Program-made: the position numbers and the translations under genes | The notes under the pieces: generated by a model | The model's input: the letters and a program-made list of their open reading frames with translations, nothing else | What the model was told of the DNA's origin: nothing | Database searches by the model: none | Shown here: piece after piece, positions 1 to 64,000 of the stretch | How the letters are laid out: each line of letters opens with the position of its first letter | Position numbering within the stretch: the stretch's first letter is position 1 | Source: Gemmatimonadales bacterium | GTDB lineage: Bacteria; Gemmatimonadota; Gemmatimonadetes; Gemmatimonadales; GWC2-71-9 | Direction: 5' to 3' | Assembly (NCBI GenBank): GCA_033764135.1 | Contig: JANRJE010000012.1 | Span: forward strand, 67,290-131,289 | DNA: 64,000 nucleotides

Positions 1-465
1 TCGGCGCTTACCGCCGACCACCTCGTGCCCAAGGATCGCGACCCCGAGGCGATCGGTCACGGCGTGCCGATCACCTACGTGCCGGCCCGCAACACCATTT
101 TTCTGAGCTTCGCCCTGGCGGCCGTCGAAGTGCTGGAGGCCGACGACATCTTCATCGGCGTCAACGCCCTCGACTACTCCGGCTATCCCGATTGCCGACC
201 GGAGTTCATCGCCGCCTTCCAGGCAATGGCCCGGCTGGGGACCAGGCGCACCGCCCTCACCATCCACACTCCGCTGGCCGCGCTCACCAAGGCGGGCATC
301 GTGACTCTGGGCCTTGAGTTGGGAGTGGACTTCGGCCTGACCCTGACCTGCTACGACCCGAGTGCGGATGGCGCCGCCTGCGGCCGATGCGATGCCTGCC
401 AACTCCGCCTCAAGGGGTTCGCCGAGGCGGGGGTGAGGGACCCGGCCCCATACGAGGGACTGTAA
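1..465 (+). CDS. queC: 7-cyano-7-deazaguanine synthase QueC, C-terminal part (gene continues upstream of the window)
   Basis: The frame is open from position 1. Translation '...[45 protein letters not shown]...[20 protein letters not shown]' matches the QueC C-terminus with its zinc-binding Cys cluster. queE lies immediately downstream. Confidence 0.85.
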
Positions 466-546
466 AGAGAGAAAGAGAGAAGGAGAGAAAGAGAGAAAGG
501 GCGGCCCTCTCTTTCTCTCTTTCTCTCCTTCTCTCTTTCTCTCTTT
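466..546. repeat. Perfect ~34-bp-arm GA/TC inverted repeat (AGAGAGAAAGAGAGAAGGAGAGAAAGAGAGAAAG-GGCGGCC-CTTTCTCTCTTTCTCTCCTTCTCTCTTTCTCTCT) filling the queC-queE intercistronic gap
   Basis: The arms were read directly and are exact reverse complements around a GGCGGCC centre. The same GAGAGAAAG/CTTTCTCTC arm type recurs at 43677-43870. Confidence 0.9.
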
Positions 547-563
547 ATGAGCTATTTTTCGGG

Positions 564-1208
564 ATGCCCAGCTACGCCGTCAAGGAATGCTTTTATACCC
601 TTCAGGGTGAGGGGAAGCACGCCGGCCGCCCGGCGGTCTTTCTGCGCTTTGCTGGTTGCAACCTGTGGAGCGGCCGGGAGGAGGATCGAGCCACGGCTGT
701 GTGCACCTTTTGTGACACCGATTTCGTGGGTACCGACGGCCCCGGGGGGGGGAAATTCCGCTCGGCGGAGGCCCTGGCGCTGCGGGTCGCCGCCACCTGG
801 CCTGCCGATGCCGACCCGCGCGCCAGCCGCTACGTGGTTTGCACCGGCGGCGAGCCGACCCTGCAACTGGACGAGGCGCTGGTCGAGGCACTCCATGCGG
901 AGGGATTCGAGGTGGCGATCGAGACCAACGGCACCCTGCCGGCACCCGCAGGGGTGGACTGGATCTGTGTCAGCCCCAAGGCCGGCGCACCGCTGGTGCA
1001 GACCAGCGGTGATGAGCTCAAGCTGGTCTATCCTCAGCAGGCGGCACTGCCGGAGCGGTTTGGCGATCTCGACTTTTCACACCTGCTGCTGCAGCCAATG
1101 GACGGTCCCAACCGGGACTCAAATACCCGCGCCGCGGTTGCCTATTGTCTCGCCAATCCGCGCTGGAGCATCTCCCTGCAGACGCACAAATTGCTGGGGA
1201 TAGCTTAG
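564..1208 (+). CDS. queE: 7-carboxy-7-deazaguanine synthase QueE (radical SAM)
   Basis: ATG at 564. Translation 'MPSYAVKECFYTLQGEGKHAGRPAVFLRFAGCNLW...CTFCDTDF...VVCTGGEPTL' carries the QueE CxxxCxxC-like radical-SAM cluster. It follows queC. The 387 start in the ORF track reads through the GA/TC palindrome and is an artefact. Confidence 0.9.
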   Translation: MPSYAVKECFYTLQGEGKHAGRPAVFLRFAGCNLWSGREEDRATAVCTFCDTDFVGTDGPGGGKFRSAEALALRVAATWPADADPRASRYVVCTGGEPTLQLDEALVEALHAEGFEVAIETNGTLPAPAGVDWICVSPKAGAPLVQTSGDELKLVYPQQAALPERFGDLDFSHLLLQPMDGPNRDSNTRAAVAYCLANPRWSISLQTHKLLGIA

Positions 1209-1786
1209 TGCAGGGTTACAGCGACCGGATCAACCACGCCTTCACCTTTGCGGCCAAGCACTACGCACCGCGCGCCTCGGGGGCTGGTGCGCTCCAGTAC
1301 CTGGCAGCGCCTGCCAACGTCGCGGTGATCCTGGCTCGTCACGGCGCGGATGAGACGACCATAGTCGCCGGCATTCTCCACCACGTGCTGGAGGCAGCGG
1401 GTCATGACATCGACGACCTCACCCTCAAGATCGGCCAGAAGTTCGGGCCCGCCGTGCTCGGCGTGACCCTCGATGCAGTGACGCCTGCCGCCGCCACCGA
1501 CTGGCGTCACCGCAAGCGGGCAATCCTGACCCAACTGGTGACGATGGAACCACGCGCCCTCGACATCCGCTGCGCCGCCGAGATTCACGAGTGCGGCGGT
1601 GCGATCGCGCTGGTTGAGCGGCTTGGCCCGGAATATCTGGAAGTCCACGAATTCGCCCCCCCCCGGGAAGTGGTGGCCTGGTACAGCGATGCTGCCCAGG
1701 CGTTCGGCCGCCGCGTGGACTGGCCGACCCGGGCAATGCGTATCGAACTGGTCGCTCTGGCGAAACGGTTGGCGGCGCTGGTCTGA
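1208..1786 (+). CDS. HD-domain phosphohydrolase family protein
   Basis: 'AFTFAAKHYAPRASGAGALQYLAAPANVAVILARHGADETTIVAGILHHVLE' is an HD-motif region. A GTG at 1208 abuts the queE stop. The alternative ATG at 1145 would overlap queE by 64 nt, so the start is uncertain. Confidence 0.6.
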   Translation: MQGYSDRINHAFTFAAKHYAPRASGAGALQYLAAPANVAVILARHGADETTIVAGILHHVLEAAGHDIDDLTLKIGQKFGPAVLGVTLDAVTPAAATDWRHRKRAILTQLVTMEPRALDIRCAAEIHECGGAIALVERLGPEYLEVHEFAPPREVVAWYSDAAQAFGRRVDWPTRAMRIELVALAKRLAALV

Positions 1787-1817
1787 CAGCGGCCTGACCC
1801 GGGTATCTTTATTCCCG

Positions 1818-3563
1818 ATGCCGAACCCCATTGCCGCCGTCATTCGCTCCCGAATCGAGGAGGCGCTGGGTCATCGTTTTCGACTCGATGCCACCGCCGC
1901 GGTATCCGCTGAGCGGGTGCTGTTTCGCGCCCACGACCGGATCCTCAACCGGCCAGTCTCGCTGCGGGTGAACCTCGAGGCCGGGGCCGCAATCCGGAGC
2001 TGGTTCCTCAAGGAATCCGAGGCGCTCGCCCGGCTCGACCACCCTGCGATCCGGCACATCTATGAGGCGGGGGTGGTGGGGGAATTCGCCTACCGCGTCG
2101 GCAACTGGATCGAGGGAGAGTCGCTGGGCGACGCCATCCAGCGGGGGCCACGTGCCGTTCCCACTGTGCATGTCCTGGCGCGCGATCTCCTCACGGCGCT
2201 GGAGCATGCCCACGCGCACGGCATCATCATCCGGCGGATCGTACCGGCCTCGCTGCTCCTCGGCACCACCGGACGGGGGACGATCACCGACCTCCGCTTC
2301 TGCAACCTGACGCTGCCCGACATCCCCGCCACGGAGCAGCCGACCGGGTTGCCGTTCCTCGCTCCCGAAGTGCGCGACGGGACCGTTGGCGATCAGACCA
2401 GCGACATCTACACCACCGGTGCCATCCTGTACTTTGCCGTTACTGCGACCACACCGCCGCTCGATCCGTCGCAACTGGTGGCACCTCGGGAGCTGCGCGC
2501 CGTCATCCCCCGTGCGCTCGACCGGGTGATCCGCCGCGCCCTTGATCCTCGACCAACCGCCCGCTATCTCACGGCGGCCGAAATGCTGGAGGATTTCACC
2601 AACGACGCCGGTGAGTTTGTATCGGCGATGGTCGCTCTCCCCACGCTCGCCACCGAGCATGCCGACGGTCCCCATTGGGAAGCCCGTCTGCGGCGCGCGC
2701 TGGGCGACGACTACGAGCTGCTGGAACCGCTCGGCGAAGGCGGGTTCGGCAGAGTCTATCGGGTGCGTGATCTGCACTTGGAGCGCGAGGTGGCACTCAA
2801 GGTGCTCCACCCCCACTTGACCGCCGACCCGGGAGTGGTGGAACGGTTCCGCCGTGAGGCGCAACTGGCGGCGCGGCTCAATCACCCCAACATCGTCGAC
2901 ATCTACGACATCGCCGGCCGTTCCGGTCTGCTCTGGTACACGATGGAGATAGTCGACGGCCCCAACCTCGCCCAGCGGGTCGAGGCCGAAGGGGCGCTCT
3001 CGCTCGACCAGGTGCTGCGCCTGCTGCGCGAGGCGCTCGGCGCGATTGGACACGCCCACGCCCTGGGGCTGATTCACCGTGACATCAAGCCCGAAAACCT
3101 CCTGCTGGAGCGCGACGGCTCGGTGCGGATCACCGACTTCGGCCTTGCCCTGGCGCTGCGTGGCGACAGTGCCTTCGGGGGAGCGACCTCGCAGAGCGGC
3201 ACTCCGCAGTTCGCCTCGCCCGAACAGCTGCTCGGTGGCCAGGTCGATGTCCGCACCGACCTCTACTCGCTCGCCGCGGTCGCCGCCTACGCGCTGCTCG
3301 GCAGGGTCCCCTTTACCGGGGCCACCGTTCAACAGGTATTGGCCAAACAGACCACCGATGTGATTCCCGATCTCACTGCCGAACGACCGGAGGTGACGGA
3401 GGCGCTCGCCGCGGTGCTTTCCCGGGCACTCCGCAACGATGTCGAGGCGCGCTGGGCTTCGGTGGGTGAGTTTCGCGCAGCCCTCGAGAGTGCGGTCGAA
3501 AGCGGAGTTCGCCGACGCGGTGGCGAATTGGCGCGGTTGGCGGCGCGGTTGCTGGGCGGCTGA
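1818..3563 (+). CDS. Tandem-domain Ser/Thr protein kinase: N-terminal degenerate (pseudo)kinase domain plus C-terminal canonical Hanks kinase domain
   Basis: ATG at 1818. The C-terminal half has LGEGGFGRVY, VALKVL, HRDIKPENLLL, DFGLA and SGTPQFASPE. The N-terminal half is kinase-like (HPAIRHIYE, APEV) but lacks the Gly loop and has IIRRIVPASLLL and TDLR in place of HRD and DFG. Confidence 0.85.
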   Translation: MPNPIAAVIRSRIEEALGHRFRLDATAAVSAERVLFRAHDRILNRPVSLRVNLEAGAAIRSWFLKESEALARLDHPAIRHIYEAGVVGEFAYRVGNWIEGESLGDAIQRGPRAVPTVHVLARDLLTALEHAHAHGIIIRRIVPASLLLGTTGRGTITDLRFCNLTLPDIPATEQPTGLPFLAPEVRDGTVGDQTSDIYTTGAILYFAVTATTPPLDPSQLVAPRELRAVIPRALDRVIRRALDPRPTARYLTAAEMLEDFTNDAGEFVSAMVALPTLATEHADGPHWEARLRRALGDDYELLEPLGEGGFGRVYRVRDLHLEREVALKVLHPHLTADPGVVERFRREAQLAARLNHPNIVDIYDIAGRSGLLWYTMEIVDGPNLAQRVEAEGALSLDQVLRLLREALGAIGHAHALGLIHRDIKPENLLLERDGSVRITDFGLALALRGDSAFGGATSQSGTPQFASPEQLLGGQVDVRTDLYSLAAVAAYALLGRVPFTGATVQQVLAKQTTDVIPDLTAERPEVTEALAAVLSRALRNDVEARWASVGEFRAALESAVESGVRRRGGELARLAARLLGG

Positions 3564-3586
3564 GAGGAGATTGCCTGACAGCCGAG

Positions 3587-3618
3587 GGGCCCGTGGCGAT
3601 CTGCTCCGCTACGGGCCC
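3587..3618. terminator. Possible bidirectional terminator hairpin between the convergent kinase and infA (GGGCCCGT...ACGGGCCC)
   Basis: An 8-bp GC-rich inverted repeat with a 16-nt loop sits between convergent genes. There is no clear U-tract. Confidence 0.3.
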
Positions 3619-3659
3619 GTCCAGTAGGTATCAAGTCGTGGTGCGAATTGCCTGTGGAG

Positions 3660-3878
3660 CTACTTGTGGCGGTAAACCACTCGGCCGCGAGTCAGGTCAT
3701 ACGGGGAGAGGACCACACTCACCCGGTCGCCTTCGAGCACCCGAATCTTGAACTTCGACATCTTCCCTGCGGCATACGCAAGAATGGTGTGGCCGTTCTC
3801 CAGCAGCACGCGGTAGTTGCGATCCGGGAGCACCTCCTGGACCACCCCTTCCATCTCGATACCGTCTTCCTTCGCCAT
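3660..3878 (-). CDS. infA: Translation initiation factor IF-1
   Basis: A 72-aa protein '[72 protein letters not shown]' that is near-identical in pattern to bacterial IF-1. ATG at 3878 (minus). The longer 211-aa ORF is an artefact. Confidence 0.95.
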
Positions 3879-3969
3879 CCACGCTCCCAAAACAGGTTTC
3901 CGCCCGGGACAGTCGTCCCGGAGCAGCGGCAATCTGCCGCCTTCGACCGACAGGCGCAACAGCAGCGGG

Positions 3970-5685
3970 TCAGGTCGCCCGGGCCAGTGCCTCGCGCAAG
4001 GTCGCCATTTCGGTCTCAACCAGCTCCACCAGCTCACCCAACAGCCCGGCGTCGAAGGACAACTCCACGCCAGCGGTCCGATAGAGATCAGGAAGCCGGG
4101 TGGTCGCCCCCAAGGCCATGAAGCGCCGGTAGGCAGCCACCGCCGCCACGGGGTCGCGGCGGGCGTTCCGCCACACCTGAAGCGCGCCGATCTGGGCCAA
4201 CCCGTATTCGATGTAGTAGAACGGGTAGAGGAAGATGTGGAGCTGCCGGTACCAGCGCGCCACCCGCTCCGCCGCCAGCCCGCTCCAGTCAACACCGGGC
4301 TCGAAGCGATCCCGCAATCTCAGCCAGGCCGCATCGCGGGCCGCTGGATCGGCGCCCTGCGGATTGGTGTAGATCCATCCCTGGAAGGCATCGATCGAGG
4401 CGATATGGGCCAGCGAGAGGAGCAGGTCCTCGAGGTGTTCCAGCCGGGCGGAAAGCGCGTCGGCTTCGCCGTAAAATCCGACTGGTCGCACCAGATGGGG
4501 CGCGGCCAGCAACTCCATCGACATGCTCGCGAGTTCGGCCGATTCAGCGCCGGGATGACGCTGCCAGATGAAGGGGAGCGCGTGGCTGGCAAAGGCGTGG
4601 AAGCAGTGACCCGCCTCGTGCAGCAGGGTGGTGACATCCTCGGGGACACCGGCGGCGTTCATGAAGACGAACGGCCTGCCCCGGGCATGCAGGGTATCGC
4701 AGTAGCCGCCGGGGGCTTTGCCCGGCCGGGACTCGAGGTCGAGCAACCCTTCGGCCATCATGGTCCGGAATTGCCCGCCGAGCACCGGATCTACGGCCGT
4801 GAAGATCCGGGCCGAGGCCTCCTGGAACTCCGCCACGTCGGCGTAGGGCACCGGAGTCGTGGCGCGCCAGGGGTCAACGGCGGTGTCCCACGGCCGCAGC
4901 GACTTGAGTCCGAGGCGCTCCCGGCGATGCTGAAAGGCCCGCTCGATCGCCGGGCAGACGGTGGCCTCGATGGCGGCATGGAGTCGCTCGCAGTCGGCCG
5001 GGGTGTAGTCAAAACGGTACTTGGCCTGGAAGATGTAGTCGCGGTAATCGCCGAAGCCGGCGTTCCGGGCCATCTCCTGGCGCAACGCAATCAGGCGATC
5101 GAACAGCGGGGAGAGTTCGCCCGCACCTGCCACGTACGGCGCCACCGAGGCGCGCCAGGCCGCCTCGCGCACCGCCCGGTCACCGCTCTTGAGGTAAGGC
5201 GCCAACCGGGGCAGCGGGATCTTCTCCCCCCCCCATTCTGCCGACATCGTGCCGGTGATCTGCTGGTAGCGGGCCGCGAGCCCTTCCGCTTCGGCGACCA
5301 GCGGAACGTTGGCCTCCCGGAAGATTTCGATCGAGGTGCGGAAGCGCCTGAGCGTGGTTGCCAGGTCGGGGCGATCGGTCCCTACCGCCACGAACTTGCG
5401 CGCCAGGGCGACCTCGACTTCGCCGAGCTTGGGAAGGATGTCGGTCGAGAAGCGGAGGTGCGCCGCCTCCTTGGCCGGATCGGTGGTGTCCGACGTGTAG
5501 GCGATCATGGCGAGCGAGGCGGCCTCGGTCACCAGTTCGTCGAGCCGGGACCAATCAGCCAGCCACGACTCGAGGTTGGCCGCGCTGAGCGCCACGCTCT
5601 CCAGATCGCGATAGTAGCGGGCTACTGTGTCCCAGGAAGCATCGGCAAAACCGGCGCTGGTGTCGGGCAGGGGGTTGGTCGGCAT
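3970..5685 (-). CDS. pepF: M3 family oligoendopeptidase F
   Basis: A 572-aa protein. The HEAGHCFH zincin motif with a downstream E and M3B-like flanking sequence were seen directly. ATG at 5685 was chosen. The upstream 127 aa of the ORF are Arg/Gly-rich and of low complexity. Confidence 0.85.
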
Positions 5686-5711
5686 CGGTCCATGATAACC
5701 ACTCGGCGCCG

Positions 5712-6935
5712 TCACGCGACAGGGGTACTCGCCGCCCCCCCCAATTCCGGCCCGGGGACCTGCCTGAAGGTCACCCAGGCCATCAGCAGGACTATCGCTC
5801 CCCCGATCACGAAGGGGGCGTGCACCCCGATCCGCTGGTAGGCGACCGTCCCCAGGATCGGAGCCAACACCCGGGCGATCCCGGCAAAGGTCTGTGCCAC
5901 GCCCATGGTGGTGCCGAGTTCGCTGGCGGGGGTGGCGGCCGAGAGCTGCGATGTGGTGGCCGGAAAGAGCAACGCCGTGCCGATCGGCACCAGCGGGATG
6001 ATCGCCACCAGCACCCAAACGGTTGGGGCAATCGGGTAGAGCAGCAGTCCCAGGGCCAGCGAGAGGCATCCCAGCCGCATCGCCCAGACCTCACCTATCC
6101 GGTCGACTACCGGACCGAGCGCGAGCGATCTCACCACCAGGCCGAGCAGACCGAAATAGACGAAGAAGTATCCGATCGTCTTGGCGGTGATCCCGAACTG
6201 TGACTCGAGCCAGATTGCCAGGATGCTGGTGAGGAGCGAAAAGGCGAGCATGCCGACGCCGTAGATCCAGATCAGCCGCTCCGCCGGTCCACCCGGGTGC
6301 CGCAACGCCATCCACGCCCCGTGCCACACCGGCTTGCGCGGTCGCGGAGTGGCGTCAGGGGTCCGTGACTCTGGCAGGTACTTCCAGGCCGCCAGGACGT
6401 TCAGGAGGCAGAGCGCAGCGGCAATGAACCCTGGCGCCTGCCGCCCCAGCATCGTCGCCAGAGAACCGATGGCCGGGCCGATCATGACGCCGGCGGATGT
6501 CGCCGCCGAGAGCCAGCCCAGGGCGCGCGCCCGGTCGGCGGGGGTGACTGTATCGGATACGTAGGCCTGCGCCACTCCGGTCGTCCCCCCCCCTGCTCCC
6601 TGAATGATGCGGGAGAGGAAGAGCAGCCACACGGTATCGGCCAGCCCGAACACCAGAAACGCCATCGCGGAGGCGAGCAGCCCGATCATCAACGCCGGTC
6701 GCCGACCGTACCGGTCGGAGACGCGTCCCCAGAGCGGCGAGGCGATCAGCTGGGCGATGGAGAACGAGGCGATCATCCAGCCGATCGTCTCGGGGGTGGC
6801 CTCTAGTTCGAGGGCGTAGAACGGCAGGATCGGCAGCACGATCGCGAAGCCGAGCATGTCGATGAAGTTCACGGCGATCAGGACGCTGAGGCGCCGCAGG
6901 TTGTCGCGCTGGGTGGAGGTGACCGGACCACTCAC
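5712..6935 (-). CDS. MFS transporter (drug/H+ antiporter-like)
   Basis: A 12-TM hydropathy pattern was seen. The MFS motif 'GRVSDRYGRRP' sits between TM2 and TM3. GTG start at 6935. Confidence 0.85.
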   Translation of the reverse strand: MSGPVTSTQRDNLRRLSVLIAVNFIDMLGFAIVLPILPFYALELEATPETIGWMIASFSIAQLIASPLWGRVSDRYGRRPALMIGLLASAMAFLVFGLADTVWLLFLSRIIQGAGGGTTGVAQAYVSDTVTPADRARALGWLSAATSAGVMIGPAIGSLATMLGRQAPGFIAAALCLLNVLAAWKYLPESRTPDATPRPRKPVWHGAWMALRHPGGPAERLIWIYGVGMLAFSLLTSILAIWLESQFGITAKTIGYFFVYFGLLGLVVRSLALGPVVDRIGEVWAMRLGCLSLALGLLLYPIAPTVWVLVAIIPLVPIGTALLFPATTSQLSAATPASELGTTMGVAQTFAGIARVLAPILGTVAYQRIGVHAPFVIGGAIVLLMAWVTFRQVPGPELGGAASTPVA

Positions 6936-6984
6936 GCGTGAGTGTCCCCCCCCCGAAACCTTGCTGTTTGCGGCTCTTCAGCAG

Positions 6985-9378
6985 TCAAGAGCCATTCCCA
7001 CCGAGGGCCAGCAGGTTGGCGAACAACTTCCAGGCACCGGGCACCGCGGCGGGCAACTGCCGGAAGAACGCCAGTCCGGTATAGACCACGGTGCCCTTGC
7101 CGAAAGGAGCGATCAGCAGGCTGCCGCGCCGGGCCGGTTCACCCGGATCGGACATTTCGAGCAGCTCCTGCCATGCCGGATCCCAGCTCCGGGCAAAGTA
7201 GAGCCCGCGCTCCTGAATCCAGCCGTCAAAGTCGGCGGCCTGAATGAGGTTGGGCGTCTGCACCACCGGATGGCGCGGCATCAGTTGGGTCACTTGCGCC
7301 TGCTCATCCGTGACCCGGTCGTGCGGTCGGCCGATGGTGAGCGGCAGCGGCGGGAAGCCGCCCTCGACGTACTGATACTGCTGATACTGGGTGATGAGAG
7401 TGCCGCCGGCCCGAGCCCATTCCAGCAGTCGCGGATGGAGGCGCCGGAGCATGTTGTTGATCTCGTAGGCGCGCGGTCCGATCGCCACCACATCGAGCGA
7501 GTCGAGCAGCGCGGCCGGCAGCCGCTCGAGATCGAGCACGGTCACCGGCACCCCGGCCGCGCCCAGCGCCTCGGGAATGGCGTCGGCCGCGCCCCGCACA
7601 TATCCGATGCGACGTCCGTCGGCAAAGCGTACCGGCGCCACCACGACGCTCGAGCCGGCCGGATGAAAGATCAGCCGCTCCCGAATGTGCGGATAGCGCA
7701 CCCGCCGGACCCCGAGTCGCATCGTGTCTGCACCGACAAGGGCCTCGGCCACCAGCTCGACCTCTCCGGCGGTCACGTTTGGGGGGGGGACGACCATGAA
7801 GGTCAGCGTGGCGCGCTCGCCCTGGTTGGCAAAGGCGACCGGCTGCGGATCGCCGCCTCGCCAGCCTGACGGCAGCCGCAGCCGGACCGTCCCGATGGTG
7901 CTGTCGATACCGGCATGCTCGACGGTGACCACGAAGGGACGCTGCGCCAGCCCGCGGCGCCAGAGCAGTCGGCCCGGCGAAATATCTAGCATCACCCGCG
8001 GTACGATGGTGACCGGGTCGCGCATCTCCCCGCGGGCCTGATCGAGCGAGCGGGCGGTCACCTCGTGCCTGACCGAAACCGGCGGAGCGCCGGAGGCCGG
8101 TGAAATACGGAATGACACCTCGACCGGGCGATCGAACGGCTCACCCCAGGTCGCGCTCGGGCCGGACAGCGTGTAGCTCCCGGGCTCGGCGGCGTTCACC
8201 AGGAAATAGGGCTGGCCCGGCCGGGCGGCAGCGGCGACCGCCACGGGAAGAATGCAGCGATGGACAGCCCCCGGCGCCACCAGCACCCGGACGCCACAAT
8301 CGTGCTCACCGGCCGTCTCCCAACCATCCCGGGGAGGCCAGGAGATCGACGCGGCGATGGTATCGGCACCCGTGTTCCAGACCAGGGTCGTGATCGAGAC
8401 CGACTGGCCGGGCGTCACCTCGTCGTCGTCGGTGTAGGCATCGACGATCACCCCCAGTTCGGCCAGCCTGACCCGGCCGAGCCGCTCGGGATCTGGAATT
8501 GGCTGAGCAGGCAGTCCTGCCAGCAGCGCCGTGTCGGCGGCGAGGTCGATCCCGGAGGCGACCGCCTCCAGCACGATGCGGCGGCTGCTCGGCCCCACTT
8601 CCTCCAGTGACCCCATGTCCTGCGAACGGTGCTGCGATCGGGAGCGGGCTGCCAGTTGACGGAACGAATGGCCGGTGACTGGATCGAGCCTCCCGCCCTC
8701 GAAAGTGGCGCCGGGACCGGTCGCGCGATAGTCGCGGTAGAACTTGAGCGGCCGCCAGGGAGCCAATCCCGGCATCGGGAAGCGCGCCGGATCCTGCGCT
8801 GCGTCGAACGCCTCGCGCGCCAGCATCCCCGAGGCCTGATGGTGGCCGTGGCCATCGGCAGGCGTGCCGGACCAGACCGAGACGATCAGGTGGGGACGGT
8901 AGCGCCGGATGATTCGAACGATGTCGGCCAGGATCGAATCGCGGGGCCAGATGTCCAGCGTTTCCTCGGCAGACTTCGAAAAGCCGAAGTCGATCGCGCG
9001 AGTGAAGAACTGGCGGCCGCCATCGACGCGCCTGGCGGCCAGCAATTCCTCGCTCCGCACGATGCCGAGGGCGGCGCCGAGCTCTCCACCGATGAGGTTT
9101 TGCCCGCCTTCCCCACGGGTGAGTGAGAGATAGGCTGTCTCGACACCCATGCCGCGGGAAAGAATGGTGATGAGTTCGGTGTCCTCGTCATCGGGATGGG
9201 CACCGATCACCAGAACGCGGTGCCCATTGGCGAGCAGCAGGCGGTCCTGTTCCAGGCGGGTCAGTCCGCCTGTCCCCGGCCCGCCATCCTGAGCGGAAAG
9301 GGCAGCAGGCAGGAGGAGAGCGAGCACGATGGCAGGCCGTCCGAGGCGACGGAGCAAGAAACTGACTGGAATGATCAT
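6985..9378 (-). CDS. Secreted PIG-L/LmbE-family deacetylase fused to a C-terminal ThuA/GATase1-like domain
   Basis: ATG at 9378 gives the signal peptide 'MIIPVSFLLRRLGRPAIVLALLLPAALSAQ'. 'VLVIGAHPDDEDTELITILS...LSLTRGEGG' is the PIG-L signature. The C-terminus 'GGTLITQYQQYQYVEGGFPPLP...GKGTVVYTGLAF' resembles a ThuA/DUF4159 domain. The first 91 codons of the ORF are Arg-rich read-through. Confidence 0.75.
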   Translation of the reverse strand: MIIPVSFLLRRLGRPAIVLALLLPAALSAQDGGPGTGGLTRLEQDRLLLANGHRVLVIGAHPDDEDTELITILSRGMGVETAYLSLTRGEGGQNLIGGELGAALGIVRSEELLAARRVDGGRQFFTRAIDFGFSKSAEETLDIWPRDSILADIVRIIRRYRPHLIVSVWSGTPADGHGHHQASGMLAREAFDAAQDPARFPMPGLAPWRPLKFYRDYRATGPGATFEGGRLDPVTGHSFRQLAARSRSQHRSQDMGSLEEVGPSSRRIVLEAVASGIDLAADTALLAGLPAQPIPDPERLGRVRLAELGVIVDAYTDDDEVTPGQSVSITTLVWNTGADTIAASISWPPRDGWETAGEHDCGVRVLVAPGAVHRCILPVAVAAAARPGQPYFLVNAAEPGSYTLSGPSATWGEPFDRPVEVSFRISPASGAPPVSVRHEVTARSLDQARGEMRDPVTIVPRVMLDISPGRLLWRRGLAQRPFVVTVEHAGIDSTIGTVRLRLPSGWRGGDPQPVAFANQGERATLTFMVVPPPNVTAGEVELVAEALVGADTMRLGVRRVRYPHIRERLIFHPAGSSVVVAPVRFADGRRIGYVRGAADAIPEALGAAGVPVTVLDLERLPAALLDSLDVVAIGPRAYEINNMLRRLHPRLLEWARAGGTLITQYQQYQYVEGGFPPLPLTIGRPHDRVTDEQAQVTQLMPRHPVVQTPNLIQAADFDGWIQERGLYFARSWDPAWQELLEMSDPGEPARRGSLLIAPFGKGTVVYTGLAFFRQLPAAVPGAWKLFANLLALGGNGS

Positions 9379-9668
9379 TTCTGGTTGGAGGTACGCCGGG
9401 ATTGCCCGGGAGGTTCGCGACCGACGGCAAATGCAAGCACGAACGCAATCAGCGCGGCGAGCAGCAGCGTCTGACCTGCTCCGGAGCCGGTACCATGCAA
9501 AAGGAGGAGCATCCCGATCGAGACGGAAATGGTGCCGAGGCCCCGGAGGACCTCCTCGAGGTTGCGCCACTGGACCTGCCGCCCCCAGTGGATGGCAAAG
9601 GCCAGCCCCACCACGCCGAGGACGAGGATGCCGTACCAGATGAGGATCCACCAGCGCTTGCCTATCAT
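9375..9668 (-). CDS. Small membrane protein (2-3 TM) translationally coupled to the deacetylase gene
   Basis: A 97-aa protein with hydrophobic stretches WWILIWYGILVLGVVGLAFAI and LLLAALIAFVLAFAV. Its stop overlaps the downstream ATG (ATGA). Confidence 0.5.
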   Translation of the reverse strand: MIGKRWWILIWYGILVLGVVGLAFAIHWGRQVQWRNLEEVLRGLGTISVSIGMLLLLHGTGSGAGQTLLLAALIAFVLAFAVGREPPGQSRRTSNQK

Positions 9669-9752
9669 GCGCGACGGTCTCGTGGGGTGAAGAGGAATCG
9701 AGCGTGCGGCCTGACTGAAACGCTAAGCGACGTGACCGCCTCCGCCAAGGGG

Positions 9753-10076
9753 TCAGTCATTCCCTGCCCGGACCGGCGAGTCGTGGAGCGCCTGGAAAGT
9801 ATAGATGCCGGTCCCGTGGCCATCGCTCCAGTGGACCTTGATCCCGTAGGCCCCGACCAACTCCAGGGTGGCCGGGGAAACGTCCGCCGGCACAGTGCGC
9901 GGGTCGAGAATCGGCCGGTGGCTCATCTCGTCGACGCAGCCGGCGCAGGGACAGGCCAGCCGCAGGGGACGGGCCGGGTACCATGCCGGATCGCTGCAAT
10001 CGGGCCAGACTATTTCGATTCCGTCGACCCGACGCCGAATTGCCTTCGGTACCACGACCTGTTGGGACACGACCAC
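9753..10076 (-). CDS. DUF971 family protein (gamma-butyrobetaine hydroxylase-like N-terminal domain)
   Basis: 'IVWPDCSDPAWYPARPLRLACPCAGCVDEMS...IKVHWSDGHGTGIYTFQAL' matches the DUF971 pattern. GTG start; the exact start is uncertain. Confidence 0.7.
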   Translation of the reverse strand: MVVSQQVVVPKAIRRRVDGIEIVWPDCSDPAWYPARPLRLACPCAGCVDEMSHRPILDPRTVPADVSPATLELVGAYGIKVHWSDGHGTGIYTFQALHDSPVRAGND

Positions 10077-10138
10077 TCCCTTCGATTACGTTTGAATGGT
10101 AACCTTCACCTGAATTCTACCTCAGGAATGCCGATATC

Positions 10139-12910
<2,772 letters not shown>

Positions 12911-12916
<6 letters not shown>

Positions 12917-13049
12917 GTCGTAGGTCGTAGGTCGTAAGTCGTAAGTCGTAGGTCGTAGGTCGTAAAAGGCGAGAAAGGTCGCTTCCGAAAAGGAAGCCGA
13001 CCTTTCAGACCTATGACCTATGACCTACGACCTATGACCCTATGACCTT
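12911..13049. repeat. Composite palindromic element: (GTCGTAG/GTCGTAA)x8, a central hairpin AGGTCGCTTCCGAAAAGGAAGCGACCT, then (CCTATGA/CCTACGA)x5. It sits between the convergent acnA and sigma-factor genes
   Basis: Read directly. The heptamer tandem arms are inverse to each other around a 9-bp-stem hairpin. The element starts at the acnA stop codon. Confidence 0.9.
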
Positions 13050-13053
13050 CCGC

Positions 13054-14028
13054 TCACGCCACCAAATCCTTCAACTTCTCCCCCGTCTCGCCCTCGCGGA
13101 GCCGGATCAGTGCCCGGTCGCGAAGCTGGCGGATCCGCTCGCGGGTGACCCCCATCATCCGGCCGATCTCCTCGAGGGTGCGCGGCTGGCCGTCGTCGAG
13201 GCCAAAATAGAGGCGTAGCACCTTGGCGTCACGCGGGGGGAGCGAGTCGAGGGCATCCTCGATGTCGGAACTCTGCGAATTGGCCATGGTGTTGGCGTCG
13301 GTGCCCTCCTGCTCTGCCAGGGCGAAGCGCTCCATCCGCTCGTTGCCGTCACCCTCGCGGGTGGGGTGGTCGAGGCGGACCGCCTCGGTGTTGAGCGAGG
13401 AGAGCGAGCGCACCGCCTCTTCGGTCAGCGAGGTGGCCCGGGCGAGTTCGCTGACGGTGGGCATCCGACCCATCCGCTCCTTGAGCAGCGTGGTGGTCTT
13501 GCCCAACCGGGAGAGATCGGCAGTACGGTTCAGCGGGACGCGGACCGGCCGACCATGCCGGGCGATCGCCGCCTGTACCGCCTGACGAATCCACCAGACA
13601 GCGTAGGAGATGAACTTGACGCCCCGATCCGGGTCGAACTTGCGGGCCGCCGTCATCAGGCCGAGGTTGCCCTCCCCGATCAGGTCGACCAGCGGAACGC
13701 CGCGATTCTGGAACTTCTTGGCGACCGAGACGACAAAGCGGACGTTGTGACGCGCCAGCTTCTCCTGGGCGATCACGTCGCCCTGGAACGCCTTCCGGGC
13801 CAGATCCATCTCCTCCTGGCGATTCAACAGCGGGACGCGCGAAATCTCGTCGAGGTAGAGATCGAGACTCTCCCGCCCCTCGTCAACCGCCCGCGCGATT
13901 TGCGCCGGACGCAATGAACGCCGCTTGCCACGCACCTTGCTGGTCACACGCACTCCTCTATTCCTGCGCTCCACGCCCCGGTCCGGACGGCGTCCGGCGG
14001 GGTCGAGGCGAGAATCAAACGAAATCAT
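13054..14028 (-). CDS. RNA polymerase sigma-70 family factor (RpoD/RpoS-like group 1/2, short form)
   Basis: Region 2 ('VSVAKKFQNRGVPLVDLIGEGNLGLMTAARKFDPDRGVKFISYAVWWIRQA'), region 3 and region 4.2 ('TLEEIGRMMGVTRERIRQLRDRALIRLR') were all seen. ATG at 14028 was chosen (~324 aa). The ORF extends to 14181. Confidence 0.85.
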   Translation of the reverse strand: MISFDSRLDPAGRRPDRGVERRNRGVRVTSKVRGKRRSLRPAQIARAVDEGRESLDLYLDEISRVPLLNRQEEMDLARKAFQGDVIAQEKLARHNVRFVVSVAKKFQNRGVPLVDLIGEGNLGLMTAARKFDPDRGVKFISYAVWWIRQAVQAAIARHGRPVRVPLNRTADLSRLGKTTTLLKERMGRMPTVSELARATSLTEEAVRSLSSLNTEAVRLDHPTREGDGNERMERFALAEQEGTDANTMANSQSSDIEDALDSLPPRDAKVLRLYFGLDDGQPRTLEEIGRMMGVTRERIRQLRDRALIRLREGETGEKLKDLVA

Positions 14029-14415
14029 GCAAAAATAACGATCCGGACCGTTTCCCGCAATTCGTGGGTGAACTCTTTGTGAAACATCACCCAACCTTAC
14101 GGCCGATGCCGTGAAACAGTTCCAGCGAGTCGACCCATGCCGGGACCCAATTGATACGCTGGCCCCCTCAAGTACGTTCAACCGGCGCTCTTGGACTCAC
14201 CTCGCCTCACCTTGGGAGACGCTCCCCGGCTCCCGGGAGTGACATTTGAGCCGTTTGGAGGTGGTTGGGGAAGAATTCGGCCGGTCCGGGTGTCACAGGG
14301 GATAGTGGCCGATCCGGCCCCGAGTGTCACCACTGACGGGGTGCCCACCGGCACCTGTTCACCCCTCTGAGGCCGCCAGCCGGACGGCGGCGGCCCCGGG
14401 TCTGGAGGTTCCTTC

Positions 14416-15552
14416 TTGCGGCGCAATACCACCATTCCTGGCATTCGCTACTCCTGGCTCTGGGTCGTCGCCACCTTCCTTCTAGCCCAAACGGCGGCGG
14501 CCCAGCGGCCCGGAGCTGGCAGCAACTGGAAAACCGACTTCACTCGCAGTTCGGTCGATTTGCGGGAAATAACCTCAGGCGGTCCCCCCAAGGACGGCAT
14601 CCCGTCGATTGATCGTCCCAAGTTCATAACGGTCGACGCCGCCTCCTGGTTGGGCGACCGGGAGCCGGTGATGGTGGTCTCCCACGGCGGCGAGACCAAG
14701 ATCTACCCGATCCAGATCCTGATCTGGCACGAGATCGTCAACGACGTGGTCGGTGGCCGACCCACCACGGTCACCTTCTGTCCGCTCTGCAACACGGCAC
14801 TGGTCTTTGATCGCCGCCTGAACGGTCGGGTCCTCGACTTCGGCACCACCGGTCAGCTCAGGCACTCCGATCTGGTGATGTATGACCGCCAGACCGAAAC
14901 CTGGTGGCAGCAGGCGAGCGGTGAGGGGATCGTGGGTGAGCTCACCGGCAAGGAGCTGGTGAGGGTGGACGCCCAGATGGTCGCCTGGGGCGAGGCCCGC
15001 CGCAACTTCCCCACCGCCAAGGTGCTCTCGCGGGAGACCGGTTATCGCCGCGAGTACGGTCGTAACCCCTATGCCCGCTATGACAACCCCGGCCAGAGCC
15101 CGATCGCGGCCTTCTTCTCGCGGAAGCCGGACCCCCGGCTGCCGGCTATGGAGCGGGTGGTCACCCTGGAATCGAAAGAGTCGCCGGTGGCGTACCCCTT
15201 CACCCGGCTAAGCAAGGAGCGGGTGGTCCACGACGACCACGACGGGGTGCCGATCGTGGTTCTCTGGAAGGAAGGAACCGCCAGCGCGCTCGACGCGAGC
15301 AACATCAATCAGGGCCGCGACGTCGGTGCGGTAGGGGTGTTCGAGAGCCGCCTGGACGGCAAGAAGCTCAGCTTCACCGCCACCAACGACGGCCGCTTCC
15401 GCGATGACGCCACCGGCTCGCTCTGGAATCTCTTCGGCGAGGCCGAGGCGGGACCGTCAAAGGGCCGCCGCCTGACCCCGATTCCCCACGGCAACCATTT
15501 CTGGTTCTCGTGGGTGACCTTCCGCCCCTCGACCCGGCTGGCCCAGCGCTGA
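14416..15552 (+). CDS. DUF3179 family secreted protein
   Basis: Signal peptide plus 'ILIWHEIVNDVVGGRPTTVTFCPLCNTALVFDR', which is characteristic of DUF3179. TTG start at 14416. Confidence 0.75.
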   Translation: MRRNTTIPGIRYSWLWVVATFLLAQTAAAQRPGAGSNWKTDFTRSSVDLREITSGGPPKDGIPSIDRPKFITVDAASWLGDREPVMVVSHGGETKIYPIQILIWHEIVNDVVGGRPTTVTFCPLCNTALVFDRRLNGRVLDFGTTGQLRHSDLVMYDRQTETWWQQASGEGIVGELTGKELVRVDAQMVAWGEARRNFPTAKVLSRETGYRREYGRNPYARYDNPGQSPIAAFFSRKPDPRLPAMERVVTLESKESPVAYPFTRLSKERVVHDDHDGVPIVVLWKEGTASALDASNINQGRDVGAVGVFESRLDGKKLSFTATNDGRFRDDATGSLWNLFGEAEAGPSKGRRLTPIPHGNHFWFSWVTFRPSTRLAQR

Positions 15553-15579
15553 GGACCAGCCGGTCGGGAGACGTTCCCG

Positions 15580-16977
15580 CTACAGCGCCTTGATCTCCGA
15601 GACCAGCGCGGAGAGCGAGGTCTTGGCATCGCCGAAGAGCATCGCCGTCTTGGGGTCGTAGAAGAGTTCGTTCTCGATCCCCGCGAACCCCGGATTCATC
15701 CCCCGCTTCATGACGATGATGCTGCGCGCCTTGTCGGCGTTGAGGATCGGCATCCCGTAGATCGGCGAGCTGGTGTCATGGCGCGCGGCCGGGTTGACGA
15801 CGTCGTTGGCACCGATGATCAGCGCCACGTCGGCCTGCTCGAAGGCGTCGTTGATTTCGTCCATGTCGTAGAGCCGGTCATACGGCACGTTCGCCTCGGC
15901 CAGCAGGACGTTCATGTGCCCCGGCATCCGGCCGGCCACCGGGTGGATGGCGTACTTGACCTCGCCGCCGTTCTTCTCGATCAGCTCGGCCAGTTCCCGC
16001 ACCACATGCTGCGCCTGCGCCACCGCGAGGCCGTAGCCGGGCACGATGATCACCTGCTGGGCGTAGGCGAGCTGCACGGCGGCATCGTCGGCCTTGACGC
16101 TTCTGACGGTGAGACCGGCACCGCTCTTCCCCCCCCCGGCGCCGCCAGCCGTGGCGGCACCGAAGGCACCGAAGAGAACATTGGCGAGCGAGCGGTTCAT
16201 CGCCTTGCACATGATCCTGGTGAGGATGATGCCGCTGGAGCCGACCAGCGCCCCGGCGATGATCAGCACGTGGTTGTTGATCACGAAGCCGGTCATCGCC
16301 GCCGCCACGCCCGAGTACGAATTGAGCAGCGCGATCACCACCGGCATGTCGGCGCCGCCGATCGGGATCACCAGCAGGATGCCGAGCAGCAGGGCGATCC
16401 CCAGGACGCCGTAGAACGGACCGAGGGCGGCCTCCGGAGTCATCACCTGCCACGCCGCCAAGCCGAGCACGGCGAGTGCCAGCAGCGACGACACCACTTG
16501 CTGGCCGGCATAGGTGATCGGCTTGCCGGTCATCACCTCCTGGAGCTTGGCCCAGGCGATCAGCGAACCGGTGAAGGTGATCGACCCGATGATCAGCGAG
16601 AGCTGGATGGTGATCCCGGTTTCGACCGGCAGCACCACCCCGCCGAGCTCCGACTTGAGCAGCTCGGCGCCGGCAACCAGCACCGAGGCCGCGCCGCCGA
16701 AGCCGTTGAGCAGGGCGACCATCTGGGGCATCGAGGTCATCTCGACCGAGCGCGCCATCCAGAGACCGATGCCGCCGCCGATCACGATGCCGGCGGCGAT
16801 CTCGATCCAGGAGAGCATTCCTCCGGCGAGCAGGGTGACGACGATGGCGAGCAGCATCCCCCAGGCCGAGAGCCGGTTGCCGGAGGCCGCGGTCGCGGGC
16901 GAGCCGAGCCGCTTGAGACCGATGATGAAGCAGGCGGATGCGACGAGGTAGCCGAGTTCGGCGAGTGCGTGCGGCAT
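15580..16977 (-). CDS. pntB: NAD(P) transhydrogenase subunit beta
   Basis: A multi-TM N-terminus, then the dIII NADP-binding domain 'VIIVPGYGLAVAQAQH...KYAIHPVAGRMPGHMNVLLAEA...IGANDVVNPAA'. ATG at 16977 overlaps the pntA-small stop. Confidence 0.95.
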   Translation of the reverse strand: MPHALAELGYLVASACFIIGLKRLGSPATAASGNRLSAWGMLLAIVVTLLAGGMLSWIEIAAGIVIGGGIGLWMARSVEMTSMPQMVALLNGFGGAASVLVAGAELLKSELGGVVLPVETGITIQLSLIIGSITFTGSLIAWAKLQEVMTGKPITYAGQQVVSSLLALAVLGLAAWQVMTPEAALGPFYGVLGIALLLGILLVIPIGGADMPVVIALLNSYSGVAAAMTGFVINNHVLIIAGALVGSSGIILTRIMCKAMNRSLANVLFGAFGAATAGGAGGGKSGAGLTVRSVKADDAAVQLAYAQQVIIVPGYGLAVAQAQHVVRELAELIEKNGGEVKYAIHPVAGRMPGHMNVLLAEANVPYDRLYDMDEINDAFEQADVALIIGANDVVNPAARHDTSSPIYGMPILNADKARSIIVMKRGMNPGFAGIENELFYDPKTAMLFGDAKTSLSALVSEIKAL

Positions 16978-17270
16978 CACTTCCCCCCCCCGTCCTTCTT
17001 GAACATCCGCAGCATCCGGTCGGTGACGGCATAGCCGCCCACCACGTTCATCATCGCGAAGGCGACCGCGCCCACGCCGAAGACGCTGCTGATCCAGCCG
17101 TGACCGCCGCCGGCGATGATCAGGGCGCCCACCACAGTGATCCCGGAGATGGCGTTGGACCCCGACATCAGCGGAGTGTGCAGAGTCGGCGGCACTCGCT
17201 GGATCAGTTCTATGCCGAGAAAGGTCGCGAGCGTGAAGATCGCGACGCCAATGATGATTCCTTCGCTCAT
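16977..17270 (-). CDS. pntAB: NAD(P) transhydrogenase subunit alpha part 2 (small membrane subunit)
   Basis: 'MSEGIIIGVAIFTLATFLGIELIQRVPPTLHTPLMSGSNAISGITVVGALIIAG', about 97 aa. ATG at 17270 overlaps the pntAA stop (ATGA). Confidence 0.9.
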   Translation of the reverse strand: MSEGIIIGVAIFTLATFLGIELIQRVPPTLHTPLMSGSNAISGITVVGALIIAGGGHGWISSVFGVGAVAFAMMNVVGGYAVTDRMLRMFKKDGGGK

Positions 17271-18370
17271 CAGGCCCCCTGGTGGCGCAGCGCGCCGTCG
17301 TGTGCGAGACACATCGCGCCGGTGATTTCGTCTTCGAGGTCGAGGTGCAGCCTGCCGTCCTTGCGCAGATGTTCCACCAGCGTCTGGACGTTGCGGGCGA
17401 ACATCTGCGAAGCGTGCAGCGGCATCGTGCTCGGCAGATTGAGCGGCCCGAGAATGGTGACCGGTCCGTGGACCACCGTCTCGCCGGCCCGGGTGAGTTC
17501 GCAGTTGCCGCCTGTTTCGGCCGAGACGTCGACGATCACCGCGCCGGGCTTCATCGCCTCGACCATCTCGCGGGTGATCAGGCGTGGTGCGGGACGGCCC
17601 GGAATCGCAGCCGTCGAGATCACCAGATCGGACTGCACGATCGCGCCGGAGACCGCCTCGAGCACCTTCTGTTGTTGCTCTTCTGCCAGTTCCCTGGCAT
17701 ACCCGCCCGCGGTCTCGGCGTCACCCGCGACCGCTTCGGGTGCCAGGAACTTGGCACCCAGCGAGAGCACCTGCTCCGCCGCCGCAGCGCGCACGTCGAA
17801 GCCGGTCACCACGCCGCCGAGACGGCGCGCAGTTGCGATTGCCTGCAACCCGGCGACGCCGGCACCGAGCACCAGCACCTTGCCAGGCGTGATCGACCCG
17901 GCAGCGGTGGTGAGCATCGGCAGGAAGCGCGGCATCGCACCTGCGCCGAGCAGCACCGCTTGATAACCCGCGACGGTGGCCTGGGAGGAGAGAATGTCCA
18001 TCGACTGCGCGCGGGTGATCCGGGGCACCCGCTCAAGCGCCAGCACGGTGATCCGGCGGCGAGCCAGCGCTTCGAGCGCGTCACGACTGTCGGGACCGAG
18101 CAGCGCGGCGAGCGCGGCACCTTCGGGCACCCGCGCGGCCTGTGCCGGATCGGGGCGACGCACGCCAAGCACCAGATCGGCCGCATCGAGTTGGGGTACG
18201 ATGGTGGCACCGACGGCGAGATACTCATCGTCGGAGTGGAAGGCAGCGAGACCGGCACCCGCCTCGACGGCGATGCTGTCCCCCCCCTTGATCAGCTTGG
18301 CAGCCGCATCGGGGGTGAGAGCGACGCGTCGTTCGCGTGGAGCGGTTTCCTTCAGGACTCCAATGTGCAT
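17270..18370 (-). CDS. pntAA: NAD(P) transhydrogenase subunit alpha part 1 (alanine dehydrogenase-like dI domain)
   Basis: 'MHIGVLKETAPRERRVALTPDAAAKLIKGG...VLVLGAGVAGLQAIATARRLGGVVTGFDVR' is the dI Rossmann domain. ATG at 18370. Confidence 0.9.
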   Translation of the reverse strand: MHIGVLKETAPRERRVALTPDAAAKLIKGGDSIAVEAGAGLAAFHSDDEYLAVGATIVPQLDAADLVLGVRRPDPAQAARVPEGAALAALLGPDSRDALEALARRRITVLALERVPRITRAQSMDILSSQATVAGYQAVLLGAGAMPRFLPMLTTAAGSITPGKVLVLGAGVAGLQAIATARRLGGVVTGFDVRAAAAEQVLSLGAKFLAPEAVAGDAETAGGYARELAEEQQQKVLEAVSGAIVQSDLVISTAAIPGRPAPRLITREMVEAMKPGAVIVDVSAETGGNCELTRAGETVVHGPVTILGPLNLPSTMPLHASQMFARNVQTLVEHLRKDGRLHLDLEDEITGAMCLAHDGALRHQGA

Positions 18371-18588
18371 CAGCGTGAGACTCCTCCGAAAAGGACCGGC
18401 CGTCAGGGGTGCTGCCGCAGCGAGGGAACGGGTGGAGGGACATCCCCACCGGTGGCTCGCGTCCCGCAAGCTACCGGGCGAACGGTAGACTTTCAACGGA
18501 GGAGGCAGTAGCCTCCCCGCATGACGCCGCCCGGAAGCACCGGAACGCCGGTTGAAAATCGGCCGACCCCCTCAGCGGGAAAATCCTG

Positions 18589-19509
18589 ATGCGGGAGGTC
18601 GCCTATGGCTTCGCGCCCGGCTCAATAGGCAATGTGGGAGCCGGACTCGACATCCTCGGACTGGCCGTCGCGGGGGCCGGCGACGAGACAACCATCCGTC
18701 TGACCGATGCTCCCGGGATCGAGGTGATCGACCCGGGACACCCCGACCTGCCGAGCGAGGCCGAGCGCAACAGCGCAGCGATCGCAGCGGCGGCAGTGTT
18801 CCGGAAAGTCGGCATCTCACCCCGGGTCACCATCGCAGTGCAGAAGGGGCTGCCCCTTTCCGGCGGTCAGGGTGGCAGCGCTGCATCGGCTGTGGCGGGT
18901 GCGGTGGCGGCGAATCAGCTGACCGAAGGCGGGCTGGACGCGGCGGCTCTGCTCGAATGCGCTCTGGCCGGGGAGACCGTCGTCTCGGGGCGACACGCCG
19001 ACAACCTGGCTCCGTCACTACTCGGCGGCCTGGTCCTGATCCGGAGCCTGGATCCGATGGATTTCGTCGCCCTGCCAGTGCCGGGCAGTCTCAGCGTGGT
19101 ACTGGTCCGCCCCGCAATGCAGATGCAGACCCGGACCGCACGCGCCGTGCTGCCGACGACGGTGTCGCGCGAACTGGCCATCGCCCAGGCGGCCAATGTC
19201 GCCGCGATGGTGGCCGGAGCGTGCCTCGGCGATCTGCGCCTGCTGGGTCGCGGGGTCAGCGACTGGATTGCCGAACCGGCGCGGGCACCGCTCCTGCCAG
19301 GGTTTCTCGCAGCCAAACAAGCGGCACTGGACGCCGGCGCGCTGGGCAGCTCGATCAGCGGTGCCGGTCCCACTGCATTTGCACTGGTCGACAGCGCCCA
19401 AGTCGCCGACGCGGTCGCCGCTGTGATGGTGGCCGCCTACGCCGCGGCCGGACTTGCTGCCACTGCCCGCATCGCGGCAATTGACCGTGAGGGCGCCCGG
19501 GCATGGTGA
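18589..19509 (+). CDS. thrB: Homoserine kinase (GHMP family)
   Basis: The GHMP motif 'KGLPLSGGQGGSAASAVAGAVAAN' and a thrB-like N-terminus 'APGSIGNVGAGLDILG'. ATG at 18589. Overlaps the thrC start. Confidence 0.85.
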   Translation: MREVAYGFAPGSIGNVGAGLDILGLAVAGAGDETTIRLTDAPGIEVIDPGHPDLPSEAERNSAAIAAAAVFRKVGISPRVTIAVQKGLPLSGGQGGSAASAVAGAVAANQLTEGGLDAAALLECALAGETVVSGRHADNLAPSLLGGLVLIRSLDPMDFVALPVPGSLSVVLVRPAMQMQTRTARAVLPTTVSRELAIAQAANVAAMVAGACLGDLRLLGRGVSDWIAEPARAPLLPGFLAAKQAALDAGALGSSISGAGPTAFALVDSAQVADAVAAVMVAAYAAAGLAATARIAAIDREGARAW

Positions 19510-20789
19510 ACGGATCAAGCTCGCCTCGGCAGATCTGCGACAGCTGCGGCAACGCCAGTGACGGCAGTGATGCGGCCCCGCGCTGCCGGCAATGCGGCGG
19601 CCTGCTCGCGCTGGTGCATCCCCCCCCCACACTGCGCGGCACCGCGCTCCGTGCCACCTTTGCCGACGCCTGCTGCGCCCGGCCGTCGCGCACCGCGTCG
19701 GGGGTATGGCGCTTCGGGGCGATCGTCCATCCCGACGCCGTTGATCAGGCGGTGAGCCACCCCGAGGGGAACACCCCACTGCTCCAGCGCGAAGCGCTCA
19801 GCGCGTGGACCGGGGTGACCGATCTCCTCCTCAAGCACGAAGGCCACAATCCCACCGGCTCCTTCAAGGATCGGGGGATGACGGTGGCTGTCACCCAGGC
19901 CCGGCGCATTGGCGCGAGGGCGATCGCCTGCGCCAGCACCGGGAACACCGCCGCGTCACTGGCCGCCTACGCTGCGCAGGCTGGGCTCCCGGGTGTGGTC
20001 TTCATTCCGGAGGGACAGGTCGCCCTCGGCAAACTGACCCAGTCGCTGGCCTATGGGGCACGTACCCTGATGATCGCGGGGGACTTCGACGCCTGCCTCA
20101 GGTTGCTGGAGGAGAGTGCCGATGCGCTGGGAGTCTACGTCGTCAATTCGATCAATCCCTTCCGGTTGGAGGGACAGAAGACGATTGTGCTTGAGCTGAT
20201 GCAGCAACTCGACTGGGAGGTGCCCGACTGGATCGTCCTCCCCGCAGGCAACCTCGGCAACACCGCGGCGTTCGGGAAGGCGGTCGCCGAGGCGCATGAC
20301 TGGGGCCTGATTTCCCGTCTCCCCCGACTGGCCTGTGTACAGGCCGCCGGCGCAGCCCCGTTCGCGGCAGCATTCGCTCGTCAATTCGACCGCTTGATCG
20401 CCGTCCGCCCCGAGACCATCGCCACCGCAATCCGGATCGGGGCGCCGGCCAGCTACGAGCGGGCGGTTCGCGCCATCCAGCAGACCGACGGCACGGTCAT
20501 ATCATGCAGTGATGATGAAATCATGGCGGCAAAGATGGAGATCGATCGGAGCGGTGTCGGAGCCGAACCGGCCAGCGCTGCCGCCGTCGCGGGAGTGCGT
20601 CAACTCCGCCAAGCGGGGATCATCCGCTCATCTGACCGAGTGGTGGCGGTGCTGACCGGACACATTCTGAAGGACCCCGGGATCCTCCAACAGCTTCACC
20701 AGGGTGACGGTCCCATCGCTCTGGGGGCGAACAGGCCGATCAAGGTCGCCGCCACTCTGGAGGCCATCGAGGCGGCACTCGCTGGCTGA
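19503..20789 (+). CDS. thrC: Threonine synthase (with N-terminal zinc-ribbon)
   Basis: 'HEGHNPTGSFKDRGMTVAVTQA' is the PLP lysine motif. The N-terminus has 'CDSCGN...CRQCGG'. ATG at 19503 overlaps the thrB stop. Confidence 0.9.
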   Translation: MVNGSSSPRQICDSCGNASDGSDAAPRCRQCGGLLALVHPPPTLRGTALRATFADACCARPSRTASGVWRFGAIVHPDAVDQAVSHPEGNTPLLQREALSAWTGVTDLLLKHEGHNPTGSFKDRGMTVAVTQARRIGARAIACASTGNTAASLAAYAAQAGLPGVVFIPEGQVALGKLTQSLAYGARTLMIAGDFDACLRLLEESADALGVYVVNSINPFRLEGQKTIVLELMQQLDWEVPDWIVLPAGNLGNTAAFGKAVAEAHDWGLISRLPRLACVQAAGAAPFAAAFARQFDRLIAVRPETIATAIRIGAPASYERAVRAIQQTDGTVISCSDDEIMAAKMEIDRSGVGAEPASAAAVAGVRQLRQAGIIRSSDRVVAVLTGHILKDPGILQQLHQGDGPIALGANRPIKVAATLEAIEAALAG

Positions 20790-21026
20790 GCCGCATGGGC
20801 TTGGGTTGGCACCGACGCCTCAGCTGTTGCCTTGGCACGACAATGGCGCTAGAAATCGTCGTGCGCACACCACAGCCAGCTCATTCAGCGGCCCTACCGA
20901 GCTGCTTCGACAACCCACAACCCGTTGCGAGTCAACGAGTTGAGAATATCGAGGCAAGCCCGGCACCCGCCTTGCCCATCAGTGGCCTGCGGGCCCATTC
21001 TCCCTGGGGCCCCTCAAGAGGAGCCG

Positions 21027-21803
21027 ATGCCCAGACTTTCTGTGAAGGTTATTGCCGCAGGTGCTGCGATCCTGCTCACCACTACCCCGGCCCGCGCCGA
21101 CGACCCGGAGAGCGGCTTCCCGACCGACTTCGGGCTCGCCACGCCGCTGGTCGCCACGGGGAACAACATGGTGGTCTCCTACTTTGGCTGGGAGGAGACC
21201 ACGGTGTTCGGCCATACGCTGTGGGCATTCACCACCGAGCAGTTGGTGGCCAACCAGAGCTGCTTTGGCTGGTCGGTGACGGGGAGTTGCCTGGCCAACA
21301 ACCAGATCGTGGGAGAGAACATCGCCACCAAGAGCTACGGGGCGCAGGCCAACCCGTTCCTCGGCAGTCCGACCACTTCGAACTTTGCCTGGACAGCGGG
21401 CACCGAAGTGGTGTTCGGGTTGATGGTTCAGCAGGCGATCAACAACCAGGATCTTTCGCAGGGGTTCGGCTACAACTGGTTCTTCTCGGGCGACCCGCTC
21501 CGCAATTCGGCGACCGACGGCTTCGCACATCTGGCATTCTTCGGGACCGGGGGAGTGCCGGGCGACGACGGCGTCGGCATCATCCCGGGTACCGAGGGGA
21601 AGTTCTTCTTCGGCTTCGAGGACGTCGCCTACGAGTTCAGCGACTGGGACTTCGACAACGCGATCTTCCAGGTCGATTTCAACTCGATCAATCCGCCGAC
21701 CGACGTGGTGCCCGAGCCGACTACCATGACGCTGCTGGCCACCGGGCTGATCTCGCTGGCGGCTGCCGGCCGACGGCGCCGGAAGTCGCCACCTCCCGCC
21801 TGA
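21027..21803 (+). CDS. PEP-CTERM sorting-domain secreted protein
   Basis: Signal peptide 'MPRLSVKVIAAGAAILLTTTPARA' with an RBS-like AAGAGGAG upstream. The C-terminus 'VVPEPTTMTLLATGLISLAAAGRRRRK' is a canonical PEP-CTERM motif plus TM helix plus basic tail. Confidence 0.85.
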   Translation: MPRLSVKVIAAGAAILLTTTPARADDPESGFPTDFGLATPLVATGNNMVVSYFGWEETTVFGHTLWAFTTEQLVANQSCFGWSVTGSCLANNQIVGENIATKSYGAQANPFLGSPTTSNFAWTAGTEVVFGLMVQQAINNQDLSQGFGYNWFFSGDPLRNSATDGFAHLAFFGTGGVPGDDGVGIIPGTEGKFFFGFEDVAYEFSDWDFDNAIFQVDFNSINPPTDVVPEPTTMTLLATGLISLAAAGRRRRKSPPPA

Positions 21804-21831
21804 CGCTCAGGCACTCAGGGGGGGGCACGCC

Positions 21832-23340
21832 ATGATCGACGCGCTCCGGACGAGACCGGCCCTCCAGGCTGGTCTCGTCGCACTTCTGGTCGGCGCCTTG
21901 GTGCAGTGGTGGATGCAGCGCGCCGATCTGGTGTTGGCGTTCTGGGATGCCCAGGCGCACCTCGACATCGCCCGGCGGGTATGGGATTCCACCACTCCCG
22001 GCGTCCAGATGCTCGGCACGGTGTGGCTGCCGGTGCCGCACCTGCTCTACCTCCCCTTCACGCTGGTTGATCAATGGTGGTGGAACGGGCTGGCGGGCGG
22101 GCTGGTCGGGCTGGCCGCATTCGGGGCGACGGCAATGGCGGCATTCGCCATCGTTCACCGGCACACCGGCTCAACCAGATGGGGGTGGTTGACCGCCGCC
22201 ATCGTGATCGCCAATCCGAGTCTCGCCTACCTGCAGACCACGGCGATGACCGAGCCGATCCTGCTCGCCTTTCTGACCGGCTCCGTGTGGGTCCTGGACC
22301 GTTGGCTCGGCGATCGCGACCGGAGCGGTCACTTGCTGCTCTCCGGCGTGCTGGCGGCGCTGGCCGTGGGGTCTCGCTACGATGGCTGGTTCTACGCAGC
22401 CATTGCCGCCCTGCTGGTGCTGGCGCACTCCCGCCGGGCTGGTCCGACGCTCCGGTTTGCGGCGCCGGTGGCGGTGATGGTGGGGCTCTGGCTGGCGTAC
22501 AACGCGATCTATTTTGGCGATCCGCTGGAGTTCCAGCGGGGGATCTGGTCGGCCGAGAGTCAGCAGGCGGCCCTGGCCGCCTCCGGGTTGCTGCCGACCA
22601 AGGGCGCCCCGCTCATCTCGCTGGGGTACTACGCCGGGGCGACGGCACTGACGGTCGGGGTGATCCTCGCCCCCCTGGGCCTGCTCGGAGCGGCCCTCGC
22701 CCTGGGCTCACCCGGCCGCTGGGCGCTCCTCCTGCTCTGGACGGCGCTGCCGTTCAACCTGCTGGCGTTGTGGGGCGGACAGAGTGTCATTGCGCTCCCC
22801 TGGACCACCCCCGAGGGGATGCTCAACGTGCGCTACGGGGTCATGCTGATTCCGGCCATCGCCGTCTCGATCGGTCTTGGTGGGGCGATGATCGGACGCT
22901 TCGGACCGCGCTGGCACCGGGGCACGTTCTTCGCGTTGCTGGCCCTGATTGGTGGACAATCCGCATGGATGATCGCCGATGCCCCGGTCAGAGTCGGGGC
23001 GCTGCGAGAGGGGCTGGCGATCCGCGATGGCGATGCGGCCCAGATGAACGCCTCACGCTGGTTGGCAGCCCACTATGATCGGGGGCGCATCCTGGTGGCG
23101 CCGGCGGTCAATCTCTCGCCGCGGAGCCGCATCTCATTGCGGGACCGGATCTATCCGTGGACCTGGGAATTGGGTCCCCGGGCGCTGGCAGCGCCAGCGG
23201 AGACGGTTGACTGGGTGTTGGTCGATCGGCGCGCCGCCACCGACGAGGTGGCCCGGGCGTTGGCGGTCGATCACGATTTCGAGAAGCAGTTCGACCGGGT
23301 GTTCGAAGAACGCGAGTTGGAAATCTGGCGCCGCCGATGA
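21832..23340 (+). CDS. Polytopic membrane protein, GT-C-like (ArnT/PMT-type) putative glycosyltransferase. Paralog of 27182-28561
   Basis: About 11 TM segments followed by a soluble C-terminal domain. It shares the pattern 'D..AHL.IAR.V.D....G...LG..WLPLP.LL.LP' with the downstream paralog. Stop overlaps the next ATG (ATGA). Confidence 0.65.
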   Translation: MIDALRTRPALQAGLVALLVGALVQWWMQRADLVLAFWDAQAHLDIARRVWDSTTPGVQMLGTVWLPVPHLLYLPFTLVDQWWWNGLAGGLVGLAAFGATAMAAFAIVHRHTGSTRWGWLTAAIVIANPSLAYLQTTAMTEPILLAFLTGSVWVLDRWLGDRDRSGHLLLSGVLAALAVGSRYDGWFYAAIAALLVLAHSRRAGPTLRFAAPVAVMVGLWLAYNAIYFGDPLEFQRGIWSAESQQAALAASGLLPTKGAPLISLGYYAGATALTVGVILAPLGLLGAALALGSPGRWALLLLWTALPFNLLALWGGQSVIALPWTTPEGMLNVRYGVMLIPAIAVSIGLGGAMIGRFGPRWHRGTFFALLALIGGQSAWMIADAPVRVGALREGLAIRDGDAAQMNASRWLAAHYDRGRILVAPAVNLSPRSRISLRDRIYPWTWELGPRALAAPAETVDWVLVDRRAATDEVARALAVDHDFEKQFDRVFEERELEIWRRR

Positions 23341-25394
23341 CGCGGCAGACGAGGAGATCGATCGTGACATTCACCACATCTCGCACCCCTGCCGGGATCG
23401 CCCTGCTGTTGTGCATCTCGCTCCTGGCGGGATGCAACACGCCTCCGGCTGCGCCCGAGGTGGCCGGTCCGCCGGCGCCGACCCCGGCAGAGATGGATTC
23501 CCTGTTGGCAGGGTCCGGCGACAGTGCCGCCGCCGCGATGCCTGCCATCACGGCCCGCGTCGACTCGGCCTCCGCTCCGACAGCGCTCACCCTCCGCGAC
23601 ATCGGACTCAAGGACGGCGTGACGCTGTTCGGCGCTACCGTAAATGCGGCGTTGACCATTCCGGTGAACAGCGGCCTCCGTCCGACCCGGTTGGTGCTCG
23701 ACCTCACTCCCACACCATTGATGCCGGGTGCAACGCTCTCGCTGAGTCAGGGCGGCCGCCTCCTCTCGCAGCACTTGCTGACCGACACCACAACGCAGGT
23801 GACTCTCCCGCTCACTGATCTGATTGTCGACGCGGGTCGCGCCACGGTGATGCTGGGGCTCCGCATCGGCGACATCGAGGTCTGTGCCGCCGAGGTGACA
23901 TATCGCACCGCGGTCCAGCCGACCAGCCGGATCGAGTATGCCGGCACCCCGCTTCCCGTTGGCGGCATCAACGATTTCTTCGCCCCCTGGCTCAGCCGGG
24001 TGGTCTTCTACCTGCCGGACGATCCGTCGCTCGATGCCGCGCAGGCGGCGCTCGACGCGGCGGCGTTCGTCAATCGACGCTATCGCGGCATGACGACGCG
24101 CTTCGAGATTCTGCCTCTGCCTCCCGAGGGAACCGCACTGAGCGAACCGGCCGCGGACGAACGCGCCCTGTTCTGGTCACCTTCGGGGCCGACGATGGTG
24201 GTGAGACCGGGGGGGGGACGCGGCACGGTGTTGTCGATCGCCTCTCGTCGTGATGCCCGTCAGCTCTTTGCCCTGGCCGACGGCAGCCAACTCGTGCCGG
24301 TGGGCGGTTTCAGTGCCACCACGGTCCGACCCGAACTGATCGGCCCCGATGCCCGGGGGACACTGTCGTTCGGAGAGATGGGACTCGGGGCGGAGACCGT
24401 CGAGGGCAGCTCGGTCATCGTCGCCAGCTATCCGTTCTCCCTGGCCGACTTCGGTCGACAGGTCACCCCCCGCGCGGTCCGGCTGCTGGTCCACCACAGC
24501 ATGCTGCCGCAGGATGGTCGGGGGACGATGCGGGTGACCCTCAACGGTCAGTTGATCGAGTCGGTGCGACTCGACCGCACCGAGGTCGACCGTACGGTAT
24601 CGCTGCCGGGCCACTTGCTGGCTCGCGAGAACCGTCTCGACGTGCGCTTTCATGTGGTGCTCGGGGAGGGACGCTGTGTGCTCGGCGGACCGACATTCGC
24701 GGCCACCATCGACGATCGCTCGACCTTCGTGCTCACCGGCGAGATGCCGTTGCCACCTTCCTTCGATCGCTTCCCCGCGGCGTTCGTGCCCGCCTTCTCC
24801 GTGCTGATGGAACCGCGGGATCGCTTCCGGGTGGAACTCGCCGCGCGCGCCGTCGGCGCGATGCAGCAGACCACGACGACGGCGCTGGCTCCGTTCGTGG
24901 TCCGCGACCGGGCGGAGGTGCGCGGCTCGCTCTTGGCCATCGGCAACAGCACGCTCGCTACCGAGCTCGATGCCCCGATTGCGGGCGACGGATTCCGGTT
25001 GCGTGACCTGCAGGGCCGGGTCTGGGACGAATACGCCCCGACCGAATCGTTCGCTGCAATGCAGGCCTACTCGGCCGATGGTCGCGACATCCTGCTCCTC
25101 CATCACACCCGCGACGACGGCGCCCCGCTCGATGCCATGCTGCGCGAGTCACTGGCGGCGTACGGCTGGTTCGGAGTGCACGGCGACCTCGCCCTCCGCG
25201 GTCCCGACGGCCCGACCACGGTGATCACCGCTGCCAATTCCGGCTGGATCATCGACCGCACCGTGGCCGATCCGCCCACGATGTGGGAGCGCTGGCGCTC
25301 GGTGATCTTCATTGCGGCGGGACTGACTCTGCTGATCCTGGCCATCTGGCTCTTCCCGCGGGTGGTCCGGCGTGAGCTCGACACGACTGGGTGA
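23337..25394 (+). CDS. Bitopic periplasmic lipoprotein (lipobox LLAGC plus C-terminal TM anchor). Possibly a BcsB-like synthase partner subunit
   Basis: 'MTRQTRRSIVTFTTSRTPAGIALLLCISLLAGC' is a lipoprotein signal. The C-terminus 'WRSVIFIAAGLTLLILAIWLFPRVVRR' is a TM anchor. Its end overlaps the GT2 gene. A BcsB relationship is inferred from topology and context only. Confidence 0.6.
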   Translation: MTRQTRRSIVTFTTSRTPAGIALLLCISLLAGCNTPPAAPEVAGPPAPTPAEMDSLLAGSGDSAAAAMPAITARVDSASAPTALTLRDIGLKDGVTLFGATVNAALTIPVNSGLRPTRLVLDLTPTPLMPGATLSLSQGGRLLSQHLLTDTTTQVTLPLTDLIVDAGRATVMLGLRIGDIEVCAAEVTYRTAVQPTSRIEYAGTPLPVGGINDFFAPWLSRVVFYLPDDPSLDAAQAALDAAAFVNRRYRGMTTRFEILPLPPEGTALSEPAADERALFWSPSGPTMVVRPGGGRGTVLSIASRRDARQLFALADGSQLVPVGGFSATTVRPELIGPDARGTLSFGEMGLGAETVEGSSVIVASYPFSLADFGRQVTPRAVRLLVHHSMLPQDGRGTMRVTLNGQLIESVRLDRTEVDRTVSLPGHLLARENRLDVRFHVVLGEGRCVLGGPTFAATIDDRSTFVLTGEMPLPPSFDRFPAAFVPAFSVLMEPRDRFRVELAARAVGAMQQTTTTALAPFVVRDRAEVRGSLLAIGNSTLATELDAPIAGDGFRLRDLQGRVWDEYAPTESFAAMQAYSADGRDILLLHHTRDDGAPLDAMLRESLAAYGWFGVHGDLALRGPDGPTTVITAANSGWIIDRTVADPPTMWERWRSVIFIAAGLTLLILAIWLFPRVVRRELDTTG

Positions 25395-27204
25395 CCTTCT
25401 GGTTGCCGAGGGGGTAATCACCCCTCAGCAACTGGAGACCGCCCTCACGCAGCAGCAACGGACCGGCGAACGCCTCGGCCGGCTGCTGCTCATCCTGGGG
25501 TTTGTGCGTCGGCTCGACTTGGCGCGCGCCCTCGCAACCCAGTGGGGTCGGCCGTTCGTGACGATCGAGCCCGGCAGCGTGAACGTGGCGGTGGCCCATC
25601 GCTTCCCACTGGAGGCCACCATCGCGCTCCGGGCCGTGCCGCTTAGTGATGATGGCAAAACGGTCGTGGTGGCAACCGCGGAGGAACCGGGCGATGCACT
25701 GCGCGAGGCGCTGTCGGTAGTCTATCCCGGCCGCGCACTGGATCTCCGGATCACCACGGAATGGGACATCGATCGCGGCATCGGATTGGCGCACCGTCGC
25801 AAGGTGGTCGACACCTCGATCTACGGCCTCTATTTCCGCGACCAGTCGGAGAGCGCCTTCACCGTCTTCACCCTGGCCCAGTATCTGGTGCTGGTCGCCT
25901 TGGTGGGCGGGGTGCTCGCGTCGCTCTGGGCCTGGCCGCTGCAGACCCTGCTGTTGCTCAATGTGCCGATCACTCTCTTCTTTCTGGCGGTGGTGGTGTT
26001 CAGGACTGTCGTCGGCGTCTCGGGCGCCGGCGCGGAGACTGCAATCACGGTGGGAGATGAACGGATCCGGTCGATTGACCCACTCGAGTTGCCGATCTAT
26101 ACCATCCTGGTGCCGGTCTACAAGGAACGCCGGGTCATCGGTCGACTGCTCGAATCGCTGGCCGCGCTCGACTACCCGGCTGACAAGCTCGACATCATCA
26201 TCCTCTTCGAGGAGGAGGATCTCGAGACGCTCGCCGCAGCCAAGGCGGCCGCCCCGCAGGCCAATGTCCGCTTCCTGATCGTCCCGGCCGGCGAGCCGCA
26301 GACCAAGCCCAAGGCGTGCAACGTCGGACTGCTGTTCGCACAGGGCGAGTATCTGGTGATCTACGACGCCGAGGATCGTCCCGATCCGGATCAGCTCAAG
26401 AAGGCGCTGCTGGCCTTTCAGCAGGGGCCTGCCGAACTGGCCTGCGTGCAGGCGGCGCTCAACTACTACAACTGGGACGAAAACTTCCTGACCAGGATGT
26501 TCACCCTCGAGTATTCGTTCTGGTTCGACTACCTGCTGCCCGGTCTGGACCGGCTGCGGCTGCCGATTCCGCTGGGCGGCACCAGCAATCACTTCCGCAC
26601 CAGCGTGCTGCAGGAGCTGGGCGGCTGGGACCCGTTCAACGTCACCGAAGACGCCGACCTCGGCATCCGCGCCGCAATGCACGGCTATCGCGTGGGGATC
26701 GTCAACTCCACCACGTACGAGGAGGCCAACACCCATCTCGGCAACTGGATCAGGCAGCGCTCGCGCTGGATCAAGGGTTACATGCAGACGGCGCTGGTCT
26801 TTCTCAGGAATCCGGTCGATCTGGTGCGCCGCGCGGGGATCAGGCAGACCATCGGCTTCACGCTGCTGATTGGCGGCACCCCGCTGGTATTCCTCTTTCA
26901 GCCCGTCGCGGTGGTGCTGACGATCATCTGGCTGCTGACCCGCACCCAACTTTTCGCGCCGCTCTTTCCGCCATGGCTGCTCTACCTGTCGCTGTTCAAC
27001 CTGCTGATCGGCAACGCGCTGGCGATCTACGTCAACATGTTCGCGGTCTTCAAGCGGCGGCTGCACGGGCTGGTGCTCTTCTCGCTGCTGAACCCGCTGT
27101 ACTGGCTGCTGCATTCCATCGCGGCCTACAAGGCACTGGGTCAGCTCTTCACGCGACCGTACTACTGGGAGAAGACCGTCCATGGCCTCACCCGCCATTC
27201 CTGA
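25372..27204 (+). CDS. Processive family-2 glycosyltransferase (cellulose/PNAG-synthase-like, QxxRW) with an N-terminal MshEN/T2SSE_N-type cyclic-di-GMP-binding domain
   Basis: The N-terminus 'RLGDLLVAEGVITPQQLETALTQQQRTGERLGRLLLILGFV' fits the MshEN c-di-GMP-binding motif. The GT2 core has 'ILVPVYKE', 'DAEDRPDPD', 'TEDADLG' and 'QRSRWIKG' (QxxRW). There are about 6 TM helices. GTG start at 25372. Confidence 0.8.
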   Translation: MSSTRLGDLLVAEGVITPQQLETALTQQQRTGERLGRLLLILGFVRRLDLARALATQWGRPFVTIEPGSVNVAVAHRFPLEATIALRAVPLSDDGKTVVVATAEEPGDALREALSVVYPGRALDLRITTEWDIDRGIGLAHRRKVVDTSIYGLYFRDQSESAFTVFTLAQYLVLVALVGGVLASLWAWPLQTLLLLNVPITLFFLAVVVFRTVVGVSGAGAETAITVGDERIRSIDPLELPIYTILVPVYKERRVIGRLLESLAALDYPADKLDIIILFEEEDLETLAAAKAAAPQANVRFLIVPAGEPQTKPKACNVGLLFAQGEYLVIYDAEDRPDPDQLKKALLAFQQGPAELACVQAALNYYNWDENFLTRMFTLEYSFWFDYLLPGLDRLRLPIPLGGTSNHFRTSVLQELGGWDPFNVTEDADLGIRAAMHGYRVGIVNSTTYEEANTHLGNWIRQRSRWIKGYMQTALVFLRNPVDLVRRAGIRQTIGFTLLIGGTPLVFLFQPVAVVLTIIWLLTRTQLFAPLFPPWLLYLSLFNLLIGNALAIYVNMFAVFKRRLHGLVLFSLLNPLYWLLHSIAAYKALGQLFTRPYYWEKTVHGLTRHS

Positions 27205-28561
27205 GCCGCGGGCCGCTCCGTGGGTGCGGGCGACCCTGGCGCTGGCGGTAGCACTGCCGCTCATTCTGGCCGCGCTGCTGCTGGTCGGCGACGGCTGGCT
27301 GAGCGACACCCACGGCGCCTTCCTGCACCGGGTGCGCTTCGCCGTGGATCGCGGTCGCCTGGAACTGCTCGGCTTCGAGTACCCGCCGTTGCCGTTCCTG
27401 CTGCTGACGATCTGGCCGTCGGTCGTGATGCCGCTGGTGCTCGGGGCGCTGGGCCTGGTGGGGCTTGGCTGGCTGATCACCGGCGAATGCACCGACCGTC
27501 GCTCGATGCTGCCGTTGGTGCTTCTGGTGTGTGCCACGTGGACGCCTATCGGCATCCACTTGGTGGCAAGCGACTTCAACGAGACGATCGGCTTGCTGGT
27601 GCTCTTCCTGGCCTGGCGTTATTACCGGCGCTGGTGGTCCACGCGACAGACCGTGTACGGCCTGTACACCGGCATCCTCCTGGGCGTGGCGTTCTACACC
27701 TCGCCGCTGGGGCTGGCGCTGGCGTTGTTTGCCGGAGCCCTGCTGCCGCTGCTCTTTCCGCGGCTCCAGATTCCGCCGTTCTCCTCGCAACTGGTGCTGC
27801 TGGCGTTTCCCGGGATGGCGGCCACCGCCACCTGGGCTTACCTCTCGTGGGTCTTCGTGGGGCGAGTGGCCTTTCCCTTCACGCCCTGGGAACCGCAGTC
27901 CCCGACCATTCTCACCATTCTGAGCTGGACCGTGCCGTACCTGGTGGTCTCCGCGTTGGCGATGCTCCGCCGTGAGGCGCAGACGGCCGGCGTGCTCCTG
28001 CCACTGCTGCTGCTGGCGTTGGCCGACCGGATCGGCTGGCATTTTTCGCTCGCCTATGCGGTGCTGCTGGTGACGCTGGTGGCAATAGTGGCGCTGCCCC
28101 GCGACCTTCATCGGGTGACCCGGATGGCCGTCGGCAGCGTGGCCGTCGGACAGGCGCTGGTGGCGTGGTGGCTGGTACCATGGCCCACTCTGGTGCCGCG
28201 TGATCTGGCTGCGCGCGCCGTGGCCGAGGCGCTGGCGGGTGCCCCCCCCCGGAGCATTCTCATCGATGACCGGTACGCCGAGACACTGCTCAAGTGGTCA
28301 TCATCGATGCGGCCCTATCTCACGACCAGGGACACCGGTTTCGAGGTGGCGCTGGCCCAACCGGGAAGCCAGGTTCGCTACGTCGTCGCCACAGCCGACG
28401 ACGAGGGACTCACGCTCGATGCCGACCGGCGACCACCGCCGGGATTCCTTCTGGAGTGGAGCTGGGCGGGCTACACCTTGTGGCGCCGTCCGGATGCGCC
28501 GCCCCGACCGGTGCGCTTCGATGCGCTTCCCGATCCTTCCGTGCTGGAGAGTTCACCATGA
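27182..28561 (+). CDS. Polytopic membrane protein, GT-C-like. Paralog of 21832-23340
   Basis: ATG at 27182. More than 10 TM segments with a soluble C-terminal region. Paralogous signature to the first membrane protein. Stop overlaps the next gene's ATG (ATGA). Confidence 0.65.
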   Translation: MASPAIPEPRAAPWVRATLALAVALPLILAALLLVGDGWLSDTHGAFLHRVRFAVDRGRLELLGFEYPPLPFLLLTIWPSVVMPLVLGALGLVGLGWLITGECTDRRSMLPLVLLVCATWTPIGIHLVASDFNETIGLLVLFLAWRYYRRWWSTRQTVYGLYTGILLGVAFYTSPLGLALALFAGALLPLLFPRLQIPPFSSQLVLLAFPGMAATATWAYLSWVFVGRVAFPFTPWEPQSPTILTILSWTVPYLVVSALAMLRREAQTAGVLLPLLLLALADRIGWHFSLAYAVLLVTLVAIVALPRDLHRVTRMAVGSVAVGQALVAWWLVPWPTLVPRDLAARAVAEALAGAPPRSILIDDRYAETLLKWSSSMRPYLTTRDTGFEVALAQPGSQVRYVVATADDEGLTLDADRRPPPGFLLEWSWAGYTLWRRPDAPPRPVRFDALPDPSVLESSP

Positions 28562-29379
28562 GGCGTTGGTGTTTCCTGATCACCGTTGCTGCCGGCGCGA
28601 TGCTGGCGTTGCCGTCGCCCGCGAAGGCGCAATGGACCCTGCCCAAAGGTGGCTGGTTCATGTCCCACAGCTTCAATGTCGGCTCCTTTCCCGATCGCTT
28701 CTCGGCAGGGCCGGGTGCCACGGAGAACGAGCTCGACAAGGTCGACTACGGACTCTATTTCCTGTACGGTTGGCGCGAGGGAACCAGCGTCGGACTGGGA
28801 CAGGGATTCTCCCGCCTGGAGCAGACCTTCAACGGCACCACCACCACCAACACCGGCTTCGGTTCGACCGGCTTCTTCATCATGCATCGTCTGGCCCAGG
28901 GGAAGGCCGGCATCCTCTCGATCCAGCCGCGGATCGACCTGCCACTCCTGTTCGACAACGACGAGCGCCCGGCGCTGGGGCCGGTAGAGGCCGACGCCGA
29001 GATCCGCCTGCTGTACGGCAACGGCTTCGGCATCGCGGGGACGCGGGGCTTCATGAACGCGTCGGCGGGCATCAGCACGATCCGCGCTGGCAACGACGAA
29101 ATCCGCTATGACGGCACGGTGGGGATCGACGCTCACCCCCGTTTGCTGTTGATGGGTCAGGCCTTCAACGTGATCGGGCTCGCCGATGGGGGGGGGATCG
29201 CCTACAGCGCCACCAAGCTCGGCGCTTCGGCGGTATTCCGGGCCTCGCCGACGGTCGGACTCCTGATAGGGTATTTTCGGGGCGTCTCGGGGAAGAACAC
29301 CTCACGGGAGCGGACCTTCAGCATCGGGATCTGGCTCTCCCACACCCCGCAATCGCCCGTGGTCCCGCCGCAGCAATAG
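28558..29379 (+). CDS. Outer-membrane beta-barrel (porin-like) protein
   Basis: ATG at 28558 gives the signal peptide 'MRRWCFLITVAAGAMLALPSPAKAQ'. Alternating amphipathic beta-strand pattern with aromatic girdle residues. Last gene of the operon. Confidence 0.65.
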   Translation: MRRWCFLITVAAGAMLALPSPAKAQWTLPKGGWFMSHSFNVGSFPDRFSAGPGATENELDKVDYGLYFLYGWREGTSVGLGQGFSRLEQTFNGTTTTNTGFGSTGFFIMHRLAQGKAGILSIQPRIDLPLLFDNDERPALGPVEADAEIRLLYGNGFGIAGTRGFMNASAGISTIRAGNDEIRYDGTVGIDAHPRLLLMGQAFNVIGLADGGGIAYSATKLGASAVFRASPTVGLLIGYFRGVSGKNTSRERTFSIGIWLSHTPQSPVVPPQQ

Positions 29380-29409
29380 CCGCGGGCCACCTGACGGAAA
29401 CGAGCAGTC

Positions 29410-31295
<1,886 letters not shown>

Positions 31296-31311
<16 letters not shown>

Positions 31312-31380
31312 GGGGTGAGGGGTGAGGGGTGAAAGGTGAAACGGGGTGTGGAGTTGCCCTCCGTTTCACCTTTCACCATT
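31296..31380. repeat. Palindromic element: (GGTGAGGG)x4-GGTGAAAGGTGAAACGG ... CCGTTTCACCTTTCACC between the convergent uup-like gene and the S8 protease gene
   Basis: Read directly. It starts inside the last codons of the ABC-F gene. The inverted GGTGAAA unit recurs at 36668, 38766, 58489, 60457 and 63810. Confidence 0.85.
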
Positions 31381-31385
31381 CGCTC

Positions 31386-32921
<1,536 letters not shown>

Positions 32922-33074
32922 GGAGATCTCCTCTGTCGGGGAAGGAGGCGGGGTTGATCACCTCCGTGCTTCAATTGTCGGCCCGGAACCCGCAATTGGC
33001 AAGGGAGATACGCGACACGCCCCCAGTCCTGCGATCAAGACTGAGGGCGTGTTGTTGCGAATGACGGCGCGTTG

Positions 33075-35168
33075 TCAGCTGGCGAGCTTGTTCGGCTTGA
33101 GCACCAGTGCCTCGATGAAGAACTCCATCATCCGCTGGCCGTTGATGCCGCTGTGTCCCGCATCCGGACCGACCTGCACCTCGAACGACTTGCCCGCCGC
33201 CTGCAGCGCCTTGATGAGCTGCATCGAGTTGTTGGGGTGGACGTTGTCGTCGGCGGTGCCGTAGTAGATCATCAGGCGACCCTTGAGATTCTTGGCGTAC
33301 TCCATCGCGCTGCCCGTCTTGTATCCCTCGGCGTTGGCCTGGGGAGTGTACATGTAGCGCTCGGTGTAGATGGTATCGTAATGATCCCAACTGGTCACCG
33401 CCGAGGACGCCGAGGCGGCAGCGAAGGCATCTGGATGGCGAAGGAGCGCCAGCGCCGAGGTGTAGCCGCCGTACGAGGTGCCGAAGATGCCGACGCGATC
33501 GCCGTCGACATAGGGACGCTGGGCGAGGTATCGTGAGGCTGCCGCGAGATCGTCGACCTCAACCTGCCCCAACTTCTGGTAAATCGCGTCGAGTGCACGC
33601 TTCCCCTTGCCTGCGGCCGAGCGGGCGTCGAGGGTCACCACCAGGAAGCCGTATTCGGTGAGCGGATTGGGACTGGCAAAGGTTTCCCGGGCACCGTTGG
33701 TGGCCGGGCCGGCGTACACGGAAAAGAGCACCGGGTAACGCTTGGCGGGATCGAAGTTGTGTGGCTTGTGGAGCAGTCCGTGCAACGGCGTGACGCCATC
33801 GGCAGCCATGAAGGTGAACAGTTCCACCCGCTTGAGGCCGAGACTGTCAAAGGTGCTCATGTCGCTCTCGGCGATGGTGCCGAGCAGCTTGCCGTTGGCG
33901 TCGAGCAGCCGGGTGGTCGGCGGAGTGTTGTGGGTCTGGGCCACATCGGTGATGAACTTCCGGTCGGGTGAGAGCGTCACCGTGTGGTTGAAGGCCGGGT
34001 CAGTGAGGCGCCGGTCACCCTTGCCATCCAGCCCCACACGGTGCAACTGCATCTTCATGTAGTTGTCGCCGCTCCGGGCGTAGTACCAGAGCTGCCGGGC
34101 CTTCTCGTCGACCTTGACGATGCCGCCCACCTCGAACGGATGATTGGTAAGCGTCGCCAGCAGCTTCCCGCTGATGTCGTAGAGATAGTAATTCGAGAAG
34201 CCGGTCCGCTCCGACTCCCAGATGAAGCGCTTGCCGTCCTCCAGCCAGGTGATCGACGGCGAGTTCTCGGTCCAGCTGGCGGGCCACTCCTCGCGGACAA
34301 TTACCCGGCAGGCGCCGGTGCCGGGATTGCAGGCGGTGAATTCCATGATGTTCTGGCGACGGTTGGTGCGGTTCATCAGCAACTCGCTGCCGTCCGGACT
34401 CCAGGTGATCCGGTAGACGTAGTGGCCGATGACATCGTCAGTGAACGGCCTGCCCTGCCGCACGTCGACGGTGGTGATCTTTCCAGTGGCGACATCGTAC
34501 ACGTAGAGATCTACCACCGGGTTGTCGGTGCCCGCCTTGGGGTACGCCTCGACCATGCTGCTTCCCTGCACCTTGGTCTGATCCATCTGGAGGACGTAGT
34601 CCTTGACCGGATTCTCGTCGAACCGGTAGAAGGCGAGCTTGGTCCCATCCGGGTTCCACCACATGGCAGTGGTCTGGTTCAGTTCCTCGCCGTATACCCA
34701 ACTGGCGGTGCCGTACTTGATGCGCGCCGATTCGCTGCCATCGGTGGTGAGCTGCTTCTCCCCCGAGCCGTCGCCCTTGGAGACGAAAAGGTTCCGGTCG
34801 CGATAGACCGCCTTCATGGCGGAATCCGCGGTCCACGCCTCGGTGGCCTGACGACCACGGGCTACGCCGCCCGGGCGCCGACGACCGAAACCGCCACGAT
34901 CATTCGCGTCCGGGCCCTCCAGCACGACAGCCTGGCGCGCGGCCAGATCGTAGCGCCAGCGCTTGCCGCCCCGCGAGAACTCAAACGACCGGCCGTCCTC
35001 CGCCCATTGGGGCGAGATGTTTCCGGAGACCATCGCTTGTCCCAGCTTGGACGCCATCTCCGTGTACTGGGCGTACCCGGGCATTTCCTTGAGACGATCC
35101 TGGGCCTGGAGCGGAACGGCGAGGGCCAGGAAGAGGAGCAGAGCGGGATTGATGGACCGTTGGGTCAC
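33075..35168 (-). CDS. S9 family dipeptidyl-peptidase IV-like serine peptidase (beta-propeller plus alpha/beta hydrolase)
   Basis: 'GIFGTSYGGYTS' is the GxSxGG nucleophile motif. The C-terminus has D and H in 'GTADDNVHP' and 'DAGHSG'. A GTG at 35168 gives the signal peptide 'VTQRSINPALLLFLALAVPLQAQ', but the start is uncertain (the ORF extends to 35297). Confidence 0.8.
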   Translation of the reverse strand: MTQRSINPALLLFLALAVPLQAQDRLKEMPGYAQYTEMASKLGQAMVSGNISPQWAEDGRSFEFSRGGKRWRYDLAARQAVVLEGPDANDRGGFGRRRPGGVARGRQATEAWTADSAMKAVYRDRNLFVSKGDGSGEKQLTTDGSESARIKYGTASWVYGEELNQTTAMWWNPDGTKLAFYRFDENPVKDYVLQMDQTKVQGSSMVEAYPKAGTDNPVVDLYVYDVATGKITTVDVRQGRPFTDDVIGHYVYRITWSPDGSELLMNRTNRRQNIMEFTACNPGTGACRVIVREEWPASWTENSPSITWLEDGKRFIWESERTGFSNYYLYDISGKLLATLTNHPFEVGGIVKVDEKARQLWYYARSGDNYMKMQLHRVGLDGKGDRRLTDPAFNHTVTLSPDRKFITDVAQTHNTPPTTRLLDANGKLLGTIAESDMSTFDSLGLKRVELFTFMAADGVTPLHGLLHKPHNFDPAKRYPVLFSVYAGPATNGARETFASPNPLTEYGFLVVTLDARSAAGKGKRALDAIYQKLGQVEVDDLAAASRYLAQRPYVDGDRVGIFGTSYGGYTSALALLRHPDAFAAASASSAVTSWDHYDTIYTERYMYTPQANAEGYKTGSAMEYAKNLKGRLMIYYGTADDNVHPNNSMQLIKALQAAGKSFEVQVGPDAGHSGINGQRMMEFFIEALVLKPNKLAS

Positions 35169-35303
35169 GACGGCGACTCCGGGCAAGGGTGAATCGGAAA
35201 TACCACCAGACAGCGAAACCAGATTACCTGATACGCAGCAACCGCCGTCGAGGTTACCGGCGGCGCATCCTGCAACGTGGACCAGCCGGAAAGGCACGCT
35301 GTC

Positions 35304-36605
35304 TCAGGGGAGGACGAGGTCGCCGGGGAGCCGGGGGGTGGACAATAGCCGCTCGAAAGCCCGCCACCGCCCTGGCGCCGTGCCACCACTTTCCCGGTCG
35401 ACCCAGCGGGCCACCATGGCACTGCCCACGTTGTAGTTGATGACGTAGCTGCGGTACTGCTGGATGAAGCGCAGCGTCTTGGCCGCGGCGTCCGGGGGCT
35501 GCAACCAGTAGCGCTCCATCGCGGCCACCGCCGCCGCGCTGTCGATCACCCCGTCCAGGTACCGGCGGGCCACCTCGTTGCGGGCGAAGTTGAGTTCCGT
35601 GAGCAATGCTCCGACCGCCGCATTCTGCTCGGCGATGGTGGGATCCAGGCCGGCCAGCGGGAAGAGGGAGTCGCGTTCGAAGGCGGTGCGCTCGGCACCG
35701 GGAAACGCCATCTCGATCCCGAAGTTGGCTGATCCCTCGGCGATCAGCGACTGGGGCGAGAAGAGCGGGTAAACCGAGACTTCCACCCAACCGCGGCCCC
35801 GGACGAGCTGCTGCTCCAGCGCCGCATTGTAGACGTGATGGCCGGGGTATCCCTCATGACAGGCGAGGTCGACCGCGCGGTCGATGGTGATCGGGAAATC
35901 GAGATTGACCTGGATCAGCGAGTGTGCCCCCCCCTGATACCAGTTGTAGGCATTCCATGAGGTGCCGGTCACGTATTCCAGATCGAATCGCTCGCCAAGC
36001 GGCAAGGCCATGTGCTCCATGGTGCGCGCCCGGCAGGCGGCGATCGCGGTCTTGAAGACGGTGTCGACCCGCGCCGCCGGAATCTCCACTCGCCGCCGGA
36101 ATTCCTGATATCGCCGTGCCAACGGAGCCCGCCCCGGCAGCAGCTCGTCGAGCTCGGCCAGCAGTGAATCGAAGTGCGCATCGGGGATCGTCGGTGGCGT
36201 CACCCCGTATAGTGCGAGCGCCTCCTGATCGAAGGTGAATCGCTCGCCACCAAGCATCCGTGCCCTCGCCGACATCGAGCCGAGCTGGGTCCGGAGGTAG
36301 CGGTGCCGCATCGTCACCAGCGAATCAGAGTAGACCGGTACCGAGTCACCCAGCAGCGCAATCAGAGAATCCGCCGCGGAACCGATCGCCGCCACCGACA
36401 GCGAGTCGGCATCCGCGATTGCCTTGAGCGAATCAGGGCCGTAGTAGGCGTCGACCCAGGCCGGGTCGTGATGGCCCAGCGTCAGCGCCAACACCACATA
36501 GCGCGCGCCTATGGCGTCGAGATCGAGCGGCGGCGGCCCGGCCGGGGCGCATCCAGCGAGCACCGTGGCGAGGAGGAACGAAGCAAGGCGAGGACGACGC
36601 ATCAT
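35304..36605 (-). CDS. Lipoprotein, DUF885-like (putative metallopeptidase-like, motif HEGYPGHH)
   Basis: ATG at 36605 gives 'MMRRPRLASFLLATVLAGC', a lipobox. 'CHEGYPGHHVYNA' resembles the DUF885 signature. The upstream part of the ORF is translated repeat ('IQHPTSNI') and is not real. Confidence 0.6.
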   Translation of the reverse strand: MMRRPRLASFLLATVLAGCAPAGPPPLDLDAIGARYVVLALTLGHHDPAWVDAYYGPDSLKAIADADSLSVAAIGSAADSLIALLGDSVPVYSDSLVTMRHRYLRTQLGSMSARARMLGGERFTFDQEALALYGVTPPTIPDAHFDSLLAELDELLPGRAPLARRYQEFRRRVEIPAARVDTVFKTAIAACRARTMEHMALPLGERFDLEYVTGTSWNAYNWYQGGAHSLIQVNLDFPITIDRAVDLACHEGYPGHHVYNAALEQQLVRGRGWVEVSVYPLFSPQSLIAEGSANFGIEMAFPGAERTAFERDSLFPLAGLDPTIAEQNAAVGALLTELNFARNEVARRYLDGVIDSAAAVAAMERYWLQPPDAAAKTLRFIQQYRSYVINYNVGSAMVARWVDRESGGTAPGRWRAFERLLSTPRLPGDLVLP

Positions 36606-36648
36606 GGCGGCCTGGTGGAGGTGGTGGGGGGAGGGGATAAAGATATCA

Positions 36649-36786
36649 GGAAGGGGTGGACGGGGGTGAAAGGTAAAACGTGAAAGGGGGCGATATGGGA
36701 TGTTGGATGTTGGATGTTGGATGTTGGGGTTGGGGGACGTCGGGGCTGTTTCCAACGTCCAACGTCCAACGTCCAACGTCCAACAT
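36649..36786. repeat. Composite element in a divergent promoter region: GGTGAAAGGTAAAACGTGAAAGG, then (GGATGTTG)x4, spacer, then (CCAACGT)x4-CCAACATCC
   Basis: Read directly. Tandem heptamers with an inverse copy downstream. It sits between the divergent DUF885-like and NfeD genes. Confidence 0.85.
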
Positions 36787-36814
36787 CCCCCCGGCCCCTC
36801 GCCATCCCGGGCCG

Positions 36815-37450
36815 ATGGCGCGATATTCCCTGCTGCTCTCAGATGGGGGTGCCGCGATGCTGTCTGTATACCTGCTCAGCGCGATCCTCGGGGTCGGCCT
36901 GCTGATCTTCTCCTCGCTTGGTGGCGGCGATCACGGCGCGGACCTCGGCGACGGACTGGATACGGACACCGCGGATCTCGGCGATACCGGGGACGGTGGT
37001 GCGGGACAGATCCTGCTGGGGCTCTTCTCCACCCGCAACCTGACCTTCTTCCTGGCGGCGTTCGGCGTGGGCGGGCTGATGCTCCATTACCTGGGCGTTG
37101 CCACGTCGACCACGTTGGTGGTGGCAGCCGGCCTCGGGGCAGCTGCGATGGGGCTCTCGCATGCCCTCTTCACCTGGCTCAAGCGCACCGACGCCGCGGT
37201 GGAGATTTTTGGCGACGCTGACTTTTCCGGGATGCTGGCGCGCGTGGTCCTGCCGATCAGTGCGGGCGAACGCGGCCAGATCGCCTGCACCATCGCCGGG
37301 CGCGAGATGTACCTGACCGCGCAGCTTGATGCCAGCGCACCGGCCGCGCTGCGGGTGGGCGACGAAGTCATTGTTCTCCATGCCGACGCTGGTGTCGCTA
37401 CCGTCATGGCCGCGTCCCAGATTGATCAATCCCCTTTCCCTGAAAGCTGA
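36815..37450 (+). CDS. NfeD-family membrane protein (OB-fold C-terminal domain), partner of the flotillin
   Basis: N-terminal TM helices followed by the C-terminus 'VVLPISAGERGQIACTIAGREMYLTAQLDASAPAALRVGDEVIVLHADAGVATV', an NfeD OB-fold. It is followed 3 bp later by an SPFH gene. ATG at 36815; the alternative ATG at 36857 is possible. Confidence 0.75.
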   Translation: MARYSLLLSDGGAAMLSVYLLSAILGVGLLIFSSLGGGDHGADLGDGLDTDTADLGDTGDGGAGQILLGLFSTRNLTFFLAAFGVGGLMLHYLGVATSTTLVVAAGLGAAAMGLSHALFTWLKRTDAAVEIFGDADFSGMLARVVLPISAGERGQIACTIAGREMYLTAQLDASAPAALRVGDEVIVLHADAGVATVMAASQIDQSPFPES

Positions 37451-37453
37451 CCC

Positions 37454-38725
<1,272 letters not shown>

Positions 38726-38900
38726 GGGGGGGGGATGAACGGGGCCGCCGCGAGGCGGCGGCGGGGTGAAAGGTGAAAGGGGCCGCCGCGAGGCGGCGGC
38801 GGGGTAAGGGGGGTGTTGAATATTGGCGCTTCCCCCGGTGCCAAACATCCAACATCCGATATCCAATATCCAACATCCACCATCCCAACCTGAGCCGCCG
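38726..38900. repeat. Composite element: duplicated hairpin unit GGGCCGCCGCGAGGCGGCGGCGGGGT(GAAAGGTGAAAG) x2, then (CAACATCC/GATATCC/AATATCC) heptamer run
   Basis: Read directly. Between the flotillin gene and the beta-propeller lipoprotein gene (same strand). Confidence 0.8.
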
Positions 38901-40004
38901 ATGTCCCTGCGCCACGCGATCCTCCTCCTGGCCCTGTCGGGCTGTGGCGCCGACAAGCGGCCCGCCTACACCATCGAGACTCTCCCGGGTGGTGTCGTCC
39001 ACGTGGTCAACCACGGGCCGAGCGGCTGGGCGGACACCCTGGGATGGAAGATCGTGCTGGAAGCCGAGCGGACCATTCCCGCCGACAGCGTCGGGGCGCT
39101 CAGCCGGCCGAACTACCCACACCAACTCGCCAATGGCGAGATCGTCGTCCTTGACCAGGGCGAGATGTTCGTGCAGCGATACGATGCCGACTTCAATCCC
39201 ATCGGTCAGTTCGGTCGGCGGGGAAGCGGTCCGGGAGAATTCGTCAACCCGGGTGTTCGCGGTATGGGCGACTCGATCGCGGTCGTCGAGGGGAGCCGTT
39301 CGGCTCTGGTCCTCCTGACCGGCGACGGCAGCTTCCTGTATGAAGCTCAGCTCCCCACTTTTACCGACTGGATCGGGCACCGCGACAAGAAAGGGCGCCT
39401 GCCGCTGCTGGGACGGTACGCCCCCAACAGCGAGGCCGGAGTGATGTGGTGGTCGATCGCCGAGCGGCGGGTGGTCGATTCGATCATCGGTCCTGCGGGA
39501 CCCGAGATGCGGATGTGGGAGTCATGCGCGTTCGTGATCCCCTATCAACCATCCCTGGGGCTGGTCCCGACACTCGACGGCAATGCCTGGTGGGGGGTGA
39601 GCGACGCCGATCGATTCATCCTGACCCGGACCGGCTCCGATACACTGCGCATTGTTGAAACACCCGACCGCCCAAGGTATCCGGTTCCGAGCCAGCGCAT
39701 CGACGAGGACCTCGACCCGGAACGGGGAATCGGCAAGTTCTGCCGCGACATGAAACGCAGCGACTTCCCCACCACGCTCCCGGCGTGGAACGGCCTGGAG
39801 ATCGATGGGGATGGTAATCTCTGGGTGCGCCGCCCTTCGGGATTCGATGTGTACGACCCGGACGGTCGGTGGCTCGGGGAGGTCCCACCTGCCTACAACA
39901 CCGATGACGGATGGCCCTACTGGAGCGGCGATGTGATCCTGACAGCCAAGCCGGAGGATGATGGCGGGATGACGCTGAGGCGGTATCGGATTCGGCGAGA
40001 TTGA
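38901..40004 (+). CDS. Beta-propeller lipoprotein (NHL/6-bladed-propeller-like). Paralog of 42011-43093
   Basis: ATG at 38901 gives 'MSLRHAILLLALSGCG', a lipobox. It shares the 'G(S/A)GPGEF' motif and overall pattern with the downstream paralog. The overlapping minus-strand ORF 38646-39380 is rejected. Confidence 0.7.
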   Translation: MSLRHAILLLALSGCGADKRPAYTIETLPGGVVHVVNHGPSGWADTLGWKIVLEAERTIPADSVGALSRPNYPHQLANGEIVVLDQGEMFVQRYDADFNPIGQFGRRGSGPGEFVNPGVRGMGDSIAVVEGSRSALVLLTGDGSFLYEAQLPTFTDWIGHRDKKGRLPLLGRYAPNSEAGVMWWSIAERRVVDSIIGPAGPEMRMWESCAFVIPYQPSLGLVPTLDGNAWWGVSDADRFILTRTGSDTLRIVETPDRPRYPVPSQRIDEDLDPERGIGKFCRDMKRSDFPTTLPAWNGLEIDGDGNLWVRRPSGFDVYDPDGRWLGEVPPAYNTDDGWPYWSGDVILTAKPEDDGGMTLRRYRIRRD

Positions 40005-40263
40005 TTGGTGGATGTTGGATGTTGGATTTTGGATGTTGGATTGGATGTTGGCTGCTCTAGGTGGTACGCCCCTCGTCCCGACCGGAGGGCCTGCGCTGAG
40101 CGGACGCGAAGCGAGGGACCTCGGCAGCCGCCCCCGCTCCGACCGGCCAACCTCCGATATCCAACCTCCAACATCCAACATCCAATATCCAACCTCCAAC
40201 CTCCAACCTCCAACCTCCAACATCCAAAATCCACCATCCACCTCCGCCATTATCTTCCCCCCC
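40005..40263. repeat. Large composite element: (GGATGTTG)-type tandem arm, the core CCCTCGTCCCGACCGGAGGGCC and a GC hairpin, then a (CAACCTC/CAACATC/CAATATC) x~12 tandem arm
   Basis: Read directly. The heptamer run 'ccaacctccgatatccaacctccaacatccaacatccaatatccaacctccaacctccaacctccaacctccaacatccaaaatcc' lies downstream. The core motif is shared with 43714 and 63861. Confidence 0.9.
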
Positions 40264-41940
<1,677 letters not shown>

Positions 41941-42000
41941 GTCGTAGGTCGTAGGTCGCAGGTCGTAGGACTCAGGTCACCGACACTCGATTGTGGTAGG
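41941..42000. repeat. (GTCGTAG)x4 tandem heptamer element, the same unit as at 12911
   Basis: 'gtcgtaggtcgtaggtcgcaggtcgtagg' begins at the ettA stop codon and is followed by the RBS AGGAGG of the next gene. Confidence 0.8.
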
Positions 42001-42010
42001 AGGGGATCAG

Positions 42011-43093
42011 GTGAAGGGCTCGTTGTGGCTCGCGATTGCCATTGGCTGCGCCGCATGCGGTGGGACTGAGTCGATTCCCTCCGATGGCCCTGCGCTGCTC
42101 GAGGCCTCGCTCGCGTTGGACCTGCCGATGGGTGACGACGATTCGGTGCTGGTCGGCTCGCTCCAGGACGCGACCCGCCTGAGCGATGGTCGTCTCGCCC
42201 TCCTCGACCTCGACCGCAAGGCCGTGGTCCTCCTGACGCCAGAGGGGAAGTTGCTCGGGGTTACAGGACGCGACGGCGCGGGCCCCGGAGAATTCCAGTC
42301 GCCGCTGTGGCTCGGGCGCTGCGTTGCGGATACTCTCTATGTCTGGGATCGCGGGTTGGATCGGGTATCGATCCTTTCGCCCGAGGGCGATCTGGTGCGC
42401 GAGTTCAGACCGGCGATCACCGCCCCGTTCCGGCCGGAGTGCCTTCCGGACGGTCGCTTCGTGACTTTGGACGCTCGCGCCGGTTCCAACTACTCTCGTG
42501 CCACCAGCACCAATGCCCCGCGAATCCACGGTGCGCTGGTGGTGATGTCACGCGCCGGCGATTCGCTGGCAGCCATCCCGGGGCTCGTGCTTGGTCAGTC
42601 GAAAACGATCGGCGAACTCGCCGACATGGCGGTGTTGTCCGATCGGGTAGTCATCGGCCTGAACTCCTCACCGGAGCTCTCGACCTACAGTCTGGAGGCC
42701 GCGTTGCTGGGCCGCGACACCGTGCCAGTGGTTCCTGAGGTCTGGAGCGACCAGCGGTATGAAGCGATGGTCACGCGACAGGCAGCCAGCACCGGAGGCG
42801 ACTCCACCATGCGCGCGATGATCCGCAAGATGATCATTGCAGAGGGAAAGTCGGCCGCAGCGCCGCTGTTCCAAACAATGCACGGTTCGCCCGACGGACT
42901 GGTGTGGTGGGTGACATCGCTCCCGGTGGACTCCGCGACCACGCTCGTTGGTTTCCGCGATGGAGCTCCGGTCTTTGAATTGGCGCTGCCGGCGGAGATC
43001 GAGCCGTTCGAGATCGGCACCGACTACCTGCTGGGTCGTCGTCTTGACCAGGAAGGCCTGGAGCATCTGGTGCTGTACCGATGGCAGCCATGA
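42011..43093 (+). CDS. Beta-propeller lipoprotein. Paralog of 38901-40004
   Basis: A GTG at 42011 with AGGAGG 7 nt upstream gives '(M)KGSLWLAIAIGCAACGG', a lipobox. Motif 'RDGAGPGEFQSP'. Confidence 0.7.
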   Translation: MKGSLWLAIAIGCAACGGTESIPSDGPALLEASLALDLPMGDDDSVLVGSLQDATRLSDGRLALLDLDRKAVVLLTPEGKLLGVTGRDGAGPGEFQSPLWLGRCVADTLYVWDRGLDRVSILSPEGDLVREFRPAITAPFRPECLPDGRFVTLDARAGSNYSRATSTNAPRIHGALVVMSRAGDSLAAIPGLVLGQSKTIGELADMAVLSDRVVIGLNSSPELSTYSLEAALLGRDTVPVVPEVWSDQRYEAMVTRQAASTGGDSTMRAMIRKMIIAEGKSAAAPLFQTMHGSPDGLVWWVTSLPVDSATTLVGFRDGAPVFELALPAEIEPFEIGTDYLLGRRLDQEGLEHLVLYRWQP

Positions 43094-43149
43094 CCGACGA
43101 GATTCATTCCCCGAGGTTGGACCGGCTTGGCCACAGCCGCTCTGGCGGC

Positions 43150-43230
43150 CCGGGAACCCGGCCGGGGCATTGGCGCGTATGATGTAGTGGATGTTGGATG
43201 CTGGATGCTGGATGTTGGTGCAATGTGCGG
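43150..43230. repeat. (GGATGTTG/GGATGCTG)x4 tandem element upstream of copC
   Basis: 'gtagtggatgttggatgctggatgctggatgttggtg' was read directly. Confidence 0.8.
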
Positions 43231-43283
43231 ATTGGTTCCGCCGCCGCGTCCCAAAGACTGTGACTCTACCGATGAGGAACCCG

Positions 43284-43676
43284 ATGACCACCCTGCTCCG
43301 CCGTACCATGATTGCTGCCAGTCTCGCCGCGCTGGCGCTCGCCGCCGCTCCCCGCGCCGGTCAGGGCACCATGCTCCACCTCCGGCTGACCTCCTCGATT
43401 CCCGCCAAGGACAGCGTGATCAGCGCGGCGCCGACCTCACTGACGCTGACCTACTCGCAGCAGCCCAACCTCAAGCTCTCCAAGGTGACGCTCAAGAGTG
43501 CCACCGGCGATGTCGTGGCCACCGGCCAGATCGCCCTGGGCGGCACCGACTCGACCTCGCTGCTGGTGCCGGTGACGGGAATGATGTCGGCCGGCAGCTA
43601 CACCATCAGTTGGGTGACCGCGAGCGACGACGGGCACGCGATCAAGGGGACGATTCCGTTCACGCTGGCGCGGTAG
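43284..43676 (+). CDS. copC: CopC-domain periplasmic copper-binding protein
   Basis: ATG at 43284 with an RBS GAGGAA. A signal peptide, then 'MLHLRLTSSIPAKDSVISAAPTSLTLTYSQQ...SYTISWVTASDDGHAIKGTIPFTL', the CopC fold signature (H at the mature N-terminus, D-x-H). Confidence 0.8.
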   Translation: MTTLLRRTMIAASLAALALAAAPRAGQGTMLHLRLTSSIPAKDSVISAAPTSLTLTYSQQPNLKLSKVTLKSATGDVVATGQIALGGTDSTSLLVPVTGMMSAGSYTISWVTASDDGHAIKGTIPFTLAR

Positions 43677-43870
43677 AAAGAGAGAAGGAGAGAAAGAGAG
43701 AAAGAGAGAAAGGCCCTCGTCCCGACCGTAGGGAGGGACCCCGGCAAGTGCCACCACCCGGTGGTTGGACAGTCCAAGGTGGTGGGTAGTGCCGAGGTCC
43801 CTCGCGTCGCTCGGGACGAGGGAGTCCGCCCTCTCCTTCTCTCCTTCTCTCCTTTTCTCTTTCTCTCTTT
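43677..43870. repeat. A 194-bp nested palindromic element: GA-rich arm (GAGAGAAAG)n, the core CCCTCGTCCCGACCGTAGGGAGGGACC, internal hairpins, the inverse core CTCGGGACGAGGGAGTCC, then a TC-rich arm. It fills the copC/PCu(A)C convergent gap
   Basis: Read directly. The arms are the same type as at 466-546. The core is shared with 40069 and 63861. Confidence 0.9.
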
Positions 43871-43873
43871 ACT

Positions 43874-44422
43874 TTACTTCAGCCGCTCCAGCAGCTCGTA
43901 ACCCACCACCGGCAACAGCAGCTCCACCTCGCCGGCATTGGCGAACTTCAGCACCACCGCCACCGTGTCTCCCGCCACCACGCGCCGGCGCAACTGCTCC
44001 AGCATCAGGTGCATCCCGCCGGGCGCCATCAACAGCGAGTCGCCGGCCGGGATCACCAGCTCCGACAGCATGGTCATTCCCCCCCCCTGTCCTGAGCCGG
44101 ACGAAGGGCCGTCCGCGCTACCGTGCAGCCGCACCGTGCCCGCCGCCTCGCTCCGGACACCCAGCAGGGTGTCGGCAGTGGCACCGAGGTTGACGATCCG
44201 CAAGTAGCCGGGAAGCGGCGCGTTGGTGAACGGTTGCAACCCCCAGGCGGCGCGGAGGCGGATCGAGCCGGCCACGGTTTCGCTGGCGCGGATTCCCTCC
44301 ATCACCGGGTCGGGAGCCGAGCAGGCAAGCGTCACTCCCAGCATCATGGCGGGGAGCGCGATGGCGCCCAGTTTGAGAAGCTTCGGGCCGACCACCACGG
44401 AGACAGATTGGAGTTGAGGCAT
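43874..44422 (-). CDS. PCu(A)C-type (DUF461) periplasmic copper chaperone lipoprotein
   Basis: ATG at 44422 gives 'MPQLQSVSVVVGPKLLKLGAIALPAMMLGVTLACS', a lipobox. The C-terminus '...MLSELVIPAGDSLLMAPGGMHLMLEQL...VVLKFANAGEVEL' has the PCuAC M/H copper motif. Confidence 0.75.
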   Translation of the reverse strand: MPQLQSVSVVVGPKLLKLGAIALPAMMLGVTLACSAPDPVMEGIRASETVAGSIRLRAAWGLQPFTNAPLPGYLRIVNLGATADTLLGVRSEAAGTVRLHGSADGPSSGSGQGGGMTMLSELVIPAGDSLLMAPGGMHLMLEQLRRRVVAGDTVAVVLKFANAGEVELLLPVVGYELLERLK

Positions 44423-44579
44423 CCCTGAATTGTAGCAGCACCGGGCCGGGATCAGCCCCAGCGGAGCTGCATTGATCCGGTCCGATCGGCGGGGCTGGTG
44501 GCAATGGTAGATTACGGCGGAGATCACCACCAGCCCAAACATGGTCGAACGCTCTGTCGTTCGACCGGAGAACGCATAG

Positions 44580-46751
44580 ATGACGCCGTTGCGCGCCAAG
44601 ATTCCCGAACTTCCCCCTCGCATCGAGGGACTCGCAGCACTGGCAGTGAACGTCGTGTGGAGCTGGCATCGCCAGGCCCGGGCCTTGTTCCGCAGGGTCG
44701 ATCGGGCCCTCTGGCAGGCCACCGCCCACAATCCGATCACCCTGCTCCAGCGGGTCGACCCCCGGCGGATAGCGGTGCTGGTGGAGGACGACGATTTCCT
44801 GGCCCACTACGACGAGGTGATGGAGTGGTTCGCCATCGAGCAGTCGAGCGGGTCGGGCTGGTTCCGCGACGCCTTCCCGGAGCTGGGCACCGACCGTCCG
44901 GTGGCTTATTTCTGTGCCGAGTTCGGTCTGCACGCCTCGGTGCCGATCTATTCCGGCGGACTCGGCGTGCTGGCGGGTGACCACTGCAAGACCGCATCGG
45001 ACCTGGCAGTGCCGTTCGTCGGAGTCGGATTGTTCTACAAGAAGGGGTATTTCGATCAGCGGGTCAGGCCCGACGGCTGGCAGGAGGATACCGACGACGA
45101 GGTTCACCCCGAGCACACCCCGCTGGTGCCGGTCATCGCGGCCGACGGCAGCGAGTGGACACTGGCGCTCCCCACCGACGACCGGGTGATCCACCTCCGG
45201 GCCTGGACGATGGGGGTCGGCCGGGCGCCGCTCTACCTGCTCGACACCGACCACGAGGCCAACAGCCCCGAAGACCGGGCACTGACCAGCAAGCTGTACG
45301 CTGGCGGTCTCCCGATGCGGCTCCGGCAGGAATGGATCCTCGGCGTCGGCGGCGTGCGGCTGCTCCGCGGCCTGGGGATCACCCCCGGTGCCTGGCACGC
45401 CAACGAGGGACACGCCGCCTTCATGATGCTCGAGCGCGCCCGCGAGGAGATTCAGGGGGGGGCATCGTTCGAGGCAGCCATCTCCGGAGTGCGACTGGCC
45501 ACCGTCTTCACCACCCACACTCCGGTGCCGGCCGGTCACGATTTCTTCGACGTCGATGACGTGGCACACTGCGCCGGAGCGCCGTTCCTCGACGACTTCG
45601 CCACCAATCCGGCCGCGGTCCTCAAGCTCGGAGTGCATCCCCGCCGCGAATCGAGACAGTTCCACATGACCGTGCTGGCGATCCGCCTGGCGGGGCATGT
45701 CAACGGAGTGGCACAGAGGCACGGAGCGGTCTCGCGAGAGCTGTGGGGCGATCTCTGGAGCGAGCGTCCGGTGGAGGCGGTGCCGATCGGCGCTGTCACC
45801 AACGGAGTGCACCTCGCCACCTGGATGGCCAATCCGGTGATGCGCCTGCTCGACCAGCATCTGGGACAAGGGTGGGGGACCGCGCGGGATCTTCCGGAAA
45901 CCTGGGATCTGGTCCGGGAGATTGATGCGGAGGAGCTCTGGCGCGAACACGAGGTCCTCAAGACGGCGCTGATGCGCGCCATCCGCGAGGAGGCGCGTCG
46001 TCGCTGGACTACCACCTGGCGCGAGGCGGCGCAGGTGGTGGCTGCGGGAACACTGCTCGACCCGGACGCGTTTACCATCGGGTTCGCGCGCCGCTTTGCC
46101 ACCTACAAGCGGGCCAACCTGCTGTTCCATGATCTGGAGCGGCTGCGGTTGCTGCTGACCAACTCGCGCCGACCGGTGCAGCTGATCATCGCCGGCAAGG
46201 CCCACCCGGAGGACACCCCGGGCAAGGAGATATTGCAGGCATTGCACCACTTCACCCGCGACCCGGTGTTCGAGGGGCGGGTGGCGTTCCTCGAGGACTA
46301 CGACATGCACCTGGCCCACCTGCTGGTGCAGGGTGTCGACCTCTGGCTCAATGTTCCGCGGGTGCCACTGGAGGCATCCGGAACCAGCGGAATGAAGGCC
46401 GCCCTCAACGGCGTGCCGCAGCTTTCTACCCAGGACGGCTGGTGGGAAGAGGGATACACCGGAGGCAACGGTTGGCTGATTCCCGCTGCCACCGATCTCG
46501 AGGATACTGAACAAGTGGATGCGGCCGATGCCGCTCACCTCTATCGTCTGCTCGAGGATGAGGTGGTCCCGATGTGGTATGACCGCGATGCCCGGGGCGT
46601 GCCGCTGGGGTGGGTCGCGGTGATGAAGGAGGCGATTCGCGAGTCGGGACACCGGTTCACGTCGCGACGGATGCTGCAGGAGTATGTCACGCGCTACTAC
46701 GCTCCGATTCTCCGGGGTGACTCGTTTGTTGATGATCCACCACTGAGGTGA
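44580..46751 (+). CDS. glgP: Alpha-glucan (glycogen/maltodextrin) phosphorylase, GT35
   Basis: 'GGLGVLAGDHCKTASDLAVPFVGVGLFYKKGYFDQ' and the PLP site 'EASGTSGMKAALNG'. A 723-aa short-form phosphorylase. Confidence 0.9.
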   Translation: MTPLRAKIPELPPRIEGLAALAVNVVWSWHRQARALFRRVDRALWQATAHNPITLLQRVDPRRIAVLVEDDDFLAHYDEVMEWFAIEQSSGSGWFRDAFPELGTDRPVAYFCAEFGLHASVPIYSGGLGVLAGDHCKTASDLAVPFVGVGLFYKKGYFDQRVRPDGWQEDTDDEVHPEHTPLVPVIAADGSEWTLALPTDDRVIHLRAWTMGVGRAPLYLLDTDHEANSPEDRALTSKLYAGGLPMRLRQEWILGVGGVRLLRGLGITPGAWHANEGHAAFMMLERAREEIQGGASFEAAISGVRLATVFTTHTPVPAGHDFFDVDDVAHCAGAPFLDDFATNPAAVLKLGVHPRRESRQFHMTVLAIRLAGHVNGVAQRHGAVSRELWGDLWSERPVEAVPIGAVTNGVHLATWMANPVMRLLDQHLGQGWGTARDLPETWDLVREIDAEELWREHEVLKTALMRAIREEARRRWTTTWREAAQVVAAGTLLDPDAFTIGFARRFATYKRANLLFHDLERLRLLLTNSRRPVQLIIAGKAHPEDTPGKEILQALHHFTRDPVFEGRVAFLEDYDMHLAHLLVQGVDLWLNVPRVPLEASGTSGMKAALNGVPQLSTQDGWWEEGYTGGNGWLIPAATDLEDTEQVDAADAAHLYRLLEDEVVPMWYDRDARGVPLGWVAVMKEAIRESGHRFTSRRMLQEYVTRYYAPILRGDSFVDDPPLR

Positions 46752-48256
46752 TTCCGATGCCGCCCGCCATTCCCGACCTGCCCCTGATCGACGGCCAAGC
46801 GCCGATGATCGTGCACCTGAGCGCGGAGTACTATCCCTACGCGCGTACGGGCGGGCTGGCCGAGGCATCGTGGGGGCTGCATCGATTCCAGCATCTGCGC
46901 GGCAGAGCCACCATGGCGATGCTGCCGCTCTACCGTTCGGCCCGCGCCCATCTGGGACAGCTGGAGGCGGTCGGCGAGCCGTACACGCTCGACTTCGGCG
47001 GCCGCCGGGAATCCTTCCGCTTGCTCAGGGCTATCGACCCGGCATCGGGGACACCGACCTGCTTCATCGAGCACGAGGGGTTCTTTGCGCGCGAAGGGAT
47101 CTACGGCGAGGGCGGCCAGGACTATCCGGACAATCCACGACGATTCGCCGCCTTCGCTGCAGCGGCGGTGGCCGCACTGCCGAGGCTTACCAGCGGACCT
47201 GTGATCCTGCACGCACACGACTGGCATGCTGCGCTCGCAGCGGTTTACCTGCGGAAATGGTGGGGGGGGGATCGCTGGTTTGACCGGATTCCGGTCGCGC
47301 TGTCGGTCCACAATGGTGGCTATCAGGGCCATTTCCCGGCCGACACCGTGGCCGATATCGGACTGCCCGGGTGGTTGTTCAACCCCGATCACCTCGAGTG
47401 GTACGGCAAGACCAACTTTCTCAAGGGCGGCCTCACCCACGCCGACGTGGCCACCACCGTCTCGCCGAACCACGCCCGGGAGCTCTGCACCGACGCCGGT
47501 GGCTTCGGTTTGCAGGCCGTCTATCGTGCCCTTGGAGATCGCTTCACCGGGGTGCTCAACGGCATCGATCAGGTGGCGTGGGACCCGCGCACCGACCCGC
47601 AAATCGCCGAGCGCTACGCTCCCGACTCGCTCGACGGCAAACGCGCCTGCAAGGCCGCCTTGCAGCAGCGCTTTGGGCTCCCCGTCAATCAGTTCGTCCC
47701 CGTGGTAGCTCTGGCCGGACGGTTGGTGACGCAGAAGGGGCTCGACAAGATCGTCCACAATCACACCCTGTTCCACCTGGCGGCCCAGTTCGTCTTCATG
47801 GGCAGCGGCGATCGGCGTTACGAGGATGCGCTCCACCACCTGCGCCACGCGATGCCGCACCGGGTGGGCTACGAACCGCGTTTCACCGACGACGTCGAGC
47901 ACCAGATCATGGCGGGAGCGGACATCTTCCTGATGCCCTCTCAATACGAGCCGTGCGGCCTCACCCAGATGCGGGCGCAGCGTTACGGCACCATCCCGGT
48001 GGCCCGGCGGGTGGGCGGCCTGGCCGACACCATCGACGACAGTCAGACCGGTTTCCTGTTCGACGCCTTCGAGGAGCGTGCCGTGACCGGGGCGCTCTGG
48101 CGTGCCCTGCTTGAGCACTCGTCCGAGGCCTCCTGGCGCGAGATGCAGCGCACGGCGATGAGCCGCGACTTCGGCTGGGACCGGGTCGCCGACCGGTACG
48201 TCGAGATCTACCATCTGGGCGCCCGGCATCGCGCCGCAATGTTGGGGGGGGGATGA
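46748..48256 (+). CDS. glgA: Glycogen/starch synthase (GT5, ADP-glucose type). The N-terminal motif reads RTGGL rather than KTGGL
   Basis: 'IVHLSAEYYPYARTGGLAEAS', 'HAHDWH' and a C-terminal 'MPSQYEPCGLTQMRAQRYGTIPVARRVGGLADTI' are consistent with GlgA. Translationally coupled to glgP (ATGA). Confidence 0.85.
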   Translation: MIPMPPAIPDLPLIDGQAPMIVHLSAEYYPYARTGGLAEASWGLHRFQHLRGRATMAMLPLYRSARAHLGQLEAVGEPYTLDFGGRRESFRLLRAIDPASGTPTCFIEHEGFFAREGIYGEGGQDYPDNPRRFAAFAAAAVAALPRLTSGPVILHAHDWHAALAAVYLRKWWGGDRWFDRIPVALSVHNGGYQGHFPADTVADIGLPGWLFNPDHLEWYGKTNFLKGGLTHADVATTVSPNHARELCTDAGGFGLQAVYRALGDRFTGVLNGIDQVAWDPRTDPQIAERYAPDSLDGKRACKAALQQRFGLPVNQFVPVVALAGRLVTQKGLDKIVHNHTLFHLAAQFVFMGSGDRRYEDALHHLRHAMPHRVGYEPRFTDDVEHQIMAGADIFLMPSQYEPCGLTQMRAQRYGTIPVARRVGGLADTIDDSQTGFLFDAFEERAVTGALWRALLEHSSEASWREMQRTAMSRDFGWDRVADRYVEIYHLGARHRAAMLGGG

Positions 48257-49905
48257 TGCGTTTTGTCCTGATCCTGCACTCCCACCTGCCCTGGGTGCTC
48301 CACCACGGACGCTGGCCGCACGGCAGCGACTGGCTGTCGGAAGCTGCCGTCGACACCTATCTGCCGCTGCTGGCCGCGCTGGACCACGCCGAACAGACAG
48401 GAGTGGCGACCCCGTTCACGCTCGGGATCACTCCGGTTCTGGCAGCGCAGTTGGCCGAGCCGATGTTCCGGAGCGAGCTCGAGGGATGGTTTGCTCATCG
48501 CTTCGAGGCGCTCGCCGAGGCGCCCGCCGCGCTCCGGGCCAGCGGCGACGAGGCGCTGCTGCCCCTGGTGCCGCACTGGCACGCGCATCTCACCGCCATG
48601 CACAACCTCTGGCGCCGCCACGAGGGAGACCTGATCACCACCTTCCGGCGCCACATGGAAGCGGGCCGGATCGAGCTGATCTCCTCGGCCGCAACTCACG
48701 GCTTCCTGCCGTTGCTGGCGCGCGACGAATCGATCCGCCTGCAACTCCTCACCGGACGGGCGGAGCATCTGCGCCACTTCGGCGTGCTGCCCACCGGCTG
48801 CTGGCTGCCGGAGTGTGCCTATCGGCCTCGCGGTCCATGGCAACCGTGGCCGAGCGCCCCCGGTCAGCCGGTACGCCGCGGCATCGAGGAGCACCTCAGG
48901 CATGCCGGTTTTCGCTGGTTCACGGTCGACTCGCACTTGGCCGATGCGGGTGAAGCGTGGGAAGTGTACGAGGCGGTGGCGACCCGGCCGGTGATGCCCT
49001 CCACCCGCTCGCCGTACCGGGCCTACGAGGTCGGCAGTCGGCCGGCTGGCCGCGGTCGGCCGGTGCATGTGGTGGTCCGCGATCCCCGCACCACGGCTCA
49101 GGTATGGAGCCGCTACGGCGGCTATCCGGGCGACGGCAGGTATCTGGAGTTCCACAAGATCCGCTATCCCGGCGGGCTCAAGTTCTGGGCGGTGACCTCC
49201 CCCAGTTCCGATCTCGCGGACAAGGCCCGCTACCGGCCTGAAGCAGCAGCCGCGGCCGTCGAGGAGCACGCCGACCATTTCCGGGGCCTCCTGGGCGGGA
49301 TCATCGCTGCTGCCGGACCAGGTGACGGTGCCATTGTCGCCCCCTTCGACACCGAGTTGTTCGGACATTGGTGGCATGAGGGAGTGGATTTCCTGGCCGC
49401 GCTCTACGACGGATTGCATCGCGATGCTGTGATCCCCGCGAGCACCGCCGGCGAGTGGCTCAAGGAGATGCCGCCGACCACTTCGATCCGGATGCAGGAA
49501 GGATCATGGGGAGCCAACGGCGACTTCTCCAAGTGGCTCAACCACGAAACTGCGTGGACCTGGGAACGGCTCTGGCCACTGGAGGACCGCTTCTGGGAGC
49601 TGGTTCCCGCCGCGCTCGCCCGCCCGGAGCTGAGCACGGTTCTGGAGCAGGCAGCCCGGGAGCTGCTGCTGGCGCAATCCTCCGATTGGCAGTTCATCAT
49701 CTCCACCGGGGCCGCGGGTGACTATGCCACCGAGCGGTTCGTGGGACACTGCGAGGCGCTGGAGGAATTGCTGTCGCTGCTCGAATCGCCTGACACCGAC
49801 CCGATGGTGGCACGCGCCCGCGCCGCCGCCCTTCAGCAGATCGACGGACCGTTCCCGTCGCTCCTCGGCGCCATCGCGGCGGCGTCCGACGTGACGGCTC
49901 CCTGA
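48253..49905 (+). CDS. GH57-family 1,4-alpha-glucan branching enzyme-like protein
   Basis: 'FVLILHSHLPWVLHHGRWPHGSDWL' is a GH57 N-terminal signature of the branching-enzyme (TK1436-like) subgroup. Coupled to glgA (ATGA). Confidence 0.75.
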   Translation: MMRFVLILHSHLPWVLHHGRWPHGSDWLSEAAVDTYLPLLAALDHAEQTGVATPFTLGITPVLAAQLAEPMFRSELEGWFAHRFEALAEAPAALRASGDEALLPLVPHWHAHLTAMHNLWRRHEGDLITTFRRHMEAGRIELISSAATHGFLPLLARDESIRLQLLTGRAEHLRHFGVLPTGCWLPECAYRPRGPWQPWPSAPGQPVRRGIEEHLRHAGFRWFTVDSHLADAGEAWEVYEAVATRPVMPSTRSPYRAYEVGSRPAGRGRPVHVVVRDPRTTAQVWSRYGGYPGDGRYLEFHKIRYPGGLKFWAVTSPSSDLADKARYRPEAAAAAVEEHADHFRGLLGGIIAAAGPGDGAIVAPFDTELFGHWWHEGVDFLAALYDGLHRDAVIPASTAGEWLKEMPPTTSIRMQEGSWGANGDFSKWLNHETAWTWERLWPLEDRFWELVPAALARPELSTVLEQAARELLLAQSSDWQFIISTGAAGDYATERFVGHCEALEELLSLLESPDTDPMVARARAAALQQIDGPFPSLLGAIAAASDVTAP

Positions 49906-49913
49906 TCCACGGC

Positions 49914-51869
49914 ATGCGTCCCGTCATTGTTCACGGTCATTTCTACCAGCCACCGCGCGAGGAACCGTGGCTGGAGCTGGTTCCCCGCGAGCGCTCCGCG
50001 GCCCCGGACCACGACTGGAACCATCGCATCACCCGCGAGTGCTATGCCCCGCTGGCAGCAGTTCCGGTGCTGGATCCCGTCGGCCGCGTCCATGACGTGA
50101 TCAATGCCTACGAGTGGTGTTCGTTTGACGTCGGCCCGACCCTCATGCGTTGGCTGGACGATCACGCCCCCACCGTCCTGAGGGCGATGGTGGCAGGCCA
50201 TCAGGCGAGTCGCGCCCGACTCGGTCACGGCAACGCGATCGCCGCTCCATACCATCACGTCATCCTGCCGCTGGCGTCCGACCGGGACAAGCGGACTGAA
50301 ATCCGCTGGGGGATCCGCGATTTCGTACGTCGGTTCGGCCACGCTCCACTCGGCATGTGGCTCCCCGAAACTGCCGTCGACAGTACCACGCTGCAGATTC
50401 TGATCGAGGAGGGGATCCGTTTCACGATTCTCTCGCCGCACCAGGTGGTGGAATCCCCCCCCCATGGCGGGATCGGCCGGTGGGTGGGCGACGGCGGCAA
50501 GTCACTCGGTCTGTTCACCTGGGACCGCGAGCTCGCTCACGACATTCCGTTCGGCGACCTGATGACCGATCCGGATCGCTGGGCCACCGCAATCACCACT
50601 GGCGACGGCAGCTATCGCGCGATCGCCACCGACGGCGAGACCTTCGGTCATCATCACCGCCACGGCGCCAACGCACTCGGGGCGGTCATCCACCGATTGA
50701 GCCACGACCCCTACCACCAACTCGCCAACTTCGCGACGCTGATCCCCACCATCGAGGACGCACCCGTTGTCACCTTGGTCGAGGCGAGTTCCTGGTCGTG
50801 CAGTCACGGCGTCGAGCGGTGGCGGATGGAATGCGGCTGCCGCTTCGACTCCCACACCAATCAGGCGTGGCGCACACCGCTCCGGGTCGGCCTGGAAGTG
50901 GTGGCCCAGGGTATCCACGCCGTGATCGAGCGTGACTGGCCGACGGGCGCTGGCGATCCGTGGGTGGTGCGCGACTCCGCCGGACCGGATCTGGACGGAG
51001 TCCCGGATCTCCCCGTCGCTGCCCGCAGGCTGCTCGAGGCACAGCGACACGCCCTGGCGATGTTCACCTCCTGCGCCTGGTTCTTCGACGACCTCGCCCG
51101 GATCGAGCCGCGCCTGGTAATGCGTCACGCTGCCCGCGCCCTCGATTTTCTTCCCGCCACCGAGGCCGAGGCGCTCGACCTCACCTTGCGTGGCGCCCTC
51201 AAGCAGGCCCGCAGCAACGAGGAGATCCCGCGCGACGGAGCCGCCATCTGGCGGGACGATGTGCTGGTCACCGCCGACGGGCCGGCCCGGCTGGCGGCCG
51301 GAATCGCCGCGGTCCGTGAGCTCGACCAGCATCTGCTCGATCAGCTCGAGCTCCCTACCCATAACTGGGAGCTGCTCCCCGACGGCGTGTGCACCATCCA
51401 TCGGCGCACCGGCACCCGGACCGGATTCCACACCACTCCGATCGTGAACGGGCTGGTCGCCTCGCGCGTCCACGTGCGACCGACTGAGGGGGGGGGATCA
51501 CGGGTGATCGGGATGTCGGCATATCCGCCTGCCATTCTCGCGCTGCTCCGGGAACGGGCCACCCCGGAGGTGCTTGCCGCGACGCTGCCGGTGGAGCACA
51601 GCGCCCGGTTGCGGAGCTGCCAGGTTGACCCGGAGACCACCCGACGCCTCGCCCTGGAAGCGACTTGGGCCATGCTGGAGCGGGAGGGGCTCGAGCGGGC
51701 TCACGGCATCATTCACGCGGTGCTCGATCTCTGGACGCTGGCCGAACTTGAAGTCCCCGACTCGGTGATCACCGAGACCTTCCTCCATCTGCGACACGCA
51801 CCTCCATCGATCGTTCGCGACGGCCTGGCCGAACGCCTCGGCCTGCTCCTTCCAGAGACCACCAGATGA
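49914..51869 (+). CDS. GH57-family glycoside hydrolase (HxHxYQPxRE type, DUF3536-containing)
   Basis: 'VIVHGHFYQPPRE' at the N-terminus and 'GETFGHHH' later. This is a second GH57 paralog. Confidence 0.7.
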   Translation: MRPVIVHGHFYQPPREEPWLELVPRERSAAPDHDWNHRITRECYAPLAAVPVLDPVGRVHDVINAYEWCSFDVGPTLMRWLDDHAPTVLRAMVAGHQASRARLGHGNAIAAPYHHVILPLASDRDKRTEIRWGIRDFVRRFGHAPLGMWLPETAVDSTTLQILIEEGIRFTILSPHQVVESPPHGGIGRWVGDGGKSLGLFTWDRELAHDIPFGDLMTDPDRWATAITTGDGSYRAIATDGETFGHHHRHGANALGAVIHRLSHDPYHQLANFATLIPTIEDAPVVTLVEASSWSCSHGVERWRMECGCRFDSHTNQAWRTPLRVGLEVVAQGIHAVIERDWPTGAGDPWVVRDSAGPDLDGVPDLPVAARRLLEAQRHALAMFTSCAWFFDDLARIEPRLVMRHAARALDFLPATEAEALDLTLRGALKQARSNEEIPRDGAAIWRDDVLVTADGPARLAAGIAAVRELDQHLLDQLELPTHNWELLPDGVCTIHRRTGTRTGFHTTPIVNGLVASRVHVRPTEGGGSRVIGMSAYPPAILALLRERATPEVLAATLPVEHSARLRSCQVDPETTRRLALEATWAMLEREGLERAHGIIHAVLDLWTLAELEVPDSVITETFLHLRHAPPSIVRDGLAERLGLLLPETTR

Positions 51870-53821
51870 CCCCGCCGCTCCGCTTCTGCCTGGGCCTGCA
51901 CCTGCATCAGCCGGTCGGCAATTTCGACTCGGTCTTCGCCAATCACCTGGCCGAGGTGTACCAACCGCTGCTCCAGCACCTGATGACGGGTGAGGCCTGG
52001 CCAGTGGCGATTCACGTGTCGGGGCCGCTGCTTGACTGGCTGGAAAAGCACGCCACCGAATGGGTCGACTCGCTCGGTGCGCACGTCGACGCCGGCCGGG
52101 TCGAGCTGCTGGTGGCTGGCCATGACGAACCGATCCTCGCGGTGTTGAGTCGCGATGACCGCATCGAACAAGTGGCCCGGTTCCGTGAGCGGCTCCGCTG
52201 CCGATTCGGGGTGGATGCCACCGGGCTCTGGCTCACCGAGCGGGTATGGGAGCCGGGACTCCCCGAGGACTTGGCCGCCGCCGGGGTGCGCTTCGTGCTG
52301 GTCGATGACCGCCATTTCCTGGTCACCGGTATTCCACGCGAGCGACTGCACGCACCATGGACCACCGAATCGGGGGGCCACACCGTGACCGTGATGGCGA
52401 TCGATCAGCGGCTCCGCTATCTGGTGCCATTTCGGGAGCCGTCAGAACTCGCCGAGCACCTGCGACAGGAGCGGGCGGCGGGCCACCAGCTCGCGGTTCT
52501 CGCCGATGATGGTGAGAAATTCGGCGGATGGCCCGGCACCGCGAAGTGGGTATACGCCGACGGCTGGATGGAACGCTTCACCGGTACCATGCGCGAACTG
52601 CGCGACCGTGGCGAGGTGACCTTCTCCCGGTTTGACGATGCCATCGCGGCAGTCCCCTCGGCGGGACTCGCCTACCTGCCGAGTGCCTCGTACCACGAGA
52701 TGGAGGGTTGGTCACTACCCGCCACCCCGGCCCGCGCGCTCGACGCGCTGGAGGAGTCACTGGGTCCGACCGTGATGGCCTCGCCGACCGGAGCGCTGAT
52801 CCGCGGAGGGCATTGGCGACACTTTCTGGCGAAGTATCCCGAGTCCAATCGCCTCCACAAGATCATGCTGGCCACCTCCCGGCTCTGTCGCGAGCGCGGT
52901 GATCCGCCAGCCGCCAGGCGACACGTCGGACGCGCCCAGTGCAACGATGCCTATTGGCACGGCGTCTTCGGCGGGCTCTACCTTCCCTTCCTGAGGGCGG
53001 CGCTCTGGGCCGAGCTTGCGGCCGCCGAACGGCTGCTCCGGACTGATCAGCCGCTTACGCTGGAGCATGGCGATCTCGACGCCGATGGCCACGCCGAAGT
53101 GCGGATCACCTCGTCGTGCTGGGATGTCGTGGTCGCTCCTGCTCGTGGGGGGGGGATAGAGGTGTTGCTCGATCTGGTTCACGGCCGAAACTGGGCCGAT
53201 GTCATGACCAGGCACGAGGAGGGGTATCATCCCGCGGACGACCAGGGCTCGATCGACGCTGTCGAGGAGAATGAACCACATCCTCGCGACGATCAGCCCG
53301 GTGGCATGCCCTCGATTCACGACTTGGAGGGGGCGCTCACCGAGCGTCCGCCTATCGATCAGGAGGTGCGGGCCTGGCTGGTCGACCGGATCGTGGCGCC
53401 GGATGTCACCCGCGACGATTTCGTGGCGGGGACGGTGCCGGTGTTCCGGTCCTGGGCCACCACCCTGCTGGAGCTGCATCACACCGACCTCAGCGACGGT
53501 ACGGCGACGATCGCGCTGGTCGGCGACGGCCTGGCCAAGACGATCACCTTCGGCGAGGACGGCACTCTCACCGTGGCTTGGCGCTGGACCGCTCCGCCGG
53601 ATGGGTGGACCGAGGGGGCATGGTTCACGACTGAGCTCTCCGCTCCAGTGCTGCCGGAAATCGTGGTTACCGGGGCCGAGCGCTGGGAGTACGAGATCGT
53701 CACCATGGCCAAGAGCGAGCAGGGATTCGACCGGACCGTGCAGGGGACGGCGGTGGTGTTGCGCTGGCCCGCAGCGGCGGGTGAGGCGCAGGTGACCGTG
53801 CGCGCTGTGGCGACCAACTGA
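51866..53821 (+). CDS. GH57-family alpha-amylase/4-alpha-glucanotransferase-like protein (with DUF1926-like C-terminus)
   Basis: 'FCLGLHLHQPVGNF' and 'WLTERVWEP'. A third GH57 paralog, coupled to the previous one (ATGA). Confidence 0.7.
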   Translation: MTPPLRFCLGLHLHQPVGNFDSVFANHLAEVYQPLLQHLMTGEAWPVAIHVSGPLLDWLEKHATEWVDSLGAHVDAGRVELLVAGHDEPILAVLSRDDRIEQVARFRERLRCRFGVDATGLWLTERVWEPGLPEDLAAAGVRFVLVDDRHFLVTGIPRERLHAPWTTESGGHTVTVMAIDQRLRYLVPFREPSELAEHLRQERAAGHQLAVLADDGEKFGGWPGTAKWVYADGWMERFTGTMRELRDRGEVTFSRFDDAIAAVPSAGLAYLPSASYHEMEGWSLPATPARALDALEESLGPTVMASPTGALIRGGHWRHFLAKYPESNRLHKIMLATSRLCRERGDPPAARRHVGRAQCNDAYWHGVFGGLYLPFLRAALWAELAAAERLLRTDQPLTLEHGDLDADGHAEVRITSSCWDVVVAPARGGGIEVLLDLVHGRNWADVMTRHEEGYHPADDQGSIDAVEENEPHPRDDQPGGMPSIHDLEGALTERPPIDQEVRAWLVDRIVAPDVTRDDFVAGTVPVFRSWATTLLELHHTDLSDGTATIALVGDGLAKTITFGEDGTLTVAWRWTAPPDGWTEGAWFTTELSAPVLPEIVVTGAERWEYEIVTMAKSEQGFDRTVQGTAVVLRWPAAAGEAQVTVRAVATN

Positions 53822-53918
53822 GACTTCGGAGGGACAACGCGAAAGGCGAGCCCCTTGTGGTATCCCGCTCGCGATTAGATTCCGGTTACTCACCGGACGT
53901 TCCATCCTTGGAGCCAAA

Positions 53919-55724
53919 ATGCGCATCACCGCTTTCTCACCGGCACTCCCCTGCCTCCTGGCCGCGACGCTGCTCGCTGGCTGCGGCGGCGGCGACGACT
54001 CGACCGGCTCGACCCCGACAGGCCCGGTTGCCACGGTGACCGTGACCCCCGGATCGCAGCAGTTCGCCTCGCTAGGCGTGACGGCCACCTTCACTGCCCA
54101 GTTGCGCGACGCGGAGGGAGCGGTAATCACCGGCCAATCGGTGGTCTGGAGCCGTCGGGGAACGGGGGCGACTCAGGTAAACGGAAGCGGCGTGGTCACC
54201 GTCGTCGCCAACGGAGTTGACACCATCGTGGCCACCTCCAACGGCCGAACCGGGCAGGCGGTGGTGACCGTTCAGCAAGTCCCGGCGGCGCTTTCACTCA
54301 CCGCCAGCGCCACCACCCTCACTCGTCTCGGCACAACGGCAACGCTGACCGGCGCGCTGCGTGACGCCAACAACCAGCCCGTCACTGGCGGCACCATTGT
54401 CTGGACCTCCGCCAACCCAGCCGCCCTTCCGGTCGACGGCACCGGCAAGGCAACCGCGGCGCGCCCGGGCTCGAGCATCGTGACTGCCACGGCAGGAGAC
54501 GTCAGCGCCACGATCACCTTGAACGTGGTGCTATCCTCACCAGTGGGCGGACCGATTCTGGGGGCGGCGATCGCGTGCAGCGGCGGCGCCGCGGGACCGT
54601 TTCCGTGCCAGGGGGTCAACCTGATGTCCTTCCTCCCGGTATCGGGAGTTGGGGGGGGGGGAGGCATCCAGCTGAATGACATCTGGGGATGGGTGGATCC
54701 CGCAACCTCCAGGGAATACGTGATGGTCGGCCGGAACGACGGTATCGCCTTCGTTGACGTGACCAACCCGCTCAACCCGACTTACCTGGGCTTCCTGCCG
54801 ATCACTCCCGGGGCAGTTGCCAACTTCTGGCACGACATCAAGGTCCACAATGACCATGCCTTCATCGTGGCCGATGGCGCCGGACCGCACGGCATGCAGG
54901 TGTTCGACCTCCGGATTCTCAGGAGCCATGCCGGGGTGCCTCGCGACTTCACGGCCAACACCGTATATCGCCAGATCAACAGCGCCCACAACATCTTCAT
55001 CAACGAGGCGAGCGGCTTCGCCTACATCGTCGGAGCAAGCGGGGGGGGTACGACCTGCGGCAGCGGACTGCACATGGTCGACATCCGCATTCCGACCGCC
55101 CCCAGCTTCGCGGGCTGCTTTGCGGATCCGCTTACGGGGCGTGCCCGCACCGGCTACACCCACGACGTGCAGTGCGTGATCTACTCGGGTCCCGATGCCG
55201 CCCATGCGGGGAGGGAGATCTGCTTCGGAAGCAACGAGACGGCGATCAGCATCGCCGACGTCACCAACAAGAGCGCCCCGGCTGCTCTGAGCCGCGCCAG
55301 CTACCCGCAACTCGGCTATACCCACCAGGGGTGGCTGACGGAAGATCAGCGCCATTTCCTGATCAACGATGAGCTGGACGAATCAGGCCAAGGGGTGACC
55401 GGCACGCGAACGTTGGTATGGGACGTCACCGATCTCGACGACCCGATTCTGGTGACCCAGTTCCTAGGACCGAACCGGGCGATCGATCACAACCATTACA
55501 TCCGCGGCAACCGGATGTTCGCCTCGACCTACCAGTTCGGGCTGCGGGTGATCGATGTCAGCTCGCCTACGGCACCGAGTGCGCTGGGCTTCTTCGACAC
55601 CGCGCCGGAACTTCCCAACACGCCGGGGTTTGGCGGCTCGTGGAGCAACTATCCGTTCTTCCCGAGCGGCAACATCGTAGTAACCAGCGGCGCCGAGGGG
55701 TTGTTCGTGCTGCAGGTTCCCTGA
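53919..55724 (+). CDS. Lipoprotein with N-terminal Big_2-like Ig domains and a C-terminal LVIVD-repeat (choice-of-anchor B) beta-propeller
   Basis: Lipobox 'LLAGCGG'. Repeated 'GxVTVVANGVDTIVATS'-type Ig segments. The LVIVD-like repeats are 'GMQVFDL', 'GLHMVDIR' and 'GLRVIDVS'. Confidence 0.7.
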   Translation: MRITAFSPALPCLLAATLLAGCGGGDDSTGSTPTGPVATVTVTPGSQQFASLGVTATFTAQLRDAEGAVITGQSVVWSRRGTGATQVNGSGVVTVVANGVDTIVATSNGRTGQAVVTVQQVPAALSLTASATTLTRLGTTATLTGALRDANNQPVTGGTIVWTSANPAALPVDGTGKATAARPGSSIVTATAGDVSATITLNVVLSSPVGGPILGAAIACSGGAAGPFPCQGVNLMSFLPVSGVGGGGGIQLNDIWGWVDPATSREYVMVGRNDGIAFVDVTNPLNPTYLGFLPITPGAVANFWHDIKVHNDHAFIVADGAGPHGMQVFDLRILRSHAGVPRDFTANTVYRQINSAHNIFINEASGFAYIVGASGGGTTCGSGLHMVDIRIPTAPSFAGCFADPLTGRARTGYTHDVQCVIYSGPDAAHAGREICFGSNETAISIADVTNKSAPAALSRASYPQLGYTHQGWLTEDQRHFLINDELDESGQGVTGTRTLVWDVTDLDDPILVTQFLGPNRAIDHNHYIRGNRMFASTYQFGLRVIDVSSPTAPSALGFFDTAPELPNTPGFGGSWSNYPFFPSGNIVVTSGAEGLFVLQVP

Positions 55725-55736
55725 TCAGGGCTCTGC

Positions 55737-56066
55737 TCAGCGGTTCTCGACTGTTTCCACCACCACCGTGAAGGTGCGCTGGTCGCCGTGCTGGAGGGCA
55801 CCCACACCGACGAGCTGGTGAGCGACTTCCTCACCCCGCTCGTTGGTAATGGTGAAGACCATGGTGTATTCCACGCTGCCGCGAGGCGGCCCCTGGACCA
55901 CTCCTTCGATCCGGAGCGCCTCGGTGCGGCTCCTGGTGTCGCGCGCGGCGGTCGGCCCCGCAAAGCGGAGATGGTGCCGACACGAGGGACAGACGTCGGC
56001 ACTCTCCAGAATGGTGGCGCGACAGTGGGGGCAGCTTCTGGTGGCGCCCGGTGACCCGCTGCTCAC
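55737..56066 (-). CDS. Zinc-ribbon protein (CPHC...CPSC), co-transcribed with bactofilin
   Basis: A 109-aa protein with 'CPHCRATILESADVCPSCRH'. Its ATG overlaps the bactofilin stop (ATGA). Confidence 0.55.
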   Translation of the reverse strand: MSSGSPGATRSCPHCRATILESADVCPSCRHHLRFAGPTAARDTRSRTEALRIEGVVQGPPRGSVEYTMVFTITNERGEEVAHQLVGVGALQHGDQRTFTVVVETVENR

Positions 56067-56536
56067 GCTGCGCCGGAGGCGGCTGCCCGGGCGACCTTGT
56101 CGTCCCAGCCGAATTCGACATTGCCACGCATCTTGCTTCCGGCCGCCACGGTGAGGGAACCGGCCTTGACGTCGCCGGCGATCACCCCGCTCTGCTGCAG
56201 CTCGACGCGGGTGGCGCCCTCGATGTTCCCTTCGAGTTCCCCGGCCACCGTGACGGTCGCGGCCCGCACGCTGCCGGTCACCTTGGCGCCGGCCTCGATG
56301 GTGACGTTGCCCTGAACGTTGATGTCGCCCTTGAACCGGCCAGCCAGACGGACGTGGCCCTGACCGGAGATGCTCCCCTCGATGGCGATGTCGGCGGCCA
56401 ACACCGACTCCTGACTGTCACGGGCGGCGGGGCGATGGGATGCGTCGGTCATCGGCGGGACCTCTGGGCGGATGGGGTTCGTTGGTGGGGGCGGCGCGGC
56501 CGGCTTGGGCTGGGGTTGTTCCTTCCAGATTGCCAT
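56063..56536 (-). CDS. Bactofilin (DUF583) cytoskeletal protein
   Basis: ATG at 56536 was chosen. A right-handed beta-helix repeat pattern 'ISGQGHVRLAGRFKGDINVQGNVTIEAGAKVTGSVRAATVTVAGELEGNIEGATRVELQQSGVIAGDVKAGSLTVAAGSKMRGNV'. Confidence 0.8.
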   Translation of the reverse strand: MAIWKEQPQPKPAAPPPPTNPIRPEVPPMTDASHRPAARDSQESVLAADIAIEGSISGQGHVRLAGRFKGDINVQGNVTIEAGAKVTGSVRAATVTVAGELEGNIEGATRVELQQSGVIAGDVKAGSLTVAAGSKMRGNVEFGWDDKVARAAASGAA

Positions 56537-56849
56537 CGGTGCAGAACTCCGGGTTGAGATCGAATGCTGCGGGTGGAAGGTGTGACGTCGGACCACGGGT
56601 GGACCACACCGCCCTTCGGGAGTATCGGCGTCTCATCGCCTCCCTGATCTGCCCCAAAGATACCATCACTTCGGAGTGCAGGGCGATTCATTGATGCCAC
56701 ACCGTGGCGCCGGTGCCACGCGAGTGGCCCATCAATCCCCCACCGGGTCGGCTTCATCCCGCCAAACCGAGTCACAACGGGCCTTCCCAGCCATCACAAC
56801 AACGGTCCACCAGAGGCCCGGGACCTGCATTGGGTAGGAACGAATCAGA

Positions 56850-57518
56850 TTGGTGCCCCTGAAACCCCCATCTGGAGCAGGTGTGATCGAAACGGCGTCG
56901 TTGGTCGAGTACTGGGACCGTGGCTTCCTGGCGATGCCAGGCGAGTTCGGGGCTGAGGAGGTGGCTGCCTGGCAGACGGAGAGCAGCCGGTTGGCGCGCC
57001 AAGGTCGCCCCGGTGCGGCGCTTGACCGGGTGGTCGAAGCGTCGGCCTCCTTCGCTGCACTGGCACGGGATCCACGAATCCTCGATCTGGTGGGTCACCT
57101 GTTCGGCCATGCCGCCGTGCTGATGGAAGCGTCATTGTTGACCAGCCGGTTGCGCCGGGCCACCAGGCCGTTCCTCCGCCATCACAGCTCGCGAAGCGGA
57201 TTCGGCGTTCCTCCGGACCAGATGCTGACGGTGGCGGTCGGCATCGCGCCAGCTAATCCCGATGCGGTGGCGGTCGAAATGCTCCCGGAGCAACACCGTC
57301 CCACTCCAGCACCCCTCGACATCCCCGTTCGAAAGGGACACCTTTCCGGGGTCCATGTGCAGCCGCTCGCCCCCGGCGACCTGCTCTGCATTCACAGCTT
57401 GACGCCGCACCGCTTCCGTCCTGCTCCTCTGGCAGAGGCTCCGGCCACCCTCAGACTGAGCTACGTGGTGGATTCAGCGGGCGGAATCTACGATCGCGTT
57501 CGCGCCTGGCGAGGCTGA
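56850..57518 (+). CDS. PhyH-like (phytanoyl-CoA dioxygenase fold) protein, apparently degenerate and lacking the HxD iron ligands
   Basis: The 'VEYWDRGFL...' N-terminus and '[14 protein letters not shown]...R..LSYV' resemble the PhyH family, but the HxD facial triad is not evident. The start is unclear. It could be a pseudogene. Confidence 0.35.
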
Positions 57519-57546
57519 TCTCTCCGGGCCATGTCCGGAGGTGACC

Positions 57547-58461
57547 ATGCTCGACCGTCGCAACTTCCTGCACGCCTCCGCTACCGGACTCTGGGCACTC
57601 GGGCTTGGACCGAGGTTGTTGCGTCGTTCCCCGCCAAGGTTCCAGATCTCGCTTGCAGAGTGGTCGTTGCACCGCGCCCTGCAGCGGAAGGAACTCGACC
57701 ATCTTGACTTCCCCGCCACAGCCCGCCGTGACTACGGCATCGACGCCATCGAACTCGTCAACACCTTCTTCAAGGACAAGGCAGGCGACCAGCGCTACCT
57801 GGCCGACTTCCGGAAGCGGGCCGACAACGAGGGGGTCAGCACCCTGCTGATCATGTGCGATGGCGAGGGACGCCTCGGCGACCCCGACGCTGCACTCCGC
57901 GAAACCGCCATCACCAACCACCATCGCTGGGTGGAGGCGGCGGTCGCACTCGGTTGCCACTCCATCCGCGTCAACGCCGCCAGCAGCGGTTCGTATCAGG
58001 AGCAGCAGCGACTGGCTGCGGACGGCCTGCGCCGGTTGACTGAATTCGGTGCCGACCACCAGATCAACATCATCGTCGAGAATCATGGTGGCCTCTCCAG
58101 CAACGGCGCCTGGCTGGCCGGGGTGATGCGTCAGGTCAATCACCCTCGCTGCGGCACGCTGCCCGACTTCGGCAACTTCTGCGTGCAGCCCGGGGCGGCC
58201 GGCGAGCCCTGCGCCGAGATGTATGATCGCTACCAAGGTGTCGCCGAATTGATGCCGTTCGCCAAGGCGGTCAGTGCCAAGTCGCACGACTTCGACGACG
58301 CCGGCAATGAAACCGGGACCGACTACCGGCGCATGCTCGACATCGTGGTCCGGGCTGGTTACAACGGTCACCTCGGCATCGAATACGAGGGCTCCCGACT
58401 GAGCGAACCGGACGGCATCCGGCGCACCAAGGAGCTGCTGGAGCGTTATCGTGATGCCTAG
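57547..58461 (+). CDS. TAT-secreted sugar phosphate isomerase/epimerase (xylose-isomerase-like TIM barrel)
   Basis: '[21 protein letters not shown]' is a twin-arginine signal. A TIM-barrel AP-endonuclease-2-like pattern ('IIVENHGG', 'HLGIEYEG'). Confidence 0.75.
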
Positions 58462-58488
58462 TGTTTCGACGTCTCTCGCCGGAAAGGG

Positions 58489-58516
58489 GACATTGCTCCC
58501 GTTCACCGTTCACCGT
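58489..58516. repeat. (GTTCACC)x4 tandem heptamer, the reverse complement of the GGTGAAC/GGTGAAA unit
   Basis: 'gttcaccgttcaccgttcaccgttcacc' was read directly, upstream of the S15 peptidase gene. Confidence 0.85.
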
Positions 58517-58610
58517 TCACCGTTCACCCTGGCGTGGTAGCGGCGCGAGCAGTAGGCACGACTATATTTTCGCTCCGCCCCGCGCTCCCGCCCCAGCCCA
58601 TGAGACAACC

Positions 58611-60444
58611 ATGCATCGAACCAGCATCGCCACCTCTCTCCTGATCCTGATGGCCGCCCCGCTCACGGCCCAGAATCCCGCCACCGCGCGTGCGGTGTTC
58701 GAGAACGGGATGGCACAGGTGGTACCCGCCTTCAGCGACAGTACCCAATGGATCCGCGAGCGGCTCTGGGTCGAAACCGAATTCGACACCGATGGCGACG
58801 GCCGGCTCGACCGGGTCCATGTCGACGTCACCAGGCCGCGGCAAACCGACGAAGGACTCAAGGTTCCGGTCGTGTACGAGTCGAGCCCCTACTTTGCCGG
58901 CACCTCCGGTCCGCGGGAGCACCTCTGGGACGTGCGCCAGGAGGTCGGCGCGCCTCCCCCCCCCCCGTGCCTCCCAGCCGGAGATCGTATTCCAGCCCGA
59001 CCGGCAGCGGGTCAGCAACTCGCAAATCCGGGACTGGGTACCGCGCGGCTTCGCGGTGGTGCACTCGGAATCACCGGGCACCGGGCTGTCCCAAGGCTGT
59101 CCCACAGTCGGCGGCCGCAACGAGTCGCTGGCGCCCAAGGCGGTGATCGACTGGCTCAACGGGCGCGCGCGCGGCTTCACCACCCGGGACGGCACTGAAC
59201 AGATTCGAGCCACCTGGACGACCGGCAAGGTGGGGATGACGGGGACGTCGTACAACGGCACCCTGCCGCTGGCCGCCGCCACCACCGGTGTCAAGGGACT
59301 CGAGGTGATCATCCCGATCGCGCCGAACACCTCCTACTGGAACTACTATCGCTCGTTCGGACTGGTGCGCCATCCCGGCGGCTGGCTCGGCGAGGATATT
59401 GACTTCCTCTACGACTTCATTCACTCCGGCGATCCGGCGCGGCGCGCCTGGTGCAACACCACCGTCCGCGAGGACGAGATGCACGCCAACATGGACCGCC
59501 AGACCGGCGACTGGAACGACTGGTGGGCCGGCCGCGATTACCTCCCGCAGGTACCGGGGATCCGCGCCGCGGTGCTGATGGCGCATGCCTGGAATGACTG
59601 GAACGTGATGCCCGAGCACAGCGCGCGGATCGTCGAGGCACTCAAGGCCCAGGGAAATCATGTTGCGGTGTACTACCATCAGGGTGGTCATGGCGGCCAG
59701 CCGCCACTGGAGATGATGAATCGCTGGTTCTCGCACTACCTCTACGGCATCGACAACGGGCTCGAGCAGGATCCCAAGAGCTGGATCGTGCGGGAGGGCG
59801 ATGACCGGCTCAAGCCCACCGCCTATCCCGAATGGCCACACCCGGCCGCCAGCGACGTCACCCTGCATCTTGGCTCCGGCGGCAGTGGGCGGGGCTCGCT
59901 GTCGTTGGCACCTTTGTCGGGCCAGGGTTCAGAAAGTCTGGTCGACAATGTCGAGCTGGCCGGTGCCGATCTGGCGAAGGCCGCGAGTTCGGAGCATCGC
60001 CTCATCTATGCCACGGCCGAGCTCACCGAAGCGGTGCATCTCTCGGGAACCGCCCGGATCACGGTGCGGATGGCCTCGAGCAAGCCGGCCGCCAACTTGA
60101 GCGTCTGGCTGGTGGCGCTGCCATGGAACGATGCCGCGCCGCGTCAGCCTAACTTCAGCGTGATCACCCGCGGCTGGGCCGACCTGCAGAACCGGCTCTC
60201 ACTGGTCAAGGGCACTCCGCTGGTCCCGGGGGAGATGGTGGAGATGTCCTTCACCCTGCAACCCGACGATCAGGTGATCCCCGCCGGCAAGCGGATCGGG
60301 TTGATGATCTTCTCCAGCGACCGCGACTTCACCCTATGGCCCGAGCCGGGTACCAAACTGACGCTGGATCTCGACGGTACCACGCTGACCTTGCCCGTGG
60401 TCGGGGGGGGGGAGGCGTTGCGGAAGGCGGTCGGAGGGGGGTGA
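58611..60444 (+). pseudogene. X-Pro dipeptidyl-peptidase / CocE-NonD family (S15) hydrolase gene interrupted by a frameshift at a C11 homopolymer (58956-58966). The N-terminus runs 58611-58965 in one frame and the rest continues in the next frame to 60444
   Basis: The N-terminus 'MHRTSIATSLLILMAAPLTAQ...VPVVYESSPYFAGTSGP...GAPPPPP' (frame 0) is collinear with '...PPPRASQPEIVFQPDRQRVSNSQIRDWVPRGFAVVHSESPGTGLSQG...MTGTSYNGT' (frame 1), the S15 nucleophile context. The two frames meet inside the poly-C run. Confidence 0.75.
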
Positions 60445-60545
60445 ACGGGGGGGACAGGAAAAGGTGAAAGGTGAAAGGTGAAAGGGGGTCCAGTGACAGC
60501 ATCCCTTTCACGTTTCACCTTTCACCTCGGCGCCTGGGTTCACCC
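60445..60545. repeat. Palindromic element (GGTGAAAG)x3-GGG ... CCCTTTCACGTTTCACCTTTCACC between the convergent S15 peptidase and TPR-kinase genes
   Basis: Read directly. An inverted GGTGAAA triplet. Confidence 0.85.
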
Positions 60546-60562
60546 TCGGTATTGCCGGGCTC

Positions 60563-63500
60563 CTACCCTCTCTCCTGCTCCAACCTCGCGATCCGCTCGC
60601 GGATCTCCCGCACCCTGGGCTGCAGCTCGGGATCGGCGTTCTGCCACAGCTCCACGAAGGAGCGGTAGCGCTCGAGCGCCTTGGTGCGATCGCCTTTTTG
60701 TTCGTAGAGCTCACCAAGTTCCTGCAGCAAGCGAGGGTGCCAGGTCGACGCGGTATTGGCGAAGGGATCCGGAATAGCAAGCGAGCGTTCCATCGAGGCG
60801 ATCGCGGAATCGACCTGCCCCATCGCCCGGAAGGCAACACCGTGCAGAGCGGCCGCCGCCTTCGGCGGAGCCGCGTACCGCGCCTCCGCCCGGCGCCCCT
60901 CCGTGATGGCGTCCTGCCAACGGCCCTCGGCGTATGCGAGCAGCGAGGCAGTGCCGATCCGAAATGCTTCGGGGTCCGGATTGAGCCCGGCCTGATCGCG
61001 TTCCCATCCCGCGGCAGCACGGCGAATCAGCGGAGGATTTCGGGTCAGCGCGCCGATGACGCGCAACGTCCCCCACGGGCGCTCGCTCACCGGGATCTCC
61101 TCCATCGGGACCCGCTGCAGTCCGCGCTCGACCACGGCCAGCGCACCGGCGTCGTCGCCGGCGGCCTGTCGGATGAACGCCGAGTCGAGGTAGAACGCGA
61201 GCCGCGACGCACCAGTCGGGCGAGCACGAAGCAGGGCGTCCGCACTTCGCGTGTAGGCCGTGCTGGCATCACGGATCCGCCCCTCCAGAATGGCGATCTC
61301 CCCGAGGCTGTTGTTGGCCCGAAGCGCCTGACGGAGCGTCTTGGGGTCGGTCGCAATGGCACGCGCGATCGAATCCGCCCGGTCCCGATCGCCCTTGCCC
61401 CAGGCCACGTACCAATCGCCCTCCCAGACGTCATTGCTGTTGGGGAAGGTGGCGCGGAACAGCGCCTGCGTGGAATCGAGCGCGGCGGTGTTGCCGTTGT
61501 TGATCTGGGCGATGAGCAGATTGGTGAACGCCCCACCGAACGGTTGTGGGAGCTTGATCACCTTGCGGTACAGCGACTCGGCGCGCTCATACTGGTACAT
61601 CTCCCCCAGCACGACCGCCGCATTGTTGATGGCCGAAGTGCTGAGCGAATCGAGCTCTGCCGCGGCCTGATAGGCGGCCAGTGCCTTGGTGCGGTCCGGC
61701 TCGGGCCCTCGGGTGAAGTAGAACCCTTCGGTCAGGAGCCGCTCCATCTCGGTGAGGCGAGCGCGGTGCCGGTACGCGGTCGAGACCGCGTCGATCATTG
61801 CCTGTCGGTCGCGTCCCTCGTTGTTGATCAGGACGGCCAACTTGCGCCACGCCATGGCGAAAGCAGTGTCGAGCTCGACCGCCTCGCGGAGCAGCGCCAT
61901 CCCGCGCTCCATCTCGCCTTCCTCGTCGGCCAGCCGCATTCCTTCCACGTACTTGCGGAGCGCCGGCAGCGAGGGGGTGGTGACCCGGTCGAGCTCGCTG
62001 CTGGCACGCACCGCCTTGAGCGACTCACCTGCGCGCGCACGCACCTGCTTGGAAATCTTGCCCAATGCCCCGAGAAGGGCGTCGTCGTTGGCGGCTTCCT
62101 CACGGAAGAGGGCGAGGTCCTTGCCATCGAGCGCCGAGACCAGGCGAGCCGAGATGACGTAGCTCTGGCCCAACCGGGTGATGCTGCCGTCGAGCACTGC
62201 CTTGGCACCCTCGCGCGTGGCGATCTGCTGCGAGAGCTCGAACAGGAGCGGCGAGTCCACCGGGCGTTGCATCAGGGTGAGCTGCTCACGGATGTCAGAT
62301 CGTGTGAGGATGCGCAGCGTCGCCGACTGCGCGAGGTCAGTGCGCAACGCCTCGGCCACGGTGGCGCCAAGCGTCGAATCGGAGGGGGGTGAGACGAAGT
62401 CCGCCACCATGACGAGGCCACTCTCGCCGAGCGCGCCCTTGGCCGCCAGCGACGCCATCGGCCCGACGCCGATCGCCCGCATCACCATGAATCCCACCAC
62501 CAGCACCGCAAAGCCGCCGACCGCGAATGCCCCCCCCATCCAGGCGCGCCGCCAGGAAACGTGTGGACTCGCCTTCAGGGCCAGCGTCGCCATCGTCCCC
62601 TGCGGCGACGGTGTGCGATGCGGCGTGGCGGTAAAGGCGCGGTGCGCGGTCCGCTGAATGAAGGCCGTCGCCAGTAGCACCGGCAGGCCGGCCAGCATCA
62701 CCCCGACTGCCCCAGGCAATACCCAGTCCGGCAGCCCGATCGCCTCGCGAGCCGCCCAGGCGGTGATCACCACCGCCAGCGTCGCCCCCGCCCAGAGCGC
62801 CAGCGCCCGCCCCAACCGGATCGGACCACCCTGCAGGATCGCCGGCATTCCGGCTCCGCTGCCGCTCGGGGTGATGGTCTCCAGCAGCTGTACCAATTCG
62901 CCGGCCTGCTGCGGCCGACCGTCGGGATCCTTGGCCAGGCAGCGCATCACCAGCTCCCCGAACGCCGGCGGGCAATCGGGGCGCAACTCGGTGACCGGAC
63001 GCGGCGTCTCGCTCATGTGGGCGGCCAGCACCTTGGTGGGAGTCGACGCCACGAACGGCGGCCGGCCGGTGAGCACCTCGTACGCCATCACGCCGAACGA
63101 GTAGATGTCGGCGCGATGATCCACGGTCGGGTCGCCCAGCGCCTGTTCCGGTGCCATGTAGGCCGGGGTGCCGATCGAGGTGCCGACCTGCGTCAGGGTA
63201 AGATTGCCGGCCGGCTGATCGGTGCGCGCGGCGCTGATCGCCTTGGCGATCCCGAAGTCGGTGACCGTGGCCGTACCGCTGGAGAGGAGCACGTTGTCGG
63301 GCTTGATGTCGCGATGGACGATTCCGCGGGCATGGGCGTAACTGAGGGCTCGGGCCACGTCCCGCAGCACGCTCACCGCCTCGCCTATCCCGATGGCGCC
63401 CCGACCGAGCCGGTGACGGAGCGAATCGCCATCGACGTAAGGCATCGTGAACCAGGGGATGCCGTCCACCTCGCCCGCCGTGAGCACCGGCACCACGTGC

Positions 63501-63718
63501 GGGTGTTGCAACTGCGCTGCCAGCATCACCTCGCGCCGGAAGCGCTCGACCGAAAGTCCCGCCAACAGCTCCGGAGCGAGCACCTTGACCACCACGCGCC
63601 GATCAAACGCCAGCTCCCGGGCCAGATAGGTGCGCGACATCCCGCCGCCGCCGAGCTCGCGCTCAAAGGCGTAGCCGCCGGCCAGGGCCTGCTCGATTGT
63701 GGTCCGGAGGTTGTCCAC
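60563..63718 (-). CDS. Ser/Thr protein kinase with a TM segment and a long C-terminal TPR-repeat domain
   Basis: GTG at 63718. 'LGGGGMSRTY', 'VVKVL', 'HRDIKPDNVLL', 'DFGIA' and 'GTPAYMAPE'. Two TM segments follow, then about 600 aa of TPR-like helical repeats. Confidence 0.85.
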   Translation of the reverse strand: MDNLRTTIEQALAGGYAFERELGGGGMSRTYLARELAFDRRVVVKVLAPELLAGLSVERFRREVMLAAQLQHPHVVPVLTAGEVDGIPWFTMPYVDGDSLRHRLGRGAIGIGEAVSVLRDVARALSYAHARGIVHRDIKPDNVLLSSGTATVTDFGIAKAISAARTDQPAGNLTLTQVGTSIGTPAYMAPEQALGDPTVDHRADIYSFGVMAYEVLTGRPPFVASTPTKVLAAHMSETPRPVTELRPDCPPAFGELVMRCLAKDPDGRPQQAGELVQLLETITPSGSGAGMPAILQGGPIRLGRALALWAGATLAVVITAWAAREAIGLPDWVLPGAVGVMLAGLPVLLATAFIQRTAHRAFTATPHRTPSPQGTMATLALKASPHVSWRRAWMGGAFAVGGFAVLVVGFMVMRAIGVGPMASLAAKGALGESGLVMVADFVSPPSDSTLGATVAEALRTDLAQSATLRILTRSDIREQLTLMQRPVDSPLLFELSQQIATREGAKAVLDGSITRLGQSYVISARLVSALDGKDLALFREEAANDDALLGALGKISKQVRARAGESLKAVRASSELDRVTTPSLPALRKYVEGMRLADEEGEMERGMALLREAVELDTAFAMAWRKLAVLINNEGRDRQAMIDAVSTAYRHRARLTEMERLLTEGFYFTRGPEPDRTKALAAYQAAAELDSLSTSAINNAAVVLGEMYQYERAESLYRKVIKLPQPFGGAFTNLLIAQINNGNTAALDSTQALFRATFPNSNDVWEGDWYVAWGKGDRDRADSIARAIATDPKTLRQALRANNSLGEIAILEGRIRDASTAYTRSADALLRARPTGASRLAFYLDSAFIRQAAGDDAGALAVVERGLQRVPMEEIPVSERPWGTLRVIGALTRNPPLIRRAAAGWERDQAGLNPDPEAFRIGTASLLAYAEGRWQDAITEGRRAEARYAAPPKAAAALHGVAFRAMGQVDSAIASMERSLAIPDPFANTASTWHPRLLQELGELYEQKGDRTKALERYRSFVELWQNADPELQPRVREIRERIARLEQERG

Positions 63719-63904
63719 CCGAAATCCGATCTATGGGGTATCACCGAATATGGGGTGAGGGCGCGTGAGGGGAAAGGGGAAAGGGGGACGGGGGAAAGGG
63801 GGACAGGGGAAAGGTGAACGGGGCGTGAAAGGTGAAACGGGAAACGGGATACCGGAATTCCCCTCGTCCCGACCGCAGGGAGCAACTGTCTTTCGGCTGA
63901 GGTT
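63719..63904. repeat. Composite element: (GGGGAAAG/GGTGAAAG)-type repeats plus the core CCCTCGTCCCGACCGCAGGGAG, between the kinase start and an IS110 transposase fragment
   Basis: Read directly. The core motif is shared with 40069 and 43714. Confidence 0.8.
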
Positions 63905-64000
63905 ACGCGGGCGCCCATTCGGTATCGTGGGCGACCATGGCATTGAGGATCGTCAGCAGCTTCCGCATACAGGCGACCAGCGCCACCTTCTTGGGCTTGC
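63905..64000 (-). mobile_element. IS110-family transposase, C-terminal end (gene continues beyond the window)
   Basis: The minus-strand translation '...KPKKVALVACMRKLLTILNAMVAHDTEWAPA*' matches the conserved C-terminus of IS110/IS1111 transposases (KKVA[IL]VA.ARKLL.ILNAM). Confidence 0.7.

Follow-up and report, generated by a model that had tools for sequence, protein, structure and literature searches.

A single asymmetric 10-bp word, 5'-GGGGGGGGGA-3' (hereafter G9A; the opposite strand reads TCCCCCCCCC, or TC9), recurs every 2-3 kb or so in the chromosome of an uncultured Gemmatimonadales bacterium, accompanied by one-mismatch neighbours. The word is genome-wide, real and lineage-specific, and is no sequencing error. 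Base substitutions have introduced it into an otherwise ordinary chromosome wherever the encoded protein or the intergenic sequence can accommodate it. It is similar to the DNA-uptake words or "highly iterated" words known from a few other bacteria. The window that we analysed is a stretch of 64,000 nt, with a GC content of 66.6%, from a Gemmatimonadales MAG (GCA_033764135.1, contig JANRJE010000012.1, positions 67,290-131,289 of the forward strand).

Excess, length and filling of the G9A word

An excess of G/C homopolymers, most of them of exactly 9 nt, had been reported in the first-pass annotation, and both observations were borne out. Of the 34 G/C runs of 7 nt or longer in the window, 32 reached 8 nt and 24 reached 9 nt, and 21 were exactly 9 nt long. 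The distribution of lengths was bimodal (94 runs of 5 nt, 15 of 6 nt, 2 of 7 nt, 8 of 8 nt and 21 of 9 nt), the longer runs being one G10 (60403-60412), one G11 (54651-54661) and one C11 (58956-58966). No A/T run longer than 5 nt was present in the window. Exact GGGGGGGGGA was found 22 times, as compared with 0.49 expected (maximum 2) from dinucleotide shuffles of the window. When synonymous codons were shuffled, a procedure that preserves proteins and codon usage, the expectation for coding sequences was 4.7 runs of at least 8 nt (maximum 11 in 1000) and 0.59 exact words (maximum 4), while 28 and 19, respectively, were observed.

The base following runs of at least 9 G was A at 29 of 31 sites, whatever the codon phase. 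The G8 sites are one-mismatch neighbours of G9A and mostly encode x-G-G-Ala peptides, in which the Ala codon leaves no room for a ninth G. Other intermediate forms, i.e. 7-mers and internally interrupted words, were nearly missing. Filling was all-or-none: 21 of 39 potential runs of at least 9 nt were realised (54%), 18 of them as exactly 9, as opposed to 0 of 97 potential 7-runs and 5 of 117 potential 6-runs. Sites able to encode 10 or more mostly ended at 9. The recurrence of "exactly 9" is biological and reflects the length of the word (G9A), not a base-caller ceiling. Copies were spaced more evenly than random (CV 0.69, P = 0.016), with a smallest gap of 361 nt (P = 0.002).

Position of the tracts in genes

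Twenty-eight of the 34 tracts were genic and 6 were intergenic or at gene boundaries. The first-pass annotation was right that most lie in genes and preserve the reading frame (27 of 28), but its description of them as GGG or CCC codon runs applies to only 10 of the 28 (phase 0), 6 being in phase 1 and 12 in phase 2. Its coordinates were exact for 18 of 24 tracts and slightly off for six, which are 6946-6954 (not 6936-6944), 7781-7789 (not 7791-7799), 29188 (not 29189), 44079 (not 44078), 48244 (not 48246) and a G10 at 60403-60412 (not 60406-60414). Eight 8-mers (5735, 11413, 18280, 21818, 35927, 45455, 55041 and 62530) and two 7-mers (40257 and 60447) were missing from it.

Coordinates are followed below by the strand of the tract. 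G9A encoding glycine was found at 744-752 (+) in a radical-SAM (QueE-like) gene (564-1208, +; phase 0, P-GGG-K; same in strain L161), at 5226-5234 (-) in a peptidase M3 gene (3970-5685, -; G on the sense strand), where W-GG-E replaces W-Q-G-E of orthologs, and at 6585-6593 (-) in an MFS gene (5712-6935, -; phase 0). The 5226 tract was the same in L161-163 and was also present in L166. At 6585 a conserved A-GGG-T motif is encoded by G9A in L001 and L166 too, while tract-free relatives code it GGC/GGG/GGC. Further tracts of this kind were present at 16129-16137 (-) in pntB (15580-16977, -; A-GGG-K); at 16983-16991 (-) in the last codons of the PNTB_4TM gene (16977-17270, -; D-GGG-K-stop), with the ATG of pntB following 5 nt downstream; at 24209-24217 (+) in a BcsB-like gene (23337/23460-25394, +; P-GGG-R); at 29188-29196 (+) in a gene of unknown function (28600-29379, +; D-GGG-I); at 44079-44087 (-) in a PCuAC gene (43874-44398, -; Q-GGG-M); and at 47262-47270 (+) in glgA (46748-48256, +; W-GG-D). 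The final codons of glgA (L-GGG-stop) hold another, at 48244-48252 (+), which adjoins the ATG (48253) of a GH57 branching-enzyme gene; this site was also found in L171. A GH57/DUF3536 gene (49914-51869, +) carries G9A at 51488-51496 (+; E-GGG-S), and L171 has G9A at apparently the same site, as judged by eye from unaligned flanks. A GH57 amylase/glucanotransferase gene (51866-53821, +) carries it at 53147-53155 (+; R-GGG-I). The word is contained in a G11A at 54651-54661 (+), in frame in a Big/LVIVD gene (53919-55724, +), which was also G11 in the other strain and G9A in L171, and the run is a G10A at 60403-60412 (+), close to the 3' end of an S15 X-Pro dipeptidyl-peptidase gene (V-GGG-E; G10 in 8 of 8 other assemblies).

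Where the C-run is on the sense strand, proline is encoded. This was the case at 1656-1664 (-; G9 then C) in an HD_4 gene (1208-1786, +; phase 1, A-PP-R; same in L161), at 7781-7789 (+; G9A) in a PIG-L family gene (6985-9378, -; V-PPP-N, a poorly conserved position), and at 28242-28250 (-; G9 then CA) in a gene of unknown function ending at 28561 (+; A-PP-R). The sense strand read TC9 at 12187-12195 (-) in the aconitase gene (10139-12916, +), where a variable loop, V-PPP-L, is identical in L166 but coded CCG CCA CCA; at 19620-19628 (-) in a PALP gene (19503-20789, +; H-PPP-T); at 31031-31039 (-) in an ABC-F gene (29410-31311, +; S-PP-R); and at 50455-50463 (-) in the GH57/DUF3536 gene (S-PP-H).

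Among the genic 8-mers, G8CA was found at 11413-11420 (+) in the aconitase gene, where the conserved E-G-G-A is coded GAG GGG GGG GCA and relatives use GGC/GGT; at 35927-35934 (-) in a gene of unknown function (35304-36563, -; Q-GG-A); at 45455-45462 (+) in an alpha-glucan phosphorylase-like gene (44580-46751, +; Q-GG-A); and at 62530-62537 (-) in a Ser/Thr kinase gene (60563-63718, -; M-GG-A), the last being the same variant in the other strain and in L171. The remainder were G8 followed by C at 5735-5742 (-), in the C-terminal tail of the MFS gene (L-GG-A), G8A at 18280-18287 (-) in pntA (AlaDh_PNT; 17270-18370, -), with K-GG-D for K-A-G in orthologs, and G8TA (GGG GGG GGT) at 55041-55048 (+) in the Big/LVIVD gene. 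The last site is a perfect G9A (GGG GGG GGG) in the other strain, a synonymous difference.

Outside genes, G9A was present 10 nt upstream of the GTG start of the MFS gene (6946-6954, -) and directly 3' of the TGA stop of an SPFH/Band-7 gene at 37454-38725 (38726-38734, +), and G8CA 6 nt upstream of the ATG (21832) of a PMT-like gene (21818-21825, +). Two marginal members are a C7 directly 5' of the ATG (40264) of an ABC-F gene (40257-40263, -) and a G7A 2 nt past the peptidase stop codon (60447-60453, +).

Of the peptide sites compatible with the word through synonymous codons, about a third were filled in either orientation (13 of 41 for G9A, 5 of 16 for TC9), and occupancy by absolute strand was 9 of 30 and 9 of 27 in this 64-kb stretch. 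This equality points to a DNA-level, strand-symmetric process. The orientation of the word simply followed the availability of Gly or Pro. The tripeptides GGG and PPP were encountered 26 and 11 times, while composition would predict about 15 and about 4, respectively, by our own arithmetic on Gly and Pro codon counts.

Origin, stability and distribution

As compared with orthologs, tracts had arisen by substitutions only, with no indel, whatever the codon phase and also between genes, and stood in for Gly/Pro-rich codons base for base. In about half of the cases an amino acid was altered, where conservation is poor. We compared the window with a 95-97% identical strain, represented by as many as five independent metagenome assemblies from JGI and by Logan assemblies built from SRA runs. 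According to the first-pass annotation, shorter or variable tracts in independent reads would indicate a calling artefact; 22 of 23 tracts, intergenic ones included, had the same length in these assemblies. At Gly/Pro third positions the two strains differed at 0 of 46 sites inside tracts and 188 of 1747 outside (P = 0.012). The tracts are thus held between strains more tightly than neutral sites.

The exception is the TC11 at 58956-58966 (-), the sole out-of-frame genic tract, which causes a frameshift in the S15 peptidase gene (58611..60444). Eight other assemblies have TC10 in frame at this site (A-PPPP-R), and L171 has TC9, with Arg coded AGG. Runs of 9-11 G or C are inherently slip-prone, so the word also creates a frameshift risk, and the C11 represents one such event in the window. 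The caution previously advised for gene models spanning the tracts is therefore justified here.

The trait was present in three further lineages, L171, L166 and L001, in which, as in the window species, runs of at least 8 nt amounted to 0.23-0.6 per kb. The homopolymer count that had been proposed for relatives was high in these three. The nearest other relatives lacked the trait, and only 0-1 such runs per locus were found in L002, L004, L167, L168 and L170. The exact word occurred only 5 times in 2.30 Mb from 163 other loci, which have a similar GC content. Sites were mostly not shared with the more distant word-rich lineages: of the window tracts of 8 nt or longer within the region of synteny, L001 had 1 of 10 and L166 had 2 of 7. 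Word-rich lineages were not monophyletic in a single-gene aconitase tree, so that the responsible factor has to be assumed to have been gained, lost or transferred more than once.

Possible causes and related systems

Our best reading, to which we would give a little less than an even chance, is a sequence-specific drive at the DNA level, analogous to that invoked for DUS/USS or HIP1. A sequence-specific protein acting on duplex or incoming DNA, rather than on mRNA, would favour alleles with the full word, so that the word would accumulate by molecular drive. Word-bearing DNA might be preferentially taken up and recombined, as with DUS of Neisseria and USS of Pasteurellaceae, or a bias in short-patch or mismatch repair might correct near-words to the word, as proposed for cyanobacterial HIP1. 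We lean slightly towards uptake because of the density of the word, its lack of orientation or strand bias, its even spacing, its occurrence at poorly conserved residues and its clade-restricted distribution. Against drive, a homopolymer is an unusual recognition sequence that carries a frameshift cost, near-words are scarce although known USS/DUS systems have many one-mismatch copies, the strand comparison covers 64 kb, the word-rich lineages are scattered in the aconitase tree, and no component of an uptake or repair machinery was identified among the window genes, which are all housekeeping genes.

The parallels with DUS/USS are several. Both orientations are used, many copies are genic, in several reading frames and at poorly conserved residues, and as copies build up, the tripeptides that they encode become more frequent (here GGG and PPP). 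USS are reportedly evenly spaced in the H. influenzae genome. DUS (Neisseriaceae) and USS (Pasteurellaceae) are also words of 9-12 bp with a density of roughly 0.4-1 per kb, i.e. 1,471 copies in H. influenzae and 1,892 in N. meningitidis (PMC2817400), and are clade-specific and missing from relatives, with dialects (PMC3630211). In contrast, G9A is a homopolymer plus one base and hence slip-prone, 82% of its copies are genic (35-65% in DUS/USS systems), its one-mismatch copies are rare except for the G8C forced by an Ala codon, and no inverted pairs forming terminators were found in the window. For this Gemmatimonadales lineage, neither competence nor a receptor or an uptake bias is known. HIP1 and the alternate highly iterated palindromes of cyanobacteria similarly are massively over-represented words (8-mers) in coding and non-coding DNA, are lineage-specific, being replaced or lost in some lineages, and show one-base deviations that cluster at word ends; their creation and maintenance by a sequence-specific repair bias has been proposed (PMC4390886). 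They are, however, palindromic and linked to cognate methyltransferases, while G9A is asymmetric and homopolymeric. Chi and the polar KOPS/SRS oligomers are also short, G-rich, over-represented and embedded in coding sequences through codon choice, but strongly skewed to one strand per replichore, unlike G9A in the 64-kb stretch.

Selection in place is less probable. The G9·C9 duplex might do something where it is located, as a site for a nucleoid-associated or chromosome-organising protein, a rigid A-form-prone element or a "self" mark for recombination or a defence nuclease, each copy being maintained by natural selection and not by drive. The even spacing, the conservation of synonymous positions between strains, the sharply fixed length with its terminal A and the absence of orientation bias would all fit, and selection for such a function predicts much the same pattern as drive, from which sequence data do not separate it. 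No candidate protein is known, however, and since sites are mostly unshared between the more distant word-rich lineages, individual sites seem dispensable.

A lineage-specific mutational bias appears improbable. Substitutions, for instance from dislocation or misalignment mutagenesis by a particular polymerase or from a repair defect, would extend G/C runs, which selection against frameshifts would cap near 9. Such a bias would agree with the location of tracts at positions already G- or C-rich in orthologs, with the patchy distribution, as expected if a polymerase or repair gene had been gained or lost, and with the one slippage-type difference, C11 as opposed to C10. It does not account for the near-absence of filling at synonymous 6- and 7-run sites, for the arrest at 9 where 10 or more Gs could be encoded, or for the even spacing. 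The A that follows the run is the base most easily converted to G (a transition) and yet is kept, and the tracts are conserved, not hypermutable.

That the tracts are contingency loci, as the first-pass annotation suggested, i.e. hypermutable homopolymers that switch many genes by slippage for population-level phase variation, is very improbable. The poly-G/C loci of Neisseria, Haemophilus, Campylobacter and Bordetella also have runs of 8-11 nt in or just 5' of genes, and here tracts lie just 5' of start codons at 6946, 16983, 21818 and 48244; such runs can slip in principle, and the C11 is out of frame with respect to other strains. However, tract lengths are stable between strains and fixed at 9 with a flanking A, nearly all genic tracts are in frame, both orientations are equally occupied, and the copies implied per genome number hundreds to thousands, not tens. 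The host genes serve housekeeping or core metabolism (aconitase, PntAB, GlgA, threonine synthase) rather than surface or restriction-modification functions, and tracts are spread evenly along genes without 5' bias. Together with conservation above that of neutral sites, this indicates that the tracts are not phase-variation switches.

An artefact of sequencing, base-calling, polishing or assembly, suspected earlier because the repetition of "exactly 9" is odd at first sight, is in effect already refuted, as far as the whole phenomenon is concerned, by the identical lengths in independent JGI assemblies from at least five samples and in Logan assemblies, by its recurrence at different sites in L001 (a SPAdes Illumina MAG) and two other lineages, by its absence from the 2.3 Mb of other assemblies, by ortholog differences that are substitutions keeping reading frames and plausible residues, and by the conserved flanking A. 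The C11, as opposed to C10, could represent a homopolymer-length error in the window MAG.

The G9A word in the window

A census of G/C homopolymers found 34 runs of at least 7 nt in the window: two of 7 nt, eight of 8, 21 of 9, one of 10, and two of 11. The run-length histogram was bimodal (94 runs of 5 nt, 15 of 6, 2 of 7, 8 of 8, and 21 of 9), and the longest A/T run did not exceed 5 nt. Most of the tract coordinates in the first-pass annotation proved exact, but six were off by 1–10 nt and 8-mers had been overlooked. Read in the G orientation, 22 of the 24 window sites with at least nine Gs had an A directly after the run (29 of 31 when locus L001, from another word-rich lineage, was included). 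This A was seen in all codon phases, and the unit is therefore the 10-mer GGGGGGGGGA (G9A). It occurred 22 times in the window, compared with an expectation of 0.49 (maximum 2) in dinucleotide-preserving shuffles. In a shuffle of synonymous codons that left all protein sequences and the total codon usage unchanged, 0.59 words were expected in coding sequences (maximum 4 in 1000) and 19 were found, and the corresponding values for runs of at least 8 nt were 4.7 and 28. The excess of tracts noticed earlier was thus borne out, and the word excess is real and very large.

For all genic places, we compared the actual run with the potential run, i.e., the longest G- or C-run that could be reached by synonymous codons. 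Potential runs of 6, 7, and 8 nt were fully realised at 5 of 117, 0 of 97, and 6 of 49 places, respectively; with a potential of 9 or more, 21 of 39 places carried one of 9 nt or longer. Of these 21, 18 were exactly 9 nt long, and 10 of the 13 realised sites with room for at least 10 ended at 9; the unrealised sites with a potential of 9 or more had actual runs of only 2–8. The run state is close to all-or-none with a threshold at 9, and the tract signal reflects a word rather than a general preference for G-runs. The G8 sites were one-mismatch neighbours of the word; most encoded x-G-G-Ala peptides (GGG GGG GCA), where the ninth G is missing because the Ala codon blocks it.

The runs on the sense strand showed a 3:1 excess of G over C, because Gly-Gly dipeptides (178) are commoner than Pro-Pro (69). 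Compatible peptide sites were occupied by G9A in 13 of 41 cases and by TC9, the same word on the opposite strand, in 5 of 16. By absolute strand, occupancy was 9/30 versus 9/27, i.e., without skew in this one 64-kb window, whose GC skew was flat. This equal occupancy indicated that the signal resides in the DNA duplex rather than in mRNA and has no strand polarity within the window. An mRNA-level role (internal Shine-Dalgarno sequence or slippage signal) is unlikely, since sense C-runs were as saturated as G-runs. The spacing of the 32 runs of at least 8 nt was more even than random (CV 0.69, P = 0.016), with no gap below 361 nt (P = 0.002).

The window (66.6% GC over 64 kb) contains ordinary chromosomal genes: queuosine genes, a peptidase M3, an MFS transporter, aconitase, a sigma-70 factor, PntAB, and threonine-pathway genes, together with a cellulose/glycosyltransferase cluster, two ABC-F proteins, a GH57/GlgA glycogen cluster, peptidases, and a Ser/Thr kinase. 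The top matches of the aconitase were Gemmatimonadota/Gemmatimonadales MAGs, and an Rfam scan of the window gave no match. Twenty-eight of the 34 runs were genic and 6 were intergenic or at gene boundaries. All genic tracts but one (27/28) kept the reading frame, with 10 in codon phase 0, 6 in phase 1, and 12 in phase 2, so that their earlier description as GGG or CCC codon runs held for about a third of them and not for the rest. Codon or tRNA preference and selection for poly-Gly or poly-Pro peptides were rejected as explanations, since two-thirds of the genic tracts were out of codon phase, intergenic copies existed, and the following A was independent of phase.

Runs near gene edges were found at 6946, 16983, 21818, 38726, 48244, and 60447 (5' of a start or 3' of a stop). 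Those at 6946–6954, 16983–16991, 21818–21825, and 48244–48252 lay on the sense strand 0–10 nt 5' of start codons, in the Shine-Dalgarno position, and 38726–38734 and 40257–40263 were also among the runs just before starts or directly after stops. G-rich ribosome-binding regions may simply be readily converted to the word. Seven words or variants fell within a compact glycogen/alpha-glucan cluster (44580–53821), in which the start and stop codons of adjacent genes overlap and which encodes a DUF3417 phosphorylase, GlgA, a GH57 branching enzyme, a GH57/DUF3536 protein, and a GH57 amylase/4-alpha-glucanotransferase. The last GH57 gene is missing from L171, a locus of another word-rich lineage, which has an amidohydrolase there instead.

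Codon alignments with related genomes showed that the tracts arose by one-for-one replacement of bases, with none gained or lost, in codons that were already Gly/Pro-rich or G/C-rich in the orthologs. For instance, the conserved aconitase peptide E-G-G is encoded by GAG GGG GGG G in the window and by GAA/GAG GGC GGC/GGT elsewhere, and V-P-P-P-L by GTC CCC CCC CCG in the window and GTC CCG CCA CCA in L166, a locus of a further word-rich lineage. In about half of the cases, a poorly conserved residue had also been replaced by Gly or Pro (e.g., W-Q-G-E to W-G-G-E and K-A-G to K-G-G). The unchanged length relative to the orthologs led us to discard insertion footprints, such as target-site duplications.

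Stability of the tracts between strains

Several JGI metagenomes, as well as Logan assemblies of SRA runs, contained a strain with 95–97% DNA identity. Among the 23 window tracts covered by up to eight independent assemblies, 21 were identical in position, length, and sequence, and 22 had the same length, the sole indel being C11 versus C10 at 58956. Inside tracts, none of 46 Gly/Pro third positions differed between the strains, compared with 188 of 1747 outside (Fisher P = 0.012), and only 1 of 197 tract bases differed, compared with 3.6% overall (P = 0.007). The tracts are length-stable and more conserved than neutral sites. The only between-strain substitution polymorphism within a tract, at 55041–55048, creates or destroys a word: the window reads GGG GGG GGT (G8TA), while L173, an assembly of the related strain, has the perfect word (GGG GGG GGG A, 6431–6440), the change being synonymous.

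The first-pass annotation had proposed a sequencing or polishing artefact. This is excluded by the reproducibility, length stability, and conservation of the tracts, which recurred across samples and assemblers (JGI and Logan assemblies, and the same trait in the SPAdes assembly of L001), kept the frame in 27 of 28 genic cases, and aligned to Gly/Pro codons of the orthologs; in the independent assemblies, the lengths were identical rather than shorter at 22 of 23 tracts. Its other proposal was slip-prone contingency tracts. In phase-variable loci, tract length differs between close strains or within populations and the hosts are surface, restriction-modification, or virulence genes, with tracts near the 5' end or promoters. 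By contrast, the G9A tracts had stable lengths and housekeeping hosts (aconitase, PntAB, GlgA, GH57 enzymes, ABC-F proteins, and peptidases), and their relative positions along the genes ranged from 0.08 to 0.99, without 5' bias. These observations argue against classical phase-variable loci.

The caution advised for gene models spanning the tracts was borne out at C11; the other 27 genic tracts are in frame. C11 (58956–58966) divides an S15 X-Pro dipeptidyl-peptidase gene (58611–60444) between two frames (+1), Pfam PF02129 being matched over positions 1–32 upstream of it and over positions 42–261 downstream in another frame. Nearly all S15 homologs among the 120 matches listed were single ORFs of about 600–650 aa (604–620 aa for the closest). 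C10, and with it an uninterrupted 610-aa ORF, was present in each of the eight other assemblies of this species; protein P0242, from the same species, reads ...GAPPPPRASQPEIVF..., corresponding to TC10, and the L171 counterpart has TC9, with Arg encoded by AGG. Judged from these sequences, the C11 of the window is a +1 slip, which is either a true inactivation specific to this strain or an error in the homopolymer length of the MAG. The gene's only NCBI annotation is a truncated 461-aa 'CocE/NonD family hydrolase' of a Gemmatimonadales MAG (MDX2207297.1), which equals ORF 59056–60444 at every residue but the recoded GTG start. Annotators and assemblers should leave these tracts 'uncorrected', and genes across longer tracts, such as the S15 peptidase, need checking.

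Occurrence in related lineages

The trait recurred in three other sampled lineages, mostly at different sites. L001 (JBDTNH01, a SPAdes Illumina MAG with a 79% identical aconitase) had 11 runs of at least 8 nt in 22.8 kb, including seven G9A; L166 (GCA_038216165.1, aconitase 86% identical) had 3 in 13 kb; and L171/L172 (JGI 3300061720, peptidase about 90% identical) had 11 in 21.8 kb plus an intergenic C29. The density of exact words was 0.31–0.40/kb in L001, L161, L171, and L173 (L161, like L173, being an assembly of the 95–97% identical strain) and 0.15/kb in L166. The 163 other loci (2.30 Mb, mostly Gemmatimonadota) contained 45 runs of at least 8 nt and five exact words (0.002/kb), a word density about 150-fold below that of the window. 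Five equally close relatives (L002, L004, L167, L168, and L170, 76–81% identity) had 0–1 runs per locus, and the background in metagenome loci of distant PIG-L family relatives (at most 48% identity) was 0.037 runs/kb.

Site sharing dropped with divergence from the window: apparently at least 6 sites were shared with L171 (from comparison of the flanks), 2 of 7 with L166, and 1 of 10 tracts of at least 8 nt in the syntenic region with L001. In a single-gene aconitase tree, the word-rich lineages were not monophyletic, indicating that the responsible factor was lost or gained more than once or that the tree is unreliable at that depth. The clear presence or absence among close relatives should make the responsible gene findable, and the patchy distribution suits phylogenetic profiling.

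Two minor observations concern other loci. In L171, G9, G10, and the C29 lie beside GGTGAGG-type heptamer repeats in an intergenic region 3' of the S15 peptidase gene (11869–11956); the position of C29 indicates that runs can grow much longer outside coding constraint. Three distant Gemmatimonadota metagenome loci, L114, L124, and L135, showed a mild excess of G/C runs of 8–11 nt (3 in 7.6 kb, 3 in 6.8 kb, and 5 in 17.8 kb, respectively) without a sharp peak at 9, exact G9A being present only in L135 (one). They may carry weaker or different versions of the trait.

Origin of the word

Very few bacterial groups are known to have over-represented words in their genomes (DUS/USS, HIP1, and Chi). 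DUS/USS consist of one short word over-represented genome-wide at about 0.5–1/kb, in both orientations and several frames, with substitutions at tolerant positions, and G9A shares these features (22 copies versus 0.49 expected in the window). DUS/USS accumulate by biased DNA uptake and recombination, favour residues of low conservation, and make the tripeptides that they encode more frequent (PMC2817400, PMC3630211); competent cells prefer word-bearing DNA through a dedicated receptor, e.g., the minor pilin ComP. Neisseria-type DUS frequently form inverted-repeat pairs serving as terminators, whereas no inverted G9...C9 pairs were found in the window. HIP-type words are palindromes with a cognate DNA methyltransferase, while G9A is not palindromic; an origin in sequence-specific repair bias has been proposed for HIP1 (PMC4390886). 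From these likenesses, G9A appears to work like a DUS/USS or HIP-type word, though membership in either class is not claimed, as it forms no inverted terminator pairs and is no palindrome. In the searchable literature (open-access papers), we came across no earlier account of an iterated word made of a homopolymer, nor of the trait in Gemmatimonadota.

G9A is an asymmetric 10-bp word of substitution origin, all-or-none at 9, symmetric in orientation and strand, evenly spaced, conserved between strains, and present or absent at the level of clades. Since these traits match those of known iterated words, we infer that a sequence-specific protein would act on DNA and favour alleles bearing the word. 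The system involved could serve in uptake, as a receptor, in short-patch repair or gene conversion, or in self-recognition. We regard it as an even call whether this uncultured Gemmatimonadales clade has an undescribed sequence-specific DNA-level system that recognises the homopolymeric 10-mer G9A, with possibly one to two thousand copies in each genome, provided that the density of the window applies throughout, along with unusually faithful replication of G9–G11 in essential genes.

We lean slightly toward an uptake-type drive; none of the genes of the 64-kb window was a competence or pilin gene. The strongest rival, in-situ selection of the word as a structural element of DNA or as a protein-binding site, predicts nearly the same pattern. 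A pure mutational bias extending runs fits poorly: sites for 6- and 7-runs stay empty, runs stop at 9 where at least 10 is available, the flanking A is retained though one transition away from G, and the spacing is regular. A strong orientation skew relative to replication direction, as in polar signals like Chi/KOPS, is so far not apparent: within this one 64-kb window with flat GC skew, strand occupancy was 9/30 versus 9/27.

Whether drive or selection gives rise to such words is still debated, and G9A offers a phylogenetically remote, independent test case, with the advantages of a sharply defined word and hundreds of informative sites. It also poses a puzzle of fidelity, as about 0.5 slip-prone G8–G11 runs/kb are kept stable in essential genes; a slip-prone word in housekeeping genes entails either a large frameshift load or a means of stabilising the runs.

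The window also contained intergenic tandem arrays of 7–8 nt units, usually two in inverted orientation, which form hairpins that are very long and nearly perfect (–44 to –88 kcal/mol, z –8 to –13). They were located at 464–546, 12909–13048, 31300–31339, 36698–36788, 38844–38885, 40009–40240, 41938–41978, 43188–43218, 43675–43867, 58499–58528, 60460–60527, and 63768–63823. The unit differed from hairpin to hairpin (e.g., AAAGAGAG, GGTCGTA, GGATGTT, and GGTGAAA). A link with the tracts was rejected, because tract-free relatives have hairpins too; the hairpins resemble an unusual class of terminators or REP-like elements in Gemmatimonadota that is independent of the G9 word. At syntenic spots, related genomes, among them some without tracts, had hairpins with other units; 3' of the aconitase stop, for example, the unit was AACGAGA in L001, GAGTCGT in L167, and GAGTCCT in L170.

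Follow-up and report, generated by a model that had tools for sequence, protein, structure and literature searches.

What do six adjoining genes of a Gemmatimonadales bacterium make, and do they represent a new kind of machinery? The genes (P1 to P6) are found on the plus strand, flanked by thrC and the gene of an ABC-F ATPase, at positions 21027 to 29379 of the window, i.e., the whole 64-kb stretch of DNA analyzed here (Table 1). Their GC3 values (0.78 to 0.85, in a window of 67% GC) fit coding sequence. The junctions from P1 to P6 are, in order, a 28-nt gap, an ATGA overlap, two 23-nt overlaps, and again ATGA, so that consecutive genes from P2 to P6 overlap by 4 or 23 nt, as had been noticed when the locus was first described. 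The 23-nt overlap between the BcsB-like and GT2 genes is also present in two relatives (L005 and L006), and all six genes are syntenic in these and one further Gemmatimonadales genome (L007), which bears out the proposal of a single conserved unit. We conclude that P2 to P6 have the layout of one translationally coupled unit, conserved in Gemmatimonadales.

Table 1. Genes of the locus and motifs of the synthase (window coordinates)
Feature	Position	Strand	Description
P1	21027..21803	+	258-aa secreted PEP-CTERM protein, DUF4114-like domain
P2	21832..23340	+	502-aa polytopic GT-C-like membrane protein, C-terminal soluble domain ("P2-type" subfamily)
P3	23337..25394	+	685-aa BcsB-like lipoprotein, C-terminal TM anchor
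P4	25372..27204	+	610-aa MshEN-GT2 synthase, XagB family
P5	27182..28561	+	459-aa GT-C-fold membrane protein, C-terminal soluble domain; XagC homolog
P6	28558..29379	+	273-aa signal-peptide protein, predicted 12-stranded outer-membrane beta-barrel; XagA homolog
P4 c-di-GMP motifs	25384..25542	+	Two 24-residue MshEN motifs, residues 5-28 and 34-57; 5-residue spacer
P4 catalytic signatures	26365..26769	+	DAED (332-335), TED (425-427), QRSRW (462-466); motif scan

The synthase and its BcsB-like partner

P4 starts with an MshEN region (residues 1 to approximately 140), followed by two transmembrane (TM) helices, a GT-A domain (approximately 240 to 470), and additional C-terminal TM helices. The MshEN matches cover residues 5 to 137, upstream of the GT2, and exceed the cutoffs of both Pfam MshEN (28.5 bits; cutoff, 23.1) and NF053729, an MshE-related c-di-GMP motif (65.3 bits; cutoff, 38). 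Both motifs fit the pattern [RKPN]hGxxhhxx[GAS]hhxxxxhxxxhxx[QNKRYWST] (Wang 2016, PMC5013675), and the alignment with VcMshE (5htl) is ungapped (E = 6e-15), with R5 falling on R9 and Q28 on Q32. Judged from sequence, the N terminus of P4 is thus a complete MshEN c-di-GMP receptor domain, located, as the original prediction stated, in front of a GT2 with a QxxRW motif.

Three GT2 models match P4 at about 1e-26, and DAED, TED, and QRSRW are all invariant in a cross-phylum alignment. When the P4 family profile was compared to the PDB, the best glycosyltransferase-domain matches were the BcsA proteins of E. coli and Rhodobacter (E of about 5e-16), spanning residues 225 to 543 and hence the GT domain plus the helices after it, while GtrB, DPMS, and ArnC were not among the matches at E ≤ 0.01. 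P4 has the features of a cellulose-synthase-like (BcsA-like) GT2 of the processive type, in line with the original prediction, and not those of a DPM-like enzyme.

Similarly, P3 scores above the cutoff for Pfam BcsB (35.2 bits; cutoff, 21) over residues 82 to 539, and the only PDB matches of its family profile are E. coli BcsB chains (E = 1.5e-9). It harbors the lipobox LLAGC and, at residues 655 to 673, a TM helix, as expected for the predicted lipoprotein with a C-terminal anchor, and is 36% identical to its Truepera ortholog over 607 residues. P3 is hence a BcsB homolog, in all appearance anchored in the inner membrane.

GT-C-like partners, barrel, and PEP-CTERM protein

The synthase family is found in at least 598 species from more than 10 phyla, both monoderm and diderm. 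Among 86 loci, the synthase gene was adjoined by a GT-C-like gene in 73, by a BcsB-like gene in 50, and by a P6-like barrel gene in 21, the latter being restricted to diderm lineages. It is therefore a GT-C-fold protein, and not BcsB, that accompanies the synthase most constantly. A core of BcsB-like, GT2, and XagC-like genes occurs in Truepera, where it is adjoined by a GH5 "Cellulase" gene, in Acidihalobacter, and in Anaerolineae. The neighbors thus co-occur with the GT2 across phyla and are not independent housekeeping genes. A census of 125 flanking ORFs returned four GGDEF, two EAL, three GH113, and two GH5 matches, GH113 being a family of beta-mannanases. No GGDEF or EAL gene was found in the 64-kb window, and neither the six proteins nor the products of their flanking genes gave a GH match.

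P2 matches Pfam PMT (28.1 bits; cutoff, 22.7) over residues 100 to 198. It is 54 to 65% identical to the products of the syntenic genes of L005 and L006, and proteins 32 to 34% identical to full-length P2 are encoded directly upstream of the GT2 gene in Arthrobacter, Rathayibacter, and Subtercola. P2 and P5 had been described as two paralogous GT-C proteins. The GT-C fold holds for both, and they are remote paralogs at the profile level (hhalign of P2 against the P5 family, 95.5%, E = 1.5e-8, 418 columns), but no relatedness can be recognized by BLASTP.

A GT2 paired with a GT-C protein is the hallmark of the Gtr, Arn, and YfhO-type systems, and one could argue from this pairing, from the 73 GT-C-bearing loci, and from the match of P2 to the protein O-mannosyltransferase family that the locus serves lipid-carrier glycosylation. 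P4 would then load a single sugar on polyprenyl phosphate, as GtrB, ArnC, and CsbB do, which we find very improbable, and the GT-C pair would move this sugar to lipopolysaccharide, to peptidoglycan-linked polymers, or to the PEP-CTERM protein, a step to which we give equally little credit. Indeed, P4 combines TED, QxxRW, and several C-terminal TM helices, matches BcsA over residues 225 to 543, and has no polyprenyl-phosphate glycosyltransferase among its PDB matches. Furthermore, its gene is translationally coupled to that of a BcsB homolog, hydrolases of polysaccharides (GH113 and GH5) recur as neighbors, and the locus contains no GtrA-type flippase.

Within an exopolysaccharide machine, the role of the GT-C-like proteins can be seen in two ways. 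The P2 subfamily has an invariant acidic residue, D39 in P2, at the start of the first external loop, and nearby loop residues are invariant as well, in sequences ranging from Gemmatimonadales to Actinomycetota. Over the GT-C-like family as a whole, conservation of this acid is not strict, and only G62, P66, P120, P208, and D360 reach ≥70%, yet most sequences retain an acidic residue (D or E) close to the beginning of the loop. D42 and E61 of P5 are conserved in most of its relatives but not in all. Because of the missing strict conservation, catalysis by P5 is uncertain on sequence grounds. The same machine could therefore operate with noncatalytic GT-C-fold proteins, i.e., structural subunits that hold the nascent chain or connect the complex with the outer-membrane barrel, for which PIG-U/GAB1 of the GPI transamidase is a precedent. 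The fast divergence of the family (33% identity between phyla versus 57 to 59% for the GT2) favors such a role, as does the lack of a lipid-sugar donor pathway: neither a GtrA-like flippase nor a polyprenyl-phosphate sugar synthase, which could supply a GT-C donor, was found in the locus, nor was a sugar-nucleotide pathway gene. Against it stand the invariant loop of the P2 subfamily, the early D or E in most other sequences, and the retention of two paralogs in Gemmatimonadales, which suggests two distinct activities. We regard noncatalytic GT-C-fold proteins as possible but rather doubtful.

The last gene had been predicted to encode an outer-membrane beta-barrel, in agreement with the signal peptide of P6 and with structure prediction, according to which P6 would be a barrel of 12 strands. 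This is narrower than the 16- to 18-stranded barrels of the Bcs, Pga, and alginate exporters, and the closest structural relatives of the P6 barrel are importers of small molecules or exporters of unfolded protein.

P1 is a PEP-CTERM protein, as predicted, with scores above the cutoffs of both Pfam PEP-CTERM (25.6 bits; cutoff, 20.7) and TIGR02595 (23.2 bits; cutoff, 16), while DUF4114 remains below its cutoff (23.1 versus 27 bits). Its C terminus, VPEPTTMTLLATGLISLAAAGRRRRK, shows the VPEP-TM-RRRRK pattern of a PEP motif, a TM helix, and a basic cluster. The idea that P1 is the substrate of the machine found no support: P1-type genes are confined to Gemmatimonadales loci, with orthologs of 40 to 50% identity at the same position in L005 to L007 only, and no exosortase was found within the 64-kb window. 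A probable role for P1 is that of a lineage-specific protein of the matrix or surface, coexpressed with the polymer. Along with the P1 gene, the second GT-C paralog and the lack of a GH113/GH5 hydrolase such as occurs elsewhere are specific to Gemmatimonadales.

Proposed function

The original prediction had seen in these genes a set for synthesis and export. By sequence and predicted structure, such a set is present, with a c-di-GMP-sensing GT2 in the inner membrane, a periplasmic partner resembling BcsB, and a barrel in the outer membrane. The locus thus likely specifies a machine of the Xag type for synthase-dependent exopolysaccharide production, which c-di-GMP would activate at the post-translational level. 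By analogy with NfrB, where the same domain is C-terminal, and with PilZ in BcsA, binding of c-di-GMP to MshEN would release the synthase. P4 would then polymerize a common nucleotide sugar and pass the chain along its own TM channel, and P3 would take up and guide it in the periplasm. The GT-C proteins may decorate or branch the nascent chain at the periplasmic face, using a polyprenyl-phosphate sugar donor, or form a noncatalytic scaffold, and P6 would be the route across the outer membrane.

In Xanthomonas, xagA and xagB are required for the raised biofilm of rpfG mutants (PMC3609779), and the xag product is a biofilm polysaccharide; the biofilm is dispersed by the endomannanase ManA (PMC8042644). 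Since xag-dependent biofilm yields to this beta-1,4-mannanase and GH113 and GH5 hydrolases occur in related loci, the polymer is, by analogy, probably a beta-1,4-linked glycan that resembles mannan or glucan.

A more far-reaching proposal, which we hold only tentatively, is that Xag-type loci form a distinct and so far unrecognized class of synthase-dependent exopolysaccharide systems, defined by MshEN gating, an obligatory catalytic GT-C partner, and a 12-stranded exit in diderms. If so, MshEN would be the c-di-GMP receptor that Roelofs et al. (2015) reportedly gave as missing for xagABC. A GT-C partner with a catalytic action on the growing chain in the periplasm would be a feature known from no other synthase-dependent system, and the Gemmatimonadales version, with its two diverged GT-C paralogs, would yield a doubly modified polymer. 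Synthase-dependent systems, such as those for cellulose, PNAG, alginate, Pel, and, as a recent addition, Nfr, have a central place in biofilm biology, and the Xag family has a genetic link to Xanthomonas biofilms and has been proposed to act in the stalks of iron oxidizers. A textbook MshEN site in XagB would directly connect c-di-GMP to Xag polysaccharide synthesis at the post-translational level. The diderm-specific component would be the predicted 12-stranded barrel. Biochemical work can now target defined proteins and residues, and "hypothetical" XagC-like and XagA-like genes can be given predicted-fold labels.

Comparison with known systems

The composition of the locus had been thought to differ from that of the known Bcs, Pga, Pel, and alginate systems. 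This holds with regard to Bcs and Pga, and indeed none of the six proteins has a Pfam match to PilZ, TPR, or deacetylase domains, but novelty of the system is not supported: the locus matches xagABCD of Xanthomonas, reportedly described by Tao et al. in 2010 as an exopolysaccharide/biofilm operon, and the bcsB-xagBCD/sfz clusters of iron oxidizers. P4 is 43 to 44% identical over residues 6 to 610, MshEN included, to the products of two Xanthomonas xagB loci (L068 and L073), the first of which carries Pfam MshEN (45.3 bits) and GT2 domains, and close P4 homologs bear the JGI label "glycosyltransferase XagB." P4 thus falls in the ortholog family of XagB. The P5 family aligns with a profile of proteobacterial XagC, Xanthomonas included (hhalign, 99.1%, E = 6e-19, 399 columns), while its match to one XagC sequence alone is not significant. 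P6 is related to XagA by tblastn (23% identity, E = 4e-7), hhalign (90.9%, E = 1.1e-6), and jackhmmer (E = 3e-78 after iteration).

In Xanthomonas cucurbitae, the genes follow the order XagA (P6-like), XagB (MshEN and GT2), XagC, and XagD (GH113). The order XagB-XagC with overlapping ends is thus common to Xanthomonas and the window (P4/P5, 23 nt), whereas the barrel gene comes first in Xanthomonas and last in the window. Additionally, Xanthomonas has no adjacent BcsB-like gene and has as its fourth gene the GH113 hydrolase XagD (111 bits in L068), while the window has a BcsB-like gene, lacks a hydrolase, and adds a second GT-C paralog and the PEP-CTERM gene.

The candidate stalk clusters of iron oxidizers are bcsB-xagB-xagC-xagD in Ferriphaselus and sfz1 to sfz4 in Zetaproteobacteria (PMC4643136, PMC8250860). 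As described in these papers, their BcsB-like protein (signal peptide and C-terminal TM), T2SSE_N-type GT2, and membrane protein correspond to P3-P4-P5, and the fourth gene encodes a glycoside hydrolase instead of an outer-membrane barrel. Both papers searched for RxxxR/RxxD motifs, and the N-terminal domain was not recognized as an MshEN receptor.

Fusions of MshEN to glycosyltransferases were known already (PMC5013675; NfrB, PMC8669469). The NfrB-NfrA-YbcH system of E. coli, which makes the N4 phage receptor glycan, is likewise synthase dependent, with a processive GT2 fused to MshEN, an outer-membrane protein, and a membrane-anchored periplasmic protein (PMC8669469, PMC8669472). However, MshEN is C-terminal in NfrB and N-terminal in P4, which reaches only 47.5 bits with the NfrB equivalog NF008411 (cutoff, 1170), through MshEN alone. 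NfrA combines TPRs with a large barrel, whereas the window has no TPR protein and a barrel predicted to be 12-stranded, and Nfr lacks the BcsB-like and GT-C proteins that the window has. As to PgaABCD, P4 scores 51.6 bits with the PgaC equivalog TIGR03937 (cutoff, 422.3), and no deacetylase was found.

The likeness to Bcs goes further: among solved structures, BcsA is the closest homolog of the P4 glycosyltransferase domain, and P3 is a BcsB homolog. Activation by c-di-GMP would also be shared, given the intact MshEN site, although the receptor is a C-terminal PilZ in BcsA and an N-terminal MshEN in P4. One may thus ask whether the locus is a variant cellulose synthase that makes beta-1,4-glucan, with MshEN in place of PilZ and a small barrel in place of BcsC. 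The GH5 "Cellulase" gene next to the Truepera core and the two GH5 genes of the census would suit this, but we find it unlikely. P4 falls far below the cutoffs of the CelA equivalog TIGR03030 (62.5 versus 699.1 bits) and PRK11498 (43.3 versus 992), and BcsC (TPR and a 16-stranded barrel), BcsZ (GH8), BcsG, BcsE, and BcsQ are, like PilZ, absent at the window locus. We know of no Bcs system with a GT-C partner. Furthermore, XagD is a GH113 protein and it is a mannanase that disperses xag-dependent biofilm (PMC8042644), and iron oxidizers that have both systems retain a separate bcsABCZ set (PMC4643136). Overall, the locus represents a known system in variant form and belongs to the Xag family, which is little studied but very widespread.

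Anatomy and surroundings of the locus

The six-gene anatomy of the original prediction was borne out by the ORF coordinates, by the overlapping junctions, and by a third-position GC of 0.78 to 0.85 in P1 to P6, as is usual for true genes in the window. From P1 to P6, successive genes are spaced by +28, -4 (ATGA), -23, -23, and -4 (ATGA) nt. GC content lies at 64 to 70% across the window, whose close protein matches carry Gemmatimonadales names. The thrB/thrC-like genes 5' of the locus encode a GHMP kinase and a PLP enzyme, with a gap of 237 nt between thrC and P1, and an ABC-F ATPase gene begins 30 nt 3' of it. Flanked by housekeeping genes on both sides, the locus thus represents a discrete insert. 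Scans for sigma-70 promoters and intrinsic terminators yielded no score above shuffled controls. In the 28-nt spacer between P1 and P2, a run of eight G residues was found 6 nt 5' of the P2 start codon. This run could act as a Shine-Dalgarno-like element or be prone to slippage; it is not kept 5' of the P2 orthologs in the syntenic relatives L005 to L007.

The ABC-F gene adjoining the locus is one of two in the window, less than 10 kb apart, and each encodes tandem ABC_tran plus ABC_tran_Xtn domains. The window also harbors a five-gene alpha-glucan (glycogen) cluster, unrelated to the six-gene locus. It encodes a DUF3417/phosphorylase, a GT5 glycogen synthase, and three GH57 proteins, of which one is a branching enzyme that also carries a BE_C domain, one combines GH57 with DUF3536, and one is 4-alpha-glucanotransferase-like. 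Genes for large Ser/Thr protein kinases lie at both window ends.

Coordinates and properties of the features in the window and in the compared loci
Sequence	Feature	Position	Strand	Length	Remarks
Window	P1	21027-21803	+	258 aa	PEP-CTERM protein
Window	P2	21832-23340	+	502 aa	GT-C-like
Window	P3	23337-25394	+	685 aa	BcsB-like lipoprotein
Window	P4	25372-27204	+	610 aa	MshEN-GT2 synthase
Window	P5	27182-28561	+	459 aa	GT-C-like
Window	P6	28558-29379	+	273 aa	Predicted barrel
Window	8-G run	21818-21825
Window	ABC-F ATPase	29410-31311	+
Window	ABC-F ATPase	40012-41940	+
Window	Alpha-glucan cluster	44580-53821	+		Five genes
Window	Ser/Thr protein kinase	1599-3563	+
Window	Ser/Thr protein kinase	60563-63718	-		TPR repeats at C terminus
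Window	ORF	6985-9651	-	888 aa	Sole Pfam match PIG-L (GlcNAc-PI de-N-acetylase family), residues 147-281
L006 (Gemmatimonadales)	ORF 3' of P6 ortholog	14024-14689		221 aa	Faint TPR match
L046 (Chloroflexia)	Tandem GT-C-like genes	9737-12963			P2 type
L068 (Xanthomonas cucurbitae)	GT2 gene	5568-6770		400 aa	Separate, shortly 5' of xagA
L068	XagA			340 aa	No Pfam match
L068	XagB	7935-9842		635 aa	MshEN + GT2
L068	XagC			452 aa	No Pfam match
L068	XagD			322 aa	GH113
L068	BcsB-like ORF	16861-17809			About 7 kb 3' of xagB, cut by locus end

Predicted synthase P4 and its partner proteins

With the MshEN motif pattern of PMC5013675, two exact 24-residue matches (RLGDLLVAEG...Q and RLGRLLLILG...Q), separated by a 5-residue spacer, were found at the N terminus of P4. 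This region aligns without gaps to the sequence of the V. cholerae MshE crystal structure, which places R5 and Q28 of P4 opposite R9 and Q32, the key residues of MshE. The receptor domain is followed by two TM helices, a GT-A domain (DAED, TED, and QRSRW), and more TM helices. A cross-phylum profile of the P4 family was then compared to the PDB. The top matches overall were MshEN-containing pilus ATPases, while the best matches of the glycosyltransferase domain were the cellulose synthases BcsA, with E of about 5e-16 over residues 225 to 543. It is possible that the locus is a variant of cellulose synthase; however, the equivalog models were missed by a factor of about 10, and the accessory gene set differs. 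No polyprenyl-phosphate glycosyltransferase was present among the PDB matches of this profile. A Gtr-like system, in which sugars are transferred by way of a lipid carrier, is unlikely because P4 bears processive signatures, a BcsB partner is present, and hydrolase genes occur among the neighbors.

This BcsB partner, P3, combines an LAGC lipobox with a C-terminal TM helix and passed the Pfam BcsB cut-off. The sole PDB match of a 14-member profile of its family was E. coli BcsB (E=1.5e-9). In an alignment of 14 BcsB-like proteins from nine phyla, C183 and C447 of P3 are invariant, which suggests, at the level of sequence, a conserved periplasmic disulfide. P1 ends in VPEP, a TM segment, and RRRRK and passed the PEP-CTERM cut-offs, and a DUF4114 match fell slightly under threshold. 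Its homologs were restricted to Gemmatimonadales in an iterative search over the ORFs of 86 loci. P6 showed no similarity to the 386-aa gene 3' of Acidihalobacter xagC; the P6-like gene of Acidihalobacter is another ORF, located on the opposite strand. Immediately 3' of the P6 ortholog, L006 harbors a small gene without counterpart in the window, where the ABC-F gene comes after P6.

P2 scored above the cut-off for the PMT (GT-C) family, across about 100 residues only. While BLASTP detected no relation between P2 and P5 (best E=1.5), profile-profile comparison aligned them over their full lengths, with the soluble domain at the C terminus included (95.5%, E=1.5e-8), and all 77 ORFs retrieved by jackhmmer from P2 lie among the 81 retrieved from P5. 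As judged from their sequences, P2 and P5 are remote paralogs. Neither phmmer of P5 nor the P2-family profile found a solved homolog in the PDB, and the fold of both proteins is thus a predicted one. D39 is invariant within the P2 subfamily; across the whole GT-C-like family, only a few glycines and prolines and one aspartate of the C-terminal domain are conserved. The structural matches of the GT-C proteins include GT-C-fold pseudo-enzymes such as PIG-U, and no sugar-donor pathway for these proteins is encoded locally. The proportion of D/E residues in the first external loop was dropped as a test of catalysis, as chance expectation was too high in such a short segment.

Distribution of the family and composition of its loci

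The full six-gene order, again beside thrBC, was recovered in three other Gemmatimonadales genomes, with GT2 proteins 66 to 79% identical. This synteny rules out an accidental gene neighborhood. The locus is confirmed as first observed. A scan with the GT2 alignment over one genome per species gave at least 600 matches, at least 598 of which were confirmed. The best 80 loci of these came from Gemmatimonadota, Chloroflexota, Actinomycetota, Bacteroidota, Firmicutes, Cyanobacteria, Aquificota, Synergistota, Acidobacteriota, Nitrospinota, Ignavibacteria, and Alpha- and Gammaproteobacteria. In nearly all of them the GT2 match starts within the first ten residues, indicating that the N-terminal MshEN is a family trait.

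Iterative searches over every ORF of 86 loci revealed a GT-C-like gene as the most constant partner of the GT2 (73 loci), followed by a BcsB-like gene (50 loci) and a P6-like gene (21 loci). All 21 belong to diderm lineages, and no P6-like gene was found in the Actinomycetota, Chloroflexota, and Firmicutes loci. Most loci encode one GT-C-like protein, of either P5 type (about 390 to 460 aa) or P2 type (about 500 to 560 aa); two were seen only in Gemmatimonadales and in one Chloroflexia locus. In the Chloroflexia locus L046, a tandem pair lies 3' of the GT2 and is followed by a BcsB-like gene. Pfam annotation of 125 ORFs beside the GT2 genes yielded histidine kinases (9), GGDEF (4), EAL (2), GH113 (3), and GH5 (2), and no recurrent sugar-nucleotide pathway.

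Proposed function and relation to Xag/Sfz

Domain content, predicted folds, operon structure, and co-occurrence could be established, and a mechanism may be proposed by analogy. Binding of c-di-GMP to MshEN would activate P4; such activation has been shown for NfrB, where MshEN is on the opposite side of the GT2 (PMC8669469). As in BcsA-BcsB, P4 would polymerize and translocate the chain and P3 would guide it. The GT-C proteins would act at the periplasmic face, and P6 is a putative outer membrane exit because it is restricted to diderm lineages. The GH113/GH5 neighbors, together with ManA, a beta-1,4-mannanase that disperses Xanthomonas biofilm (2019 review, PMC8042644), hint at a product of mannan or glucan type with beta-1,4 linkages.

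Close P4 homologs are named "glycosyltransferase XagB" by JGI. In Xanthomonas, the elevated biofilm of rpfG mutants needs xagA and xagB, and DSF/RpfG signaling represses the xag operon (PMC3609779). In iron oxidizers, bcsB-xagB-xagC-xagD (sfz1-4) are candidate stalk genes, and the N-terminal domain of XagB was interpreted as part of a secretion ATPase (PMC4643136, PMC8250860). In the paper where the N-terminal domain of MshE was first found to bind c-di-GMP, xagABC was listed among c-di-GMP-regulated operons without known receptor (Roelofs et al. 2015, PMC4624772). In contrast to this listing, XagB of X. cucurbitae itself has an MshE-type domain (Pfam MshEN, 45.3 bits). MshEN-glycosyltransferase fusions were mentioned in general terms by Wang et al. 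(2016) (PMC5013675). In open-access literature text, we found neither XagC assigned as a GT-C fold nor XagA as a 12-stranded barrel, and searches for a processive synthase with a GT-C partner and for T2SSE_N with glycosyltransferase likewise returned no GT-C or barrel assignment.

The functional reading of the original prediction, an exopolysaccharide machine, largely held, but the system, described there as unlike Bcs, Pga, Pel, and alginate, is of a known type, the Xag/Sfz family, of which it represents a Gemmatimonadales variant. Of broader value are the traits that the comparison brings out for the family as a whole: the predicted MshEN receptor, GT-C partner, and 12-stranded barrel and the very broad distribution. 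P4 is 43% identical to Xanthomonas XagB over residues 6 to 610, and the P6 family matches XagA (90.9%, E=1e-6). For the P5 family, a significant match was obtained with a proteobacterial XagC profile built from nine sequences (99.1%, E=6e-19); against a single Xanthomonas XagC sequence, its profile stayed below significance (3%, E=0.014). The distant BcsB-like ORF in L068 means that Xanthomonas may have a BcsB-like protein nearby, outside xagABCD. Within Xag/Sfz, the Gemmatimonadales variant stands out in that it adds a second GT-C paralog and a PEP-CTERM gene, lacks a hydrolase gene, and carries the barrel gene in last position.

Follow-up and report, generated by a model that had tools for sequence, protein, structure and literature searches.

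In Escherichia coli NfrB, c-di-GMP is bound via an MshEN domain and the synthase is activated, with residues of both the MshEN and the glycosyltransferase (GT) domain being required (PMC8669469). Wang et al. 2016 (PMC5013675) include the architecture "MshEN - Glyco_trans_2_3" in their Supplementary Table 4, and a bcsB-like/xagB/xagC cassette has been described in Xanthomonas and in the stalk (sfz) clusters of iron oxidizers (PMC4643136; PMC8250860). Biofilm formation in Xanthomonas depends partly on the xag operon, whose expression rises on deletion of the HD-GYP phosphodiesterase RpfG (PMC3609779). The Sfz descriptions sought RxxD and RxxxR motifs, and the N-domain was not recognised as a c-di-GMP receptor (PMC8250860). 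Additionally, BgsA, the mixed-linkage beta-glucan synthase of Sinorhizobium, is BcsA-like and is controlled by c-di-GMP via a non-PilZ domain (PMC5567048), which makes alternative c-di-GMP sensors on BcsA-type synthases an established theme.

Here, we analysed a 64,000-nucleotide stretch of a Gemmatimonadales contig (the window), in which a sequence-only reading had noticed an MshEN-GT2 fusion. The results support MshEN-based c-di-GMP control of a BcsA-like synthase from a known, little-studied family. The novelty implied for the fusion does not survive the 2016 catalogue entry, the NfrB precedent and the very large size of the family, while our literature search found no binding or activity experiment for any synthase with an N-terminal MshEN domain.

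[quoted passage not shown]

The synthase gene and its parts are as follows, each with its basis.

25372..27204, + strand: MshEN-GT2 synthase (XagB/Sfz2 type), 610 aa, GTG start (Pfam, NCBIfam, AF2 model, Foldseek)
25384..25542, + strand: MshEN_N, predicted 53-residue c-di-GMP-binding module, residues 5-57 (strict motifs, NF053729, key positions)
25543..25782, + strand: MshEN_C subdomain, residues 58-137 (Pfam PF05157, alignment to 5HTL, model superposition)
25873..26007, + strand: N-terminal TM hairpin, residues 168-212, between the MshEN and GT domains, both cytoplasmic (hydrophobicity; model helices 168-187 and 189-220)
26098..26721, + strand: GT-A catalytic domain, residues 243-450, with DAED 332-335 and TED 425-427 (Pfam, motif conservation, BcsA profile)
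26755..26769, + strand: QRSRW (QxxRW) processivity motif in an interface helix, residues 462-466 (motif scan, model, conservation)
26839..27054, + strand: C-terminal membrane helices, residues 490-561, and after them less pronounced, amphipathic helices at 565-594 (hydrophobicity, model, alignment with the NfrB membrane region)
27166..27183, + strand: WEKTVH C-terminal motif, residues 599-604 (conservation in 80 homologs, alignment with NfrB WDKTTH)

The ORF has exactly the bounds given in the sequence-only reading, and its GC3 of 0.85 identifies a genuine gene. An antisense ORF at 25309-27579 (756 aa) has a GC3 of 0.69 and was rejected as spurious. The AF2 model of the synthase (pLDDT 84.7, pTM 0.82) gives its top Foldseek matches to BcsA, hyaluronan synthase and chitin synthase, and also matches MshE.

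Motif I (residues 5-28) and motif II (residues 34-57) both fit the strict 24-residue consensus RLGxxL[VIL]xxGx[IVL]xxxxLxxALxxQ and are separated by the canonical 5-residue spacer (residues 29-33), a match that, as a sequence pattern, lies far beyond chance. Specifically, the NCBIfam model NF053729 "c-di-GMP_motif" is matched with 65.3 bits (cutoff 38; E 3e-18), and Pfam MshEN (PF05157) reaches 28.5 bits on residues 58-137 (cutoff 23.1). In phmmer, residues 4-130 align without gaps to Vibrio cholerae MshE (5HTL; E 6e-15), and all 14 published contact or structural positions of VcMshE are retained (R9, L10, G11, G18, L25, L29, Q32, R38, L39, G40, G47, L54, L58 and Q61). In addition, the modelled N-domain superposes on the V. 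cholerae MshE-c-di-GMP complex (5htl_B) with a TM-score of 0.81 and an rmsd of 2.7 Å over 137 columns. The sequence-only reading had placed MshEN motifs at about residues 5-45, quoting a stretch that is indeed found in the translation; the module extends over residues 5-57, and its motif residues persist in the alignment with Vibrio MshE which that reading had proposed. Judged by its sequence, the N-domain is thus a complete MshEN domain that retains all of the published residues contacting c-di-GMP.

The catalytic part is a processive membrane GT2 of the BcsA/hyaluronan synthase type. Its GT-A domain matches Pfam Glyco_tranf_2_3, Glyco_trans_2_3 and Glycos_transf_2, and a GT-only profile aligns with BcsA (E 1e-17) over the GT-A domain, QxxRW and the next TM helices, with QRSRW falling on the QRxRW region of BcsA. 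In a sample of 80 homologs, from which all conservation counts here derive, DAED and TED are invariant and QxxRW is kept in 79. The GT2 motifs of the sequence-only reading are present in the synthase as DAED, TED and QRSRW. That reading's count of two N-terminal TM helices holds (168-187 and 189-~212), whereas after GT2, where it placed four, two long and clearly hydrophobic helices are evident (490-523 and 534-561), together with one or two less pronounced ones that are probably interfacial (565-594). The Pfam search detected no PilZ domain in the synthase.

Residues W599, K601 and T602 of the WEKTVH motif are likewise invariant (80/80). This motif resembles the FxVTxK gating loop pattern of BcsA (PMC8892547) and aligns with WDKTTH of NfrB, which lies about 15 residues ahead of the NfrB MshEN domain; the sequence alignment to BcsA itself stops before WEKTVH. 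WEKTVH is a candidate gating-loop-like element, which may be linked to the MshEN domain.

The synthase gene lies in a six-gene operon with a BcsB-like partner

The synthase is the fourth of six genes, which in order are spaced by +28, -4, -23, -23 and -4 nt. The other five are as follows.

20925..21803, + strand: secreted PEP-CTERM/DUF4114 protein, 292-aa ORF, first gene of the operon (Pfam, GC3)
21832..23340, + strand: GT-C-like (PMT/ArnT-type) polytopic membrane protein, 502 aa (Pfam, hydrophobic helices, GC3)
23337..25394, + strand: BcsB-like lipoprotein of the periplasm, anchored by a C-terminal TM segment, 685 aa (Pfam, signal, TM segment)
27182..28561, + strand: polytopic membrane protein of GT-C fold in the XagC/Sfz3 position, 459 aa (AF2 model, Foldseek)
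28558..29379, + strand: secreted 273-aa protein with signal peptide MRRWCFLITVAAGAMLALPSPAKAQ, encoded at the end of the operon (ATG/stop overlap, GGAGAG)

The BcsB-like protein matches Pfam BcsB (PF03170) over residues 82-539 with 35.2 bits against a cutoff of 21, begins with a lipobox-like "LLAGC" signal and carries a TM segment at 655-673, and the last 23 nt of its gene also form the start of the synthase gene. With the ligand contacts intact, a GT2 fold, no PilZ domain and this overlapping partner, the earlier proposal that MshEN stands in the place of PilZ on a BcsA-like synthase is supported. A BcsB-like gene lies directly 5' of the synthase homolog in 26 of 80 loci by tblastn and in 19 of 52 upstream ORFs by Pfam. 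Such upstream genes recur in several phyla.

The synthase end is overlapped, also by 23 nt, by the gene of the 459-aa protein, which gave no match in Pfam or NCBIfam. Its AF2 model (pLDDT 82.8, pTM 0.83) matches ALG12, STT3, ArnT, AftA and PglB in Foldseek with TM-scores of 0.5-0.59, and a homolog lies 3' of the synthase in Gemmatimonadales and Chloroflexota loci. The 502-aa protein upstream matches Pfam PMT (PF02366; 28.1 bits, cutoff 22.7), has multiple hydrophobic helices and a GC3 of 0.84, and is conserved in three homologous loci (L001-L003; 55-71% identity) and in L081, as is the gene cluster. The first gene (GC3 0.84) also precedes the cluster in L001, L002 and L003; its 292-aa ORF matches PEP-CTERM (PF07589) at residues 262-285 with 25.3 bits against a cutoff of 20.7, its DUF4114 match is weak, and its true start is probably an internal Met ahead of PRLSVKVIAAGAAILL. 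The ATG of the last gene, just preceded by GGAGAG, overlaps the previous stop; its 273-aa product has no Pfam match, is kept in L001-L003 and, at L068 and L078, has a 29%-identical counterpart close to the synthase homolog.

Proposed mechanism and alternative explanations

We propose that the product of the synthase gene is probably the subunit that catalyses polymerisation and translocates the polymer in a xag/sfz-type synthase-dependent exopolysaccharide system that is controlled by c-di-GMP through MshEN. The cytoplasmic N-terminal MshEN domain would bind one c-di-GMP via its two tandem motifs, and the TM hairpin would bring the chain back to the cytoplasm, where the GT-A domain, with DAED, TED and QRSRW, would polymerise a nucleotide-sugar. 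The polymer would then exit via a channel of the synthase's own TM helices towards the C-terminally anchored BcsB-like partner in the periplasm. By analogy with NfrB and BcsA, c-di-GMP would most likely lift an autoinhibition of the active site, possibly through the invariant WEKTVH loop adjoining it, with the outcome that polymer would be made only at high c-di-GMP. The two GT-C-fold proteins would probably branch or modify the polymer in the periplasm, using polyprenyl-phosphate sugars.

As to the enzyme, it is quite unlikely to be a true cellulose synthase, that is, a BcsA orthologue with PilZ swapped for MshEN and beta-1,4-glucan as its product. BcsA is the best solved relative by profile and among the best by fold, and a BcsB-like partner is adjacent, but the CelA/BcsA equivalog models miss by an order of magnitude (TIGR03030, 62.5 vs 699 bits; PRK11498, 43.3 vs 992 bits), and the protein carries NfrB-like signatures (DAED, WxKTxH) and aligns with NfrB end to end. 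Its two N-terminal and two to four C-terminal TM helices are fewer than those of BcsA and form a set that in size is like hyaluronan synthase (Foldseek TM-scores 0.55-0.61, target-normalised), and the operon holds two GT-C proteins in place of bcsC and bcsZ. In its organisation, the catalytic core lies nearer to NfrB than the sequence-only reading had assumed. A non-processive lipid glycosyltransferase rather than a polymer synthase is suggested by the name "beta-monoglucosyldiacylglycerol synthase", which is carried by homolog P0118 and by the xagB-like gene of Ferriphaselus (PMC4643136); this name looks like an automatic similarity annotation, and the TED and QxxRW conservation, the processive synthase-translocase fold, the BcsB-like partner and the genetic tie of xag genes to biofilm exopolysaccharide (PMC3609779) make such an activity very improbable.

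As to control, the MshEN domain could be a c-di-GMP-independent module for scaffolding, oligomerisation or partner binding, as in degenerate GspE/XpsE-type ATPases, with the synthase otherwise regulated. At least 594 species genomes from about ten phyla carry full-length homologs, and in 40 of the 80 sampled homologs, including 27/27 from Bacteroidota/Ignavibacteria, the N-domain is kept with its L-G motif core lost, so that it must have some c-di-GMP-independent role; XpsE lost binding by comparable substitutions (Wang et al., PMC5013675). In addition, neither a GGDEF, EAL, HD-GYP or PilZ gene nor a c-di-GMP riboswitch is present in the window, and c-di-GMP signalling in the host is therefore assumed. 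Against this, Gemmatimonadales and Chloroflexota relatives keep 11-13 of the 14 key positions and the window protein all 14, a pattern that would be difficult to account for unless ligand binding were under selection, and the NF053729 score well over cutoff and the NfrB precedent argue likewise, so we regard a c-di-GMP-independent domain as unlikely here. It is similarly improbable that c-di-GMP binds without switching catalysis on, and instead inhibits it or governs how the synthase is assembled, where it is localised or how it interacts with the BcsB-like and GT-C proteins. The MshE triple Leu mutant, which is non-binding and constitutively active, is consistent with such a role and means that the coupling of MshEN to output is not understood; the position of MshEN at the terminus opposite to that in NfrB points the same way, as the allosteric route may differ. 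However, BcsA, PGA synthase and NfrB are all described as ligand-activated (PMC8669469; PMC8892547), and matrix production is generally promoted by high c-di-GMP.

Comparison with known systems

The original MshEN hosts, the T4P and T2SS ATPases MshE, PilB and PilF, share the N-terminal fold and identical c-di-GMP contact residues with the window synthase, whereas their output domain is a cytoplasmic hexameric ATPase rather than a membrane glycosyltransferase. In BgsA, the sensor is a distinct C-terminal domain instead of MshEN.

The window synthase shares with BcsA-BcsB a processive membrane GT2 with D, DxD, TED and QxxRW, a fused c-di-GMP receptor domain and a BcsB-type periplasmic partner with a C-terminal TM anchor, and BcsA is a top fold match. 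The receptor is, however, an N-terminal MshEN rather than a C-terminal PilZ, the TM helices are fewer than the eight of BcsA, and the operon is without BcsC and BcsZ.

NfrB, from the N4 phage receptor glycan system, has the same two domains in reversed order, its MshEN being C-terminal whereas that of the window synthase lies ahead of the TM hairpin. Both proteins carry DAED, TED, QxxRW and W-D/E-K-T-x-H; the GT and membrane core aligns over ~370 residues (237-604 with 66-475) at 23% identity, and the MshEN domains are 29% identical. The NfrB equivalog model scores 47.5 vs 1170 bits, on the MshEN region only. The partners differ, being the outer-membrane protein NfrA and YbcH in E. coli, and the BcsB-like and two GT-C proteins in the window.

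The xag/sfz systems are similar in both protein and gene order. Sfz2 likewise has an N-terminal T2SSE_N domain (IPR007831, i.e. MshEN) followed by a GT2 with DxD, TED and QxxRW (PMC8250860), and JGI names close homologs of the window synthase "glycosyltransferase XagB", the placing of Xanthomonas XagB in this family resting on JGI/KEGG names of this kind and the cited papers. The bcsB-xagB-xagC-xagD cassette of stalk-forming iron oxidizers (Sfz2/Sfb2) also has a BcsB-like gene upstream and a ~500-aa membrane protein downstream. No glycoside-hydrolase (Sfz4/XagD-like) gene was detected in the window cluster, which has the 273-aa secreted protein in its stead and, relative to xag (xagABCD) and sfz, an extra upstream GT-C-like gene and a PEP-CTERM gene. 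The xag and sfz hosts are Proteobacteria, whereas the window host belongs to Gemmatimonadota.

An MshEN-type module at the N-terminus of a GT2 synthase

The open reading frame at 25372-27204 (+) starts with GTG and comprises 610 codons, exactly where the sequence-only reading had placed it, and the N-terminal sequence quoted in that reading is found in its translation. Its GC3 of 0.85, in a window with a GC content of 66%, marks it as coding, and the N-termini of its Gemmatimonadales orthologues begin in the same manner (VNSTRLGD and VSSIRLGE), indicating that the start is conserved. An antisense ORF of 756 aa (25309-27579, -) is a high-GC artefact, with a GC3 of 0.69 versus 0.82-0.85 in the real genes of the cluster.

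Three independent lines of evidence, namely curated models, sequence and contact residues, assign the synthase N-terminus to the MshEN c-di-GMP modules. Specifically, residues 5-57 match the full model (1-53) of NCBIfam NF053729 ('cyclic di-GMP-binding domain, MshE-related') at 65.3 bits versus a cutoff of 38, and residues 58-137 match the Pfam family MshEN (PF05157) at 28.5 bits versus 23.1. The 53-residue module consists of two tandem motifs, RLGxxL(V/I)xxG(I/F)(L/V)xxxxLxxxLxxQ, separated by a 5-residue spacer (PMC5013675); a regular-expression search for the strict 24-residue motif finds both copies, at residues 5-28 and 34-57, joined by a linker at 29-33, so that the tandem motif claimed from the sequence fits the consensus on both counts. 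Additionally, a phmmer search of all PDB sequences retrieves Thermus PilF, V. cholerae MshE (5HTL, its complex with c-di-GMP) and PilB ATPases.

The sequence-only reading had named alignment to Vibrio MshE as its check and loss of the conserved motif residues as what would speak against it. Synthase residues 4-130 align with MshE 5HTL by phmmer without gaps (E 6e-15), with 28 identities over the 54 positions of the binding module. In VcMshE, the residues that stack on the ligand, form hydrogen bonds with it or shape the helical turns are R9, L10, G11, G18, L25, L29 and Q32 in motif I, and R38, L39, G40, G47, L54, L58 and Q61 in motif II (Wang et al. 2016, PMC5013675). All 14 are retained in the synthase, as R5, L6, G7, G14, L21, L25 and Q28, and as R34, L35, G36, G43, L50, L54 and Q57, respectively. 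In an AF2 model of the synthase built from 28 homologs (pLDDT 84.7, pTM 0.82), helices 6-12, 18-31, 35-41 and 47-57 are followed by a mixed alpha/beta part, and the N-domain therefore has the four-helix MshEN_N plus alpha/beta MshEN_C fold. Foldseek superimposes it on 5htl_B with a TM score of 0.81, an rmsd of 2.7 Å and 32% identity.

A predicted processive core with flanking membrane helices

GT2 Pfam families match residues 243-523, in which the catalytic motifs DAED (332-335), TED (425-427) and QRSRW (462-466) are located; DAED, TED and QxxRW are kept in 79-80 of the 80 homologs aligned. TM helices flank the GT domain on both sides (168-212 and 490-561). Specifically, two clear helices (168-187 and 189-~212) precede it, bearing out the two N-terminal TM helices and the GT2 core that had been proposed. 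On its C-terminal side, where four TM helices had been counted, two long hydrophobic helices (490-523 and 534-561) are seen, succeeded by weaker amphipathic helices at 565-594. Beyond these lies the motif WEKTVH (residues 599-604; window 27166-27183), of which W599, K601 and T602 are present in 80/80 family members, a conservation equal to that of the catalytic motifs; the chain ends 6 residues later.

Foldseek places the whole model closest to E. coli and Rhodobacter BcsA and to the Xenopus and Chlorella-virus hyaluronan synthases (HAS) (E 1e-14 to 1e-11; target-normalised TM 0.55-0.61 for HAS), with plant CesA and yeast chitin synthase next. Among PDB sequences, a GT-only profile finds BcsA as the nearest solved sequence (E 1e-17), and its alignment runs through the GT-A domain, QxxRW and then TM helices, with the BcsA motifs aligned. 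Taken together, the signature motifs, the flanking TM helices and the modelled translocase fold suggest that the synthase has the features of a processive membrane GT2 synthase of the BcsA/HAS/Chs/NfrB class.

The synthase gene lies in a predicted six-gene operon

The synthase gene belongs to a same-strand cluster of six genes, whose intergenic gaps are +28, -4, -23, -23 and -4 nt; this overlapping or close spacing indicates one translationally coupled operon.

Genes of the predicted operon (coordinates, strand, product)
20925-21803, +, PEP-CTERM/DUF4114 secreted protein at the operon head; weak DUF4114 match
21832-23340, +, PMT/ArnT-like GT-C membrane protein
23337-25394, +, BcsB-like lipoprotein anchored by a C-terminal TM segment; PF03170 at 35.2 bits versus 21; 23-nt overlap with the synthase start
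25372-27204, +, MshEN-GT2 synthase
27182-28561, +, polytopic membrane protein of 459 aa, GT-C fold by model; no Pfam or NCBIfam match
28558-29379, +, secreted protein of 273 aa at the operon end; no family match

The model of the 459-aa protein (pLDDT 82.8) matches the folds of ALG12, STT3/PglB, ArnT and AftA with TM scores of 0.5-0.59; the protein is labelled 'hypothetical' in all sources. The presence of two GT-C-type proteins flanking the synthase/BcsB pair suggests periplasmic modification of the polymer. The 273-aa secreted protein may serve in export, at the outer membrane or in the periplasm. In Novosphingobium and Nitrospirillum, genes for homologs of it with 29% identity follow the gene for the synthase homolog at a distance of ~2.5 kb. 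At the operon head, an alternative ORF of 346 aa (20795-21835, +) was discarded in favour of the gene at 20925-21803, as it has a GC3 of 0.53 and an Arg-rich, non-protein-like translation.

Unrelated housekeeping genes border the operon: those on its upstream side encode a GHMP kinase and a PLP-dependent enzyme, and the one on its downstream side an ABC-F protein. For the protein encoded downstream of the synthase, a copy with 99% identity carries the annotation of a Gemmatimonadales MAG. The cluster is retained in three Gemmatimonadales genomes, in which the gene for the PEP-CTERM protein, bearing an exosortase-sorting signal, also lies upstream of it. In another Gemmatimonadales genome (locus L081, 1-14008, on a 919-kb contig, compared with window 17270-29379) the cluster occupies the same chromosomal position, following an AlaDh_PNT (alanine dehydrogenase/transhydrogenase-family) gene and thrA-thrB-thrC-like genes, and the synthase is 79% identical. 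The cluster is thus a stable chromosomal locus, and its shared position indicates vertical inheritance rather than a mobile island.

Among the ~41 likely genes of the window, no convincing candidate for a GGDEF, EAL, HD-GYP or PilZ gene was found; three ORFs with an 'EALxR' pattern encode instead a protein kinase, an M3 peptidase and an AlaDh_PNT-family protein. An Rfam scan of the whole 64 kb returned no family at gathering score, with no tRNA-type or riboswitch feature near the operon, and hence no c-di-GMP riboswitch; matches in a promoter/terminator scan were at chance level and all within coding sequence. The window also codes for a Ser/Thr kinase (1599-3563), S8, S9/DPP-IV and M3 peptidases and a PntB transhydrogenase subunit, which show no link to the synthase.

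A large family with lineage-specific loss of the MshEN motifs

A word-indexed search yields at least 8,000 matches, of which the top 120 all match the same Pfam families and are ~610-680 aa long. In an exhaustive search of 50%-identity representatives, 2,673 clusters match at E <= 1e-30, and most of the top matches align from query residue ~5, thus covering the MshEN region. With each species represented by one genome, a scan gives at least 594 encoding loci, and the conservation and lineage counts below rest on the best 80 of these, which come from Gemmatimonadota, Chloroflexota, Actinomycetota, Cyanobacteria, Bacteroidota, Firmicutes, Thermotogota, Aquificota, Synergistota and Pseudomonadota. 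The gene directly upstream is BcsB-like at 26 of the 80 loci by tblastn, and 19 of 52 upstream ORFs match by Pfam. In four relatives of 1,000-1,320 aa found by database searches (P0133, P0135, P0143 and P0145), the same GT2 core is preceded by 3-6 MshEN domains in tandem, an arrangement comparable to that of Thermus PilF with its multiple MshEN domains; the idea that the ~1,300-aa relatives are BcsB-synthase fusions was dropped, because the Pfam scan gave these tandem domains and no BcsB portion.

A regular-expression count of the tandem motif (20/80) mixed real degeneration with over-strict matching, and the 14 key positions were therefore scored position-wise on the alignment of the 80 homologs.

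Key MshEN positions kept, by lineage, among the best 80 loci
Gemmatimonadota: 13/14 in all three
Chloroflexota: 11-13 of 14
Aquificota/Thermotogota/Synergistota: 11-13 of 14
Firmicutes: 11-14 of 14
Pseudomonadota: 5-13 of 14; 12 or more in 5/7
Actinomycetota: 1-14 of 14, mixed
Cyanobacteria: 6-7 of 14; two homologs
Bacteroidota/Ignavibacteria (n = 27): 4-8 of 14 (e.g. locus L033, 8001-9812)

The L-G pair is present in both motifs in 40/80 homologs. The Cyanobacteria and 27/27 Bacteroidota/Ignavibacteria lack it in one motif or in both, with the N-terminal domain retained, and in Bacteroidota/Ignavibacteria the RLG core is lost as well. By this sequence score the window synthase (14/14) is among the most canonical members, and the pattern in Bacteroidota/Ignavibacteria suggests a lineage-wide loss of c-di-GMP binding from a domain that was kept.

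Relation to the xag and sfz cassettes

The window shows the layout of an xag-like exopolysaccharide cassette, in which a T2SSE_N(MshEN)-GT2 gene has a bcsB-like gene upstream and a ~460-500-aa membrane protein downstream, and the layout recurs in related loci. The synthase can be described as XagB type, a label taken only from the JGI annotation 'glycosyltransferase XagB' on homologs of 56-78% identity and from this layout. A bcsB-like/xagB/xagC/xagD cassette was described in stalk-forming iron oxidizers (Kato et al. 2015, PMC4643136), whose Sfz2 consists of an N-terminal T2SS-E-like domain (IPR007831) and a GT2 domain and adjoins the BcsB-like Sfz1 (Koeksoy et al. 2021, PMC8250860). In the latter study, the N-domain of Sfz2 was read as a piece of an EpsE-like secretion ATPase and the motifs RxxD and RxxxR were sought; MshEN was not recognised. 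In Xanthomonas oryzae, the xag operon adds to biofilm and is up-regulated in the absence of the HD-GYP phosphodiesterase RpfG (PMC3609779).

That MshEN may be fused to glycosyltransferases was noted by Wang et al. 2016, whose Supplementary Table 4 lists 'Glyco_trans_2_3 - MshEN' as E. coli NfrB and 'MshEN - Glyco_trans_2_3' as Rhodobacter sphaeroides Rsph17029_0522, the latter order occurring in Actinobacteria, Firmicutes and Proteobacteria (PMC5013675). As to an experimentally characterised synthase with an N-terminal MshEN, the literature searched gave the reverse-order NfrB and catalogue entries only. Thus the architecture is already catalogued, the reverse-order fusion characterised, the cassette described and the family very large.

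For the window, the result is mainly one of annotation: a gene labelled 'glycosyltransferase family 2' or 'hypothetical' becomes a predicted c-di-GMP-sensing catalytic subunit, set in a predicted six-gene exopolysaccharide operon of an uncultured Gemmatimonadales lineage. Synthases with an N-terminal MshEN occur in large numbers (in at least 594 species genomes; 2,673 clusters at 50% identity) and are candidate makers of the organic stalk matrix of iron oxidizers and of a Xanthomonas biofilm polysaccharide. The sfz/xag literature has not tied the N-domain to c-di-GMP; reading it as a predicted c-di-GMP receptor corrects the interpretation given for sfz and ties c-di-GMP to stalks and biofilm in a testable way. 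In many lineages the ligand site appears to be gone and the domain kept, and lineages with intact and with degenerate motifs offer a natural comparison set for the role of the domain with and without ligand. The window synthase would serve as a clean canonical representative of this abundant, biochemically unstudied class.

Proposed mechanism and alternative explanations

Control of a BcsA-like synthase by MshEN, as the sequence-only reading had interpreted the gene, finds support in domain identity, fold, motifs, the BcsB-like partner and the absence of PilZ. We consider a c-di-GMP-gated polysaccharide synthase of the xag/sfz type to be the probable explanation of the locus as a whole. In such a machine, c-di-GMP would bind the MshEN module and free the GT-A active site from autoinhibition, possibly by way of the WEKTVH loop, which is invariant. 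The synthase would then polymerise a nucleotide-sugar and pass the growing polymer along a channel of its own TM helices to the BcsB-like partner; modification in the periplasm would probably be the work of the two GT-C enzymes. From what is observed, namely the identity of the domains, their contact residues, the fold, the motifs and the way the operon is organised, we infer ligand binding, the direction of regulation, the route of allostery, the product and what the GT-C enzymes do.

The retention of the domain in lineages with degenerate motifs would accord with a role of MshEN independent of c-di-GMP, yet for a member with 14/14 positions such a role is improbable. Equally improbable, in our view, is that c-di-GMP binds the synthase with an output other than activation. 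The window synthase is not an orthologue of the cellulose synthases: the CelA/BcsA equivalog TIGR03030 scores 62.5 bits versus 699.1 and PRK11498 43.3 versus 992, both failing their thresholds, and PilZ is absent. We judge a true cellulose synthase to be slightly less probable still than the two alternatives above. A lipid glycosyltransferase is the least credible of these identities, and we regard it as very improbable.

A broader proposal, which we offer tentatively and judge rather less likely than the gated synthase itself, is that the xag/sfz-type cassettes, each with a BcsB-like partner, a synthase with MshEN at its N-terminus and a GT-C-fold glycosyltransferase, form a distinct, very widespread and biochemically unstudied class of c-di-GMP-gated machines. 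Two features would distinguish it: the invariant C-terminal WxKTxH loop, which is NfrB-like, may be acted on by a sensor located at the other end of the chain, and the GT-C enzymes may remodel the polymer in the periplasm. In whole lineages (Bacteroidota) the c-di-GMP site appears lost with the domain kept, which would amount to repeated uncoupling of the machine from its second messenger.

Comparison with BcsA and NfrB

BcsA carries a C-terminal PilZ domain, whereas the window synthase has none: consistent with the claim that MshEN stands in its place, no Pfam match to PilZ was found in the synthase at E <= 0.1, and the RxxxR...DxSxxG pattern is absent. A BcsA-like trait of the locus is the adjoining BcsB-like partner. 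BgsA is another BcsA-like synthase with a non-PilZ c-di-GMP sensor (PMC5567048). In BcsA, the gating loop FxVTxK contacts UDP and is released upon c-di-GMP binding to PilZ (PMC8892547). WEKTVH shows the same aromatic-x-x-T-x-basic pattern past the last membrane helices, at a comparable position, and may be the counterpart of this loop by pattern resemblance, the GT-only profile alignment to BcsA stopping at the TM helices, short of WEKTVH.

NfrB binds c-di-GMP via MshEN, and its function requires MshEN and GT residues (Junkermeier and Hengge 2021, PMC8669469); because NfrB has already established MshEN-controlled synthases, current concepts are unchanged. In a BLASTP comparison of E. coli K-12 NfrB with the window synthase, the MshEN domains share 29% identity, and synthase residues 237-604 align with NfrB 66-475 at 23% identity (E 4e-6). 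The NfrB equivalog model NCBIfam NF008411 ('cyclic di-GMP-activated glycosyltransferase') fails its threshold (47.5 bits versus 1170), with the MshEN region alone matched. Since the whole catalytic and membrane core aligns through WEKTVH and the WDKTTH of NfrB, the window synthase is best described, at the level of alignment, as an NfrB-type core whose MshEN sensor lies at the opposite terminus and precedes a TM hairpin; this terminus would also be cytoplasmic. In NfrB, MshEN starts ~15 residues past WDKTTH, giving the order GT2 - TM - MshEN, distinct from MshEN - TM hairpin - GT2 - TM in the window synthase. The operons differ as well: E. coli has nfrB-nfrA-ybcH, whereas the window synthase is accompanied by a BcsB-like protein, two GT-C-type proteins and a secreted protein that matches no family.

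Follow-up and report, generated by a model that had tools for sequence, protein, structure and literature searches.

The closest described systems are the REPs and REPINs of Pseudomonas and E. coli with their RAYTs (PMC3116915, PMC3337134), which are short (~20-40 nt) extragenic imperfect palindromes with a 5' GTAG or GTGG beside the hairpin as RAYT guide. They occur either alone (singlets) or as two inverted copies around a short spacer (doublets), a genome has tens to hundreds of them, and the cognate RAYT is a single-copy Y1/HUH gene with repeats on its flanks. They are lineage-specific and strain-variable, show no target duplication and attract insertions of the IS110 family; one member, ISPpu9 (IS110/IS492 family), always enters REPs at the same position (PMC8450116). 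The CGTC-tagged REPs (Di Nocera et al., 2013, PMC3733652), such as Neisseria dRS3 and Rickettsia RPE, show CGTC, or TGTC/CCTC, at one end, a C-rich stem of 8-9 bp starting with A-T, T-A, a loop of 4-5 nt with a GC-G(N)A(A)-GC-like apex and a mostly inverted dimeric arrangement, and no dedicated transposase is known for them. REP dimers inside larger palindromes have been reported for other REP families (PMC3733652). At the level of structure, GCGNAGC or GNA mini-hairpins are extraordinarily stable in DNA (PMC13037366, PMC3201870), and heptanucleotide intergenic repeats are known from other bacteria, such as TAACTGA in Beggiatoaceae (PMC4679880 and the surveys cited there).

The stretch of DNA analysed here (64,000 nucleotides, hereafter the window) shows a conserved core sequence at three sites, which we regard, with reasonable though not full confidence, as the 5' portion of a REP-type repeat unit of 26 nt belonging to a new family of REP/REPIN-like, non-autonomous repeats that are probably recognised as single-strand hairpins and serve as target of an IS110-family element. 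The repeat is of a known kind and is unrelated to the arms found around it. It shares with REPs and REPINs the short extragenic imperfect palindrome, the singlets and inverted doublets with a short spacer, the restriction to one lineage, the variability between strains, the lack of target duplication and the targeting by the IS110 family, but the units lack GTAG/GTGG, their 5' tail being CCCTC followed by GTCCC, they contain a tandem G.A step and a GNA triloop, and their host belongs to the Gemmatimonadota. With CGTC-tagged REPs it has in common an invariant CGTC near the 5' end (positions 5-8, in 13 of 13 variants), the C-rich stem, a similar apex, the prevalence of inverted dimers and the lack of a known dedicated transposase, whereas the stem here starts with G-C, T-A, C-G, the loop has 3 nt instead of 4-5, a pairing between the tag's GTC and the 3' GAC is predicted, and a tandem G.A step is present. 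Membership of the CGTC-REP family was rejected on the absent A-T stem start. A full-text search of the literature found no REPs described in Gemmatimonadota, a phylum to which a REP/REPIN-type family is added here.

Repeat units in the window and in related loci

The window has a G+C content of 66.6% and its proteins are nearest to those of Gemmatimonadales MAGs: EttA (40264-41940) shows 100% identity to one NCBI Gemmatimonadales MAG protein and 85-99% to many more. Across the whole window, CCCTCGTCCCGACCGNAGGG is found exact on the + strand at 40070-40089, 43714-43733 and 63861-63880 (sites 1, 2 and 3), and an inverse copy with three mismatches is located on the - strand at 43803-43822. In the dinucleotide-shuffled window 0.15 matches are expected, and none of 100 shuffles reached four. 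The original prediction of a 22-bp core shared by three sites is right as to the recurrence, but the length of 22 nt applies to sites 2 and 3 only, which are identical over it; 20 nt are common to all three, because CC replaces AG at site 1. The predicted inverse copy at site 2 exists too, but it had been placed at 43809-43826, one base off, and the whole 26-nt unit extends over 43797-43822. The covariance model R1, run over the window with filters off, found exactly four 26-nt units and no other match at E < 0.1 (Table 1).

Table 1. Repeat units, inserted sequences and flanking arrays in the 64-kb window
Feature	Position	Strand	Basis or remark
Site 1, REP-type unit, positions 1-19	40070..40088	+	sequence; alignment to L031
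Site 1, 24-nt insertion in the unit (GCCTGCGCTGAGCGGACGCGAAGC)	40089..40112	+	sole gap in alignment to L031
Site 1, unit positions 20-26 (GAGGGAC)	40113..40119	+	sequence; alignment to L031
Site 1, G-rich heptamer array (TGGATGT)n, context only	40009..40051	.	TRF
Site 1, C-rich heptamer array (CCAACAT)n, context only	40147..40240	.	TRF; ends ~25 nt before EttA start codon
Site 2, 26-nt REP-type unit, intact, left half of doublet (CCCTCGTCCCGA CCGTAGG GAGGGAC)	43714..43739	+	CM R1 46.1 bits, E = 1.6e-8
Site 2, doublet spacer, 57 nt (CCCGGCAAGTGCCACCACCCGG...)	43740..43796	.	GTGCCACC motif adjoining one unit recurs in other copies (alignment)
Site 2, 26-nt unit, intact, inverse, right half of doublet (CCCTCGTCCCGA GCGACGC GAGGGAC)	43797..43822	-	CM R1 44.5 bits, E = 3.7e-8
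Site 2, purine-rich octamer array (AGAAAGAG)n, context, not repeat family	43675..43712	.	starts at CopC stop codon
Site 2, pyrimidine-rich octamer array (CTCTCCTT)n, context only	43831..43867	.	ends at stop codon of convergent LpqE-like gene
Site 3, truncated unit, positions 1-22 (CCCTCGTCCCGACCGCAGGGAG/)	63861..63882	+	CM 25.8 bits, last four positions replaced
Site 3, IS110-family insertion sequence, 3' end, 118 nt	63883..64000	-	translation; tblastn; PF02371 relatives
Site 3, G-rich arrays (AGGGGAA, GAAACGG, GGTGAAA types), context only	63768..63857	.	between kinase start codon and truncated unit
Further array	464-546		
Further array	12909-13048		
Further array	31300-31380		
Further array	36698-36788		
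Further array	38765-38885		
Further array	41938-41978		
Further array	43188-43218		
Further array	58499-58528		
Further array	60460-60527		

Outside the window, where the original prediction had proposed to look for the core, it is present in other Gemmatimonadales MAGs and in metagenome contigs. The exact core is found in the Gemmatimonadales/Gemmatimonadetes MAG loci L002, L003 and L008, in L006, and in four metagenome contigs (L012-L015); units are also found in L016, L022, L028 and L031. L002 contains at least eight units in 8 kb, with four doublets within 2.7 kb, and L003 and L008 contain one copy each. L006 (PHEO01000224.1), labelled Alphaproteobacteria bacterium HGW-11, shows a canonical unit like that of the window together with GGTGAAA and Gemmatimonadales-type arrays, and may be mis-binned Gemmatimonadales DNA. 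Seven of the 11 stretches obtained in the genome scan belong to unrelated taxa (Actinomycetes, Spirochaetaceae, Halobiforma, Sorangium and others) and do not show the 3' half of the unit; this is about the number given by chance, and they were treated as possible chance matches. Three of the seven (L004, L010 and L011) also share the next two bases (AGGGAG), are apparently non-coding and may be distant relatives of the unit. The scan of viral contigs with the extended core gave 0 matches. The density of units is four in the 64-kb window and, in the genome scan, one to two exact-pattern matches per representative genome.

Every copy from the window and the related loci was collected, and the resulting 26 non-redundant units represent 13 sequence variants. 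In these sequences the units are exclusively intergenic, non-coding and located in the middle of the intergenic region. Doublets are inverted pairs ~20-80 nt apart, of 72-130 nt in total, and are found in the window (43714-43822), in L002 (four), and in L012, L013, L014, L016, L022, L028 and L031. Singlets are found at sites 1 and 3 of the window, in L003 and L008, at L013 985 (L013b), at L016 9547 (site 2) and at L031 220-245.

The unit hairpin and its probable recognition as single-stranded DNA

The consensus of the unit is CCCTC-GTCCC-GA-N-C-GNA-G-N'-GA-GGGAC (26 nt). Among the 13 variants only positions 13 (N), 16 (the N of the loop) and 19 (N') vary, and the rest are invariant. The pair 13:19 is GC in five variants, CG in four, AU in two and other (mismatch) in two, never G.U, and its covariation score was reached by one of 500 shuffles. 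In the nine complete doublets this within-unit pair is kept in both arms (8/9 in each; 0/500 shuffles), with three Watson-Crick types in each arm, whereas across the two arms the three variable positions are unpaired in 6/9, 5/9 and 6/9 doublets, no better than chance (299/500 shuffles). Since N and N' covary inside the unit and not between the arms, each unit's own small hairpin is what is conserved. The other stem pairs are uninformative for covariation because they are invariant, and the signal comes from the single pair that varies.

As a single strand, the unit is predicted to be able to fold into a hairpin with an outer GTCCC/GGGAC stem of 5 bp, then a tandem G.A/A.G step, an inner stem of 2 bp that starts with the covarying pair, and a GNA triloop, the loop having 4 nt in two variants. 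The GTCCC...GGGAC hairpin proposed in the original prediction corresponds to the outer stem, and the base pair that covaries is in the inner one. Its suggestion that the core is a conserved, structured element of a recognition type is supported. Nearest-neighbour DNA folding of single units is no better than that of shuffles (z = -1.3 to +0.3) and sometimes favours an alternative CCCTC/GAGGG stem over GTCCC/GGGAC; the model used has no bonus for GNA loops or sheared G.A. The full inverted doublet of site 2, 109 nt long and REPIN-like, folds as one long hairpin (RNA, -78.6 kcal/mol, z = -7.25; DNA, -43 kcal/mol, z = -6.9), and RNAalifold on the doublets also predicts a long hairpin, without covariation.

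Several unit variants show a GCGAAGC, GCGGAGC or GCGCAGC apex like that of the d(GCGNAGC) mini-hairpin DNA, and other variants retain the C-GNA-G closing pair and loop. Here the motif is different in being located inside a longer, genomically repeated hairpin. The tandem G.A step and the GNA triloop, a stable mini-hairpin motif, argue for recognition in single-stranded DNA. Sister hairpin repeats with a GA-GCGAAGC-GA centre are located at L008 7686-7706, L028 5779-5800 and L008 ~1520-1600; their outer stems differ (ATCCT/AGGAT, CGCT/AGCG, ATCCC/GGGAT and CCCT/AGGG), and by their sequence they suggest a wider superfamily of units in Gemmatimonadota.

We infer that a trans-acting enzyme would recognise the hairpin while the DNA is single-stranded. 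The enzyme would most likely be an HUH/Y1 (RAYT-like) transposase whose gene is located elsewhere in the genome, and it would copy or move singlets and doublets without target duplication; units once settled would be transcribed as 3'-UTR hairpins, with roles in the transcript, and would act as homing sites for the IS110 element. Neither the tested ORFs of the window nor the Pfam tables of the related loci examined contained a Y1/HUH (RAYT) gene.

It is quite unlikely that the units are instead functional RNAs, that is, 3'-UTR stabilisers, terminator hairpins or small RNAs kept by selection on the transcript and not by mobility. Sites downstream of stop codons or between convergent genes, the strong RNA fold of the full doublet and the known roles of this kind in REPs (PMC8450116) agree with it, but the units take either orientation relative to their neighbour genes and, at site 3 and in L015, are located upstream of a gene, their allele state varies among conspecific strains, they are nested by self-insertion, and the covarying position shows no G.U pair. 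The Rfam check recommended in the original prediction found no matching family either: the whole window shows no match at gathering thresholds, and at E <= 10 the surroundings of the sites show sub-threshold miRNA-like hairpin matches only, none of them relevant. As a secondary role, a function in RNA is compatible with the REP-type reading.

Alleles and insertions at the three sites

The alleles of sites 1 and 2 were compared on syntenic contigs of strains with 96-99% EttA identity, and their turnover is rapid. Read from these alignments, units are shown to be gained, lost, inverted and nested into one another among closely related strains. Site 1 shows a 119-nt doublet in L016 and L031, a 74-nt doublet in L022 and an inverted, interrupted singlet in the window. 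When reverse-complemented, 40040-40160 can be aligned over its full length, including the flanks, with a single unit free of interruption at 170-290 of L031, a conspecific MAG; the two differ in the 24-nt insertion only. The insertion in the window unit contains a second GA-hairpin-GA module, CGCT-GA-GCGGACGC-GA-AGCG (40094-40113), and L028 shows a sister module, CGCT-GA-GCGAAGC-GA-AGCG. Nested insertions are located at one and the same position of the unit (G19/G20 ^ GAGGGAC) in window site 1 and in L002 E1.

Site 2 shows three alleles among strains with 99% EttA identity: an empty one in L031, where the two arrays abut at ...AGG/CCCTCTC..., the 109-nt doublet of the window, and a unit with a 3.5-kb cassette in L016-L020. 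This cassette (L016 9605-13046) contains genes encoding an Eco57I-like methylase/endonuclease and an XhoI-like endonuclease and two small genes; it is absent from the window and L031, and in L016 it has a unit on one side only. The right unit of the window with its flank is the reverse complement, a mirror image, of L016 9547-9580. Comparison of the filled site (window 43700-43840) with the empty one (L031 5072-5147) shows no target-site duplication, nor do the other copies. The empty allele could reflect loss instead of gain.

These alleles bear on whether the doublets could be MITEs derived by deletion from a DDE-type IS, with the 26-32-bp units as terminal inverted repeats moved by cut-and-paste, which we consider improbable. 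The doublets, of 72-130 nt, do show near-identical inverted ends around a variable interior and are present or absent between strains; however, single units are common (the seven listed above), the inverted ends are not accompanied by a target-site duplication when filled and empty site 2 are compared, and no locus examined holds an element with unit ends and a transposase. Moreover, the variable positions covary within the arm and not between the arms, which indicates selection on the hairpin and not on a duplex end. The MITE reading was rejected on the absence of target duplication.

Insertion of IS110-family elements of the ISPpu9/ISPpu10 type into REPs was reportedly described by Tobes and Pareja in 2006. 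At site 3 of the window the unit is, judging from the translated junction sequence, cut after position 22 by an IS110-family element. The C-terminus of its transposase, KPKKVALVACMRKLLTILNAMVAHDTEWAPA, is encoded at 63998-63906 and is followed by the stop codon and ~20 nt to the junction. Further hallmarks of the family, an N-terminal DEDD (RuvC-like) domain, the lack of terminal inverted repeats and a guide (bridge) RNA, would be located past position 64000. The assignment to IS110, by a C-terminal Transposase_20 domain (PF02371) in the element at 63883-64000, is based on 31 residues, matched with a query padded with generic consensus: its nearest relatives in the database are fragments of IS110 family transposases that carry PF02371, and the best of those listed match at about two-thirds or more of the 31 C-terminal residues. 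The padded-query search gave generic IS110 fragments only and no close relative. The kinase orthologue loci L028-L030 contain no IS and show a different upstream region, without an exact empty site for site 3. The arrangement is like the ISPpu9/ISPpu10-type insertion in that a DEDD/IS110-family element is located at a defined position in an extragenic REP unit (PMC8450116), but it differs in that one junction and the last 118 nt of the IS are all that is present here. We infer that the IS110 element may home sequence-specifically to the unit.

Integron attC sites are imperfect palindromes with conserved ends and are also IS110/IS1111 targets. It is nevertheless very unlikely that the doublets are attC-like recombination sites of an integron-like cassette capture, with the polar arrays marking the attachment locus. 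Such an arrangement would agree with L002, in which three small genes on one strand are interspersed with four doublets between (GAGAGAAAG)n and (CTCTCTTTC)n, and with L016-L020, in which the restriction-modification cassette adjoins a unit between the site-2 arms. Against it, the ends are CCCTCGTC ... GACGAGGG, without the R''/R' core sites (RYYYAAC ... GTTRRRY) and without a linked intI, no tyrosine recombinase is found in any related locus examined, most units are not beside cassettes, and the L016 cassette is flanked by a unit on one side only. The attC reading was rejected on the absence of the core sites.

Conspecific MAGs with empty, doublet and cassette alleles at one site favour a comparative study, which is also aided by the nested insertions at a fixed position and by an IS110 element that seemingly homes to the unit.

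Polar heptamer and octamer arrays

The arms of the three sites differ, as originally predicted, and are heptamer or octamer tandem arrays of three kinds. Such arrays are located in ~12 intergenic regions of the window, most of them (~nine sites) without core, and roughly half of the intergenic gaps of >= 50 bp carry them. Outside the window, arrays of many different repeat units are found in L012-L016, L022 and L025-L027; the last three are more distant relatives, with arrays of other units and no core. In turn, cores without arrays are found at L028 3120-3220, in L003, in L008 and in the inner copies of L002. The idea that the arms are satellites belonging to the core was abandoned in view of the core-less arrays in the window and in L025-L027; by this distribution, the arrays are a separate, lineage-wide class of polar microsatellites that is independent of the core. 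That a mobile core seeds simple-repeat expansion around itself, the other possibility raised in the original prediction, is extremely improbable: the core-bearing intergenic regions of the window and the pattern-found metagenome contigs all carry arrays, against only about half of the window gaps, but ~nine array sites of the window and the relatives L025-L027 have no core, the cores just listed have no arrays, and the empty site-2 allele of the conspecific L031, with both arms directly abutting and no core, contradicts it. A telomere-like or break-repair origin of the arms was dropped for the same reason as the seeding by the core: some arrays have no core beside them, and relatives that lack the core have arrays too.

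In all ~20 adjacent pairs (14 non-redundant sources) the arrays show the same polarity, with the G/purine-rich array to the left of its complementary C/pyrimidine-rich partner. Viewed on the coding strand, purine/G-rich arrays are located directly after stop codons and pyrimidine/C-rich arrays directly before start codons. As the arrays hug the gene ends, other intergenic content lies between them. The TAACTGA repeats of Beggiatoaceae are similar in being tandem heptamers, nearly all intergenic, near start or stop codons and variable in copy number (PMC4679880), whereas the Gemmatimonadales arrays use many units, inverted pairs and a fixed polarity. No published description of array polarity or pairing in Gemmatimonadota was found.

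Judging from copy numbers, the arrays behave like hypervariable microsatellites: (TAGGTCG)n shows 4.6 copies in the window (41938-41978) versus 17.6 in L016 (7651-7773), at 99% EttA identity, and the gap from CopC to the next gene measures 131, 147 or 155 nt among L016-L020, the octamer array being what varies. Since the arrays repeat one another in inverted or direct orientation, they would mediate inversion or deletion of the enclosed DNA, and in the alignments rearrangements seem to be mediated by arrays that share a repeat unit and are located in adjacent intergenic regions. In alignments of strains, centres are inverted or swapped between array-bearing intergenic regions. Compared with the window (38726-38897), L016 (1488-4619) has ~3 kb of additional DNA that separates Band_7 from the propeller gene. 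This segment comprises a 111-aa gene, two genes of unknown function and one for an ECF sigma factor; it has a CCAACAT-type array at either end, both in direct orientation, and thus suggests a deletion mediated by the arrays. In L002 (2204-4949), the complementary arrays are 2.7 kb apart and the three small genes between the four doublets, all on the minus strand, encode a 114-aa protein without Pfam match, a DUF5128-like beta-propeller and a DUF1801 protein, in a cassette-like layout.

A wider possibility, which we consider unlikely, is that polar arrays and hairpin units form a previously undescribed recombination or capture system in Gemmatimonadales intergenic DNA. The apex of the array palindrome would be an insertion hot spot for modules, doublets, IS110 elements and gene cassettes; single hairpin modules would enter other units at the fixed G^GAGGGAC site; examples of such cassettes would be the restriction-modification system of L016 and, in L002, the three small genes located among the four doublets; and the arrays would move such contents from one intergenic region to its neighbours through inversions and deletions. 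What is probably more surprising in these loci is the presence of polar microsatellite arrays around genes; these arrays are the most worth following, together with their apexes as possible insertion hot spots (L002, L016).

Other observations concern the surroundings of the arrays. Two paralogous lipoprotein-like genes of ~365 aa (window 38898-40004 and 41993-43093) flank EttA, and arrays bound each of them; the homologue in L002 gives a weak match to the DUF5128 6-bladed beta-propeller, and a similar gene is located between the L002 doublets. At 38740-38805 the window contains two copies of the GC-rich hairpin GGGGCCGCCGCGAGGCGGCGGCGGGG, with GGTGAAAGGTGAAA between them, just upstream of a solitary (AACATCC)n array. 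Strong G-quadruplex candidates are found at window 31300-31332 and 63768-63823, with (GGTGAGG)4-5 and GGGGAAAGGGGGAC repeats, and L028 shows at 10360-10470 a run of ~30 G opposite C runs.
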